From positions 37,448,001 to 37,512,000 of the forward strand of contig OX597829.1 in NCBI GenBank assembly GCA_951406725.2: a stretch of DNA of 64,000 nucleotides. Reading direction: 5' to 3'. A program made the position numbers and the translations under genes. This DNA is from Octopus vulgaris. Lineage: Eukaryota. The notes beneath the pieces were generated by a model. That model did no database searches and had not been told where the DNA came from. It saw only the letters and a program-made list of their open reading frames with translations. How positions within the stretch are numbered: the first letter of the stretch is position 1; every line of letters starts with the position of its first letter. Shown piece by piece: positions 1 through 64,000 of the stretch.

Positions 1-455
1 CCATCAAAGTGACACTGGGGTAAAATATACGAAGCCCAGTATACCCATCATGACTACCCATCTGATAAGGGTACACCAGGCACATGCATCACAACCATAT
101 GTGCGCGACATGGTGATCTCATATCAAGATAAACAGCACATGACCTTGCAGGTGGAGCCCAGTTAGAATTTTCTTCAGATCGAGTAACCCATCCCGCTCA
201 AAAGGTCCCTGAATAAGGGTTGTTTAAGGACGTTGAACGAAACACCCATGTTTCCAGAGGTGAATTATTCAAACCCCAAAGAATCCTTCTCAACACATGG
301 CTATGATGCTCCTCCACTACTTCTGCTCGTGATCAGAGATGCACATATCGTCAGCCACTAAGGGACATGCTCAACTGGTTACGGTCAAACAACTGACAAG
401 CAAATCTGTGGTATTGAGCAGAATATTTGCTGTAGCCCATCTTTTATACCAAGAC
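1..455. repeat. Interspersed repeat fragment abutting a (TTA)n tract
   Basis: Non-coding block of higher GC that ends sharply at (TTA)n 456-491. Class not determinable from the sequence alone. Confidence 0.4.
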
Positions 456-492
<37 letters not shown>

Positions 493-1601
493 CTTTTTCT
501 ATTATCTACAGAGAGATCATTCATCCCTGTCAGTGGGGAGTACACAAACCTGTATCCTGCTAAGATTATCACCCACCTCACTTCCTGGAGACGTTCTACG
601 TTTGAAGAATTTTCCGTAAGTTTGCTTGTCATGTGTTTTTTTTCTTTTTATGGAAGCCATTTGAATGCTAGCTTGGATTAGCTGTGTTTTATTGAAGCAT
701 TGTGGTACAACTAGATGCTCTTCCTGTTGGTAACCATTAACTGTTATTTTACATGTCTTTCAAAAAAAAAAAACTTGCAGAAATAGGTGAGGAAATGACA
801 ACAAAATCATTATTTGTAGCTCTCTCTCTCTCTCTCTCGTTATTTTATTTCATTTTTTTGTCAGAGAAGCACAAATGTGCACACACACACACATATAGGG
901 TGGGCGCCTTCTTTCAGCTTCCAACTACCTAGTTCATTCACAAGACTTTGGTCAGTCTGGAGTTATATAGAAGATACTTGCCTTAGGTGTCACACAGTGG
1001 GGCTGAATCCAAAACCATGTGTTTGGGAAGCCAACTTCTTAATTGCACGCCTTTACATTCTGTTGAGAAATAATCTTAAGTAATATTGTTTTTAATCTAA
1101 AATATTACAGTTTATATATTTGACTCTTCTGCATATCCTTGACAGCATAGTAAACAGGAGAGTCGAGAATGGTGAGTAAAGGTTACCAGAGTGCAATTCT
1201 TGCCATTCGAGCATCACCGTTTAGAAGGAAAGAGGTGGGGAAGCATAAGGAATGGAGATATCCAATCTGCACATTATGAGTATTGTTCTCTCTGTTATGA
1301 CACTGGGTACATGAGATTACTGAATAGGTACAACTGTTTAGAGAATAGATGGTGATGATGATGGTGGTGGTTGTATGTGATGGTGTAGACTGGGCAATGA
1401 ACGGGTAGTAATGCATGTACAAAAAGCACAACAGACAAGGGTGAGGTGTGTACACTAGACTTGTGCAGGAGATTGGGTCTTCTGCAGCATTGTGTATCAC
1501 AAGTCAGCATGGTCTTTCACTTACTCACATACGCACATGTATAAAACCTAAAGCTGACCAAGAGATACATTGGCCAGAATAACCTCAAAAAATGTGCTTA
1601 A

Positions 1602-1808
1602 CTCTTTAGCCTTCAGGTTATTCTCTCATATGTAATACTTATTTATTCATATTGTTTTCAATTAAGCAGGAACTATCTCGTAGCTTTGGGATTTCAGTGA
1701 TGTTTACTTTCAGAATGACATTATAGGGTAAATGGGAGAGGCTAAATCTGGTCATTTTGAGCATAAAACAGGTAGAATATTTCAACCTGATATGGTTGGT
1801 TTAAAGGG
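1602..1808. mobile_element. piggyBac-type MITE (family A)
   Basis: TTAA|CTCTTT...AAAGGG|TTAA ends; homologous to 17235-17453. Confidence 0.7.
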
Positions 1809-1883
1809 TTAAAACACTTACCAATTTTGATCAATCTAAGTTTTGTTAGATATACAGAAACATAATTTGTCTTTTATTTTCAG

Positions 1884-2087
1884 AACTTACCATATTGTCA
1901 GAGTCTTGTTAAAGAAGGTTTTGCTCATGAATCTGACATGTTCTTCACTGCGGTTCTAGAAAGAAGTTCTGCCAAGCTTATCTGCCAGGTTGTTGTACCA
2001 CCCAATTATCCCGTTATTGTTCCTATGTTTTCACTTTGTGTACAGTGGCACACTGTAAGAACAGCTCTAAATGATTATCATGTGCAG
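1884..2087 (+). CDS. THOC5: THO complex subunit 5, third-last coding exon
   Basis: ttttcag|...CAG|gtgagt, phase 0/0. Encodes NLPYCQSLVKEGFAHESDMFFTAVLERSSAKLICQVVVPPNYPVIVPMFSLCVQWHTVRTALNDYHVQ, matching the THOC5 C-terminal region ([20 protein letters not shown]...F.LC.NW). Confidence 0.92.
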
Positions 2088-2280
2088 GTGAGTGGTTTTG
2101 TATATGAATTTTCTTTACACTGGATGGATATTGGATGAGTCTGATCTAGCTCAGCATCTCATCAATTGCTTGTTGTTAGGGTCCCTTGTGTCTTTCATGG
2201 GATTCAGCATCCTACAATCAGCCTTAGCCATTTTTTCTCTACATCTTCTGTCTTCCACTTCGTTTAACAAAAATGATGAT

Positions 2281-2630
2281 GATCATCATCATTGTTTAAC
2301 GTCCACTTTCCATGCTGGCATGGGTTGGACGATTTGACTGAGGACTGTCGAGCCAGATGGCTGCACCAGGCTCCGGTCTGATCTCACAGAGTTTCTACAG
2401 CTGGATGCCTTTCCTAATGCCAACCACTCCAAGAGTGTAATGGGTGCTTTTTACATGCCACCGGCACAGGAGCCAGTCAGGCGGGCCTGGCATCGATCAC
2501 ATTTGGATAGTGCTTTTTATGTGCCACCAGCATGGGAGCCAGTCAGGGGGCATTGGCATTGGCTACATGCAGATGGTACTTTTTATGTGCCACCAGCATA
2601 GGAGCCAGTCTGTGGGGCACTGACATCTTC
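2281..2630 (-). mobile_element. (GAT)n-tailed RTE-like LINE 3' UTR copy
   Basis: CATCAT..TTTAACGTCC..CAGCTGGATGCC..CCAACCACTCC core plus internal GTGCCACCAGCA sub-repeats; about 20 copies in the window. Confidence 0.8.
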
Positions 2631-2636
2631 AAGTTA

Positions 2637-3061
2637 TCGTAAATCCTCGAGTAATGTCCGAATTTCTATTTGCTGTCCGGCAACGTTTATTCAGACGCAT
2701 TTTGTGCTGTTGGGCACGAAAATACCTTAAGCTAAGCCTGAAAGCGCAATGAAGTCATATAAAAATCATCCATAACTTACAGTTAGCAACATTTATTAAA
2801 CATTATTACTGTTATTTCTTTATTTTCTGCAAACAAAATGCACAAAAAAGCTACATGTTTGCATTATGTTATATATACAATAATAATAAAGTATGTTACC
2901 GTATACTTTTTTGCAAATCAAGGATGTTATATAGACCTCCTTGACTCAAGTTAGAGAAAGGGTGCATATTATACACAAGATTTAGGTTTTTCAGAGGTAC
3001 AGCCCCCTAAAAATCCCCTTTGTATTATATTCAAGGGCGGACTACACTCAAGGATTTACAG
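2637..3061. mobile_element. pogo/Tigger-like MITE
   Basis: TA|TCGTAAATCCTCGAGT...ACTCAAGGATTTACAG|TA inverted ends; homologous to 51542-52505. Confidence 0.7.
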
Positions 3062-3383
3062 TAATTAATTAAGTCTATGTTCCATTTTTGGGACAAAGAT
3101 TTTAAAATTTAATGTAAACATTATTACAAAGATTTTGTATTTCTTTCATTACATATTTCATATTTACAATATTCTCTAAGTATACCATTAAAAATAAGCA
3201 ATATAGCATAAAAGATACAATCAAAGAGTCCTTAGGATCTAAAAAATATGTAAAAACTTTACAAATAATATTCATAGTTGAATTTTGACCTTTAATGAGT
3301 TAATTATATTTTTTGATTGATTGTCCATCTCTTTCTTTGTTTCTTTTAATTACATGAAAACACACAAACCAAAAACATTGAAG

Positions 3384-3574
3384 GAAATGGAAAGTGAAGT
3401 GAATGTTCATTATGAAGAATTAATACTGCAGCAATCTCGGGACCAAATACTTTCAAACCAACTGCAGCGATTAACCATGTGCTTTGACGTCTATCTGGAA
3501 ACAGAAGCTAAAAACATGGCTAGAGAAGGCCCTGTGGAAATATCACGAGAGAAGATTTATCCACGTCTTGCAAG
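3384..3574 (+). CDS. THOC5: THO complex subunit 5, penultimate coding exon
   Basis: Encodes EMESEVNVHYEELILQQSRDQILSNQLQRLTMCFDVYLETEAKNMAREGPVEISREKIYPRLA(R), cf. THOC5 MEGEVNV..LLTNQLQRL..LDVYLETE..EGP.E. Junctions aag|GAA and AG|gttatt, phase 0/2. Confidence 0.92.
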
Positions 3575-3871
3575 GTTATTCTTAAAAAATTTTTTTATGT
3601 TCTCTTCCAGTTTTTCTCTTCAAAATGAAAATTGTAAAAATAATTAGGTTACAATGACCTAATTGAAGAAAGCTGAAGTAATTTACATTCTGGTCAGCAT
3701 TAAGAACTATAGTCATACATAATAAAGCAAAAGTTTATGCTCTCTGAAGATAGGCTAATAGACTGCAAGTATCATCTCAGAATAGACAAACCAACTCTAA
3801 AACTAAGGACTGAAAAATTTTGTATCATTTACAATGTGCACACACATGCACTCACACAAACACCTGATACC

Positions 3872-4104
3872 TATTTCTTTACTACCCACAAAGGGCTAAA
3901 CACAGAGAGGACAAACAAGGACAGACAAACGGATTAAGTCGATTATATCGACCTCAGTTCGTAACTGGTACTTATTTAATCAACCCCGAAAGGATAAAAG
4001 GCAAAGTTGACCTCGGCAGAATTTGAACTCAGAACGTAACGGCAGACGAAATACAGCTACACATTTCGCCCGGCGTGCTAACGTTTCTGCCTGCTCACCA
4101 CCTT
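3872..4104 (-). mobile_element. tRNA-derived SINE (GGCGGCGAGCTGGCAGAA head, tail B)
   Basis: Central GCCTTTCATCCTTTCGGGGTCGATAAA-type domain; TSD ACCTGATACC at 3862-3871 and 4108-4117. Confidence 0.85.
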
Positions 4105-4786
4105 CATACCTGATACCATCATCATCCTTTAACATTCGTTTTCCATGCTGGCATGGGTTGGATTATATATTTTCTTTTACTTGAACTTTGAAACTACCTT
4201 GAAGAGATCTGGTACTTATTCTGTTGGTTTCTCTTTTAGCCACATGACATAAATTAAAGGAGCATAACCAAAGCAACACCAGCTGTCAAGAGATGACAAA
4301 CAACCATAACAACACACACACACATGCGCACATTTGTACTCACACGAGTCACTCTGTATGGAGTTTCTACCAATTCCTATTTTTGTATACTGAGCCCAAT
4401 CATTTCTTTGATGGCATCAGAGCCTTGTCTTCTTATCTACCTATTAGAACTTTACTCTTGGTTATTTACGTAAACTCCCTTCAGTTCCAGATTTTGCTTC
4501 CATGACTGGAATTTCTTCTTTAATCTTCCACAGATTCTGCTACAAGAATAAGGTTTATCAGCTTACAGGTGTTCAGATTTTAAACTGTTTGTTATACTTT
4601 TGGAAGACTTATAGTAAACAGAAGAGGGCTGAGAACTTAGTCCTGGTAGACTCTAACTTATACACTGTACTCATTGTTTTTGCTATTCTAATTGCATTCT
4701 ATGTATAATATAGCTTGTATGGTCCTCACTTCCCATTCACCTATTCCAAGCTTCCTGTGTGCCCACCAGATGACAGAACAATAGAA

Positions 4787-5018
4787 AGGCGGCGAGCTGG
4801 TAGAAATGTTAGCATGCCGGGCAAAATGCTTAGCGGTATTTCATCTGCCGTTATATTCTGAGTTCAAATTCCGCCAAAGTCGACTTTGCCTTTCATCCTT
4901 TCGGGGTCGATAAATTAAGTACCAGTTACGAACTGGGGTCGATGTAATCGACTTAATCCCTTTGTCTGTCCTTGTTAGTCCTCTCTATGTTTAGCCCCTT
5001 GTGGGCAATAAAGAACTA
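4787..5018 (+). mobile_element. tRNA-derived SINE (same family, tail B)
   Basis: A/B-box-like head, same central domain; TSD AGAACAATAGAAAG at 4775-4788 and 5019-5032. Confidence 0.85.
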
Positions 5019-5586
5019 AGAACAATAGAAAGCCTTCTCTAGGTTTAAACCGACCATATCCAGCCAAAATATTCCACCTGTTTTATGTTAAAACTAGCCA
5101 GATCTGGCCTCCCACACCTACCTTGCAATGTCATTCTTAAAATAGACAACCACATCATTGATATCTCAAATAAACAAACATTACACTTGACAGAGTAATC
5201 TGAATTTTAAAGCCTTCTCTAGGTTTAAAGTTGCTAATTATAGTGGCCTTCTTCTAGATAAGTATTTGTCTTGTAGTTTTCTCACTAGAACGATGGGATC
5301 AATATACCTCTTCATAATACAAAGCCACACACATACACTGTCTCTCTCACTGACTTGTGGCACAGGTATGGCTGTGCAGCACCTTGGGCAAGTGTCTTCT
5401 ACTATAGCCTTGCGTTAACCAAAGCCTTGTGAAGAGATTTAGTAGGGAGAAAATGAAAGAACCCGTGCCAGCATGGAAAACAGGCGTTAAATGATGATGA
5501 TGGTGATATATGTACCAGATCATTGCCCATTGCTATGCTGCCAATAAAAATATTAGTTAATCACGCATGTACCTTCATAAATTGTT

Positions 5587-6320
5587 CAAAGTGAAAGTTT
5601 TTTTTCTTTGAAGTCTGTGTTACATTGTCTATATGTCAAAAGACATACACACATACAACCCCAAAAAAAGCTATATATATATTATATACATATAGCTTTT
5701 TTTTCTATGTTTATGTTGACAGATTTGCATTTAAAATTCCCATGTTTTTAATCAAAACTTGTTAGTCACTAAGGTGAAAACACTATCTTTTTCTCTCACA
5801 CACACACACACACTCTCTCTCACACACTATTTTTTTCCTCCCCTTCTATTTAAAGTGAAAGTCTGTGTTGCATTGTCTATATGTTGAAGGATATAAACAA
5901 ACAACCTTCCAAAATGTGTGTTGCATTGTGTTGACAGACTTGCACTTTAAGTTCTGCATTTTTAATCAAAACTTGTTAGTTACTATAATGACAACACTGC
6001 CTATCTATCTTTCACTCTCTCTCTCTCCCCCAACAACAACTTTTTCCATTCTATTCAAAGTGAAAGTCTTCTTTTGAAGCCTGTGTTGCACTGTCATATG
6101 TTAAAAGACACAGAAACACACATAACGCACATAAAATTTAAAAAAAACAGATATACATATAGTCTTTTTCTGAAGGCTTTTACGTTGTGTTGACAGACTT
6201 TCGCTTAAAATTCTCTCGTTTTAAATCAAAACTTTTTAGCTACCATAGTGATAACACTATCTATCTGTCACACTCTCTCACTGTGTTTCTCTCTCAACAA
6301 CTTTTTCTCCTCCCCTTCTA
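5587..6320. repeat. Degenerate tandem triplication (about 200-260 bp unit)
   Basis: AAAGTGAAAGT..GTGTT(G/A)CA(T/C)TGTC..GTTGACAGA..AATCAAAACTT recurs from about 5587, 5851 and 6057. Confidence 0.7.
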
Positions 6321-6989
6321 AAAATGCATTGTGATATATATTTTGGTTCTTCGTCTTCCTCTAATAGATGTTGTGATCTACAGACAGATTGAGATCCTCT
6401 TCTTTTTGATAATATAAGATATGTATGTGTCTGTGTTTGTCCCCCATCCCCACTTAACAACCAGTGTTTGTGTGTTTACATCCCTGTCATTTAGTGGTTT
6501 GGCAAAAGAGACCGATAGAATAAGTTACTGGGGTGATTGGTTCTACTAAAATTCCTCAGGGTGTGCTCCAGCATGACCACAGTCTAATGACTGAAACAAG
6601 TAAAAGGTAAAAAAAAAACCCAGTTAAAGCAGGTAACATGGTCTGACTATGGATCTATAGATTCCAAGTTTGGCTCCTGGTAATCTCAAAAATCTTAATG
6701 TCAGATACTAGTGACATGCAAATGACACCCATGCCGGTCGCACGTAAAAGCACCCATTACACTCTCGGAGTGGTTGGCATTAAGAAGGGCATCCAGCTGT
6801 AGAAAGTCATACCAAATCAGACTGGAGTCTGATATTGTGAACCACTTATTAACTCAACAATGCTTGTTGATCATCAAATGCTTTATAAAAGACAAAATTT
6901 CTATAAAACATGCTCTTGCAATATTTTACCTGTTATTCTCTGTAATTGTTTCTAATTGGTTTCTTCTTTTTTTTTTTTTTTTTTTGCAG

Positions 6990-7053
6990 GGGTCCAAACC
7001 GGAATAAACCATTCAAATATGATTCCCAACTTGGAATTTTCACTCACAGATAA
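6990..7053 (+). CDS. THOC5: THO complex subunit 5, last coding exon
   Basis: poly-T gcag| acceptor, phase 2. Encodes (R)GPNRNKPFKYDSQLGIFTHR*, cf. THOC5 [21 protein letters not shown]. Confidence 0.93.
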
Positions 7054-7078
7054 AAGTTTTTGTTGTTTGTTTTTTTTA

Positions 7079-7084
7079 AATAAA
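7079..7084 (+). terminator. Candidate THOC5 polyadenylation signal
   Basis: AATAAA about 25 nt after the stop codon, followed by a GT/T-rich tract at about 7105-7120. Confidence 0.45.
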
Positions 7085-7840
7085 ATAATCTGAATCTTTT
7101 CCATTGTTTTTGTTTTCGTCTTATACGAAGTGATTGAAAAATGCTTATATTTAATTTTTTAAGAAGCTAGGTGTCTGAAATTTGTTTTTCTTGCACTTCA
7201 TATGATATTTTTACAATAGCATTTGGTAGAAGGAATGTACAAAAGCCCACCATATATATTCTTTTATTTTTTTTAACTTGTTTCAGTGACTCACCTCCAG
7301 TTTTTTGACCCGGGCAAAACAATGAAAATAAAATAGTGTAAAACAGCATGTAGTAAACGAATATGCAAAAAATAAGAAAATGCACGCTGGCAAATGGGGG
7401 TGGGTGGAGAGATGACTCGGAAAATTCGCACAATCAAACTCACAGGATCCAAAATGTCAACACCCTGTCACAAAATTAGAAAAAAAAGTGTAATAGGTGT
7501 AAACCAACATGTAGTAAATGAACATGCCAAAAAAAATGCACACTGGCAAACGGGGGGGGGGCAGGAAAATTCATACAATACGATTTTTTTCCTCAAGAAA
7601 ATGGGTATTCTTCCTAATCACACGGTTCTGAGTTTAATCCCACTGCATGGCACCTTGGGCAAGTGTCTTCAACTATAGCCTCAGGCCGAAGGTGGCATTT
7701 TAGAGGAAAAATTATCTATGCTATAAGCGAAGATGAAAACAAAAATTTGTACACAAAATTTTTTCAATTCTGTTTTCTGCATAATGGTCTAAATAGAAAT
7801 AATTGCAGCATAGATGTTTGTAAGCCATTCTAGAACATAC

Positions 7841-8243
7841 TCATTACCAGCGTCGCCTTACTGGCACTTGTGCCTGTGCTAGTAGGGTGCCAAGAGCACC
7901 ATCCAAGTGTGATTGTTGCCAGAGCAGCCAACTGGCTTCCGTGCTGGTGGCACATAAAAGGGCACCATTCGAGCATGATCATTACCAACGTTGCCTTACT
8001 GGCACCTGTGCCGGTGGCATGTGTAAAAAGATTTGAGCAAGGTCATTGCCCGTACCGCCTGACTGGCCCTGTGCCAATGGCACATAAAAAGCACCCACTA
8101 CACTCTCGGAGTGGTTGGCGTTAGGAAGGGCATCCAGCTGTAGAAACTCTGCCAGATCAAGATTGGTGCGGCCGTCTGGTTCACCAGCCCTGTCAAAATT
8201 GTCCAACCCATGCTAGCATGGAAGGCGGACGTTAAATGATGAT
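7841..8243 (+). mobile_element. (GAT)n-tailed RTE-like LINE 3' UTR copy
   Basis: GGAAGGGCATCCAGCTGTAGAAAC core; ends GGACGTTAAATGATGAT. Confidence 0.8.
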
Positions 8244-8643
8244 TTAAATCTCATTTCAATCTCAATATTTTTGTTGCTTTAAAACTGTGACTCGTTCACT
8301 GACAAAACAAATGTAACACGAATTTTTGTCAGGGTTTTGTCGCGGTTTTGAAGAAGGTAAATATTTAGACACAAATGAAATTTAAATGTTACAGTAAAAG
8401 TAACAGGTTTTATTGTTCTGATATTGCTTACAAACATCTTACACACTGCTGATTCTTTTAAATATTCACCTTTACCCTGCCCCGAATTACAAAACTTTCC
8501 ACTGTTTTTCATTTTTTTTTTATTTATTTAATTCTTTATATGGATAGTTCATGTTATTAAAATAAATTATCTTTAACATTCCTTTAAATTGTTGCAAGAA
8601 AAAAAAATTTGCTAATAGAGAATGATGTTATAGAAATAATAAC

Positions 8644-9447
8644 CTATACTCTGTGCTGTCCATTTCTTGGGTACAAACATCAAGTCCCTTTCTTTGGTAT
8701 AAACAAGTCCATTTCTTGAGTACAAACAGCAAGTCGATTTCTTGGATATATATATATATAAAAGAGATAATGGTGTCATTGAGACCCAAAGGTGTTAGGT
8801 AATGCTGATAGTTAAGTTCCAGATTCGGTAATTTTGTGATAAGGGGTTCAACGTTGGTTCTATGTCAGCGTGTGTATATAAGAATTTTTTGTGTAATGAG
8901 ATAAAACACCAAGGCTGTGTAGATATTTGAACATTTATAGATAGAAGGTCTTACAGCTGTTTCCAGGATATTTATTAATTATATCTCTTCATCGGAGACA
9001 GTGTGAGAGGATGATTAAGCCATAGTTAGTTTAGATGTGATACAAAATAGAGAGTGAGGTGGAGGAAAGAAAATAGATGCAAGATATGCAAAAATTGAAG
9101 TTGTAGATCCATTTTTCTTTTTTATTTTATGCAGAATGGTATGTATGTAATATTCCAATACCCTATGAGTAAGTCCAAAGGTCCAACAGAGTTTAAAATG
9201 GGTCCTTCCAAATATAGTTTACATACAATGTAAGATTCCCTTATGAGTGAGATACAGCAGTTTTTAAATTTGGTCATTCCAAGTAGAGAGTTTATACTAT
9301 AATTAATAAATATCCTGGAAACAGCTGTAAGACCTATCTATAAATGCTCTAATATCTACACAGCCTTGGTTTATTATCTCATTACACAAAAAATTCAAGA
9401 AATGGACTTGTTTAAAGCCAAGAAATGGACAACACACAGAGTATAGA
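8644..9447. mobile_element. TIR element (CTATACTCTGTG...CACAGAGTATAG) with internal Penelope-like inverted tails
   Basis: 8644-8712 is the reverse complement of 9396-9447, with AAGTCCATTTCTTG sub-repeats; 8882-8983 is inverted at 9298-9396. Confidence 0.55.
8948..8999 (-). ncRNA. Penelope-type minimal hammerhead ribozyme motif (U4C core)
   Basis: GTCT-CCGATGA-A-GAGATAT..ATATCCTG-GAAA-CAGCTG-TA-AGAC: stem I GTCT/AGAC, palindromic stem III ACAGCTGT, GUA triplet. Confidence 0.55.
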
Positions 9448-9579
9448 TCATTTACTACATGTTGTTTTACACCTATTAAACAATTTTTTTTTTCATTTTT
9501 GTGACCAGGTGTTAACGTTGAGTTTTTGGATTCTGTGAGTTTGATCATGTGAATTTTCTGAGCGTCTTCACCAGTATGC

Positions 9580-10060
9580 ACTCCTCTATGCTGATGACCT
9601 TACTCTAATTGCTGCATCACTATCAGAACTTGAGGAAAAGTTTCAGGTGTGGAAGCAAGGATAAGAATCAAAGAGCCTTAGAGTCAACCTAACTAAAACC
9701 AAAGTCTTAATAAGTAGGAAGGCAGACAAACCAGAAATCCCTTCAGGTAGATGGCCCTGCTCGATCTGTAGAAAAGGCATAGGTAGAAACTGTACCCAGT
9801 GTAAGCTATGGACACATAAGAGGTGCAGTAATATCAAAGGAAGGCTAACTGGGAAGATAGTTTTTGTATGTGGCAAATGCTCAGGTGCTATAAACTCTGA
9901 AAATGTGCAGAGAACAGCTTCAGTCACATTCCAGTGAGAAAAACTACAAGTAGTAGATAGCTTCCATTACCCAGTGGTCAAAGTCAGTAGCGGGGTGGAT
10001 GCTCTGAAAGTGTAGCTGCTAGAATAAGAATAGCCTGGGCAAAGTTCAGAGAGCTACCTC
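9580..10060 (+). mobile_element. RTE-like LINE RT fragment with Cys/His-rich insertion (decayed)
   Basis: LLYADDL..ELEEKFQVWKQG*..LRVNLTKTKVL..WPCSICRKG..CTQCKLWTHKRC..FVCGKC, with stops and frameshifts. Confidence 0.8.
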
Positions 10061-10269
10061 TGCTCCCAATGCATTTTTAACTTCCTTTTTGTATGTTTCT
10101 TCCCATGTGGAATTAAATGTTAAGTAGTTGACATTAAAAAGGAATTACAGCTGTAGAAACCATATCAAAGCTGACATGGCATACAACATATGGAGTTTCT
10201 GTTCTATATTTAAGAGATGAGGAATTATTTACATTTGACAGACATTTGTCCTCATCTTGTTTGTTGTTA

Positions 10270-10312
10270 ACTCAACATTTTTGGTGATTACCCTCCAGAC
10301 TTCATCAGGTGT
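10270..10312 (-). ncRNA. Decayed minimal hammerhead motif
   Basis: ACAC-CTGATGA-A-GTCTG..ATCACC-AAAA-TG-TT-GAGT; G12 appears as A. Confidence 0.4.
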
Positions 10313-10720
10313 CTTGGGGAAATTTTGATCATGGGGTCTCATTCCTAAGCTAATTTTCATCATCTTCGTCTTCGTTGTTATTGTTGTTATTATTCAGGTC
10401 ACTGTCTGGAATCAAACTCGGAATCTTGGGGTTAGTAGCCCGTACTCTTAACCACTACACCATATGCCCATGGGCAATTATGGAGTGAATCTTAGGGCTC
10501 ATTAATCTAATATTCTCCTATCCTTCCTTAATACCAGTTGTATTATAGAGTTGCAGCTTATCAAATATGGCCATTTCCCTGAAGGCATCAACCTATTGTC
10601 TTCTTCCTTACCAAAACCTTCGCATTTGTTAGACTTTTTGATTCTTGATTTAACTTCCATGCTTGGAATTTTCTCTCTTATTTTGCTGTAGATTCAACTA
10701 TGAGAACTAAACAATCAGTC

Positions 10721-11667
10721 TGGAAGAACGACCGTGCGAAAGGAGAGGTGACGAATGAATGACTCCTTTAATACACCGCATGGTCGCTTACAATAAAAGC
10801 AAAATGGATGAATACAAGTGCCAGAAGGGAAAGAAAGACGACACAACCGTAGAATGTTAAGAGAAAGGTTTTATTTATGTGTTCACATGTATGTGTGTGC
10901 AACATAGGTACATATATAATAATAATAGGCAGGCCATCATGCATACATAATATGTATGTGTGTACAAACAAGGGTGTATGCATGTCAGATAAAATACAGG
11001 GCATAGAAAGAGTCTATAACAGGATGTTAGAAGAATGTTCTGGCACAATGAAGATAAATACCAGTTCGTAGTAAGGTATACAATAGTTGAAGTGCTGTAA
11101 GAAGAAGTTGTGGCATTGAAGCAGAGCCAGTTGAAGCAATGTCATGTAAGAAGTTGTGGCTACTATGCTGTGCCAGTTACTTAATACAGGAAGATCTCTC
11201 AGGTTGTACTTGCTGTTAACCATGGTGAAGTAATTCACAAACACTGGAGTTAAACCTGAGCGAACGTTGCTGTGTATGTAGAGATGTTGATGGAGATGGA
11301 GGTCCTGAATGCTGCTGGACGAAGTCGAAATCACCATGTGGGCTGTTGTTGGTGTTGTCTGTCGCTGGAACTGGCTGTGTGCTCTGTGGTCAGTGGTTAG
11401 GCCTTAGAAGGTCTAGAACCAAAGACAAAATACGGTTGTTGTAACTAACCTTTTATAGGGACTAGGAGGCTCCCATGGAGAATTAGAAGACTGTGTCATG
11501 GGACCTTATCAGAAGGCTGCGATTGGTTGGGTTGCACATTGGCACGTAATAGAGCAAGAGGCAAATTGCGCCAATACCAACCAATCAGAGTAGTGGACAC
11601 AACAGGGTTCAAGTGGCCAAAGGTTAGCTGTTATCTGCTATGTACGTACTTATGTATATATATAACA
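10721..11667 (-). mobile_element. Possible solo LTR
   Basis: On -, begins TGTTAT and ends TTCCA, with TATAAAA (about 11450) and ATTAAA near the 3' end. No TSD seen. Confidence 0.3.
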
Positions 11668-11739
11668 GAGAGAGAAGAGAAAGAATTTCACTAAGCGTAC
11701 ACTATAAGTCTATAGACAGCCAGACTGATGAATAGAAAA

Positions 11740-12062
11740 GGAGTGAGCCTTGATGGATTCCTACAGTCAAGCTAAATTCATCCTTGAAGACATAGTTAAT
11801 TCATTTACTGCATCTTTGTACATAGCTTATACAGCTATCACATGCCTTTCATTTACTTCTAGTTTCCTTGGCAACTACCTAATTGCTGAACATAGTGCTC
11901 TTTCAAACATCTCCAAGTTAATGAATGCCAGGAATAATGGTTTCCTCTTTGACGAGTATTTTTCCTGTAGTTACCTCATTAGGAAAATTGCATCTACAAT
12001 ACCTCTTCCAGGTATGAAGCCAAATTGCATCTTATCTAAATCTACTCTGTCACAGATCATTT
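11740..12062 (-). mobile_element. RTE-like LINE RT fragment
   Basis: DKMQFGFIPGRGIVDAIFLMR*LQEKY..KPLFLAFINL, the non-LTR RT QFGF..GR..DAIF motif. Confidence 0.75.
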
Positions 12063-12068
12063 GTAGTA

Positions 12069-13691
12069 TAGGGTGTTTGGGCTAAATTTGATGATTTTTT
12101 CGGGGACAGCTCGATGTATTTGTGAACAGTTAATGGTTTTGAAAAGCATAAAGTTGCAATTGAGAAAATGTTAGCTGACATGGCAGAGGTGGAAGCCATC
12201 TGAATATTGGAAAATAGTTACCTTTATGATGATTCGTGGTGGGTATCAAAATGTTGATATGTCAGCTGCTCAAGTCTCTGTGAAACACTGTAAAGGCTGT
12301 TAGGCAAGACAGGGACAGCAACAACAGTGGAGGCGCAATGGCCCAGTGGTTTGGGCAGCGGACTCGCGATCGGAGGATCGCGATTTCGATTCCCAAACTG
12401 GGCGTTGTGTGTGTTTACTGAGCGAAAACATCTAAAGCTCCACGAAGCTCCAGCAGGGGGGGGGGGGCGACCCCTGTTGTACTCTTTCGGTCCAACTTTC
12501 TCTCACTCTTTCTTCCTGTTTCTTGTCCCCGACTTCCTACACAACCGCTGAGCCTGGATGCACAATCATCCATACGTCGATGCTCTTGGTGTCGGGGGTT
12601 GACCTGCTTTCTCTTCTGCGGGTCTAACAAATAGCAAAAAGGATCATGTTTCCGACTTCTCCCACTAATGGGACAAAGGCCGCTTTGCTCAACAAACTAA
12701 CAAACAAACAGCAACAACAGGGATTACAAAGCCATGACCAACACAAAGGGACACTGGGTATTCTGATTGTGTCGTTCACATGCTGGAATTCATTCAATGA
12801 CTGCAGGATAAGGTGTTGGAAGATCTGAACAAGGGAATCTGACCTTTGGTGAGAGAGACAGGTGTTGGAGTCACCACCATGAAGCTAGCCTTAAATAAGT
12901 ATCTTCACTACCACTTGTACAAGAGGTGCAAGGGACAAATTCTGAGAGTCAAAGCAAAGGAGAACCTCTTGAAGAAGGCAAAGAAAATCCTGAACAAGCA
13001 CTCTGTTGAAACAGGGATGATCTGGTTCTTCTCAGATGAAAAGAACTTCTGCTTGGACCAGTTGCACAACATGTAGAACAAAAGGTGTTTGTGTACAATT
13101 CATGTAATGTCCCACATATGAAAACCAAGTTCACCCAAATTGTGATGATCTTTCAATGTTTCTCCAACAGGACCTTAGACTCAATTCAGACAGTTATGTG
13201 AAGCTTCTAGAGACTGTGATCAAATTTAGGCTGGAGAGGGTTACTGCAGGAAGATCATATGTGTGACAGCAGGACTTAGCTCCTTGCTTCACATCCAGAA
13301 AGAGAGTCAAAATTGGTTGTTGCAGAACTTCTACATTGCCAGCAGTTCCAATTTCTGGCTGCCTAATTTCCGTGATTGTAATCCCACAGATTACTTTGTG
13401 TTGGGTGCAGTTGAGAAAGACACTAACTGCTCTTCCTGCAATATCAAGGCCAAGATCAAGATGTTCAAAGATCTTCCAAAGAACACAGTGAGAAATACAG
13501 TCTTGAGGCATCTTGGGGCCATGGTGGATGCTGAGAGCAGCTACTTTGGATAAACTGTTTTTTTCCCCAGATTTAATCTAGTTAATATTTTTAATATTTT
13601 TTTTATCTCTTTAATAATTTTATTTTTGAGTGGAATATTGTAGATTTTTTTTGCTTTTATGCCAACTGTCAAATTGAGCCCACTAACTCTA
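12069..13691 (+). mobile_element. Tc1/mariner DD37D (maT-type) transposon, decayed, interrupted by a SINE
   Basis: Degenerate TIRs (AGGGTGTTTGGGCTAAATTTGA / TCAAATTGAGCCCACTAACTCT). Motifs WFFSDEKNF, QQDLAP and WLPNFRDCNPTDY; 37 aa between the last two Asp after repairing one 2-nt frameshift. Confidence 0.75.
12328..12707 (+). mobile_element. tRNA-derived SINE (GGAGGCGCAATGGCCCAGTGG head)
   Basis: A box TGGCCCAGTGG, B box TTCGATTCC, (AAAC)n tail; TSD ACAGCAACAACAG at 12315-12327 and 12708-12720. Confidence 0.88.
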
Positions 13692-13736
13692 TGAATATAA
13701 TATACATATATGATACATTTATATATATATATATAT

Positions 13737-14225
13737 ATCATCATCATCATTGTTTAACGTCCGTTCTCCATGCTAGCATGGGTTGGACGGTTCGACCGGG
13801 GATCTGGGAAGCCAGAAGGCTGCACCAGGCTCCAGTCTTATCTGGCAATGTTTCTACAGCTGGATGCCCTTCCTAACGCCAACCACTCCGTGAGTGTAGT
13901 GGGTGCTTTTTACGTGCCACCTGCACAGGTGCCAGGCGAGGCTGGCAACAGCCACGGTCGGATTGGTGTATTTTATGTGCCACCGGCACGGAAGCCAGTC
14001 GAGGCGGCGCTGGCATCGGCCACGAGTCGGATAGTGCTTTTTACGTACCACCAGACCAGGGATCCTGGCTGGTTCAATTCGATTTCGCTTACTCCAACAT
14101 GTCTTCGCAAGCAACGTGCCTGTCGTACGGTCGGATTGGTGTATTTTACATGCCACCGGCACGGAAGCCAGTGGAGGCAGCGCTGGCATCGGCCACGAGT
14201 CGGATAGTGCTTTTTACGTACCACC
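13737..14225 (-). mobile_element. (GAT)n-tailed RTE-like 3' UTR copy with internal duplication
   Basis: Family core; 13954-14053 repeated at 14128-14225. Confidence 0.8.
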
Positions 14226-14403
14226 ATATATATATATATATACACACACACAGGTGGGAACATAAGTGCAAAGCAAAGTGGAAAAGACAGTACTCAAATA
14301 CCAAAGGTAGAGTAATATGCTTTTATTAAAGCAGCAAAATTATCATAGATCTGTTACTCAGTGATAACAGTTTTGTGATAATTTTGCAGTTTTAATAGAA
14401 GCA

Positions 14404-14516
14404 TGTATGTATGTATGTATGTATGTATGTATGTATGTGTGTGTATGTGTGCATGTATGTATGTATGTATGTATGTGTGTGTATGTATGTATGTATGTAT
14501 GTATGTACATACATAT
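14404..14516. repeat. (TATG)n microsatellite
   Basis: Read directly. Confidence 0.95.
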
Positions 14517-15158
14517 ACACGTGGTAACTGTGATAGATTTTAATATTGTTTAAATTACAAATATTTAAGTAAAATTTATTAAGAATAAAGACAAATAATG
14601 TTTTGAAAAACAATATATTTCTGCTTAATAAAATAAAAGGGTTCCTTTATATGCCAAGTTAAGCATGAAGGGTTTTTTGGGAAAGAGAAAAACTTCAATA
14701 AATGTTCTGGCAGTTAAGTACTATGTAAATATCCTAATATTCAAATATCTATTGTCTTTGTATTTGTTTTGTAAAATTCCTGATGTAAAATCCTGTGTTG
14801 GAACAGATATTGTTATGAGCAGAATTAGATAAGTTGAAATATGTTTGTCACATATTTCGACAGCTAAAAGGCAAACAAACTGCAATTACCATGGAGAATA
14901 AATCTCTTTTATGGTAAAAAAAAAGGTGTTAAAAACACCCGGTTTGTTCAGTGTCGCCATCTATTAGTAATCCCAGACATCGACACTTCAAGCTACTTGG
15001 TTCTCGTCAATGAAAGGCAATTCTGAATGAAGTTGTAAAGCTTTAGATGTAATTCAGTCAGCATGTTGACTGATTTGCACTAGTAGATCACCGGACTGAG
15101 GTAAATAACTTCCCTAATTCTGCTCATACTTACACACTGCTTAGCACTGACACTTCAT

Positions 15159-16380
15159 TAGATATTATTATATTTCAAGATGGACATTTTTTTTTTGTCA
15201 AATAAACACACACTATATATTCATTCTTCACTTCAGATTTATTTTATTTTATGTCCTTTGGCTGGAAATCTTTCGTCACACCTCCTGTGACCTCTTCAGT
15301 GTCTCTCCATCCAATGTGTCTCCTCCTGTTCTGTCTACTCCATTTTGTCTTCCTAGAAAAGCCAAATGGACTAAACAGGACAGGAGGAGGTGTATGCGAT
15401 GGAGAGGTACTGAAGCAGTCACATGTGAGAAGAAAACATGTGCGATGGAGAATCGCTGAAGAGGTCACTGGATGGAGAGCCACTTGGAAAGGCCAAATGG
15501 ACTAAACAGGACAGGAGGAAACATGTGAGATGGATAGTTGCTGAAGATGTCACAGGACAATGGGAGACACATGAAATAGAGAGTCACTGAAGAGATCACA
15601 GGAAAAGAGGAGACATGTTGAATGAAGTCTCTGAAGAGGTCATATGACAGGAGGGAACATGAAGGATGGAGAGTCAGACTAAATGGGACAGAAGACATGT
15701 GGGAGCAAAAGTTGCTGAAGGGGTCACAGGACCAGAGGAGACATGTGGTATGGAGAGTTGCTTAGAAAGACAAAGTGGAGTAAACAGGACAGGGAGAGCC
15801 ATGGGGGATGGAGAGTCGTTGAAAAAGTCACAAGGCAATAAAAGACACGTGGGATGGAAAGTTACTTAGACCAAATGGACTAAACAGGACAGGAGGGGAC
15901 ACATGGGATGGAAAGTCACTGAAGAGATTACAGGACAGGCAGAGACATATGTGAAGGTGAGTCGCTTAGAAAGACAAAATGGACTGAACATGACAGGAGG
16001 GGATACATGGAATGGTGAGTTGCTGAAGTGGTCACAGGACAGGAGGTGGCACATGAAATGGAGAGTCACTGTAGAGGTCACAGGACAGGAGGTAACATGG
16101 GGGATGGAGAGTCACTTAGAAAGACAAAATAGACTAAACAGGAGAGGAGGAGACACATGGAATGGAGAATCACTGAAGAGGTCACAGGAAAAGAGGAGAC
16201 ACATGGAATGGAGAGTCATTGAAGAGGTTATAGGTTGAGTGATGAAAGGTTTCCAGACAAAAAAATTTTAAATAAGAACAATAATAAAATAAACCTGAAA
16301 TGAAGCAAAATACATAGTATGTGTGTGTTTATTTGGCCAAAAGAAAAATGACTATCCTAAAATATAACAACAAATATCTA
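15159..16380. mobile_element. Foldback-like TIR element with internal minisatellite
   Basis: About 120-140-bp AT-rich inverted arms enclosing many GGACAGGAGGAGACACATGGRATGGAGAGTCACTGAAGAGGTCACA-like units. Confidence 0.65.
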
Positions 16381-16559
16381 TCCTAATTTGCAAAAATTAA
16401 AGTTAGGAAAAACAAACTATTTACAACTTTGCTAGCAAAAAAAAAATGTATAAAAAAAAACTAATTGTTCACCACAGTTCTATTCTCAAATGCTGTTGTC
16501 CAAAGAATCTAAATGCTCTCTCTAAATATATTTGATTATCAAATAGCAGGTGTGCACAG

Positions 16560-16565
16560 TTATTA
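16560..16565 (-). terminator. Candidate CFAP73 polyadenylation signal
   Basis: AATAAA on - about 200 nt past the stop codon. Confidence 0.35.
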
Positions 16566-16768
16566 CAACTTACAAAGAATTAGCTTAATTACAGCAAAAA
16601 TAAAATAAAAAGGTAGTTTATAGTTTTTACAAGAGTCTAAATTGTTCTATGAAATCTTTAAATTTGTGTTCAGTTATCAAATATCTAATGCACACCAGAA
16701 ATAGTTATACAACTTACAAATTATAGGATTCTTCATAGTAAGTTAAGAAAAAAGTCCATTTGCAGTTT

Positions 16769-16852
16769 TTATGGTAGAAAGTGATGTTCTCTTGATTTCT
16801 CAGGTTTAACAGTATTGGTGACAAAGACCAAGTCTTCTCCAAATATACGAAC
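16769..16852 (-). CDS. CFAP73: CFAP73/CCDC42-family exon 9 (last)
   Basis: tttctttctag|, phase 0. Encodes VRIFGEDLVFVTNTVKPEKSREHHFLP*, resembling the family motif IQxFIQDLxxIT. Confidence 0.75.
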   Translation of the reverse strand, partial: VRIFGEDLVFVTNTVKPEKSREHHFLP

Positions 16853-17234
16853 CTAGAAAGAAAAAAAAAATCCTTTCATCATCTGACACAAGATCCCCTC
16901 CTCCAATGCTTCTGCCTCTCTCAAAGAATTTTGTCTTGTGAGTTACTTGATGACCCTGCCAGTGCTGGTGCCATGTAAAACGCATCCAGTCCACTCTGTA
17001 AAGTGGTTGGAATTTAGAAGGGTATCCAGCTGTAAAAACCATGCCAAAACTGACCTCACCTGTACTTGTGCACATAAAATGCACTCAGCCCATTCTGTGG
17101 AGTGGTTGGTGTCAGGAAGGGCATCCAGCCATAAAAACCATACTAAAACAGACAGTGAAGCCTGGTGCAGGCTCCTGCCTGGCCAGCTCCTGTCAAACTG
17201 TCCAACCCATGCCAGCATGGAAGGCGGACATTAA

Positions 17235-17453
17235 CCCTTTAGTGTTCAGATTATTCTATCAAACATAATGCTTATTGATTCCCATTAATTTGAATTAATC
17301 ATGCATTATCTCATATCTTCAAGATCTTGATGGTGTAATTACTTAATGTAGAATAACATTGTAGGGTAGGTGTGAGAGCCTGGATCTGGTCAGTTTGAAC
17401 ATAAAACAAATTAACTATTTTGGCCGGATATGGCCGGTTTAAATACTAAAGGG
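17235..17453. mobile_element. piggyBac-type MITE inserted into the TTAA of an RTE-tail copy
   Basis: TTAA|CCCTTTAG...CTAAAGGG|TTAA, splitting GGACATTAAATGATGATG. Confidence 0.85.
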
Positions 17454-17944
17454 TTAAATGATGATGATGAGATTAAATACAAACCTTTTAAAAAAAAAGT
17501 ATGCTGTGAATAAGAAATGTAGAAACAGTACACAAGTAAGCTAACACAGGAACATCTTTAGGCATGCTCAACCATCTCGAAATAGTAGCTAAATGTCCTT
17601 CAAATAACACGCTACCATTTAGAAATAGAACACATTAGATTATAGTTTCAAATTTTGTCACAAGACCAGCAATTTTTGGAAGATTGGGTAAGTTGATTAT
17701 GTCAATACCAGTGTTCAACTGATATTTATTTTATTAACCCATGAAAGGAAGAAAGACAAAGTTGAACTTGCTGGAATTCGAACTTAGAGCATAATGAGTC
17801 AAAAGGAATGCCACAGAGTATTTTGTGCAACACTCTTACAGTTCAACTACTTGGTTATGGTTGGAATGTGCCTTTTAATTGTAGGACAGCTCATATATCT
17901 CAATAATCAAAAACAAAAACTTAATAAAAAATTTTTTTAAATTA

Positions 17945-19015
17945 ATAAAGGACTCACTAACGATTGTTAAACAATTCAGTGATGATATCAGAATGCAATT
18001 TGGCCTCGATAAATGTGCAAAAGCTACCTTTATCAAAGGAAAAATGACAGAAACATCTAACGTTAACCTTGACCAGCAGAATGTCATAAAAGAGTTAGAC
18101 CCAGCGGAGAGCTACCAGTAGCTAGGGGTAATTGAAAGGGACGGAATAAGGCATTCAATGATGAAGGAAAGGATCAGGAGAGAATGTTATTGCAGAGTAA
18201 GATCAATACTCAAGACAGAGCTGAATGCGAGAAACAGGATTGAAGCGATCAATGCTTTAGCCATACCAGTTGTGACTTACAGTTTTAATATCATTAACTG
18301 GTCAATTACTGAAATATGTAATCTTGACAGAAAAAACTGTTGACAATGCATAGAATGCACCACCCTAAGGCAGATATAGAACGACTTTATCTGCCAAGAA
18401 AAGAGGGAGGATGTGAACTTTTACAACTGACAATAACAATGATGATGGCTACAATTGGCCTAGACACCTACCTGAAAAACTATGAGGACTGGATGTTAAA
18501 ACTTGTCTCAAAACATGAAAACAAGAAAGCATCATACTCAGTAACAAAACAGGCAAAGAAATATCTAAATGAATTCCGAATACAACAAATTTCGGAATTA
18601 GACATACAAGAAACAAGGACAGAAAAAGCTAAGCACATGAAAACCTGTGCTAAAACTGCTGCCTTAGATATTCTGATTGATAAATGGCAAGAAAAACCTC
18701 TCTATGGCAAATACCCAAAGAGAGCAAATAATGCAGATGTTGACAAAGCCTTGACCCATCGATGGATAATGGCTGCTGGCTTAAAATCTGAAACAGAAGG
18801 GTTTATCATAGTAGCTCAAGATCAATGCCTACCTACAAGGAACTACCAGGCCAACATATTAAAGAATGGCAGTAGCCCAACATGTCATGTATGTCAACAA
18901 CAAAATGAAACCATTGATCATGCTGTCTCCAAATGCAGTCTTCTTGCACCTACAGAGTATCTCAACAGGCATGATAGAGCTGCACAATATATTCACTGGC
19001 TAATTTGCAAAAATT
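17945..19015 (+). mobile_element. R4/Dong-like (RLE-clade) LINE fragment: RT C-terminus and CCHC knuckle
   Basis: DIRMQFGLDKCA, LGVIE, AINALAIPVVTYSF, HPKADIERLYLPRKEGG, CHVCQQQNETIDHAVSKC and YLNRHD; contains a stop and a frameshift. Confidence 0.82.
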
Positions 19016-19376
19016 GGAAGAGGGAAAAAAAATAAAACAAATCTCCTCTGATATGTTGGTGTCCTCTGACATCTGAAGAACCAAAACAAACCTTGACATC
19101 ATAATCTCTCAACACTGGATGTTCCTGTGGACTTACATCTTTTCCGTGTCACACCCTTATCAATAGTTGTAAGTTTCTTTGTTGCTGATAAATCAAATTA
19201 ATGAACATAGAATACAATTACATATATTACAACTAATGAATATAAGAAGAGTTAAAAATTGTTTGGTATGTGACACAGCACCTTTTTTTATGTGCTCACT
19301 CTCCCTAAATGTAGAACCTGGCTATACCTCTGTCAGGGGCCTTACTACTTTATATTTTAACATGTTTAATACTTAC

Positions 19377-19470
19377 ACTGTTTAGTTCTTCAAATGAGTT
19401 CTGCTCAGTACTTAATGTTGGTATTATGTTTTGGTAGTTTAGCATTACATTGTACAAATTATGAGCAGCC
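19377..19470 (-). CDS. CFAP73: CFAP73/CCDC42-family exon 8
   Basis: ttgcag|...|gtaagt, phase 2/0. Encodes (M)AAHNLYNVMLNYQNIIPTLSTEQNSFEELNS, cf. family MATHNLF. Confidence 0.85.
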
Positions 19471-19930
19471 CTGCAATTAGATTTATTAATGTTGATGTAA
19501 AACTGATTCATTCAAATGGGGCACAGTATATAGTGGAATTTCTTTTATTTTATTGAATTGGTCCAGTGGAAGGGGCAAGACCTGTAGGCAGCCACTTCAG
19601 GCTTTCTGCTACCAGTGGGATCAATGGAGTTAATGTTCTTTTTGAACTTTAATTCAAGTTTATTGCAGAAGATAACAAAAACTTTTTTTAAATAAACTTT
19701 CGACTACAGGTTGTCCAATGTGCCATGTAGTGGGATTGACCCCCAAAAACACATGGTTGAGAAGCAAACCTGACCACACAGCCATGCCTGCATCCACTAG
19801 AAAAAAATGTTTTCTCATTCATTTTCTTCATGCTTTGTTAAAATGTACAGAAGACATAATAATGGTGACAAGAATATTACAGTGCTGACAATAACATACA
19901 AGTGGATAAGGATCCACATTATAACAATAT

Positions 19931-20267
19931 TCTGAGACCCCCTTCGGTCATGAATGACCATGGGATTGCACCGAGAAAGTTACCCTCCCAGGCACAAGTC
20001 CGAGCAAGGTTGTTTATGGAAGACCAGCAGTCACCCATGCATACCGGCCTCCCCTCTCCACACCACCAGTGTTATCCAAGGGAAAGGCAAAAGGAGCCGA
20101 TACAGCTTGGCACCTGTGACGTCGCAACTCATTTCTACAGCCGAGTGAACTGGAGCAATGTGAAATAAAGTATCTTGCTCAAGAACACAACATGCAGCCC
20201 GGTTCGGGATTCGAGCTCACAACCTTACAATCGTAAGCTCGACGCTCTAACCACTGAGCCATGTGCC
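19931..20267 (-). mobile_element. tRNA(Arg)-like-headed SINE
   Basis: GGCACATGGCTCAGTGGTTAGAGCGTCGAGCTTACGA..CTCGAATCC head; TSD TATAAC(A/G)ATAT at 19920-19930 and 20270-20280. Confidence 0.85.
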
Positions 20268-20619
20268 AATATAACGATATAAAAGGCAGTATATTTGTGA
20301 GTAGGCTAAAGTGCATGACAGTGAAGATGAGTGAGGAGATATTAGACTAGCTCATTTTGAAGACAAATATAAATGTAAATTCCTAGTTATCCAAAAGGGC
20401 TCCTTTAAGAGCTCACATTTAAGAGGTATTGAGTGGAAAAGGGAAATCTGTACATTATTGGATACATATGTACATAATCAATATGTTTATGTGCCAGGGA
20501 GAAGTATTCTTGATACTCTCTATCTATTAAGGCAACTGCAGGAGGAGTATTTCACAAAAAAAGCAAACCCCTGTACTCAGGGTGCCTCACTCTTTCATTT
20601 GGTGGTGGCTGCAGAAACT

Positions 20620-21560
20620 AGACATAGATGAATGACTAGTGAAAGCTGTTCAAATCATGTACAGGGATGCTGTCAGTAAGGTGAGAGAGTCAGAAATAAG
20701 TACAGAGATAAATTTGATGAGCAGGAAGGAGTTCACCAGAGTTCACTTATCAGGACCATCTTATCATAGTCCTCCAGGCCATAATGGAGGAATTTAAGGC
20801 TGGTTGCCCATGGAAATTCCTCAGTGCTGATGACCTTGTTCTTATAGCTGATGCAGTAAGATTTAGAAATTAAATTCCAGGTGTGGAAGCAAAATCTAGA
20901 ATCAAACAGTTAAACAAGCAGAGTTAATTGCAACAGTTATATTAGCAAAAGCCAAATTTCTGGTGAATAGGAAAACTGACAGAACGTTAAACCCTTCAGG
21001 TTAACTGGCCCTCACTATGTAGAAAAGGTGTTGGTAGAAATTCCATAGTGTACTCAGTGCAAATTATGGGCACATAAGAGGTGCAATGGAATCACAAGAA
21101 GGTTAACAGAGGAAGTAGAATTTATGTAAGATAGATGTGCAGAAGCAATACTCAATGAAGATACAGAGGAATAGATTTCCTCAAATACTTAGGAGGATCC
21201 TTAGAAGTAGTGGATAGTTTCTGCTATCTAAGGGACTTAATTAACGGTGGAGGAGGATGTTATGTAAGTATAGTTGATTGAATAAGAACTATTACCTCTG
21301 ATGGTAACAAAAGGTTTCTCTCTTAGAGCGATAGGTAGATTATATGATGCTTGTGTATGAACAGCTATTTTACCTTGTAGTGAAATGTGGGCCATGAATG
21401 CAGAGGACATGCAGAGGCTTGAAAGAAATGAAGCAAGCATGCTTTGCTGGATGTGCAAATGTGTTGAAAGAAAAACTGTGTATGTGGTGTGCAAGGGAGA
21501 AGACTGTGTTGGTAGTCTTGTGTGATGAAAGTGTCAACATCATACAAGCAGAGTACTTCA
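20620..21560 (+). mobile_element. RTE-like LINE RT fragment (same family as 9580-10060), heavily decayed
   Basis: GVHQSS, SADDLVLIA, FQVWKQNLES, CKLWAHKRC, VDSFCYL and SEMWAM remnants. Confidence 0.75.
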
Positions 21561-22097
21561 TTTCTGATCCTCCATGGAAACATGTCTGGGCAAGGTGAAA
21601 TATTACCTAGCTTGAAAGCAGGTGAGGATTAGCAACAAGAAGGCAACCTCCTGCCATAGACAATTTGCCTCAATGAAATCTGTCTGATTTATGCAAGCAT
21701 GGAAAAGTGGATGGTAAAATGATAACAATGATTAGGACAATATATGACTTAGCACTGGTGCTGGTGCCCTGTAAGAAGCACTAGTGCTGGTGTCACATAA
21801 AAAGCACCGGTGCCATATAAAATGTACTGGTGCTGGTGCCATGTAAAAATCACTCAGTACACTCTATAGAGTGGTTGGCATTAGGAAGGGCATCTAGCTG
21901 TAGAAACAATGTCAAAATAGACTATGTGACCTGATGTGGCCCCTAGCCTTGCCAGGTCCTGTCAACCATCCAACTCATGGAAAATGGACGTTAAATTATG
22001 ATGATGATGTTGTATGAGCACCAACCTATGAAAGCAGACTCAGACTATAATGACCCATCCAAGCAATGCTAGCATGGGAAACAGATGCAAAATGACG

Positions 22098-22225
22098 GTG
22101 GTCGTGGTGGTGGTGGTGGAAGTCGTAGCAGTGGTAGTGACAATGATGATGATGATGATAATAATGATGACAGTGGTGGTGGTGGTGGTGGTGGTGATGA
22201 CAACAACGATGTTGATGACAATGAT
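22098..22225. repeat. (GGT)n/(GAT)n compound microsatellite
   Basis: Read directly; abuts the exon 7 donor. Confidence 0.9.
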
Positions 22226-22242
22226 AGTATACTTAAACACAC

Positions 22243-22400
22243 ATTCGGATTTGTCCGGACTTTAGAGCTTTTACGCTTGCTGTGTTGTGTACATGGCTAT
22301 ACACAGAATCTAACTGGATGCGTCTGCTGCGCGTAGTTTCATACTTGACCTGAAGGTTACTTAGCTGGTTGTTGTGTGCAAGGATTTCATTGCATTTTTC
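22243..22400 (-). CDS. CFAP73: CFAP73/CCDC42-family exon 7
   Basis: attcag|...|gtgtgt, phase 0/2. Encodes EKCNEILAHNNQLSNLQVKYETTRSRRIQLDSVYSHVHNTASVKALKSGQIR, cf. family EKNNEIL.YNN.L..LQ..HIQNTAAKK.L..G.IK. Confidence 0.9.
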
Positions 22401-22514
22401 CTGAATTGGATTAAGGCAGAAAGTTAGCAAAATAAGAAACAATAACAATAACAACAGTAGTAATATTATTAGCATTATTTTTATCAATAATAATAATAAT
22501 GATGATGATGATGA

Positions 22515-22980
22515 TCCTGGCTGAAGAAAGGAACTCAGAAAAAAGAGTCTTAGTGCATAAGACCAAATTTTGGCCACAAATTGTAGGGTCAACCTTAGGA
22601 ACGAACAAGTGTCTCCATCTGTATGACATTTGTAATAGAGTAGACAAAACCCATATTGTCCATATCGCAAACAAATGCCCTAGACTCGCCTAAAACCACT
22701 ACAAGTCATGGTGACATGATTAGGTAATAAAAGTGCTACATTGAAAACTGTGTGAAAAGTGGGAGTTAAAGAGAAGCAAGGCATTGGTTTGAGCACAAAC
22801 CAGGGAGTGACGGTGTCAGAGACTAGCAAAATCCTCTGGGATTTCCCAATCCAAACAGATCAGATGCTAGAGCATAACAGGCTGGACCTAGTGGTGGTGG
22901 ACAAGATGCACCACAAGTGCCATATAGTTGATGCTGTGTGCCTCTTTGACCCACAAATGGTCAAGAAGAAAGGCATAAAA
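22515..22980 (+). mobile_element. R4/Dong-like LINE 3' fragment (restriction-like endonuclease region)
   Basis: HIANKCPRLA and KILWDFPIQTDQMLEHNRLDLVVVDK..IVDAVC; next to (TAA)n/(GAT)n. Confidence 0.75.
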
Positions 22981-23059
22981 ATAAATATATACACTCAGCA
23001 GCTATTTGTTATTTAGCAATATCAAGGGAAATAATAAACATAATAATAATAATTTTTCT

Positions 23060-24110
23060 GAAATGGACAAATACTGAACCAAAGGACTTGGAAGAACCAG
23101 GGAGCTGCTTACAAATCACAACACACACCACCCTAAACATAGTACCAACAAATTCTACCTACATAGAAAGGAAGAAGACAGAGGATTACTAAACGTAGAA
23201 GACGCTGTTTGTTAGTACTGCATTATTAAAATATTATGTTCTGCAAAGTGAAGAAAGAATACTGTTGGCAGCTAGAGATATCCAAAACATTACTGTAACA
23301 ATAGGAGAATTCAAGAATGGAAGGACGAATAATAGTGCAAGCAGATGTAAAGAAATAGAATTACATAGCTAATTCATGCCCCAAATCGAGGATATTGGAA
23401 GTAAAGAACGACTGTTATAGCTGACAGATTGAAACTTAAAGCAAGACACCAGACTGCTAATTATAACTACACAACAACAAGCCATTCAGAAGAATTTGAT
23501 AAAGACAAAGATTGATGTAACAGTCAGAGGGCAAATGCAGAATTTGCAAAAAAGGACATGAAAGTTTTAACCATCTCTTGAGTGAATGCAGTAAGCTAGC
23601 AAACAAAATGTAGAAGTGAAAGAATGACTGTGTATCTAAAAGGAGTGTGGTGGGATGTCAGCTGAGTGTGTACATTCAAAGTACCAAAAAATAATGGTAT
23701 GAATATGAGCTAGAGGCTGTGAAGAGGATACTAATTACAGGATTTTTATTGTCGTTTCTCATAATGTGTGACCACACTATTGAAGCAAGAAGAATAGATA
23801 TGATTATAGTAAACAAAATAAACAAACAGTATAAGAGCATTGACTTTGCAGTACCATATAATAATAGAGTGGATACAAAAGAAATGGGAAAAAATTGAGA
23901 AATACCAGAATCTAGCCAGAAAGTTGAAGAGCTGAAGAAGAGCTGAAGAGAGTAAGATAACTATTATTTGTGATAATTGGTGTATTTGGCACAACGTTCA
24001 AAATGCTATGTAAGAGGGTGAAAGCATTCAAATTGAGACATGCATTGTCAACCTGCAGAAAAGTGCAATCCTGTGTTATTCAAGGATCCTAAGAAAGATT
24101 CTTGAAAATG
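23060..24110 (+). mobile_element. Second R4/Dong-like LINE remnant, very decayed
   Basis: HPKH..FYLHRK, CRICKKGHESFNHLLSECSKLA, IDFAVPY and EKIEKYQNLA remnants following (TAA)n. Confidence 0.65.
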
Positions 24111-24330
24111 AATGTAGCATGTAATAGCTTTAATAAAAACAAAATAATTTCTTATATAAAAAGAAAGCCAGAAATATTATGGGGGGAGGCATAGAAGTCA
24201 ATTACAATCTTTATTTTATGTAGCTCCTTCCTCTCCTGGAATGATAAAGGCAAAATTGACTTTGGCAGGATTCAAAGTCGGATTGCAAAAGCTCATAACA
24301 AAATGCTGTAAAAATGCAGCAACAACAACA

Positions 24331-25022
24331 TTCTTTTCTACTCTAGGCACAAGGCCCGAAATTTTTTGGGGAAGGGGCCAGTCAATTAGATTGATCCCAG
24401 TATACAACTGGTACTTAATTTATCAATCCCGAAAGGATGTAAAGCCAAGTCGACCTTGGCAGAATTTAAACTCAGAATGTAAAGACAACATGAAATACTG
24501 GTAAGCATTTTGCTCAGTGTGCTAGCATTTCTGCCAGCTCGCCACCTTAGATATAAATATTCTTTTCTACTCTAGGCACAAGGCCCGAAATTTTTGGGGA
24601 AGGGGCCAGTCAATTAGATTGATCCCAGTATACAACTGGTACTTAATTTATCAATCCCGAAAGGATGTAAAGCCAAGTCGACCTTGGCAGAATTTAAACT
24701 CAGAACATAGACAGATAAAACACCTATTTATTTACTACCCACAAGGGGCTAAACATAGAGGGGACAAACAAGGACAGACAAATGGATTAAGTCGATTACA
24801 TCGACCCCAGTGCGTGACTGGTACTTAATTTATCGTCCCCGAAAGGATGGAAGGCAAAGTCGACCTCGGCAGAATTTGAACTCACTACATAATAGCAGAT
24901 GAAATACCGCTAAGCATTTCACCCAGCATGCTAACAACTCTGCCAGCTTGCCACCATAGACAGATAAAATACCGTTAAGCATTTCACCCAGCATGCTAAC
25001 ATTTCTGCCAACCCACCACCTT
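24331..25022 (-). mobile_element. Cluster of three GGCGGCGAGCTG-family SINEs (tandem duplicate plus nested copy)
   Basis: 24331-24477 is nearly identical to 24559-24705; a tail-B copy at 24725-24954 is flanked by the TSD CATAGACAGATAAAA(C/T)ACC. Confidence 0.85.
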
Positions 25023-25462
25023 GCAGCAACAACAACAACATTGACATCAAAAACAACAGCACCTACAACAGCAGCAGCAGCAGTGGAATACCCAAATCAA
25101 TAATCTCAACAAAGACAACAAAAACAATATCAACAATGGCAATAGCAGAACAAGACCAAAAACAGAATTTCCAGGAACAGCAATAAGAACATAAACGAAA
25201 ATTCCAAGCCTTCTCTAATTCACATTGCAAGTTCCTTCTTCCTACCTACACAACAGGCCTTATGCATGACCATCTACAGTGCCATTGATTACCTTTCTAG
25301 ATACACATCTCTTCTTCTACATCTTGGAGAGACATTGAGTCTCCAGTCATAAAGAATTGGCCCCACTAGGAAGTTGAGCATTCTACAAAAAACAAACAAA
25401 CCTAAAAGTCTATGGGAAGTGACCCATTTGCTTTAATAGCTGAAAGAAAATATGGACTTGGC

Positions 25463-25639
25463 AAGACAGAGTACAGGCAACCTATTTAAGACAGAGTACA
25501 GGCAACCTATTTAAGACAGAGTACAGGCAACCAATTTAAGACAGAGTACAGGTAACCTACTTAAGACACAGTACAGGCAACCTATTTAAGACAAAGTACA
25601 GGCAACCTATTTAAGACAGAGTACAGGCAACCTATTTAA
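25463..25639. repeat. 25-bp minisatellite, 7 copies
   Basis: AAGACAGAGTACAGGCAACCTATTT head to tail, no spacers. Confidence 0.95.
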
Positions 25640-25848
25640 CCCTTTCATTACTATATTTATTTTGAGATGCACTTTAAATATAAAAATATTATTTTGAGAT
25701 GCACTTTAAATATAACTTTAAATATAACAAAGAATTTAGCAAAATTGTGACTAAGGTTTGGTGGAAGATTTTAATTCAAAACTTATTAAAACAAACCGTT
25801 TGTACTACAGAGCCAGAAGCAGTTTCAGCCAGGTTGGTAATGAAAGTG
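25640..25848. mobile_element. piggyBac-type MITE (family B)
   Basis: TTAA|CCCTTTCATTAC...GTAATGAAAGTG|TTAA; inverted relative of 47921-48140. Confidence 0.8.
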
Positions 25849-26348
25849 TTAAGAGAACAGTAACTCCAAAATAAAAAATAATACAATTACTACTTTAGCA
25901 TTTAGATTGGCAATATCTGACCCAAATATTCTGCCTGTTTTAAACTCAAACTGGTGAGATCCAGCCTTTCACACCGACCTTAGAATGTCATTTTAAAAAT
26001 AAACAACCACATCACTGAAATCTTATTGCTACAAGATAGTGCATGATTTATTCAAAACAATGTGAATTAATTAACATTACATTTGACAGAATTGTCCGAA
26101 TGCTAAAGAGCCAATCTTGCTGTAGACAGTAATTCTAGTGCCTGTGGAATAATAAAATCCAGTTTCCAAGTTATAGGATCGTTATCAAGAGGAAGGACAT
26201 CTAACTATAAAGATTTTGGAAAAGAAAAAAAAAAACAGCAAGACAATGACAGGATTCTCAAATCAACGATAACATGGACAAACAGATGTACAAAAATAAC
26301 ACTGACGCTGATGACAACACTTTGGAGAAATAAAGTTGAAGAACTCAC

Positions 26349-26423
26349 TTCAGTGACACTATGAATCTTTAGTTTAATAGCTTCAATTAAGTCTTGATGT
26401 TTTCTTTCAGTGTCAAGTAAATC
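26349..26423 (-). CDS. CFAP73: CFAP73/CCDC42-family exon 6
   Basis: tttcag|...|gtgagt, phase 0/0. Encodes DLLDTERKHQDLIEAIKLKIHSVTE. Confidence 0.85.
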
Positions 26424-26464
26424 CTGAAAAAAAACCCACAAAAAAACAATATCACCATATCATT

Positions 26465-26544
26465 GACATATGTTTCGATTGATGCATTAAAATTAATCCA
26501 AGAGGAAGAATAATGTGGAATAATGTATCAATCTCATCAGGGAG
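26465..26544 (-). ncRNA. Hammerhead motif with intact core, truncated at the cleavage site
   Basis: CTCC-CTGATGA-GATTGATACATTA..TAATGCATCAATC-GAAA-CATATG-TC: stem II pairs at 12 of 13 positions, stem III is palindromic, triplet GUC. The 3' strand of stem I is absent. Confidence 0.65.
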
Positions 26545-26695
26545 AATATTATAAACAACAGTGGTCATTAATAAGCCATTTTTACAGATGTAAGAAAATA
26601 TTATATATATGTGCGTGTGTGTATATATATATATATATAACACAATAATTTCCCTTTATATAACAGTATTTTTTCATAGCGTTTTTCAGATGGCC

Positions 26696-26758
26696 AGATA
26701 ACCGAAGAGATGGTGTTGTGGATTTCCACTTCGGCATCTGAAACTCAGAGTTTTATCT
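26696..26758 (+). ncRNA. Minimal hammerhead motif (U4C core)
   Basis: AGATAA-CCGAAGA-GATG..GTGGA/TCCAC..CATCT-GAAA-CTCAGAG-TT-TTATCT; 6-bp stem I. Confidence 0.55.
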
Positions 26759-26858
26759 TGACTATTGAGTAAATGTAACATATTATTTTATAGATAAATT
26801 TCCTCTATTTACATAATATTGAGGTCTCTTTCTTTCTTTTGTTATCTTACCGCTTTTG

Positions 26859-26861
<3 letters not shown>

Positions 26862-26919
<58 letters not shown>

Positions 26920-27047
26920 ATGTATATATATATGTATATACATATATATATATATATATACACACACATATAATATATATATATATATATACACATGTAT
27001 ATATCTATCTATATATATCTATCTATATATATACATACATATATATC

Positions 27048-27078
<31 letters not shown>

Positions 27079-27288
27079 GTTGAATTCTTGAGACATCTCT
27101 TTTCAATATATTGTTTATGATATTTGCATAGGTGATATTCTAAACAGCAGTAGTAGTAAAGTAAGGAAGGAGGTGGCGGAGAGGAAGAGGAGGAGGAGGA
27201 GGAGGAGGAGAAGGAGAAGAAGAAGAAGAAGAAGAAGAAGGGGAAAGAGAAGGGAGAATATTAAAGGATGCAGGTGGTATGATAGTAG

Positions 27289-27330
<42 letters not shown>
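26862..27330. repeat. (TA)n/(TG)n and (GAG)n(GAA)n microsatellite cluster
   Basis: Read directly; source of the IYIY and poly-R ORFs. Confidence 0.95.
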
Positions 27331-27331
<1 letters not shown>

Positions 27332-28766
27332 GAAAAGCCCATCATTACCAGGCAATTTTTACAATATAATATCTTATATAAATTTTTATTTAACGTCAGA
27401 ACCTGTCTTCCCCGACTGATAGGCCTCTTGATCAGGACAGATTTGTGCAGTTTTCTGCCAAAAAACTTTGTTGAGGATTTTGTTCCTTTTAAAATTATTT
27501 ACATATCTGTTCACCCGTTTCACATAACTTTATTCATTAAAACTTGAGAAGTTCTTACAACTTTGGTTGTTGTAATGCTTTGCTTTCATTTGTTTAATAA
27601 AAATTCCTTCTCCTAATGATTTTGCTTTCATTTTGTGATAGACAGCTATCATGCAGAAAATGCCAGCTATCATGTAGAAAATGCCAGCTTCCAAATCCTG
27701 TTTTCTGATAAGGTAAAATTCAATTAAAATTTAAACCTCAGTAACATTTTTCTGCAAGTTTTCTGGAACAAATAAATAACAAAATCAGATTTAATGTGGA
27801 AATTTATTTCGATATACTAAATTTGGATACTCATTTACAAATGTACAGACAGGTAATCACAAATTTAAAATGTATAGTAGACATGTATGTATGCGTGTAC
27901 ATATGTATGCATGTATATATGTATATCTATGTATGTGTGCGTGTGTATGTGTGTGTGTCTGTGTGTGAGTGTTTCTTTGAGATGGACAGCAGAAAAGCCA
28001 CTGATTCCTCTTTCTTTAAAGCTATGTATTCCTCCCATCCACCTGTGTGTGTGTACACAGCATCGCATGTAAAGACAGCTATATTAATGTTACTATCCCA
28101 TTGTCACCGATGTTCTCGCCTTCACTGATATAAGTCATTCTCACTCTCTTACTATCTTTCCCTCACATTAATACTTTTTTGCAACCTTCTCATTTTATCA
28201 TATAATTCACCCAATGTCCCTGGGAGGTACATTACTGATCTTTATTGAAATCCAAATTAGCCTATTATTGAACTGGATGTTGGTGTAACATGTATGCAAA
28301 GTTTCGTGAATATTGGTTTGCTGGTTTAGGCACTAAGATGGTAACAGATAGACTGACAAAAATTCCCATTTATCTGTATATATATATAAGGCATTCATTT
28401 GGCTCGTTCCCAGTGACCATCTTTATGGCAGTGTGTGGTTCATTATTTCTTCACTCCTGTGTACCTCTGGAGATAACTGGTGAAGTTAGAGCAGGATAAG
28501 AATCCACTGTGAGCTGCCAACTTGCAGTGTTTCTCAGCGTAAGCAAGAAGGAAGAGAGTTAATCCATTAATATACCTGCTTAAATAGTAGTTGCCAACAA
28601 GAGTCTTGCTGTGGTTTTGCACATGGCAAATGGTTGTAGACAAAATCTCACTCTTGTCTCGGACATGGTAATGGCTGCCGGCAAGATCTCGTACAAAATC
28701 ACACAGGCTTCTTTTGTCATGCTACACAGCCAAACAACAACAGCATCAACAACTCTGCTATAAACC

Positions 28767-28978
28767 TATTTCTTTACTACCCACAAGGGACTAAACATAG
28801 AGGGGACAAACAAGGACAGACAAACGGATTAAGTCGATTATATCGACCCCAGTGCGTAACTGGTGCTTAATTTATCGACCCTGAAAGAATGAAAGACAAA
28901 GTCGACCTCGGTGGAATTTGAACTCAGAACAAAAGCATTTCGCCCAGTGCGCTAACGTTTCTGCCAGCTCGCCACCTT
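28767..28978 (-). mobile_element. GGCGGCGAGCTG-family SINE (tail B)
   Basis: Family sequence; TSD CTATAAACC at 28758-28766 and 28986-28994. Confidence 0.85.
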
Positions 28979-29062
28979 TTTCGCCCTATAAACCTGCAAT
29001 AAATAGTTTTCTTTCTTCAAAATGTCTTATAGTAAAATTCAATAAAGAGAACTATATCTTAC

Positions 29063-29234
29063 AGTATATGTTGAAATTAAGGTATCGTATCTTGCAATAA
29101 TATCTCTGATCTCATGGAATTCATCACAAGAATTTAAGACTTTTTGCATGAATAAGCAAAATTTGTGATAGACTTTCTGCTTCTTTTTCAGTTGGTTATT
29201 TACAATGAGCAGATTTCGTAAATCATCTTGAAAT
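29063..29234 (-). CDS. CFAP73: CFAP73/CCDC42-family exon 5
   Basis: tttttaag|...|gtaaga, phase 2/0. Encodes FQDDLRNLL..FMQKVLNSCDEFHEIRDIIARYDTLISTYT, cf. family EF.EIREIIAR.DTL. Confidence 0.92.
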
Positions 29235-29496
29235 CTTAAAAAGAGAAATGGAAATAAATAAAACAAGTAATATAAATATAACAAAAAAATACAACAATGA
29301 AAAGGCAAAATGGTTTTGAAAATGGTGGCAGTGTGGATGGTGGTGGTGGTGGGGTGTCTAACACATCAAGTCAGTCATAAGCCTACAGGGTCATTAGACA
29401 AGATCTTAGCAAGTTTCCATTATGTATAACAGAACAAGAGTACAGTATTCCTGTTTGAACAGAGCAACAGCCTGTTGCTGTTACTGTTAATCATTT

Positions 29497-31667
29497 CACT
29501 GGTCTGCATTTGGGAATATTTTATTTTTATTTTTATTCATGGATATGATCTCACATATTCCTGAGTTGCTGATTTCAGATATCTAAACCATTTTGCTCTA
29601 TCACATAAGGTTTTTACTATAAAATATAAATTAATGATTATAAAAATTTTGAATTTTTAACAAATTATTACTTTATTAAATGAAGCAAGTATATTCTGTT
29701 AGTTTCAAGAACATGTGTATTCCAAATGAACATGAAATGATTCATGTTCATTTTGAAATGAATCATGAGTCAATATCAAATCAAATGAATGTAAAAAAAT
29801 TGTGTTCCAAATGGCTAGCCTACATATTGATTCAAAGGAAGGAGGACTGCCTTGAATTCCACTTGTGCTGTGCATCCAAAACATTATGTTTCAATGTCCA
29901 GCAGTAATCTGCCATCATGCTGACATTCCATTTGCCCTGGTATTGAGTTTCCATGGTGCAAATATACTGATTGAATCTTTCTCCTTGAAACTCACTGTAG
30001 TCCTTACAATTCTTGGGAAAATAATCAAGATGTGAGTGCAAAAAGTGCATCTTGACACTCATTCTTTACCCTAGTTTTTGGAAACTTGATATCAGGTCTT
30101 GGACCATTTTTTTTTTCATATTCTGGTGAGTGGTTGTTTCCCAAGAAGTTTTGGACAAGCTGCTTGAAGGAAAATCAGGCATTCACCTTGACACCTGCCA
30201 ATGCTTCCTCCAAATACTTGCCTTCACTTATATGAAGAAACTTTGACTCCAGGTACTTGAAAGCAGCGCCATTCTTGTTCATGGCCTTCACAAAATTTTT
30301 CATAAACCCTAATTTGATGTGGAAGGTTGCAGCAGAATTTTCTTGGGGTCACCTAGTGGCACAGCTTTCATGTAATTTCCAGGTAAGAAGCTGGCTCTTG
30401 GTGGCTAGTCATTTTGTTCATAGTGTTGGCTATCTGCCCTACTATTCCAAAGACAAAGGAAACAGGGACATTTGGTGTATCCCCTTGAAGACCTTCTAGG
30501 ATATCAATAACTTTTAAATTACTACAAATGAGAAAACTGATTATGGTACTTGATGGCAGTTATTAGTGTCTTCCTATTTTCATGTTTCTAACATTTGGAC
30601 ACTATGGCCAATTGGTATAGATGCAGCTGTGTTGCCATTGTAGAGAAGAACAGCTTTTAAACTTCTGTTAGAAAAATCAACGAAGCACCTCCATTCATCT
30701 GCTTTGTATAACATCTCCATGTGTTCAATAAGGCCAGAAATATTTGAACAGAAAACTAAAGAATCCCGTTTCTCAAAGAACTGAGTGAATTTTGCTTCAT
30801 GATGACAGTACCAAGTGAATGTTGTTCCAGGAGCTAGAAGCCTGTGTTCTTTCAGTCGACAGTCAAGTAACTGTGCACTTTCTTTTGGAGTGTAAAGGTC
30901 TCTCACCAAATCACTGAGCTCAACTTGGTTGAAAAGTTTGGGTTTCATCATTTGTTGGTAGTTCATAGTCTACTTCCATCTCAATAGTATCACTAGTATC
31001 AGAATCTGATGAAATTTCCCATGTCTCACAGGTGGCACAGGTAGAGGAATATCATGAGTGTGGAACAGGCCTTATTGCTGAAGGAATATTTGAGCATATT
31101 ATGTGATCATTTAGTCTTCTTGTTGAATCCAGCTACTTTAGTCATACAGAAATAGCAGTCGTCATGATGGTTCATTTTGTCCCATTGGTACTCCAAAGGG
31201 CCTACATTTCAGTTTTCCATCTGACCACATATGGAGCTTACTAATGCAACTCTTGCAAGGTTTGCGAGGTGCAAATGGCTTGTCCTGGTCTCCCAGTTTT
31301 CAGCCAAAATAAGCTAAATAGCAACACTTCAACAAAGGAGTAAAATCACTCCAGGAATCTGAAGGGGTGAGTTGCCCACAGACTTAGCAAAATATGTCCA
31401 GTAAACTTATGCAGACTCTAGACACATTCACAATCTGAAAATAAAGAAATATATACTAGATTTAATATTTAAGTCAAAATAAGGTAAACGTTTTCATTGA
31501 TAATAAACTTTACAGAGAGAGAGAGAGAAAAGTAATGTTTCTGTGTAACTTGAGAATCTGATGTGATAGAGATGAATAAAAAAAAAACCCACCATAAATC
31601 ACTATTTTTCATATATATTTCAAAAAAGATACCATACAGTCAATAAAAAAAATCATGCAGACCAGTG
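29497..31667 (-). mobile_element. Chapaev3-like (CMC) DNA transposon, full-length but decayed
   Basis: 13-bp TIRs CACTGGTCTGCAT and 3-bp TSD TTT. Transposase motifs GDQDKPFAP, NHHDDCYFC, ELSDLVRDL, SLKAVLL, IPIGHS, HFLHSHLDYFP, QGERF and MMADYCW. Confidence 0.8.
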
Positions 31668-32012
31668 TTTTCGGATGAGCAGAAAGGATGTATTGGTTAA
31701 GAAATTTGCTTGTTAACCAAGTGGTTACAGATTCAGTCACACTGCATGGCATTTTGGACAAAACCAAAGCGTTATGAGTGGAGCTGGTAGATGGAAACTG
31801 AAAGAAGCCTGTTATGTATGTATATGCATGTATATATATATATATATATATGCATACTTAAGCTAGTAACCTGCCTCACTCTTGATTCCGAACTCCTTTA
31901 GGGCTGATTAGAAATTGGCTGCCGGTTCTTCGCGGCGCGCCCGCCCTACCCACCCCCACCACCAATACCGGATATCTCTATTTTGCTCCAACTATACCGG
32001 ATGTCGTTTCTC

Positions 32013-32644
32013 CCACCATTATAGGTGTCTACTCTTTGAACCCCTCTCTTCAATACGCTATTTCACCATGCATTACCCCTCTCTCGATATCCTACGTTCT
32101 ACTTGCCTAGAACCTGTCCTCTGAACCACCCCTCCCACTGGTGCTCCCCCATATTTCTGCACCCCCCACCACCATTATAGGTGTCTACTCTTTGAACCCC
32201 CCTCTTCAATACGCTATTTCACCATGCATTACCCCTCTCTCGATATCCTACGTTCTACTTGCCTAGAACCTGTCCTCTGAACCACCCCTCCCGCTGGTGC
32301 TCCCCTATATTTCTGCACCCCCACCACCACCATTATAGGTGTCTACTCTTTGAACCCCCTCTTCAATACGCTATTTCACCATTTCACCATGCATTACCCC
32401 TCTCTCGATATCCTACGTTCTACTTGCCTAGAACCTGTCCTCTGAACCACCCCTCCCACTGGTGCTCCCCTATATTTCTGCACCCCCCACCACCATTATA
32501 GGTGTCTACTCTTTGAACCCCCTCTTCAATACGCTATTTCACCATGCATTACCCCTCTCTCGATATCCTACGTTCTACTTGCCTATTACCTGTCCTCTGA
32601 ACCACCCCTCCCACTGGTGCTCCCCTATATTTCTGCACCCCCCC
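32013..32644. repeat. About 157-bp tandem repeat, 4 copies
   Basis: ATAGGTGTCTACTC starts at 32021, 32177, 32335 and 32498; copies are nearly identical. Confidence 0.95.
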
Positions 32645-32897
32645 ATAAAAAAGCACCATCCGAACGTGGCCGATGCCAGACCCCTCTGGCACCTGTGCAG
32701 GTGGCACGTAAAAAACACCCACTACACTCGCGGAGTGGTTGGCGTTAGGAAGGGCATCCAGCTGTAGAAACACTGCCAGACTAGACTGGAGCCTGGGGCA
32801 GTCCCGAGCTCTCCAGACCCCGGTCGAAACCGTCCAACCCGTGCTAGCGCGGAAAACGGACGTTAAACGATGATGATGATGATGATGATGATGATGA
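32645..32897 (+). mobile_element. (GAT)n-tailed RTE-like 3' UTR copy fused to the 157-bp array
   Basis: Family core with CpGs intact and a long (GAT)n tail. Confidence 0.85.
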
Positions 32898-33119
32898 TAT
32901 ACAAAATTAGAAAATGGAGAAACATACCTAAATCAATCATCAACCATCAGATAATACCCAATCAATACTTTATTAAACCATTACACAACAGTAATGACAT
33001 TATACATAATATATTACAAATATAACTAGACATAGAAATAGAAATAGAAATAGAATATATATATATATATATATAATTATATGTATGTGTGCATGTATGT
33101 ATATATACATATATACACA

Positions 33120-33356
33120 TAGGGTTGGACAAAAGTCACCCGACTGTAAATCAAAATTCCATAAATACTTAATATTCAATTTTATTTATTCATTCCAATA
33201 ATGAATGTTTAATAATTGAATGCCGTGAGTTAAAATCACCATTTTTTTTCAACATTTGTCTGTTTATTAGCAAAGTCTGATATAAAATAATTTTTTGTTT
33301 TAATCTTGAAATTAAATGGGTTTTGATTTATTTTCAGGTGACTTTGGCCAACCCTG
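33120..33356. mobile_element. Tc1/mariner MITE
   Basis: AGGGTTGGACAAAAGTCACC / GGTGACTTTGGCCAACCCTG|TA. Confidence 0.75.
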
Positions 33357-35253
33357 TATATTAAAGGATAAAATTAATGTCTGGTCATTGAGTGACCAAT
33401 AGTTTTGCATCCACAAAGGCTGTAACTTTGTGGATGATTCGTCAGGTTTTAGTTCAAAGACAAATCTAATTTTTCACCTCTGGGAAGTGGAAGGTTGTTA
33501 TGGTCATTGGTCAATTGGTCATCAGCAAATAAAAAGTCCAGTGTTAGAAAGGATGGTAGCTTTAATACAGAATTACAGAATGTGTGTACATATGTGTGTT
33601 AAGGCTGCAACTTGGTTTCATGTTAAGGAAAATCTCAACAATTATTCAAGCCAATGACAAAAAAATTATTGACTCCATTTTGGATTAAAACAAACTGGAG
33701 ACACACACATTTTTATTTAGCTTTTAGCTTTTACTTGTTGCAGTCAGTAGACTGTGGCCATGCTGTGGCACCACCTCAGAGGAACCTAGTAATTATTCTG
33801 TTGATCTCTTTTGTGCTGAAGCACAAAGTTATGGGGACATAAACACACCAACAGCAGTTGCCAAGTGGTGGTGGGAGACAAACAGAGGCACAAAGCATTC
33901 ACACACATAGAATGTTACGCCGCACGCAGGCCTATGATGCCACCATGGGTCCTCAGACAAATAGCCCGCGGTTTGCTGGCCCCGAGAAGCTCGCGTGCGA
34001 CGACGCTCAGTAAATCAGAAACCCACTCTGGACAGGGAAGCAGCGAAACGCAGCCAGTGGAGCCAACAACAACAACAAAAATAACACATGCAAGTGTTGC
34101 GTAGTTAAAGTAAAATTTTTTTTAACAAAACATTCAACAACTTTGGAAAGTTCTTTTTTTTCTTTCCTTAGTTCCTTAAAAAACACATTTAACATTTAAC
34201 AACACAAAGTTCGTTTCTCAAAACATTTAACACAGTCCTTTTTCTTCTTAGAAGGAGGATGTTAAATGATGATGATGATGATGATGATGATATATATATA
34301 TACATACATACATACATACATACATGCATGCATAGATACACACACACATACATACATAAATACATGGTGGCTGCCCCCTCATTATCCAGTATGGCCATTG
34401 CACGAAGCTTAATCAATGCTGTTATCATGCAATGCCTGTGTAAGAAGATTTTTTGTAAAGTGAGGAAAGGCTGTGCACAGAGTCAATCCCACTCAGTAAG
34501 CAACAGCAGCCATAATCCGAAAAGAAGAACAAGTCAACATCATCGGTAACCACTGAACCGCAGGTTTTATGTTGGAGTTATCCCAGTTACCTGAGTCACC
34601 TTCTCCTAGAAGGATGCCCTAACAAAGGCTAGGAGTCCTTCACTTCCAATGGTTTAACCGCGCAATCAGGTATTCAGTCCGCTTATTTCAATGTCCCTGC
34701 ACATGATACAGCCTTAAGACATTTATTGGATGGCTGTTATCTCTCAAGAGTTCCTCTGCCCTTTGACGGGTTTTGTTTTTCATCCCGCAGGGTGTCCAAT
34801 AAACACCCTCCTCACCAAGCAAGCTTGGTGGGGTTGCCGGTTTAGTCGCCGACAAACCCGACCATGCAACAGGTTGTACTGGGTTACATGTTACCAGTAG
34901 CACATGAAAGTGACCTGACATAAACATACATACATACTTACTTACTTACTTATACACACAATGGACTTCTTTCAGTTTCTGTCTACCGAATCCACACTAC
35001 TGAGGACACCATGGAATTCACATGACCACAAGCCCTGTGGTAGATGGTGAATCAGCTTCATGCTAGATGACGGCATTACTATGAAAGAGACAGGGTAGGG
35101 CAGATTCCTGCAGAGGGATCTACATGGCTACTCAATAACATACTCACAGAAACACTCATGCGTGCGCACACACATACAATGGGCCACTTTCAGTTTCTGT
35201 CTGCTAAATTCACCCAAAAGGCCTGCCAGCAGCCCTTGCATTAGTATGCTTAC

Positions 35254-35339
35254 TTTGCTATCTCTCTCATTTTGCTTCTCTTCAGTTCACGTTGGTCATT
35301 GGCTTTTTTCATTGCTCGAATTCTCTTGGAATCATTTTC
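35254..35339 (-). CDS. CFAP73: CFAP73/CCDC42-family exon 4
   Basis: ttacag|...|gtaagc, phase 0/2. Encodes ENDSKRIRAMKKANDQRELKRSKMREIA, cf. family ENDSKR.RA.KKA. Confidence 0.92.
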
Positions 35340-35685
35340 CTGTAATAAATTGGACAGACGAAGAAGATATAAGACAGACGGAAAAAAAAGGAAAGATAAT
35401 GATGGGGAGGGTGACTTGGATGAGCAGGAAGGAAAGCAAGGAGGAGTGGGGGAAGGTGGAGAAAAAGAAATATCTTTAACCCTTTAGCATTTAAACTGGC
35501 CATATCCGGCCAAAAGCATTCTCCCTGTTTTATGGTCAAAGTGGCCAGATCTGGCCTCTCACACCAACCGTACAATATCGTTTTAAAAATTAACAACTAC
35601 CTCATCAAAATCTCATAGCGACAAGATAATGCATGATTAATTCAAAACAAATCAAATCAAATCAAAATCGATGAACATCAATGGA

Positions 35686-36186
35686 ACACCATCCGAGTGT
35701 GGCCGTTCGCCAGCCTTGTCTGGTACCTGTGTTGGTGGCACATAAAAAAACACCATCCGAGTGTGGCCGTTCGCCAGCCTCGTCTGGCACCTATGTCGGT
35801 GGCACCTGTGTTGGTGGCACATAAAAAACACCATCCGAGCGTGGCCATTCGCCAGCCTCATCTGGCACCTGTGTCGGTGGCACATAAAAAACACCATCCG
35901 AGCGTGGCCGTTCACTAGCCTCGTCTAGCACCTGTGTCGATGGCACATAATAAACACCATCCGAGCGTGGCCGTTCGCTAGCCTCGTCTAGCACCTGTGT
36001 CGGTGGCACATAAAAAGCACCCACTACACTCACGGAGTGGTTGGCGTTAGGAAGGGCATCCAGCTGTAGAAACACTGCCAGATCTGACTGGCCTGGTGCA
36101 GCCTTCGGGCTCCCCAGACCCTAGTTGAACCGTCCAACCCATGCTAGCATGGAAAACAGACGTTAAACGATGATGATGATGATGAT
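35686..36186 (+). mobile_element. RTE-like 3' UTR copy with about 59-bp VNTR (about 5 units)
   Basis: ACACCATCCGAGYGTGGCCGTTCGCCAGCC..GGCACATAAAAA repeated, followed by the family core and (GAT)n. Confidence 0.85.
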
Positions 36187-36704
36187 ATCTGTGTGTAAGG
36201 GAGAGGACTGTCCTGCATTTGCCATGCGATGTGTATAGATGAGGATAGCTGTGTAAAGAAGTACTGAGCTCTAATTGAGGAGGGAATCTGTGGAAGGGGT
36301 AGACCCAGGAAGGCATGGGCACTAGTATAGCTAGAGAGTGTGCTACCTGGGGCAGCCCTTCTGTTTGTCACATCCACACCCACAAAAAAACACATATTGC
36401 CTACAGCTGACCCAAAAGTGCCACCCTTTTTTCAGACACTGGACCTGACTGAGGAAATGACAAGGGACTGAGAGTTGTAGTGATTTGCTGTGCTTGAGAA
36501 GACACATCAAGCTAAATAGAATTGTGATCATCTATACATACAGGCGTGCCCTTTACAGGTCCCAATGCCACGTAAAATGCACTCATGCTGGTGCTGCATA
36601 GATGCACTTGTGCTGGTGAGTGTAAAAAGCACCCAGTACACTTTGCAAAGTGGTTGGCATTAGGAAGGGCACCAAATCAGAGCAGTGACAATGAATTTCA
36701 TACC

Positions 36705-36936
36705 CATTTCTTTACTACCTACAAGGGGCTAAACACAGAGAGGACAAACAAGGACAGACAACCGGATTAAGTCGATTATATCGACCCCAGTGCGTAACTG
36801 GTCATTAATTTATCGATCCTGAAAGGATGAAAGGCAAAGTCGACCTCGGCGGAATTTGAACTCAGAACGTAGTGGCAGACGAAATACCGCTAAGCATTTC
36901 GCATGACGTGCTAACAAATCTGCCAGTCGCTGCCCT
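36705..36936 (-). mobile_element. GGCGGCGAGCTG-family SINE (tail B)
   Basis: TSD AATTTCATAC at 36694-36703 and 36937-36946. Confidence 0.85.
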
Positions 36937-37201
36937 AATTTCATACTGTAAACTCTCAGAGAGTATCATAAGGAGGTTCAATTTCTGAAGGGCCACTTAA
37001 ATGGGGCCCCACTTATCCCCACTATTTTTACTGCATTTACCGCACTCCTGTGCTTATTGATTAAACTATGATCAGCATCATTTCCTAGCACATTTGCAGA
37101 AATAGGTTTGGGCATTCTAAATACCTTCACGTACATTCAAATTAAGATGAAAGAGCCAGAGCAAACAGGTTTCTTGCTGAAGAGAGGAGCTGTAGGACTT
37201 C

Positions 37202-37522
37202 TCATCATCATCATCATCATCAACATCATCGTTTAACGTCCGTTTTCCATGCTGGCATGGGATGAACAGTTCGACCGGGGTCTGGGGAGCCAGGAGGCTG
37301 CGCCAGGCACCAGTCTGATCTGGCAATGTTTCTACAGCTGGATGCCCTTCCTAACACCAACCACTCTGTGAGTGTAGTGGGTGCTTTTTACGTGCCACCG
37401 TCACAAGTGCCAGGCGAGGCTGGTAGCGGCCACAATCGGTTGGTGCTTCTTACGTGCCACCGGTATGGAGGCCAGTCGAGGCGGTGCTGGCAACGGCCAC
37501 ATTCGGATGGTTCTTTTTACAT
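37202..37522 (-). mobile_element. (GAT)n-tailed RTE-like 3' UTR copy
   Basis: Family core. Confidence 0.8.
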
Positions 37523-37829
37523 GCTACTAAAAAATTTCCTCAAGGCAGTGCCCCAGCATGGCCTCATTCCAATGACTGAAACTAGTAAAATGATGTTTTG
37601 AAAGTTTAAAAAATCTAAGAATAACCAAAAAATATAACCGAAGGGATTATAAAAAATTTTCAAGTGTTTTGGCTGAGAGACCTCCTAGGCTTAACTTTAA
37701 GCACTGGTTGAAAATCATTAAAATAAATTCTGGTGTCCATATATATGACTAAAAATTCCCCAAGGTGGTGCCCCAGCATGACCACAATCTAATGATTGCA
37801 ACAAGTAGAAAGAAAAAAAAGAAAAATAT

Positions 37830-38282
37830 AACCATGGGGCTTTTGTCCACTTTCACACTTTAACTACAGGGCTTTTGTCCATGGGGGCTTTTGTCTGGAT
37901 CCCAAGTGGAGGACAAAAGCCCCCTAGGACAAAAGTCCCTCCCCTGGATAAAAGCCCCATGGTTCTCAAACATTTTTTTGAGGAAAAAAATTGCTCCTAA
38001 ATAAATGACCAATAATTTGGGAATAAATAAATTTGACACTGATTGCACTGTGATTTTGTAATCGTTATATTATAGTGTAAGGCTACATTTTATACTCTTT
38101 GTGTCCAGTAACGGGCAACACATTGCTATGCAGTGTTCTTTATCATTAGAGAGACAAAAAACTATGACAAAAACTTGTTGAGGCTGGAAATAGTAATTCT
38201 AGGAAATAGGTCAGCATGACATAGTTTTCTAAACTTTTTTTGTAGATAAGATACGTTTTTACATTCAGTTTGATTCTCTTCA

Positions 38283-38325
<43 letters not shown>

Positions 38326-39790
38326 GTGTATACATACATAATAGTATATACATACATAACAAACATACACATAAACACGTGTGTGTGTGTGTGTTTATGT
38401 GTATGTTTGTTATGTATGTATATACTTGATTGCTTCTGTTATGTAGGTTTTATGTTTCTACACATTTATTGAAGAGTGTTCTGTTATTCTTTTCTATTTA
38501 TTTATTTTCGATTGAATATATTTTGTTTACTTAAAAATTGGAAGTTTGGAAAATAAACATTTTTTTTACACCCGCGATTTCCCTTTTTGTTTACGTGAAA
38601 TTATATATTTTTTAACATTAAGATTTGGCTGTTATTTCTAGCATGTGGAGAGACCTTTTACTCTTAATTTCATATGCTAGTTGAAAAATCACCTAAAAAA
38701 GATTTTGTGGTCGATACATTCGACTAAAAATTACTCACAGTAGCGCCCCAGCATGGCAGCAGTCATTGCAACAAGTAAAAAGAAAAAAAAATGAAATATA
38801 TCACAGAAGTGGTTTTGATCAGGCTTAATAAAAATTCTGGGGTTGATATATTCAACTAAAAATTCTTCAAGGCGGTGCCCCGGCATGGCCCCAGCCTAAT
38901 TACTGAAACAAGTGGAAAATGAAAAAGAAACAAAAATTACCAAAAAATATAACCATGGGGCTTTTGTCCAATTTCCCACTTTAACTATGGGGCTCTTGTC
39001 TGAAGGCGCTTGTCCTGTGGGGGCAGGGAGGGGCTTTTGTCCGGAATCCAAGTAAAAAAAAGTTACAGGTAAAAAATGCACAGAAAAAAAGTCACAGGGG
39101 TTTTGTCGGGGAGGGTGGTGGTTCGAGGGTTTTTTGCCTTGGGGTGGGGTGGGGTGGAGGATCCGGATCCCATAAATCATGACTTTTTCCTGTGATTTTT
39201 TTTGTTCCCTACCCAAAATTGGGACTTTTTTTACTGTGACTTTATTACTGGTCCCCTTTGTCCACACAGAATGTAACATGATAATGATAAATAGTTCAGG
39301 ATGACTTATATGAAAAATTTCTCATACAAGACAAAAAGCCACAGGAAAAAAGAAAATCACAGAACATACATGCAATGCCTCTATACTAAGCAAGGTGTTT
39401 TCAAGCTGTACCTGTCACGTATTTGTCAATAAATAACTGATTAAAATTTCTTTTCGTTTTCATATTTCACTTAAAATTTGAATAAAAGGTTGTTTTTTTA
39501 CATATATATAACACCAACAAATATAAATTGTGTACAAGTTTGTACTGTCAAATAATAACTGGTTTTAAATATTTTTGTCTCTTTACTTTGTTTACAGAAT
39601 TTTAAAATAATATGACTGTTTTCCCTGTGGCCATTTGTTTTTTCAGGCAACTATATATCTATGTTGTGGCTGGTAATAAAGTCATGGAAAAAAATAAGAA
39701 TTTTTGCTAGGGAAAAAGTCACAATTGATTTATCGTGGCAAGTAATAAAGTGATAGGAAAAAAGTGACAGGAATAGTTTGGCTAGGAAAG
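37830..39790. mobile_element. Rearranged non-autonomous DNA-transposon ends with GGGGCTTTTGTCC and AAAAAGTCACAGG sub-repeats (possibly Mutator-like)
   Basis: Direct and inverted copies of both motifs, GGATCC-type termini, and a duplication of 37825-37905 at 38947-39054. Confidence 0.4.
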
Positions 39791-40462
39791 AAAGTCAGGT
39801 AACCAAACGAAAATATTCAAGTCAGTCACAATTTATTAAAGTACATAAACAATTAAAGTAATAAAACAGAAAATATTTTAAATCAGTTGTCGGGGGTGGT
39901 AGTAGTGTTGAAAAGTGGTGATGGTACTGGTGGAAACCTGATTGAGCCATGATTGAGCAGATCTCTAATAAAAGATATTCCAGTTATGGCCATTCTGTCT
40001 TCTTCCACCCATTGTGTATATGTAGAACTACATGATATTCCACAATATGAATTTCTGGTTAATTTAAGGTGGAAGGCCGTAATTTTAGGGAGGTTTTACT
40101 ACTACTTCTAGCAAATTGATTAACCTCATAGAAACTCCATTTTGTACTCAACTGGATGATATTTAGTGCTTGTGGGACATTGTTGTTGCTATTGTTATTG
40201 TTTAGCCCCAATTTAGCACTAAGATGGAATATGGTTAAAAAGCATTCTAACTTTAATCATCCTGACCTTTCCTGGGTATTGCAAACTGAGAACAAAGTTA
40301 TCCAACATGTACCTTCAAAATGTAGAGTGTTATATGAAAGCCATTTGGCAGTTATCTATAGCAGGTCTGGTAATCATATGGAGTGTTCCACAATATTGTT
40401 TTGCTCTAAGTCATACCTGATCCAGGAAACTTACAAATCAAAAGCATTTCAGCCATGACCTT

Positions 40463-40504
<42 letters not shown>

Positions 40505-40508
<4 letters not shown>

Positions 40509-41287
40509 GTGTGCAAGGAAGGCAAGTGCGCTGGTATGGTATTGTGTTGCGAACAGATGAGGACAGCTGTGTGAAAAAGTATCACACCCTAGCATTTGAG
40601 GGAACCCGTGGAAGAGGTAGACCCAGGAAGACCTAAAATGAGGTGGTGAAGCACAACCTTTGAACATTGGGCCTCACCAAGGAAATGACAAGTGACTGAG
40701 ACCTTTGGAGATATACTGTGCTTGAGAAGACCTGGCAAGCCAAGTGAGACCATAACCTTGTGGCCTATGCCAGTGCTGTATAACTAGCCCATTTAAGAGT
40801 ACCCTTCAATCATTGGACAATAAACTATGCTTGCAAAGCCCTGTTGAGGCAACTGAAATCACTGTTGTGGCCAATGACAGTACCGTCTGATTGGCACCCA
40901 TGCCAGTGGAATATTAAAAGCACCATTCAAGTGTGATTGTTGCCAGAGATGCTGACTGGCTTGCATGCCGGTGGCACGTAAAAAGAAGCACCATTTGAAT
41001 GTGGTCATTGCCAGTGCTGCCAGACTGGTTCTTGTGCAGGTGGCACGTAAAAAGCACCATTTGAGTGTGGTTGAATGCCAGTACTGCCTGACTGGCCCTT
41101 GAGCCAGTGGCACGTAAAAGCACCCACTACACTCTCACTTAGGAAGGGCATCCAGCTGTAGAAACTTTGCCAGATCAGATTGGAGACTGGTGCAGCCTTC
41201 TGGCTCGTCAGCCCTCAGTCAAATCATCCAACCCACACCAGCATGGAAAGCAGACATTAAATGATGATGATGATGATGATGATGATG

Positions 41288-41289
<2 letters not shown>
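40505..41289 (+). mobile_element. RTE-like LINE 3' end: ORF C-terminus, VNTR-bearing 3' UTR and (GAT)n tail
   Basis: RWYGIVLR..GTRGRGRPRKT*..DLWR..EKT runs directly into the abundant repeat core. Confidence 0.82.
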
Positions 41290-41331
<42 letters not shown>

Positions 41332-41389
41332 AAAATTGAATAAGGAGACAAACACTCGGGATGTTATTATACCATTTATATCTCGAAGT

Positions 41390-41474
41390 CTTCTACATAT
41401 GTTTCAACAGACACACTCCAAAAATGTCCAACAGGATAAATTATTGTCAGCAATGCCTCAATCTCATCAGGAAG
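41390..41474 (-). ncRNA. Minimal hammerhead motif with intact core
   Basis: CTTC-CTGATGA-GATTGAGGCA..TGTCTGTT-GAAA-CATATG-TA-GAAG: stem I CTTC/GAAG and palindromic stem III; stem II is degenerate. Confidence 0.6.
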
Positions 41475-42042
41475 GATATAAATAACGAACTCATCAAACA
41501 GACATGTTAACAGAAATAGGAAGTCCTATAAAATGTAATGTATTTATATTCATATGCATGCACACTTGCATACACACACTCAAATATGTGATGTGCAAAT
41601 ACAAACAATATAAATATATATTATATTCATACAAAGTGTTCATTTCCTTATTCAATATTTCCTTTTTTTTCTACTAAATATGACTTAATATCCTAGAATT
41701 AAATTCTGGAACACTTAAGCAACATTTAGCTACCTTGTAATTATTCCCCTGGATTTTTCCTATAAATTGTAAACTATATATATAAGATAGCAGAGTATAA
41801 TTTGAGAAAGATTTGGCTATTATTTCTAGCAGTTTGTTGTAATTTAGTGGTGGTGGTGGTGGGGGGGGTACTGGTGTTGGAGGAATTACTAAAAATTTTC
41901 TATATACTTTTTGTGAATAAAATTTCATTACATGCATGGTGATGGCATTCATTGTAATGGTTGAGTGGTGGTGCTGGTGTTGGTGATGGTGGTGTTGGTG
42001 TTGGTGGTGTTGGTGTTGGTGGTTGTATTGTTGTTGTTGTTG

Positions 42043-42406
42043 AGCGAACGGTCTTCGTCCCAGAGCTCGCAAGATGGGAGAAGTCCGAAATATGGCCCTT
42101 TGCTATTCGTAAGACCCGCTGAAGAGAAAGCAGGTAAACCCCTGACACCGAGAGCATCGACGGATGGATGAATGCACATCCAGGCTCAGCGGTTGCATAG
42201 GAAGTCGGGGACAAGAAACAGGAAGAAAGAGTGAGAGAAAGTTGGAGCAAAAGAGTACAACAGGGGTCGCCCCCCACCTACCGGAGCCTCGTAGAGCTTT
42301 AGGTGTTTTCGCTCAATAAATACACACAACGCCCGGTTTGGGAATCAAAACCGTGATCCTCCAACCTCAAGTCCGGTGCCCTAACCATTGGGCTATTGTG
42401 CCTCCG
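42043..42406 (-). mobile_element. tRNA-derived SINE (GGAGGC head) inside a (GGTGTT)n microsatellite
   Basis: Homologous to 12328-12707; flanked by TGG/TGT tracts at 41960-42042 and 42408-42505. Confidence 0.85.
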
Positions 42407-42571
42407 CTGGTGTTGGTGGTGTTGGTGTTGGTTGTGTTGGTGTTGGTGGTGTTGGTGGTGGTGGTGTTGGTGGTTTTGATGTTGTTGTTGGTGGTGGTGA
42501 TGGTGGAATTACACCTACTCAAAAACTCAACTTGTTGTTACTGAATGCTTACAGAAAACATGGTGCATTAC

Positions 42572-42676
42572 CTTCAAAAATTTATCAAACTTCTCGAGTG
42601 ATTCTTTCAGCTGAAGTTCTTTTCTTTCCAGCTCCCCACGTCTCTGTTGAAGACGTTCCATTTTGGTCTGAAACTC
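42572..42676 (-). CDS. CFAP73: CFAP73/CCDC42-family exon 3
   Basis: ctttcag|...|gtaatg, phase 0/0. Encodes EFQTKMERLQQRRGELERKELQLKESLEKFDKFLK (DUF4200-type coiled coil). Confidence 0.95.
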
Positions 42677-42845
42677 CTGAAAGTTATAAATTACATTAAC
42701 TGTTATTATATCTTAAACTGTCTGTGTGATTAACAAGAAATTTGATTTGTAGACTATCTGATTTCAGTATTGACATAGCAATGAGGTGCAAACTGCAGTT
42801 AATGACATAGTAAGGAGGTTGGGATGAAACCAGAAGATTTTATAT

Positions 42846-43141
42846 GTTTGTTCCTTCTCGAGCCATGCTTGGCTCATAGGGCTGGGGCTTCCCAGTTTCC
42901 TTGGCATATAGGTTCTCCACCTGGATGGGACACCAGTCCATCACAGGTGCTATATGCAGGTGGAAAGAGTGAGAGAAAGTTGTGGCAAAAGAGTCAGCAG
43001 AAGTTTGCCATTACCTTCAGCTGGAGCTGCATGGAGCTTAGGTGTTTTGCTCATAAACACAAACATCACTCAGTCTTAGATTCGAACCCATGATCCCTCG
43101 ACTGCGAGTCAGCTGCTCTAACCACTAGGCCATGTGCCTCT
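42846..43141 (-). mobile_element. tRNA-derived SINE (GAGGCACATGGCC head, third body type)
   Basis: tRNA-like head; TSD AGAAGATTTTATAT on both sides. Confidence 0.8.
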
Positions 43142-44530
43142 ACTAGAAGATTTTATATAGATATTTACATGTAGAACTGTAAACCTAATCTGCTAGGAAG
43201 CAGGACTGGAATGAGGTTTTATATAGAAATCAACATATAAAACTGTAAACCTGATCCACTATGTATATGATGTAACAATAAAGTTTAGCCCTTTTTGTTC
43301 CCATATTATTCAGGTTCATTTATCTGGATTTGAAACTACTAGTAATTGCTTGTCTTCTTTGACAGCAACATATTTATGTAGATTCACCTCTATACTACCA
43401 GTATGTAAGTGTGTTCTGTATCTTAGATTCATTATATTATCGTTCAGGAGGACATAGGATGAAGTGCTGAAGGCTGATCGCAAAATTCTGAGCCTTGCAA
43501 AGGAGATGACAGAGGACCAAGACAAACACACTATTGAAATCTTAAAGCTACAAGATAATGTTTGATTAATTCAAAGCAATGTGAACAAATAAACATTACA
43601 TTTGACAAAGAAATCTGAATACGAAAGAGTTAAGGTATATTTTTGTTGTTTCAGAATGTCTCTTAGTTAATCTGGGCATATTTGTTGTAGTTCTGGATTG
43701 ATCACTATTGTGCATATTCATCTTGTGATGTAGTATGGAATATTTCATTTGATGAGTAACAGGTGACTTGAGTAGAAATTTAAATATTGGTGTGTCTCTA
43801 TCTTTTTGTAGAATATGTCCATTGTAATTTAGGTATCATATAATTCTAGGAAGGTATCTAAGATTCGTAGTTCTTTTCCACCAGTTTCTAATGTAAGTCT
43901 AAAGGATGGGATTATGTTACTTAATATGTGATGGAATGTAGGAAAATCACCTTTTGACTTATTCCAAAAAATCACCAAACAATTGTTTCCACTTCTCAAC
44001 CAAATATTTAAAATCATGGTCGAATTTTGGTTTTGTTTCTTGGTATAGTTCTCTTCTGGGTATCCCATTACTAGGCCTGCATAAGGAGGTACTGCTCTTA
44101 TCTCCATGTCTGTTCCTTTAATTTGTTTTTATTTTTTGCCACCAAAGTTAAAGGCGTTTTCCTCTAATGCTAATTGTAGAGCTTTGATGATGAAGATTTT
44201 TGAAGCATTCATTAATTGTATTTCTACACTTTTTGTTATGTTTTAATACGGAATTATTAACTTGGATTACATTACTCGAATGCAAACAAATAATGGAGTT
44301 AACACATGAGCAAATACAATGCAATATATACTAAAAAATGCACACTGATTAAAAAAAAGCAGAACCTAAAGATCCTTGTGCAAAAAGTATCATGCCACTT
44401 ATGAAACAAACCAGTATACAAATTAGAAGGCAGTCAAAAGTTCACTTTAAAAGGACATGAGGTGAATGCACAAAATAAAACAGAATCATTAAACTTAGTT
44501 CGATACTTAGTCAGAACATAGAGTTTAATT

Positions 44531-45008
44531 CATCATTATCATCATCATCATCATCGTTTAACGTCCGCTTTCCATGCTAGCATGGATTGGACGATTTTGA
44601 CTGAGGGCTGGCGAACCAGATGGCTGCACCAGGCTCCAATCTTGATCTGGCAGAGTTTCTACAGCTGGATGCCCTTCATAACGCCAACCACTCTGAGAGT
44701 GTAGTGGGTGCTTTTTACATGCCACCAGCACAGGGGCCAGTAAGGTGATGCTGGTAATGATCATGCTCGAATGGTGCCTTTTACGTGCCACCGACATGGA
44801 AACCAGTTAGCTGCTCTGGTAACGATCATGCTCAGGTGGTGCTCTTGGCACCCAACTAGCACGGGCACAAGTGCCAGTAAGGCAATGCTGGTAACAATCA
44901 TACTCGAATGGTGCCTATTATGTGCCACTGGCACGGAAGCTGGTTATCCGCTCTGTCAATGATCACACTAGTATGGTGCTCTTTGCACCCCGCTAGTATG
45001 GATGCCAA
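44531..45008 (-). mobile_element. (GAT)n-tailed RTE-like 3' UTR copy
   Basis: Family core and VNTR. Confidence 0.8.
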
Positions 45009-45103
45009 GAGCAATATAACATCTTTCTACCAAGTATTCCACTGCAATTATGCCTAACATGTGGTACTTTGGCATAGAGATGAATGGTATTGAATCTTGT
45101 TCA

Positions 45104-45326
45104 AAGGCGGAGAGCTGGCAGAATCGTTAGCACACTGGACGAAATGCCTAGCGGTATTTCGTCTGGCGCTACGTTCTGAGTTCAAATTTCGCCGAGATCG
45201 ACTTTGCCTTTCATCCTTTCGGGGTCGATAAATTAAGTACCAGTTACGCACTGGGGTCGATATAATCGACTTAATCTGTTTGTCTGTCCTCTCTGTGTTT
45301 AGCCCCTTGTGGGTAGTAAAGAAATA
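45104..45326 (+). mobile_element. GGCGGCGAGCTG-family SINE (tail B)
   Basis: 16-bp TSD GGTATTGAATCTTGTT at 45086-45101 and 45327-45342. Confidence 0.9.
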
Positions 45327-47663
45327 GGTATTGAATCTTGTTAAAATGGTGCACTTTGATTAAAGTGTATGTTGTTTGGGATCTTTGACCATAGTGGTTT
45401 AAGTAGTGAATTTATCAAGTGACTTACTTTGTAGTGTTGGTTATTGCGGTCTTACTTTGAGATCAGCTGATCCGTTTTTTCAATGCATTGGTTCTTTTGT
45501 TTGTTTAAAGCCTCCTGTTGTTTCAATTTGTAAATATTGTTTTCTTTACTTTTGAAATTATAAAGAAAGTCAATCTCTTTTCCCATTAAGCAGCTTGAGA
45601 ATATGTTGGTTAATGAGTTGACTTTGTTTGTAGTTGTTTTATCTAAGTTTCTTGTCTCTTCCTTGTAGTAGTTAATATCCATTTATTGATAATTACATTG
45701 CCCTTATCAGCTTCTTTTGCAACAAATGAATATCATTTTCCAATGTTAATAGAGTTTCTTTGTCTCCTTTCCAAAGTTTCTGTTTACAATTTATCATCAT
45801 CAACGTTTAACGTCCGTTTTCCATGCTGGCATGGGTTGGACAGTTCGACCAGGGTCTGGGAAGCTAGAAGGCTACACCAGGCTCCAGTCTGATCTGGCAG
45901 AGTTTCTACAGCTGGATGCCCTTCCTAACGCCAACCACTCCGTGAGTGTAGTGGGTGCTTTTTACGTGCTAGGTGAGGCTAGCAATGACCACGATCGGTT
46001 GGTGTTTTTTACGTGCCACCGGCACAGAAGCCAGTCAAGGCGGTGCTGGCATCGGCCACGTTTGGACGGTGCTTTTTATGTGCCACATACACGACAGGCT
46101 TCTTTCAGTTTCCATCTACCAAATCCAGATACAAATAGAGAATTTCGATATCGTAATATAAGTAACCAAATGTTCAAAGGAATTATTGTTTTTGTTGTTG
46201 TTGGTGAAAACTTCTCTTAGCTAAAGTTTCCAATGTCTGCTTTATGGTGTAGGAGTGAATGGAAGTCCCTTTTAATTTTTGACAAATTCCTTTTAAAGAA
46301 ATTTTTATATTCTGGGGTCAATATTTTCCATGAGTTAAGGGAGCAAACTTGGAAGAATTGTTAGCACACTGGGTAAAATGCTAAGCGGTAGTTTGTCTAT
46401 CTTCAGATCCTGAGTTCAAATTCTACTGAGGTTGACTTTGTCTTTCATCCTTTCAGGGTCAATAAAACAAGTACCAGTTGAGTAATGGGGTCGATGTAAT
46501 CAACTTACCCCATCTCATGAAATTTTTGGCCTTGTGCCAAAATTTGAAATCAATATTTTCCATGGGTTTGTTTGAATCATTGGGTCTGATATCTAATTGA
46601 AGTAAGCCTTCCCTAAAAAAAAGAGTTCACAGAATTATATTCTTTTGTTCTGAAGCTGGTACTTCTGTTTCCTGTTTGCAGCTTTCTTCCAAGTTCTCTA
46701 TTAGTACTTATTTCCTAATTTGCCCACATCTCGATCACGTCTACACATACATTATTCCATTCATGATTCTTCTTAATTTTGGTTTTAGCTTTTTGTCTAT
46801 ATTTTGTGTATTCATTTGAATGTATAAGATATAAGTTTCCAGTCTGAGTTTGAGGTGTTCTCCACATATATTCTTGGGTGTTTGAGAGATTAGTTTCATT
46901 GTCTAGTTCTTATGTAATATATTTATATGTTATTTTAAAATTTCATCCTCAGTTTTCATATTCTCTCTATATTTTAATTGTGCTTTGGTTTTCATTATGG
47001 AACATTCTTCAAATCATCCACTCACTACTAAACCCATGCAAAAACCTCAACTAGCCGAAGACTATTTGATAGGGTGCTGAAAAGTTCCTGACTTTGGGTA
47101 AAAGAAAATACAGGAGGATCAGTTAATTATGATTTTATTGAACGTATTCCCCTCACAAATTCACACACTTATTGCAGTGGTTCTTCAGTTTTTCTAAACT
47201 CTGTAAAGAACTTGGAAGGTTGGACCTCCAACCAGGCCTTTCACAATAACCTTAAAGCCAGGAATTTACATATAAATATAGTTCTGGGTTCTGGGTTCAG
47301 TCCCACTGCTTGGTACTTTGACAATTGTCTGCTACTCTGGCACTGGGCCCATCAAACTTTGTGAGTAGATTTGGTCGACAGAAACTGAGAGAAGACATCT
47401 GTATATATGTAGTGTCTATGTGTGTATGCCTTTGTGTGTATGTTTGTCCCACACCACTGCCTAATGACCTGTGTTGATTTCTTCAACTAAAACCTTTCAA
47501 GGCAGTTACTTAGCATGGCTGCAGTTCAATGATTGAGACAAATAAAAGATAAAAGATACATATTAACATGTGGATATATTAAGAGATGCTCCATGCATTT
47601 ACTTCATGAAGTGACTTTGAAAATATACTAAGTTCAATATATATATACATATATACACATTAC

Positions 47664-47769
47664 CTCTTTTTGAACAGAAAGAACTTGTTCAATTTCTGCA
47701 AGTTCTCTTCGTTTCTCCAGGAGACGTGTAGCTGGAGTGAGATGGTCATCGTCACCCTTCAGCATTTTA
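47664..47769 (-). CDS. CFAP73: CFAP73/CCDC42-family exon 2
   Basis: cttttcatag|...|gtaatg, phase 2/0. Encodes KMLKGDDDHLTPATRLLEKRRELAEIEQVLSVQKE, the family signature DHLTPATRLLEKRRE. Confidence 0.95.
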
Positions 47770-47920
47770 CTATGAAAAGGACAAAACAAAAAACACAAAT
47801 ATAAACAACAGTTTATCAGTAAGAAATTTTTTTTAATTGAATTTTCTTTTTTTAATATATATATATATAAAACCTATTCAACAGTTTTTTTTTTCCTTTC
47901 TCATTACATTCTACCATTAA

Positions 47921-48140
47921 CCCTTTCATTACCAACCCGGCTGAAACCGGCTCTGGATCTGAGTACAAATGTTTTTTTTACATAAGTTTTGAATTAAAAT
48001 CTTCCACCAAGCCTTAGTTACAATTTATGTTCTTAACACTAGCTTAATGATGACTAAGTTATTTTACTAAATTCTTTGTTATATCTAAAATAATTGAAAG
48101 AAACACAGAACGTCTCAAAATAAATACAGTAACGAAACGG
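47921..48140. mobile_element. piggyBac-type MITE (family B)
   Basis: TTAA|CCCTTTCATTAC...GTAACGAAACGG|TTAA. Confidence 0.8.
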
Positions 48141-48999
48141 TTAATTTTATAAAATGAATAATACTTTCAGATTTATTTTTTAAACTATTAAAGTAAATAT
48201 CATTACCTTATCACTTAACATCCTATTTTCCATGTTGACATGGGTTGGACAGATCGAGAAGAACTGGCAAGCTAGGGGATTGTGCTAACTTCCAATGTCT
48301 GCTTTGGTATAGCTTTTTTTTGGTTGGATATCGTTCCTAATGCTAACCGCTTCACAGAGTGTACTGCATGCCTTTTGCATGGTACCAGTACCAAATAGTT
48401 TGCAAAACAAGTTCTCTCAGCCAAGAAGGAGTAGCATTGAAGGAACTGGCTTCATAGCAAGTGATGGGGTGGGGGTTAATGTATGATAGAGAGATAGGTA
48501 CAGGTGTCTTGGATCGTCATCATCATCATTTAATGTCCTTTGTCCATGCTGGCATGGGTTGGACAGTTTGACTGGGCTGGCACGCTGGAAGGCTGTGCTG
48601 CGATTATAATAACACAATCATAATTACATTGTACTAATGTTGTATTACATTTTACTTATTTAGTACTTATGAACATCAGATTAAGTTGATGCTAAGTTGA
48701 TAATTGCATCCTCTTTCTCCAATCTGCTTTGTATTGTTACCACTGCCATTGTTGTTAGTGACTACTTAACCACCACCACTAACACCCCATCACCACCACC
48801 ACCGCTGCTGCTGCTGTTGCTACCACCATCACCACCACCTTGCTTGCCACCTGTTGCTCTGGATCAGCTCCAACAATGTAGCTATTTGGCAATGGTTACA
48901 AATAGATGGGGCTGTAGGTAACTGCTAACTATATTAGTAACAAAGGATTCTCATTTCCATATGAAAGGCAACTTGATTCTCCCATCCTCATCCTAATCG

Positions 49000-49472
49000 T
49001 CATCATCATCATCATCATCATCGTTTAATGTCCGCTTTCCATGCTAGCATGGGTTGGACGATTTGACTGAGGGCTGGCGAACCAGATGGCTGCAACAGGC
49101 TCCAATCTTGATCTGGCAGAGTTTCTACAGCTGGATGCCCTTCCTAACGCCAAACACCCCGAGAGTGTAGTAGGAGCTTTTATGTGCCACCAGCATGAGG
49201 GCCAGTTAGGCAGTACTGGCAACAGCCATGCTCAAATGGTGTTTTTCAAGTGCTACCTGCACAGGAGCCAGTCCAGCAGCACTGGCAACAACCTCACTCG
49301 AATGTTTTTTTCACGTGCCACTAGCACAAGTGCCAGTAAGGTGACGTTGGTAATGATCACGCTCAAATGGTACCTTTTACGTGCCACCAGTACAGAAGCC
49401 GGTTAGCAGCTTTGGCAACAATCACGCTCTGATGGTGCTCTTTGCGCTCCACTAGCACAGATGCCAGTCATC
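49000..49472 (-). mobile_element. (GAT)n-tailed RTE-like 3' UTR copy
   Basis: Family core and VNTR. Confidence 0.8.
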
Positions 49473-51541
49473 GTCTACAATAAAAATGAGTGCTAGGTGA
49501 AAGACTTTCTATGGATGAAGACTGAGAAAGATGTGAAAAGAAGAAGTAAAGTACACTTAGATCTTGTGATGTTAGGCAGCATGGATGAGATAATACTATA
49601 TGGGTTGAGATGGGTGACAACATATCTGAATGGCAGATCTTTCTAACCCATTCTAACATAAAATTTAGGATACTGAAAACAATATTCACAATCTAGTTTC
49701 AAATAAACCCTTGCATACATATTTTGAAATTAACTGTTGTTACTGAAATATCAGAACAAATAAACAGTTCATACCTGCTTTTTTTTCCTTTTTCTTTTTA
49801 ATGTAAAGACAGTTTGAAATACTGTCAGAGCAAGCATTCATTTGTTGAAATTACGTCTCTGTTTCTGCCTCTCTGTCACCCTCTAACCTTTTCATCCTCT
49901 GACATTAGTTCCCTCTCCTCAAATGCCCCTGCACCTCTCATAATTCATTGTCTTGTGAGCTACTTGATGACCCTGCCAGTGCTGATGCCACGTAAAAAGC
50001 ATCCACTCCACACTGTAAAGTGGTTGGCATTTAGAAGGGCATCCAGCTGTAAAAACCATGCCAAAACTAACCTCACCTGTACTAGTGCCATGTAATAAGC
50101 ACTGAGTCTACTCTGCAGAGTGATTGGTGTTAGGAAGGGCATCCAGTTTTAAAAACCTTGCCAAGACAGACAGAGTAGCATAGGGTAGTTTTTCTACCTG
50201 GCCGGCTCCTGTGAACCTTCCTACTCATACATGCAGGGAAGATGGACATTAAATGATGATGACGATGATGATGATGATGCCAAAGCAAACATAGAATCTA
50301 GTGCAGACATTTGGCTCATGTTTTTGTGAAAATGTCCAAGCCATGGAAAAGGAGATGTTAAATGCTGCTGCTGCTGACGACGACAACGACGGTATCTACA
50401 ATGTCAATTACAAAACTTTACATTGAATTCAATTATTGACCACATTGGTCAATATCAGTTAATCTATGTACAGTGAATCTAAGTTGTAAAAGTCTCATAA
50501 TTGTTTTCATTTGTATGTTTTGTTTTCTAGAGTTTTTCAACTTTATGTTCTAATTTCAAAATTCACAAGGATCGGCTTTGCTTTTCATTCTTTCCGGAAT
50601 TGATAAAATAATCATCAACCAAAATTACCTTGTACCTAAACCACCATTATTGTCATCTGTCACACTAATTCCACTCTTTCACACTTACCTACCCACCCAC
50701 CTTTTCCATTCTTCTATTCCTGCTCTTTCCCTCACATTCAGTTTGTACCTTGACTTCACATTTCTCTCTCTTTCCAGATGGGGAAACTATGTATTCATAT
50801 CTTCAGCAAAGCACTTGCTCTTGTCCTTCCATATTTTCATATTCCTCAATACTATATACTCTATTCATTTGAGGGATCCAATGCTGGTGCCATGGAAAAA
50901 AATATTCTGGCATTAGGAAGGGCATCCAACTACAGATACTGGAGCTCAGAGCAGCTCTCTGACTTGTTGATTCATGTCAAATCATCCAACCCATGCTAGC
51001 ATTGAGTTGAATGATTTCAATCCATGCCAGCGTGATGATCATGACGACCACACTGCCTAAAGAAAAATCTCTCACTATTGATTAGCTAACATTCACTCAC
51101 CAATATGCAACAATTACCAGCTTAGAGATAAAGTGTATCTCCTACCATTACTATAACAGCTTTGGCTTCTTTGAACGAGTAAGCTGCCTCTCCATTTCTG
51201 TCATCTTCCGTACGATTTGTCACATCAAAATTTTATCTTAAAAACACTTATCCCCAATTCTTCTTGTCCACATTTTCCATGTAGATACCAACCAACGGAA
51301 AAATTTGAATAGAACTTGAATTGTTTCAGTTTCACCAGTTGAGAAAGACTCGCAGAGAAACGTGAGAGGAGAATGCATTTTCTTATCCTCCCAACTAACA
51401 AAACAAGAGTATACAGATGACTGATCGATATTGCCTCTTGATACCAGGAATTCAGAATGAAATGTTACTGGTTTTGCCCTTTTACTTGAGAGGGAGGGAA
51501 GAAAAAGTTACGTTACAGTTTAGGCTGTAGATAAGTAATTA

Positions 51542-52505
51542 CCGTAAATCTTTGAGTATAATCCGCATTTTTTTCCCAAAATTTAAAGGTCAAAATCCCT
51601 AGTGCATACTATGTATGAGGTTAAAAATGAAAAATATTTTCTAAGCAATGTCCGAGTCTCTATTTGCTGTCCGGCAATGTTTATTCAGACGCATTTTGTG
51701 AGGTTGGGTCCGAAAATACCTTAAGCTAAACCTGAAAGCAATGAAGTCATAAAAGAATCATCCATAACTTGTAGTAAGCAACATTTATTAAAATAAAAGT
51801 ATTCAGAACACAGAATATCATGTAACAAAAACAATTTGCAAACATATTACATTCCCATATAACAGTTAAGAACATCACCATTATTGTATTACACATGCGC
51901 GGAAGTGTTTGTTCGACTTGGTGCTGCAGGTTTAATTATGCACAACTCAAGTTAGAGAAGGGTGTGTATTATACACAAGGTTTAGGTTTTTCAGAGGTAC
52001 AGCCCCCTAAAAATCCCCTGCGTATTGTATTCAAGGACAGATCAATGAAGGTTGGAAGTCTTCGACAATGACTGCCTCCGGTGCATTCTTTGCTGCTGTC
52101 AGGTGGATTGAGTTCCCACCGCCAATCTCTGCCTTTGCGGCCCCTTCCATCTGTCCTTCTGCAATGGCGCTTGCGGTGGTTTGGCCATGCATGTAGGCGT
52201 CCGGTGGGTGAACTGAGCCGTGATGTCCTTCTCCCAACTCCACTTCCCAACTGGCCGATACGCGCGGGCGGGCAGCTGAAGACCTGGGTTATGACGATCA
52301 AGGAGGACCTCTCCGTGCTCACGGGACTGCAAGTGGTCGGCCTGCGCCGATGGAACCGTGACTGGCGCAGGACCGTCATGCATGGGCTGCCATGGTTCGA
52401 GATGCCTCGAGGGTGGTAGAAGAAGCCGACTCAACCCGTCCAGAGTGAATGTCGCCACAAGTACAAGTAAGTACTCAAGGGCGGACTATACTCGAAGATT
52501 TATGG
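51542..52505. mobile_element. pogo/Tigger-like MITE carrying a nested LINE fragment
   Basis: TA|CCGTAAATCTTTGAGTATAATCCGC...GCGGACTATACTCGAAGATTTATGG|TA. Confidence 0.8.
52037..52470 (+). mobile_element. GC-rich 5'-truncated RTE-clade LINE (second family)
   Basis: WRLRWFGHACRR..WPIRAGGQLKTWVMTIKEDL..GLRRWNRDW, CAAGTA-repeat tail, TSD GTA(T/C)TCAAGG. Confidence 0.82.
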
Positions 52506-53125
52506 TAATACTGATCATCATCGGTTTTCTTTCATTTGGGATTTTATTCTATGAAATATATATATATATATATTTTTTATTCCCAAGCACACATTCTTGG
52601 TAATCTGTGTGCTCGCGCGCGTTTTTTTCCTTTCATATGAGGATTCGGGTTTGTTTTCCCATACGTCTCTCTCGCCGACTGAGGAAGTGGGTCGAGTAAG
52701 GAAATAATTCATACTGGAAAATTCTCAGACGACCAAGAGTTAAGTAAAGGTTAGCAAGTACCTATTAAAAACACCTGGGGATTTGGTAGAGCCAGTTTTG
52801 CGAAGACAAATCTTAGAAAAAGATCCAAAGATAAAGATAATAAGAAATCGTAATGTTTTATTGACGTGGATAGAAACCGTACAAAATAGTTTGGTGACTG
52901 CTGCCACACAGTCGAAGGCCTCGTTCCGCAGGCATTTTCCGTGAAGAGTAATTATTTCTAAGATATTTTAAGTGACAATAAGTGGCATGATGTGGCGGAT
53001 GTTGAAATTGTTCAGGCCGGGAACCGAAAGACGCCGATTTCTTTGATCAATATATTTTACTTTCATCGTCACAATTTACACAATCAATAAATTTATCGAC
53101 ACCCCAAGGAATAAACCACAATAAC

Positions 53126-53178
<53 letters not shown>

Positions 53179-53307
53179 AAGCAAACCGTTGACAAGTGCA
53201 GAACTAAAACCAACACGAGTGATTGACAGAAATACAAGTTTGTAAACAAAAGGAAAACGAAGAATAAAGCTTATCGAAAATTTTCGTAAAGCAACATATG
53301 CACTTAC

Positions 53308-53360
53308 AAGAGAAGTTTATTCTCAAAGGTGGTTTTAAAATATTCTTCTAGGCTCATCAT
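53308..53360 (-). CDS. CFAP73: CFAP73/CCDC42-family exon 1 (coding part)
   Basis: Encodes MMSLEEYFKTTFENKLL then tt|gtaagt, phase 2; matches the family N-terminus LE(D/E)YFRTTFEDKLL. Confidence 0.93.
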
Positions 53361-53419
53361 TTTTGCGATTTTTTTATCCGACGTGTTTAGCAGGAATGCA
53401 ATCAAATTATTGTTTAGAG

Positions 53420-53432
53420 GTTTCTTAGCAAC
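53420..53432 (-). promoter_or_regulatory. RFX X-box
   Basis: GTTGCTAAGAAAC 60-72 nt upstream of the ATG of a ciliary gene; CACGTG lies at 53436-53441. Confidence 0.6.
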
Positions 53433-54010
53433 GATCACGTGCGCTGCTCAGAAACTAATAAACGTTTGTTTATTTTCCCCCCTCAGCTCCATCTCTTGTT
53501 GTCCTATCTATTCACAATCATTTAGAAACATTCAAATATTACATTAACCATCGAAATTTATTTCAAGGAAACCTTTAGCGGCTAATGAAAAATATAAGGC
53601 GCTTGTACACTTTCATACCTCGGCCCATTTTTAAATATCAAGGTTTTGGACTATTTTTCTACCTCTAGCCAAGCAAGAGTTCGACAAAACTATTATTAGA
53701 ATTTTATATTCATTATTAGATTTATTATACACAAACATCGCAATTTTATAGATTAGACTAAGGACAAATGTGAGATAATTTGGCATGGATCCTATAATTT
53801 TTAAAATTATCAAAATATTAATAAATGGTATAACCAAAAGAGAGTTCAGTAAAAGTAGTAATTTTTTATTTCGACTTCAAAGGCTTATTACATGCGTTAT
53901 AAAATGACTGACAGTAACTTTTAACGTCGGTTCCCAAGCAGGTGCGAATTTCACTAAATATCGTTTTTGGAGATTGGAATACTTTTGAAAAGTACTATAG
54001 ATGAAATAAT

Positions 54011-54403
54011 CTTTTCTACTCTAGGCACAAGGCCCGAAATTTTGGGGGACGGGGGCCAGTCGATAAGATCGACCCCAGAACACAACTGGTACTTAATTTA
54101 TAGACTCCGGAAGGACGAAAGTCAAAGTCGACCTCGGCTTAATTTGAACTGAGAACGTAGCGGCAGACGAAATACCTATTTCTTTACTACCCACAAGGGG
54201 CTAAACACAGAGGGGACAAACAAGGACAGACGGATTAAGTCGATTACATCGACCCCAGGGCGTAACTGGACTTAATTTATCAACCCCAAAAGGATGAAAG
54301 GCAAAGTTGACCTCGGCAGAATTTGAACTCAGAACGTAACAGCAGATGAAATACGGCTACACATTTCGCCCGGAGTACTAACGTTTCTGCCAGCTCGCCG
54401 CTT
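54011..54403 (-). mobile_element. Dimeric SINE (full tail-B copy plus 5'-truncated tail-A copy) under one TSD
   Basis: TATAGATGAAATAAT at 53996-54010 and 54404-54418. Confidence 0.85.
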
Positions 54404-54649
54404 TATAGATGAAATAATGCAAAAGCATATTGCCAGTGTGCACACACACTGACATTTACAGTTCTTTGCTTAAGAAAACAATTACACAAGAGCTGTTGAT
54501 GAAGTTAGCTACAAGTGCTCTGTTAGTCAGGATTCCAGGATAACATAGAGAAGAGTTACGGAGGTGTACATGCATAGCAAGTGACCTGATCTGAGATCGT
54601 GTGCTGGAACGAAAACAATTGCGGCATGGAAGGTGTTTATAAGCCATTT

Positions 54650-54876
54650 AAGAAACACACAAAATCCGTTAGATTCACTTCAACATTTAAATTTAATTTG
54701 CTAAAATATTTTTTGTCGCTTAGAGACCGCGACCTGTTCACTGACAAAATTCCATGCTGCATCTCTGTGCACGGAATTTTGTCAGTGATCAGGTCGCGGT
54801 CTCTAAGCGACAAAAAATATTTTGACAAATTAAATTTAAATGTTGAAGTGAATCAAACGGATTTTGCGTGTTTCTT
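54650..54876. repeat. About 105-bp-arm palindrome; each arm carries a variant hammerhead-like motif
   Basis: AAGAAACAC..TGACAAAATTCC / GGAATTTTGTCA..GTGTTTCTT; a degenerate relative lies at 8245-8390. Confidence 0.85.
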
Positions 54877-55231
54877 GGATCTTTTTACTTTGACCGGCAG
54901 ATTTTTAAAATAATTTCTATGTAATTAAGTACTTTTAAACTTCGTATACTGGTAGTGTGTTACATAAAACATCTTTTTTTCTTGGCTTTCTTGAGAAAAT
55001 TCTGTAGTTTGTAAGCAGATATTGAATTCATCTCAATAGACGTCATTGATTGGTTGAAATTGCCGAAATGCAAGAAATTAAACAACAAATAGCTTACAAA
55101 CTACAGAATTTTCTCAAGAAAGCCAAGAGAAAAAGATGTTTTATGTAACACACTACCAGAATACGAAGTTTAAAAGTGTTTAGTTACATAGAAATTATTT
55201 TTAAAATCTGCCAGTCAAAGTGAAAAGATCC
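54877..55231. mobile_element. Long-TIR MITE with GG termini and 8-bp TSD (Merlin-like)
   Basis: About 140-bp arms starting GGATCTTTT(T/C)ACTTTGAC; TSD TGTTTCTT at 54869-54876 and 55232-55239. Confidence 0.75.
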
Positions 55232-56025
55232 TGTTTCTTATATAGAGAAGAGTTTTCTCAAATTATTTACATCAAAAACGAGAGAGAGAGAGAGAGAGTA
55301 TTATGATAAAATGAAACAGAAAAGAAGAAATGTACTTCGTTTACTGTCTTACATTGGTACCTATTTTGATTTGCATATATTCGCTGATATTCTCCTGTCG
55401 TTTCCGAGTCAAGCGAACCACCTTTAACCCTTTAGTGTTCAGGTTATTCAATCAAACATAATGCCTATTGATTCCCATTGATTTGAATTATGAAGAAAGG
55501 AAATCAACTCATAAATTATTGCCTCACCCACCGTTCCTTTTTGTTTTACTTCTGAATTTGACATGTTCCTAAGATGGCAAAACAGCCAATAAATTCATCA
55601 AAGAACAGTCAGATTTGTAACAATTTTTGGTCTGTTGTATTTGTGATGCTCAAGTTCTGGGATCTTCTCAGTGGTTATCCAATGCAGGTCATTCCAATAA
55701 ACTGAAGTTCCACAAAACCAAAAAAAAAAAAAAGCTCAAAGTTTCTGGGTCAATCCCACTGTTTGACTCCTTGGACAAATGTCTTGCACTTATAGCTCCA
55801 GGTCAGCCTATAGTACAAATAAATGTCCTGTACTGTAGCCCCAGATCAACCAGAAATTAAACTAAGCCTTATTAATGCATTTTGGAGGATGGAAACCGAA
55901 AGCCAGTTGTGTATGTGTGTGTGTCTCGTCTGTTCTTCCTGCCACTGCTTGACAACCAGTGTTGGTTTGTTTATGTCCGGTAACTTAGTGATCTGGTAAC
56001 AGAAATTAAAAAAAAAAAAAAAAAA

Positions 56026-56250
56026 TTTGAGCGAGGTCGTTGCCAGTACCGCCTGACTGGCCCCTGCGCCGGTGGCATGTAAAAGCACCCAATACACTCT
56101 CAGAGTGGTTGGCGTGAGGAAGGGCATCCAGCTGCAGAAACTCTGCCAAATCAAGACTGGAGCCTTGTGCAGCCATCTGGTTTGCCAGCCCTCAGTCAAA
56201 ATCGTCCAACCCATGCTAGCATGGAAAGCGGACGTGAAATGATGATGATG
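56026..56250 (+). mobile_element. (GAT)n-tailed RTE-like 3' UTR copy
   Basis: Family core. Confidence 0.8.
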
Positions 56251-57070
56251 AGAAAATAAATACTAAGATTAATTTGTTTGACAAAAACAAACTTTCAAGG
56301 CAGTGCCCTAAGAATGGCTGCTGTGTATTGACTAAAATAAGTTAAAGAAGACCAAAAAAACGGAAAATGAAATGACATTCCAATACAATTGAGTCCAAAA
56401 TTAACTGGTGCACAAAAAACTATAACTTCTTTGTATCCATGCTTTAAGAATCACAGATTATGGATCTACAAAAACAAAAAAGAAAAGAAAAGGCTTTATT
56501 TGGATGGTAGCCTTTTCCCCATAACTTTTCAGATCTGACTTCCTTCTGAAAGTTATCGGATCAATATTTTTAACACATGAAATTATGGTTCCTCAAAATT
56601 ATGCATAATATAAATCCTAAAAATTTTTCTAAAATGTCAAAATAAAAATTATGGAAAATGTGTGGGGCTTCTTTCTAACTCCAATTCTTTATATTTTAGA
56701 TTTGCAATTTACAATGCTTAAAACATACAAATCGAAAGAATTATGCTTTTTGGTACACTAGATAAATCTCTGATTGTATTCTATAGGAATGTCAAACAAA
56801 ACCTGAAGATTTTCTATTAAATTAATCAAAATAATGCACTACTGGATGAATGACACCTCTGACCTTATCCTTTCCCCTCACCCTCTATATCACTTCATTC
56901 TTCTACTTACTTCCTCCTACCTTTCTCTTATAAGAGAGCTTCAAGTGTGAAGCTCTTATGATCTTGTGTTTCTTACCAGTAGCACCCAGTATTTTTTTGT
57001 ATTTTTTTTTTTTTAATACTTAGGGTGTAAAACTTTGCTGTCTTTCATTAATTCTTTTCCTTTCAATTTT

Positions 57071-57103
57071 TCCCTGAAGAAGGAATCTGTCCAAAATGTT
57101 AGA
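57071..57103 (+). ncRNA. Decayed ultra-short hammerhead motif
   Basis: TCC-CTGAAGA-A-GGA.atctg.TCC-AAAA-TG-TT-AGA; G12 appears as A. Confidence 0.35.
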
Positions 57104-57175
57104 TTTTCCTTCCTCATGGCAAGGCGGCCAGTGGCTTTAGCCCCATGAAAGAGGAAGACACCATTCCAGTGACCA

Positions 57176-57498
57176 GAAGTGATTGTTACCAGCAGTCAAC
57201 AGCCTTACTGGCAGGGATACCTGTGCCGGTGGCATGTGTAAAGAAAAGATTCGCACGAGGTGGCATGTGTAAAAGTTCGCCAGCCACTACCGCCTGACTG
57301 GCCCCCGTGCCGGTGGCACGTAAAAGCACCCACTACACTCTTGGAGTGGTTGGCGTTAGGAAGGGCATCCAGCTGTAGAAACTCTGCCAGATCAAGATTG
57401 AAGCCTGGTGCAGCCATCTGGTTTGCCAGCCCTCAGTCATTCGTCCAACCCATGCTAGCATGGAAAGCAGACGTGAAATGATGATGATGATGATGATG
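57176..57498 (+). mobile_element. (GAT)n-tailed RTE-like 3' UTR copy
   Basis: Family core. Confidence 0.8.
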
Positions 57499-57588
57499 AC
57501 AAGTTCATTGTACACTTTTCATTGATTTTACTTTACGAATACAAGTCTTACTAACATGTCTCTTTAGAATCTGTTTGCTCATAACATA

Positions 57589-58103
57589 CGAGGGTGAGTC
57601 AAAAAGTAATGCCATTTTGTTTAGGACAGGTATAATTACCAACACAGGAACAAGTATCATGCATCAAAATGAAGCTGGTCCTCTGTGGATCACATCCCTA
57701 TTTCTCAACATAGTCACCGTTTCTCTCAATAGCAATGTTCCACCTTCGAATGAGAGCATGTATCCCTGCTCAGTAAAATTCTGTTGACTGTTCTTTGAGT
57801 CACTTCTTCACTACATTTTTCACTTCCTGGTCACTGGAATAATGTTTGCCTCTCAAATCCTCTTTCATGGGGCTAAAGAGATGAGAGTCCAGTGACGGGG
57901 AAGTGAAAATAGAATTTTACAGGGCAGGGATACATGCTCTCATTCGAAGGTGGGACATTGCTATTGAGAGAACGGTGACTACGTTGAGAAGTAGGGATGT
58001 GATCCACAGAGGACCAGCTTCATTTTGATGTATGATACATGTTCCTGTGTTGGTAATTATACCTGTCCTAAACAAAATAGCATTACTTTTTGACTCACCT
58101 TCG
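57589..58103. mobile_element. mariner-derived palindromic MITE made of two 3' ends
   Basis: TA|CGAGGGTGAGTCAAAAAGTAATG termini; about 180-bp arms encoding GIHALIRRW..GDYVEK*. Confidence 0.8.
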
Positions 58104-58296
58104 TATATGTTGGGGGGGGGATGTCTACTTGCTTGTGTTTCCTTGTCTTCACAGTACACTATTGTAAATGAGTATCACTGTCATACAAGTGGTGTTCTTT
58201 GTTTCCAATCTGTCGTGAAAATATGTCTAGCCACGGGGAAATATTACCTTGTTTGGAAACAGGTGAGGAGGGCAAATGACAAGAAAAGCATCCAGA

Positions 58297-58930
58297 AAGG
58301 CGGTGAGCTAGCAGAAATGTTAGCACGCCGGATGAAATGCTTAGCGGTATTTCGTCTGCCGCTACGTTCTGAGTTCAAATTCCGCCGAGGTCGACTTTGC
58401 CTTTCATCCTTTCGGGGTCGATTAAATAAGTACCAGTTATGCACTGGGGGTTGATATAATCGACTTAATCCGTTTGTCTGTCCTTGTTTGTCCTCTCTGT
58501 GTTTAGCCCCTTGTGGATGGAAGCACTCCGTTGGTTACGACGATGAGGGTTCCGGTTGATCCGATCAACGGAACAGCCTGCTCATGAAATTAACGTGTAA
58601 GTGGCTGAGCACTCCACAGACAAGTGTAGCCTTAACGTAGTTCTCAGGGATATTCAGCGTGACACAGAGAGTGACAAGGCCGGCCCTTTGAAATACAGGT
58701 ACAACAGAAACAGGAAGTAAGAGGGAGAGAAAGTTGTGGTGAAAGAGTACAGCAGGGATCACCACCATCCCCTGCCGGAGCCTCGTGGAGCTTTAGGTGT
58801 TTTCGCTCAATAAACACTCACAATGCCCGGTCTGGGAATCGAAACCGCGATCCTACGAACACGAGTCCGCTGCCCTAACCACTGGGCCATTGCGCCTCCG
58901 CCTTAGCCCCTTGTAGGCAGTAAAGAAATA
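58297..58930 (+). mobile_element. GGCGGCGAGCTG-family SINE with a nested antisense GGAGGCGCA-head SINE (58515-58902)
   Basis: Inner TSD TTAGCCCCTTGT; outer TSD AGAA(A/G)AGCATCCAGA. Confidence 0.88.
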
Positions 58931-60047
58931 AGAAGAGCATCCAGACGGAAAATCTGTCTCAATGAACTCCATTCTGACCCATGCAAGCATGGAAAAGAGG
59001 ATATTAAAACAAAGAAGGGTAGTAACAACATAAATGACAATTAGAGATCGTTAGTTTCTTAATCTTGCTAATTGTTAATTTAATTCAAATTAATATGAAA
59101 ACATTAAAAAATATTAAATATTTTAAATTAAAATTTTTAAAAAAATTTTATTTCTATATATTTATAATACGTAATATGAAAATATATTTTACCTGAAATA
59201 TAAAAAATCTGAATAAAAGAAAATTATTCAAAATATATTTTTTTCTTTTCTTTTCTTTCTCGTTTGTCTTATTTTCTTGATTTAATTTAATTTATTCAAC
59301 ATTAGTTATTCTATAAGAATATCTAATTACAGAATAATGTGAAATCCAATAATGAAATCAAATCGATATTTTTGGAAGCTAGAAGACAGTATATATCGGA
59401 TTTTAGTGGAACACCGAGCAAAATATCTCAAGGTGCTTAGGTGCTATGCTGGGTTCAAATACCACCAAGGCAGACTTCGCCTAGAATTCAAATGGTTGGA
59501 GGGAGGCTCCCAAAACATACAATCAAATACTGAGATCAATTTGAATATCTGTGTGTACAGCTCCAAAAATTTGCGACCTTTTCCCCAATGTTAAGAATCA
59601 TTAATTTATCAGCTATTTTCTGTAAAGTAATTGCTTTTGCTGATAAGTCATTCAGATGAGTATATCCTGACGAGGTGTTGAATATTTGATGGGTATTTAG
59701 TTATAGGACAGCATTTGTATTCACTCACGTAATCATAGATGCAGGGATAGCAGAATACAAACCTACAAAATACAAACATATAACATTTATTGTCAATACA
59801 AAAGAAAAGAAATACGCAAATTCAGTAATATAACACAATCAATCATAGAGACAGGAGAATTGGCTGTCGCTATGTAGTTTGTTTTGTAGACACGTCTTTT
59901 TGGGTTCAATCCTAAAGTGTGGTATCTGGCAAATGTTTTCTACTATAGGCTTATATGGGAAATTTGGTAGTCAGAAGTATGTTTTGCTTGTGTGTGTGTG
60001 CATATGTGAGTGTGTTTCCATATCTGCCTTTTTCTATAGGTATCCAT

Positions 60048-60362
60048 GGCCAGTGGCACGTAAAAAGCACCATCCGAACGTGGCCAATGCCAGTGCCGCC
60101 TTGGCTGACTTCCATGCCCGTGGCATGTAAAAAGTACCAACTGATCGTGGCTGTTGCCAGCCTCCTCTCGCCCCTGTGCAGGTGGCACGTAAAAAGCACC
60201 CACTACACTCTCAGAGTGCTTGGCATTAGGAAGGGGCATCCAGCTGTAGAAACACTGCCAGATCAGAATGGAGCCTGGTGCAGCCTCCTGACTTCCCAGA
60301 CCCCGGTCGAACCGTCCAACCCATGCTAGCATGGTAAATGGACGTTAAACGATGATGATGAT
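60048..60362 (+). mobile_element. (GAT)n-tailed RTE-like 3' UTR copy
   Basis: Family core. Confidence 0.8.
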
Positions 60363-61329
60363 ACACTACTTAAAAAGCTGGTACTGTTGCTTATATCCCA
60401 TAACTTAGCAGTTTGACAAATAGAGGATGATAAAATGAGTACTCATCTAGAAGTATAAGGGCTGATGTGATTGGTTAAGCCCTTGATGCCCAGTTTGGGC
60501 ATAGTCCAATGAGTAAAAGCATTCAAAAGAATGAATTAATCAATTAGTCATCATTAAAGAAGCTACAACAAGATCAGTGGACCAGTTAGAAATAGCAGCC
60601 AAGCCTCCTTAAAATAAATAAAACTGCTAGATAATATTGATTTCAAATTTTAGCACAAGGCCAGCAGTTTCAGGAATTAGGATAAGTCGATTACATTGAC
60701 CCCAGTGCTTTTAATAATCTTACTGATCCTGAAAGAATGAAAGGCAAAGTAAACCTTGGCAGCATTTCAACTCAAAACGTAAAGATGGACAAAATACTGC
60801 TAAGCATTTTGCTTGATTCTGCCAGCTCACCACCTTAAATGCTAGATAATATTGTCTGGATGCTCCATGCTTGAAAGAAAGTTGGACCTGGATGATTCTG
60901 GCTGGAATATTTTTGAGCACATGTTTACTGGGTTCAGACCAGACCAGAAATTAAACAACAATAACCAATCATACTACCACCACCATGGGTAGCATCCATG
61001 ATATTTTTATCTTTCTTCACCTTCTTCAACTATATATAAAATGTATTCAATTTTCCTATAGCGGCTTGGCTACCAAGTTTCTCTTATTTTATATATTATA
61101 GCGTATATTTTCTAGTTAGTTTACAGTTAATGCAATGCTACTTATTATATTTCCTATTTGGAAATAGATAAAATTATTTAGCTTTTAAAGTAAGGATAAA
61201 ATAATGATAAAGCCGTCACTTATAACTTACTTAAGTGTTATCATTATACGTAGTCTGAACTTCTGCTATATAAATGCCATAGAGAAATATACTTTCTGGA
61301 ACGCTAACAAACATTAGCAAGCATGTATA

Positions 61330-61741
61330 CTCTCTTTTACTCTTTTACTTGTTTCAGTCATTTGACTGCGGCCATGCTGGAGCACCGCCTTTAGTCGAGC
61401 AAATCGACCCCGGGACTTATTCTTTGTAAGCCCAGTACTTATTCTATCGGTCTCATTTGCCGAACCGCTAAGTGACGGGGACGTAAACACATCAGCATCG
61501 GTTGTCAAGCAATGCTAGGGGGACAAACACAGACACACAAACACATGCACGCATATATATATATATATATATATACATATATACGACGGGCTTCTTTCAG
61601 TTTCCGTCTACCAAATGCACTCACAAGGCATTGGTCGGCCCGAGGCTATAGCAGAAGACACTTGCCCAAGGTGCCACGCAGTGGGACTGAACCCGGAACC
61701 ATGTGGTTGGTAAACAAGCTACTTACCACACAGCCACTCCT
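61330..61741 (-). mobile_element. tRNA-derived CORE-like SINE with internal (TA)n, near full length
   Basis: AGGAGTGGCTGTGTGGTAAG..GGTTCAGTCC..CCTTGGGCAAGT..(GTAAAAGA)n tail. Decayed copies lie near 890, 5360, 6430, 31700, 33720, 47290 and 55740. Confidence 0.85.
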
Positions 61742-62635
61742 ATATGTTAAATATATTTTCATGTTCTTTTAACCGCTATAATATTTTACAGGAGGGAGCA
61801 TGGTGATCATAGAATCTTCCAGGATATTTGAGCCCAATTGGAGAAAAGAAAGGAATTAACCAATACTCGTTGATTGCTACAATAGAAAGCAATGCATTAG
61901 AATAACAAGTTATTCTCAAACCAGAGACTTGATCCAAATCATTGCAAGAAGGGAATCTACTAAAAGCACCCAAGGTTCTGATGTTGATGGTTACCATTTG
62001 ACAGGACGAAGCCTACCAGCCATGTCGTTCCTCTTCTTGAGCCCTTCACTTCCTATGGAAGCATAGACCATCAAAGACTTTTGTCCACTCTTCTTGAATT
62101 TGGACTGTCTTTTCTGCTTCTTTCAGCTCTGCTTCAATATCCTGCCTTCCCTGAGATAAAGCCTTCATCTTTCTGTTCTTGGTTTTTTGAAATGTCAATG
62201 CTTCTGTAACTTTGAGTTTTCTTCTAGGTAGAAATACTGACTCTATGCTGGTGCCATGTAAAAAGTACCCAGCACACTCTGTAAAATGGTTAACATTAAG
62301 AAGGGTATCCAGCAGTAGAAACCAGACCAAAACAGACAATTGGAGTCTGTGTAGCTCTCCAGCTGGCCAGGTCCTGTCAAACTGATATTAAATAATGATG
62401 ATGGAAGAGGTAGTTAATATTAGTCTTGCCTTTATCTTTTGACTTGTCCAGCATGGGAGGCCTTACCAAGAGCTTGCACTCCACTGCAATAACTCTCAGG
62501 GTCACCAAGACACACAGCCCACCATACAGCAACAATGTAATGAACCATGTGGTGGACCAGCTAAGTCTTGATTAAGTCAATCTCCCAAGCTTCTGCCAGA
62601 AGGCTTATGTCAAACAACGGCTATGAGGAAAGGAC

Positions 62636-63010
62636 ATCATCATCATTATCATCATCGTTTAACGTCTGCTTTCCATGCTAGCATGGGTTGGACGATTTTG
62701 ACTGAGGGCTGGCAAACAAGACGGCTGCACCAGGCTCCAATCTTGATCTGGCAGAGTTTCTACAGCTGGATGCCCTTCCTAGTGCCAACCACTCCAAGAG
62801 TGTAGTGGGTGCTTTTTACGTGCCACCGGCACGGGGGCCAGTCAGGCGGTACTGGTAACGACCTCGCGCGAATCTTTTTACAAATGCCACCAGCACAGGT
62901 GCTAGTAAGGCGACGTTGGTAACAATCACACTCGAATGGTGCCCTTTTATGTGCCACCGGCATGGAAGCCAGTTGGCTGCTCTGGCAACAATCACACTCA
63001 GATGGTGCTC
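62636..63010 (-). mobile_element. (GAT)n-tailed RTE-like 3' UTR copy
   Basis: Family core and VNTR. Confidence 0.8.
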
Positions 63011-63449
63011 ATGAGACAGTTTGTCCAAAAGTGTCTCACTGTTAAATTAAAATTGATTGTGAGGTCAACGCTTTAAAACCAAAGTTGAGGTTGGTTTGTA
63101 CCCAGAATTGTTAGCACATCAGGAAAAATACTTAGTAGCATTTCATACATCTTCACATTCTGGGTTCCAATGCTGCTAGGGTTGACCTTATCTTTCATCC
63201 TTTTGGGATCAATAAAATAAGTGCCGGTTGAGCACTAGAGTCCATTTAATCAACTTATCCCTCCCATTCAAATTGCTGGCCTTGTGCCAAAATTTGAAAT
63301 CAATTAAGATGCATCCACTTACCCAGTGACACTTAGCACGGTGTCATTAGTTCTTGTCTTTTTACAAAGAGGGCATGTTGAATATGAGCAGCCAGCAGGT
63401 AATTTCAACTGAAATAAAAACAATGTACAGGATATTTTAGTATTTGGAC

Positions 63450-63476
<27 letters not shown>

Positions 63477-63489
<13 letters not shown>

Positions 63490-63647
63490 TTCGAGACAAA
63501 ACCACTGTTTTGCAAAACAAACAAGGAAAGACTTAATCAATACATAAAAATTTTAATATACTTTATATTAAAATTTTTATGTATTGATTAAGTCTTTCCT
63601 TGTTTGTTTTGCAAAATAGTGGTTTTGTCTCGAATTAATATTATATA
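63477..63647. repeat. Near-perfect palindrome, about 84-bp arms, 3-nt loop
   Basis: Arms 63477-63560 and 63564-63647 with one mismatch, beside (TA)n tracts. Confidence 0.9.
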
Positions 63648-63725
63648 ATATTTTACTATAAAATTGCATTTAATCCTAAATCTGATTTTTTCCCTGTAAA
63701 TTTGGATTTATTCCCTAATATTTAT

Positions 63726-63760
<35 letters not shown>

Positions 63761-64000
63761 TAATAAAGGGTTAATTGCAACAAGTTGCTCAAAACCACAT
63801 GTAAAGAGAAAGAAGACAACGAAATCCCAGCCTATTTGGATTAATTATGGACGAATTCGTTTCTGGATTAGAACCGAAAGTTCATTTCCTTATCAACATA
63901 ATATTTCCTATAAATCTAGAAATGCTAGGAAAAAACTCACCCATTACATCAACTCGACCAGGTGACATCGAACGACATAACGGTCTGCCAGCATCTCCAC

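Follow-up and report, generated by a model that had tools for sequence, protein, structure and literature searches.

The hammerhead-like motifs scattered through a 64,000-nucleotide stretch of the Octopus vulgaris genome (the window) are very probably 3'-terminal fragments of the terminal repeats (pLTRs) of at least seven families of Penelope-like elements (PLEs), with type I hammerheads that are predicted to cleave as dimers and are probably dead in most copies. Every motif listed in the initial annotation was found where it had been placed, and its reading of them as several distinct families holds: each of the seven named sites belongs to a repeat family (138–3110 genome candidates per family) in which the majority carries a minimal type I hammerhead. 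In the family majorities, the core is N3-Y4-G5-A6-N7-N8-A9 / G12-A13-A14-A15.1 / U16.1-H17 with a Watson-Crick 3-8 pair. The annotation had also spoken of a set of ribozyme repeats; families and density bear this out, but most copies in the window are decayed and predicted not to cleave, so that the window preserves fossils of elements that bore ribozymes, not a working ribozyme set. Only three copies look near-intact, and the remainder lack G12 or a stem.

A link to PLE RT and GIY-YIG genes had been anticipated, and five of the six named-site lineages are tied to such genes. In two lineages, full-length elements bear the motif in both pLTRs flanking an RT and GIY-YIG ORF (locus L112 for family C, L302 for family G), whereas families B, D, E and F are linked through RT or EN remnants, not full-length elements. 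Tandem intact Neptune-type units with one motif per 4.27-kb unit were found at L247. Given these gene ties and the pLTR position in L112 and L302, the window sites are dispersed 5'-truncated PLE pLTR or 3'-end fragments, not retrozymes. Only the first half of the earlier description as PLE- or retrozyme-like repeats therefore stands, and none of the window sites lies in a tandem array of 150–450-bp hammerhead units. Non-LTR retrozymes (PMC7229834; bioRxiv 10.64898/2026.07.22.740005), which have been proposed to derive from PLE pLTRs, likewise carry a type I hammerhead and are present in this genome (L117, L255); they form tandem 150–450-bp arrays with canonical motifs, in contrast to the single or inverted PLE ends of the window.

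Family C is represented at 26636–26867(+) by a solo pLTR from a young PLE of the Hydra clade, located between (TA)n tracts; along 232 nt it is 97% identical to the L112 pLTR (1399 candidates, the top 40 at 98–100% identity). Its hammerhead, at 26696–26758(+), is intact, with U4C, an odd palindrome and a GUU site, and follows the family majority throughout. L112 itself is organized as pLTR-ORF-pLTR with the family C motif. Its Hydra-clade placement is based on motifs: RWK, DKT, a CxCX5C linker plus a GIY-YIG EN at the C terminus, all of which, together with a length of about 3 kb, a (TA)n target and a hammerhead in the pLTR, match the C-terminal EN+ PLEs that make up the Hydra clade (Craig et al., 2021; PMC8557442). 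The L112 family differs from that clade in being young and cephalopod-like and in its U4C and odd-centred palindrome, and the L112 ORF is frameshifted. The L112 element is covered by contigs from four RNA runs, which cannot show ends, strand or level.

Two further families have Hydra-type relatives. The family B hammerhead at 26465–26544(-), within a repeat at about 26440–26600 (335 candidates), has a long loop II and the palindrome CATATG; the core, 12-bp stem II and palindrome are intact and stem I is broken in this copy. Hydra-type PLE protein matches were found at 5 of 20 family B loci, four of them with the GIY-YIG part. Family D, related to B (71%), has its hammerhead at 41390–41474(-), core intact and stem II decayed, in a repeat at about 41320–41610 (253 candidates) adjoined by an inverted piece at about 41630–41780; one of 20 loci gave a Hydra-type RT match. 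The initial annotation had placed a reverse-transcriptase remnant near the motifs, and this remnant is real: by tblastn, a broken Neptune/Poseidon-type PLE reverse transcriptase, split by other repeats, spans 43625–45788(-) and matches an intact 775-aa ORF at L242 (43%, E=1e-32), relatives having intact ORFs. As the source of the 41.4-kb motif it was rejected. The motif's family is linked to genes of a different clade, the Hydra type, and a likely host exon (42571–42678) intervenes, so the closeness of the two is no evidence of linkage; as far as tested, the remnant is the parent of no motif in the window.

Family G (2430 candidates) occurs at 54587–54876 as a head-to-head pair of 5'-truncated pLTRs with one hammerhead per arm (about 54697–54748 minus and 54778–54829 plus), both of which have lost G12. 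The variant reported in both arms of 54650–54876 is indeed there, an inverted pair with a G3-C8 core and 108-nt arms that are 94% complementary. A MITE reading was rejected because the arms are unequal pLTR pieces of an RT element. They are 86–89% identical to the pLTR of the autonomous element L302, which consists of a 777-aa ORF between two pLTRs with the family G motif. The L302 protein carries a CX2-5CxxC linker and a C-terminal EN and matches the L242 protein, which has Pfam RVT_1 and GIY-YIG domains (BLASTP E=1e-12, 22%); a Pfam search recognised neither the L302 nor the L112 protein. We take Nematis or Neptune to be its candidate clade, the Nematis label being presumptive.

The G3-C8 pair is found in 41 of 42 family G arms and, within young parents, in 22 of 22. 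This recently spreading family thus has a natural swapped core that is unreported in the literature searched; Lunse et al. 2017, outside that search, may report one. Engineered C3G/G8C hammerheads with the same swapped pair, including a PLE hammerhead, are partly active in vitro (PMC11167929, PMC8495972, PMC3884650), whereas here the pair is natural and fixed in many copies that are 95–100% identical. G12 is replaced by A in 12 of the 42 arms and in both arms of 4 of 21 pairs, and changes common to two arms number 1.43 within a pair vs 0.42 between pairs. An older, heavily decayed inverted pair akin to this family (arms 8242–8307 minus and 8317–8450 plus; blastn 73–75% to the 54.7-kb motif) had been missed at first, as had two of the copies described below (9298–9390(+) and 63844–63902(-)).

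Family A (3110 genome candidates, 30-copy alignment) has a near-intact hammerhead at 8948–8999(-) within a repeat at about 8740–9290, with core CCGATGA, C3-G8, U4C, palindrome CAGCTG, a GUA site, a 4-bp stem I, one stem II mismatch and a 1x1 mismatch above the core. A second, inverted and 5'-truncated copy lies at 9298–9390(+), without the CCGATGA half. Family H (1246 candidates) is intact at 63844–63902(-), with U3-A8, an 8-nt palindrome and a GUC site; its repeat runs from 63710 past the window end, and in the alignment U3 is present in 20/20 rows and A8 in 19/20. Two sites had been described as decayed, and both have AAAA for GAAA with G12 lost: family E at 10270–10312(-) (8 copies in 800 kb) and family F at 57071–57103(+) (repeat at about 57000–57124, 138 candidates). 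G12 is present in only about half of the old family F copies, and in L269 a peptide lies upstream that we take to be GIY-YIG C-terminal-like. The family E site is the 3' end of a PLE of the Penelope/Poseidon type; upstream lie the EN stop and a segment resembling a tRNA (about 10200–10540), and ARAGORN found no tRNA genes in the window.

Some families (A, H and possibly E) might instead be non-autonomous: similar to retrozymes or SINEs, they would lack an ORF and depend on proteins borrowed from PLEs. No parent ORF was found in 55 family A loci or 20 family H loci, and the upstream sequence, 340–640 nt common to family A copies and about 570 nt in H, is without one. Furthermore, two H copies are in tandem, 555 nt apart, the tRNA-like head forms the start of 2 of about 12 E copies, and true tandem retrozymes exist in the same genome. 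We nevertheless consider this reading unlikely. The window copies lie outside tandem arrays; A and H share the inverted, 5'-truncated layout of the ORF-linked families; copies of those families mostly lack an ORF too (none of the first 21 family G loci had ORF sequence, yet the parent was found later); and family E continues into an RT-EN remnant, with RT and GIY-YIG upstream of the motif, in L167.

Under the PLE-end explanation, known PLE biology suggests that copying of a full-length element would begin at its 3' end and usually stop early or switch strand, so that solo pLTRs and inverted pairs in head-to-head arrangement would remain, often within (TA)n. The solo copies decay afterwards, often at the CpG C11.1-G12. 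Selection on the ribozyme would act only within active parents, which would account for stem covariation and for a 3-8 pair that is compensated (C-G, U-A, G-C) between families. The expected stem covariation was recovered in the B/D clade, in which both partners vary in 10 of 20 pairs (score 0.357 vs 0.169; 0/500 shuffles as high), in a test that leans towards structure since four of the nine rows were taken from the structure scan; in the C clade it is weak (4/20 pairs; 40/500 shuffles as high). In tandem parents, two motifs are predicted to pair via their palindromes and to cut after N17, possibly aided by the element's own protein. When two copies were cofolded, stem III formed between the molecules in A, C and H, and H gave the whole dimer hammerhead; the minimum-energy fold of family G differs from the dimer hammerhead, with a gain of only about 2 kcal/mol. 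In the Anolis PLE, insertion in vitro did not need the ribozyme and RNA ends were not seen at its site (PMC11167929), which counts against this explanation.

Alternatively, the fold may persist as an RNA handle by which the PLE protein binds, positions its template or switches between templates, with cutting minor or lost. Such a role would explain why weak variants are tolerated (U4C, G3-C8 and U17, as well as mismatches above the core). Minimal hammerheads are weakly active in vitro (PMC4209133), catalytic mutants still insert (PMC11167929), and the both-arm G12A and the common within-pair changes of family G are compatible with copying of a ribozyme-dead template, although conversion between arms can also give common arm changes. 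Against this, G5, A6, G12, A13, A14 and the 3-8 pair persist in 31 clusters, where the catalytic residues were required by the scan, and so does the GUH preference, which was not. We regard the handle reading, too, as improbable.

The abundance of PLE ends was assessed in 800 kb drawn at 80 fixed genome positions, using a strict scan that required G5, A6, G12, A13, A14 and a palindromic stem III; our first two descriptors had been so strict that decayed single copies escaped them. In the window, the first strict scan gave 2 matches vs 0.07–0.22 in 60 local shuffles. The sample gave 39 strict matches with a Watson-Crick 3-8 pair, well above the shuffled mean of 1.36 (maximum 3, 25 shuffles). 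A reversed control gave 0 matches, and a reversed-order core pattern gave one unconvincing match. Counting decayed copies, the sample holds 88, about one per 9 kb, in agreement with the 8–10 kb first guessed. C15.2-G16.2 (GUH site), a feature outside the scan requirements, occurs in 25/31 clusters vs 8 of 170 shuffled matches, and the palindrome, itself required, is purely Watson-Crick in 26/31. Chance matching in AT-rich repetitive DNA, although loose patterns do match randomly (170 matches in 30 shuffles with the 3-8 pair left free), is refuted for the named sites by this enrichment, the reversed control and the pLTR position, and is scarcely credible overall. A looser match at 52679(+), with one genome candidate only, was taken as chance, and a candidate at 3744(+) without a relative in the 800 kb was dropped. 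As to location, the proposed proximity to (TA)n tracts applies to five of nine sites (a (TA)5+ tract no more than 210 nt away; 18% of random positions lie within 300 nt) but not to the other four, which are more than 1.3 kb distant.

In the excerpts available of the literature on known PLE minimal hammerheads, which include molluscan examples from Lottia and Crassostrea and a 2017 study represented by the review PMC6765202, the type I order, a stem III that is short or palindromic, an additional base following A9, the pLTR position and copies dispersed in their thousands, single or on opposite strands, are shared with the families described here, and U3-A8 families and U17 sites likewise appear in both. 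The same excerpts name no cephalopod host and, unlike our families, describe no naturally occurring G3-C8 core, long loop II or frequent 1x1 mismatches directly over the core; the density here, about one per 9–11 kb, is much above the 2,000–9,000 per genome they report. None of the 83 Rfam matches in the window up to E=10 was to a hammerhead family, and given the G3-C8 core, entire families that are abundant escape standard descriptors and Rfam models. Tentatively, and with somewhat more doubt than belief, we suggest that the genome may hold about 250,000–300,000 hammerhead-derived PLE ends (more than 100,000 of which still fit the strict fold), belonging to dozens of families, one of them a currently mobile autonomous PLE with a working G3-C8/UUU ribozyme. 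Young intact parents with C3-G8, U3-A8 and G3-C8 cores offer natural variants for tests of cleavage, dimers and help from protein; if this suggestion is true, the families form a natural mutant series for asking if cutting is required of PLE hammerheads and if the element's protein rescues weak cores. For the host, the scattered copies would be mostly inert, and inverted pairs, if transcribed, would give long RNA hairpins.

The hammerhead motifs in the window are real and well explained as hammerheads of a known class at the ends of Penelope-like elements (PLEs), fossils together with a few intact copies, and they are unusually dense and diverse here. All motifs named in the initial annotation were present at their coordinates in the window, G000:C16:37448001-37512000. 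An Rfam search of the window at E values up to 10 returned 83 matches, none to a hammerhead family, and a strict descriptor gave 2 matches. Because decay often hides single copies from a strict scan, sites were judged via family alignments (15-30 top loci each), from which core, stems and palindrome were recovered. More specifically, the assembly (2.80 Gb, 227 contigs) was searched and the best 40 candidates per query were scored; the candidate totals, which are not copy numbers, were 3110 for family A (8948, minus strand), 335 for B (26465, minus), 1399 for C (26696, plus), 253 for D (41390, minus), 2430 for G (the pair at 54650-54876), 138 for F (57071, plus) and 1246 for H (63844, minus). 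Family E (10270, minus) had 8 copies within a genome sample of 80 x 10 kb taken at round-number positions on contigs C1-C25 (800 kb). B and D are 71% identical and thus related, so that the seven sites initially annotated as several families represent six lineages, with H as a seventh.

A scored descriptor that leaves the 3-8 core pair free gave 44 matches in the 800-kb sample and 5 in reversed and complemented controls. The 39 matches with a Watson-Crick 3-8 pair (30 C-G, 7 U-A and 2 G-C), against a mean of 1.36 and a maximum of 3 in 25 local order-3 shuffles, correspond to about 31 independent sites, one tandem array supplying 7. Across all 1.92 Mb analysed, including targeted and partly overlapping loci, 213 matches fell into 31 clusters with 26 C-G, 4 U-A and 1 G-C pairs at 3-8. 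The classic GUH site, C15.2-G16.2, was found in 25/31 clusters versus 8/170 shuffled matches; the descriptor does not demand it. When the motif library was mapped onto the 800-kb sample, 88 copies were recovered from about 71 sites and none from the reversed control, giving one copy per 9-11 kb, in line with the spacing of 8-10 kb first proposed; this density is rough, as the library was built in part from the same sample. Scaled up, it corresponds to very roughly 250,000-300,000 copies genome-wide.

In the B/D clade (9 rows, four of them drawn from the structure scan), both sides had changed in 10 of 20 pairs, and the covariation score was 0.357 versus 0.169, with 0 of 500 shuffles as high and slid controls at or below 0.128. 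The C clade (9 rows, 92% paired) had 4 of 20 pairs changed on both sides, and its score was reached in 40 of 500 shuffles, so its covariation is weak. When two copies were cofolded, the palindromes paired in A, C and H; a full dimer fold was obtained for H and not for G. B and D, on the same strand 15 kb apart, share the same stem III palindrome. Mixed dimers of B-type and D-type families could in principle form; both window copies are damaged.

Two family C copies 2.94 kb apart led to a full-length PLE (L112) whose 235-nt direct repeats flank a frameshifted RT and GIY-YIG gene; the element has an inverted truncated repeat on its 5' side and ends 3' in (TA)n. Its RWK, DKT and CxCX5C motifs are those of the Hydra clade as defined in PMC8557442, which also covers PLE tails, (TA)n targets and copies that are inverted and truncated. 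The window copy of family C is a single solo terminal repeat (pLTR, 26636-26867). PLE proteins were matched in 5/20 loci of family B and 1/20 of family D. At one family E locus an RT and GIY-YIG remnant runs into the hammerhead motif, and at one family F locus an upstream peptide presumably resembles the GIY-YIG C-terminus. No parent ORF was found for A in 55 loci or for H in 20. The RT remnant at 43625-45788, 43% identical to intact 775-aa elements, is taken as an insertion separate from D, since a likely host exon lies between them and D is linked to Hydra-type genes. This likely coding exon (42571-42678, minus strand) is bounded by AG and GT and encodes a coiled-coil peptide which we take to resemble CCDC42/CFAP73; it suggests a minus-strand host gene, in which case A, B, D, E and H could be sense-oriented in introns. 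Intact tandem Neptune-type PLEs with 4.27-kb units were found at L247 (G000:C1:27.84-27.85 Mb) and L243-L245. In the L247-type unit a 454-aa ORF1 lies upstream of, and overlaps, the 775-aa RT-EN ORF, and the hammerhead carries U4C and a U-U mismatch above the core.

The first 21 family G loci held no ORF (0/21). At one sample locus (L127) an endonuclease end lies 1 kb upstream of the family G motif, and this end recovered at least 40 genome copies, with 94-100% identity among those scored. An autonomous family G element (L302) consists of a 777-aa ORF between two pLTRs; its protein had no Pfam match itself and aligned (E=1e-12) with an intact 775-aa protein (L242) containing RVT_1 and GIY-YIG. 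A G3-C8 core was present in 22/22 motifs (21 identical) of 15 L302-type loci chosen for closeness to L127. This core belongs to an autonomous element of recent activity, and it appears to be undescribed in nature: the literature searched, which did not cover Lunse 2017, contained only engineered or unrelated cases. Hammerhead cleavage is predicted. In the text available, PMC3088659 gives natural 3-8 covariation as U3-A8, with G3-C8 unmentioned, and PMC11167929 describes a PLE hammerhead assisted by protein, partial rescue by C3G/G8C, and insertion without need of cleavage. The accessible part of PMC4209133 covers this hammerhead class, with single and opposite-strand copies, low activity, U3-A8, an additional base after A9 and molluscan cases. 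PMC13282606 reports 31 PLE families recently active in an octopus, and its main text contains neither 'ribozyme' nor 'hammerhead'; the literature searched yielded no catalogue of octopus or cephalopod hammerheads.

Among the window copies, C is identical to the family majority, H agrees with its family, A has a single stem II mismatch, B has lost stem I and D part of stem II. AAAA replaces GAAA in E, F, both G arms and an older pair at 8.2-8.4 kb. G12 is preceded by C, and a CpG-type change at G12 occurs in 12/42 family G arms; G12A is present in both arms of 4/21 pairs, the window pair among them. Shared changes per 90 nt amounted to 1.43 for within-pair versus 0.42 for between-pair arms, reflecting either copying from an already-dead template or arm-to-arm conversion. 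Folding of either strand of the window G locus gives a single long hairpin (-160 and -166 kcal/mol), in which the hammerhead motif would be buried. Other long inverted repeats lie at 54877-55231 (an insertion within the right arm of the G pair), 57586-58106, 3872-5018 and 63477-63647, and no hammerhead motif was seen in these four.

Typical non-LTR retrozymes occur elsewhere in this genome at L117:2300-4560 (G000:C1:20.002-20.005 Mb) and at L255:5350-6390, where tandem units of 359-360 bp, all bearing a canonical type I hammerhead, are set out in two opposed arrays. The family E 3' UTR contains, between endonuclease stop and hammerhead, a tRNA-like segment with A- and B-box-like sequences (window 10360-10470, minus strand; also L004, L136, L167, L208 and L296), in which ARAGORN called no tRNA. 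Two of about 12 copies begin at this segment and some are head-only, which hints at a PLE-mobilised SINE with a tRNA head and a hammerhead tail. A long ORF built of 84-bp tandem units at L115/L116 (G000:C27:23.770-23.773 Mb) is likely a C2H2 zinc-finger array gene.
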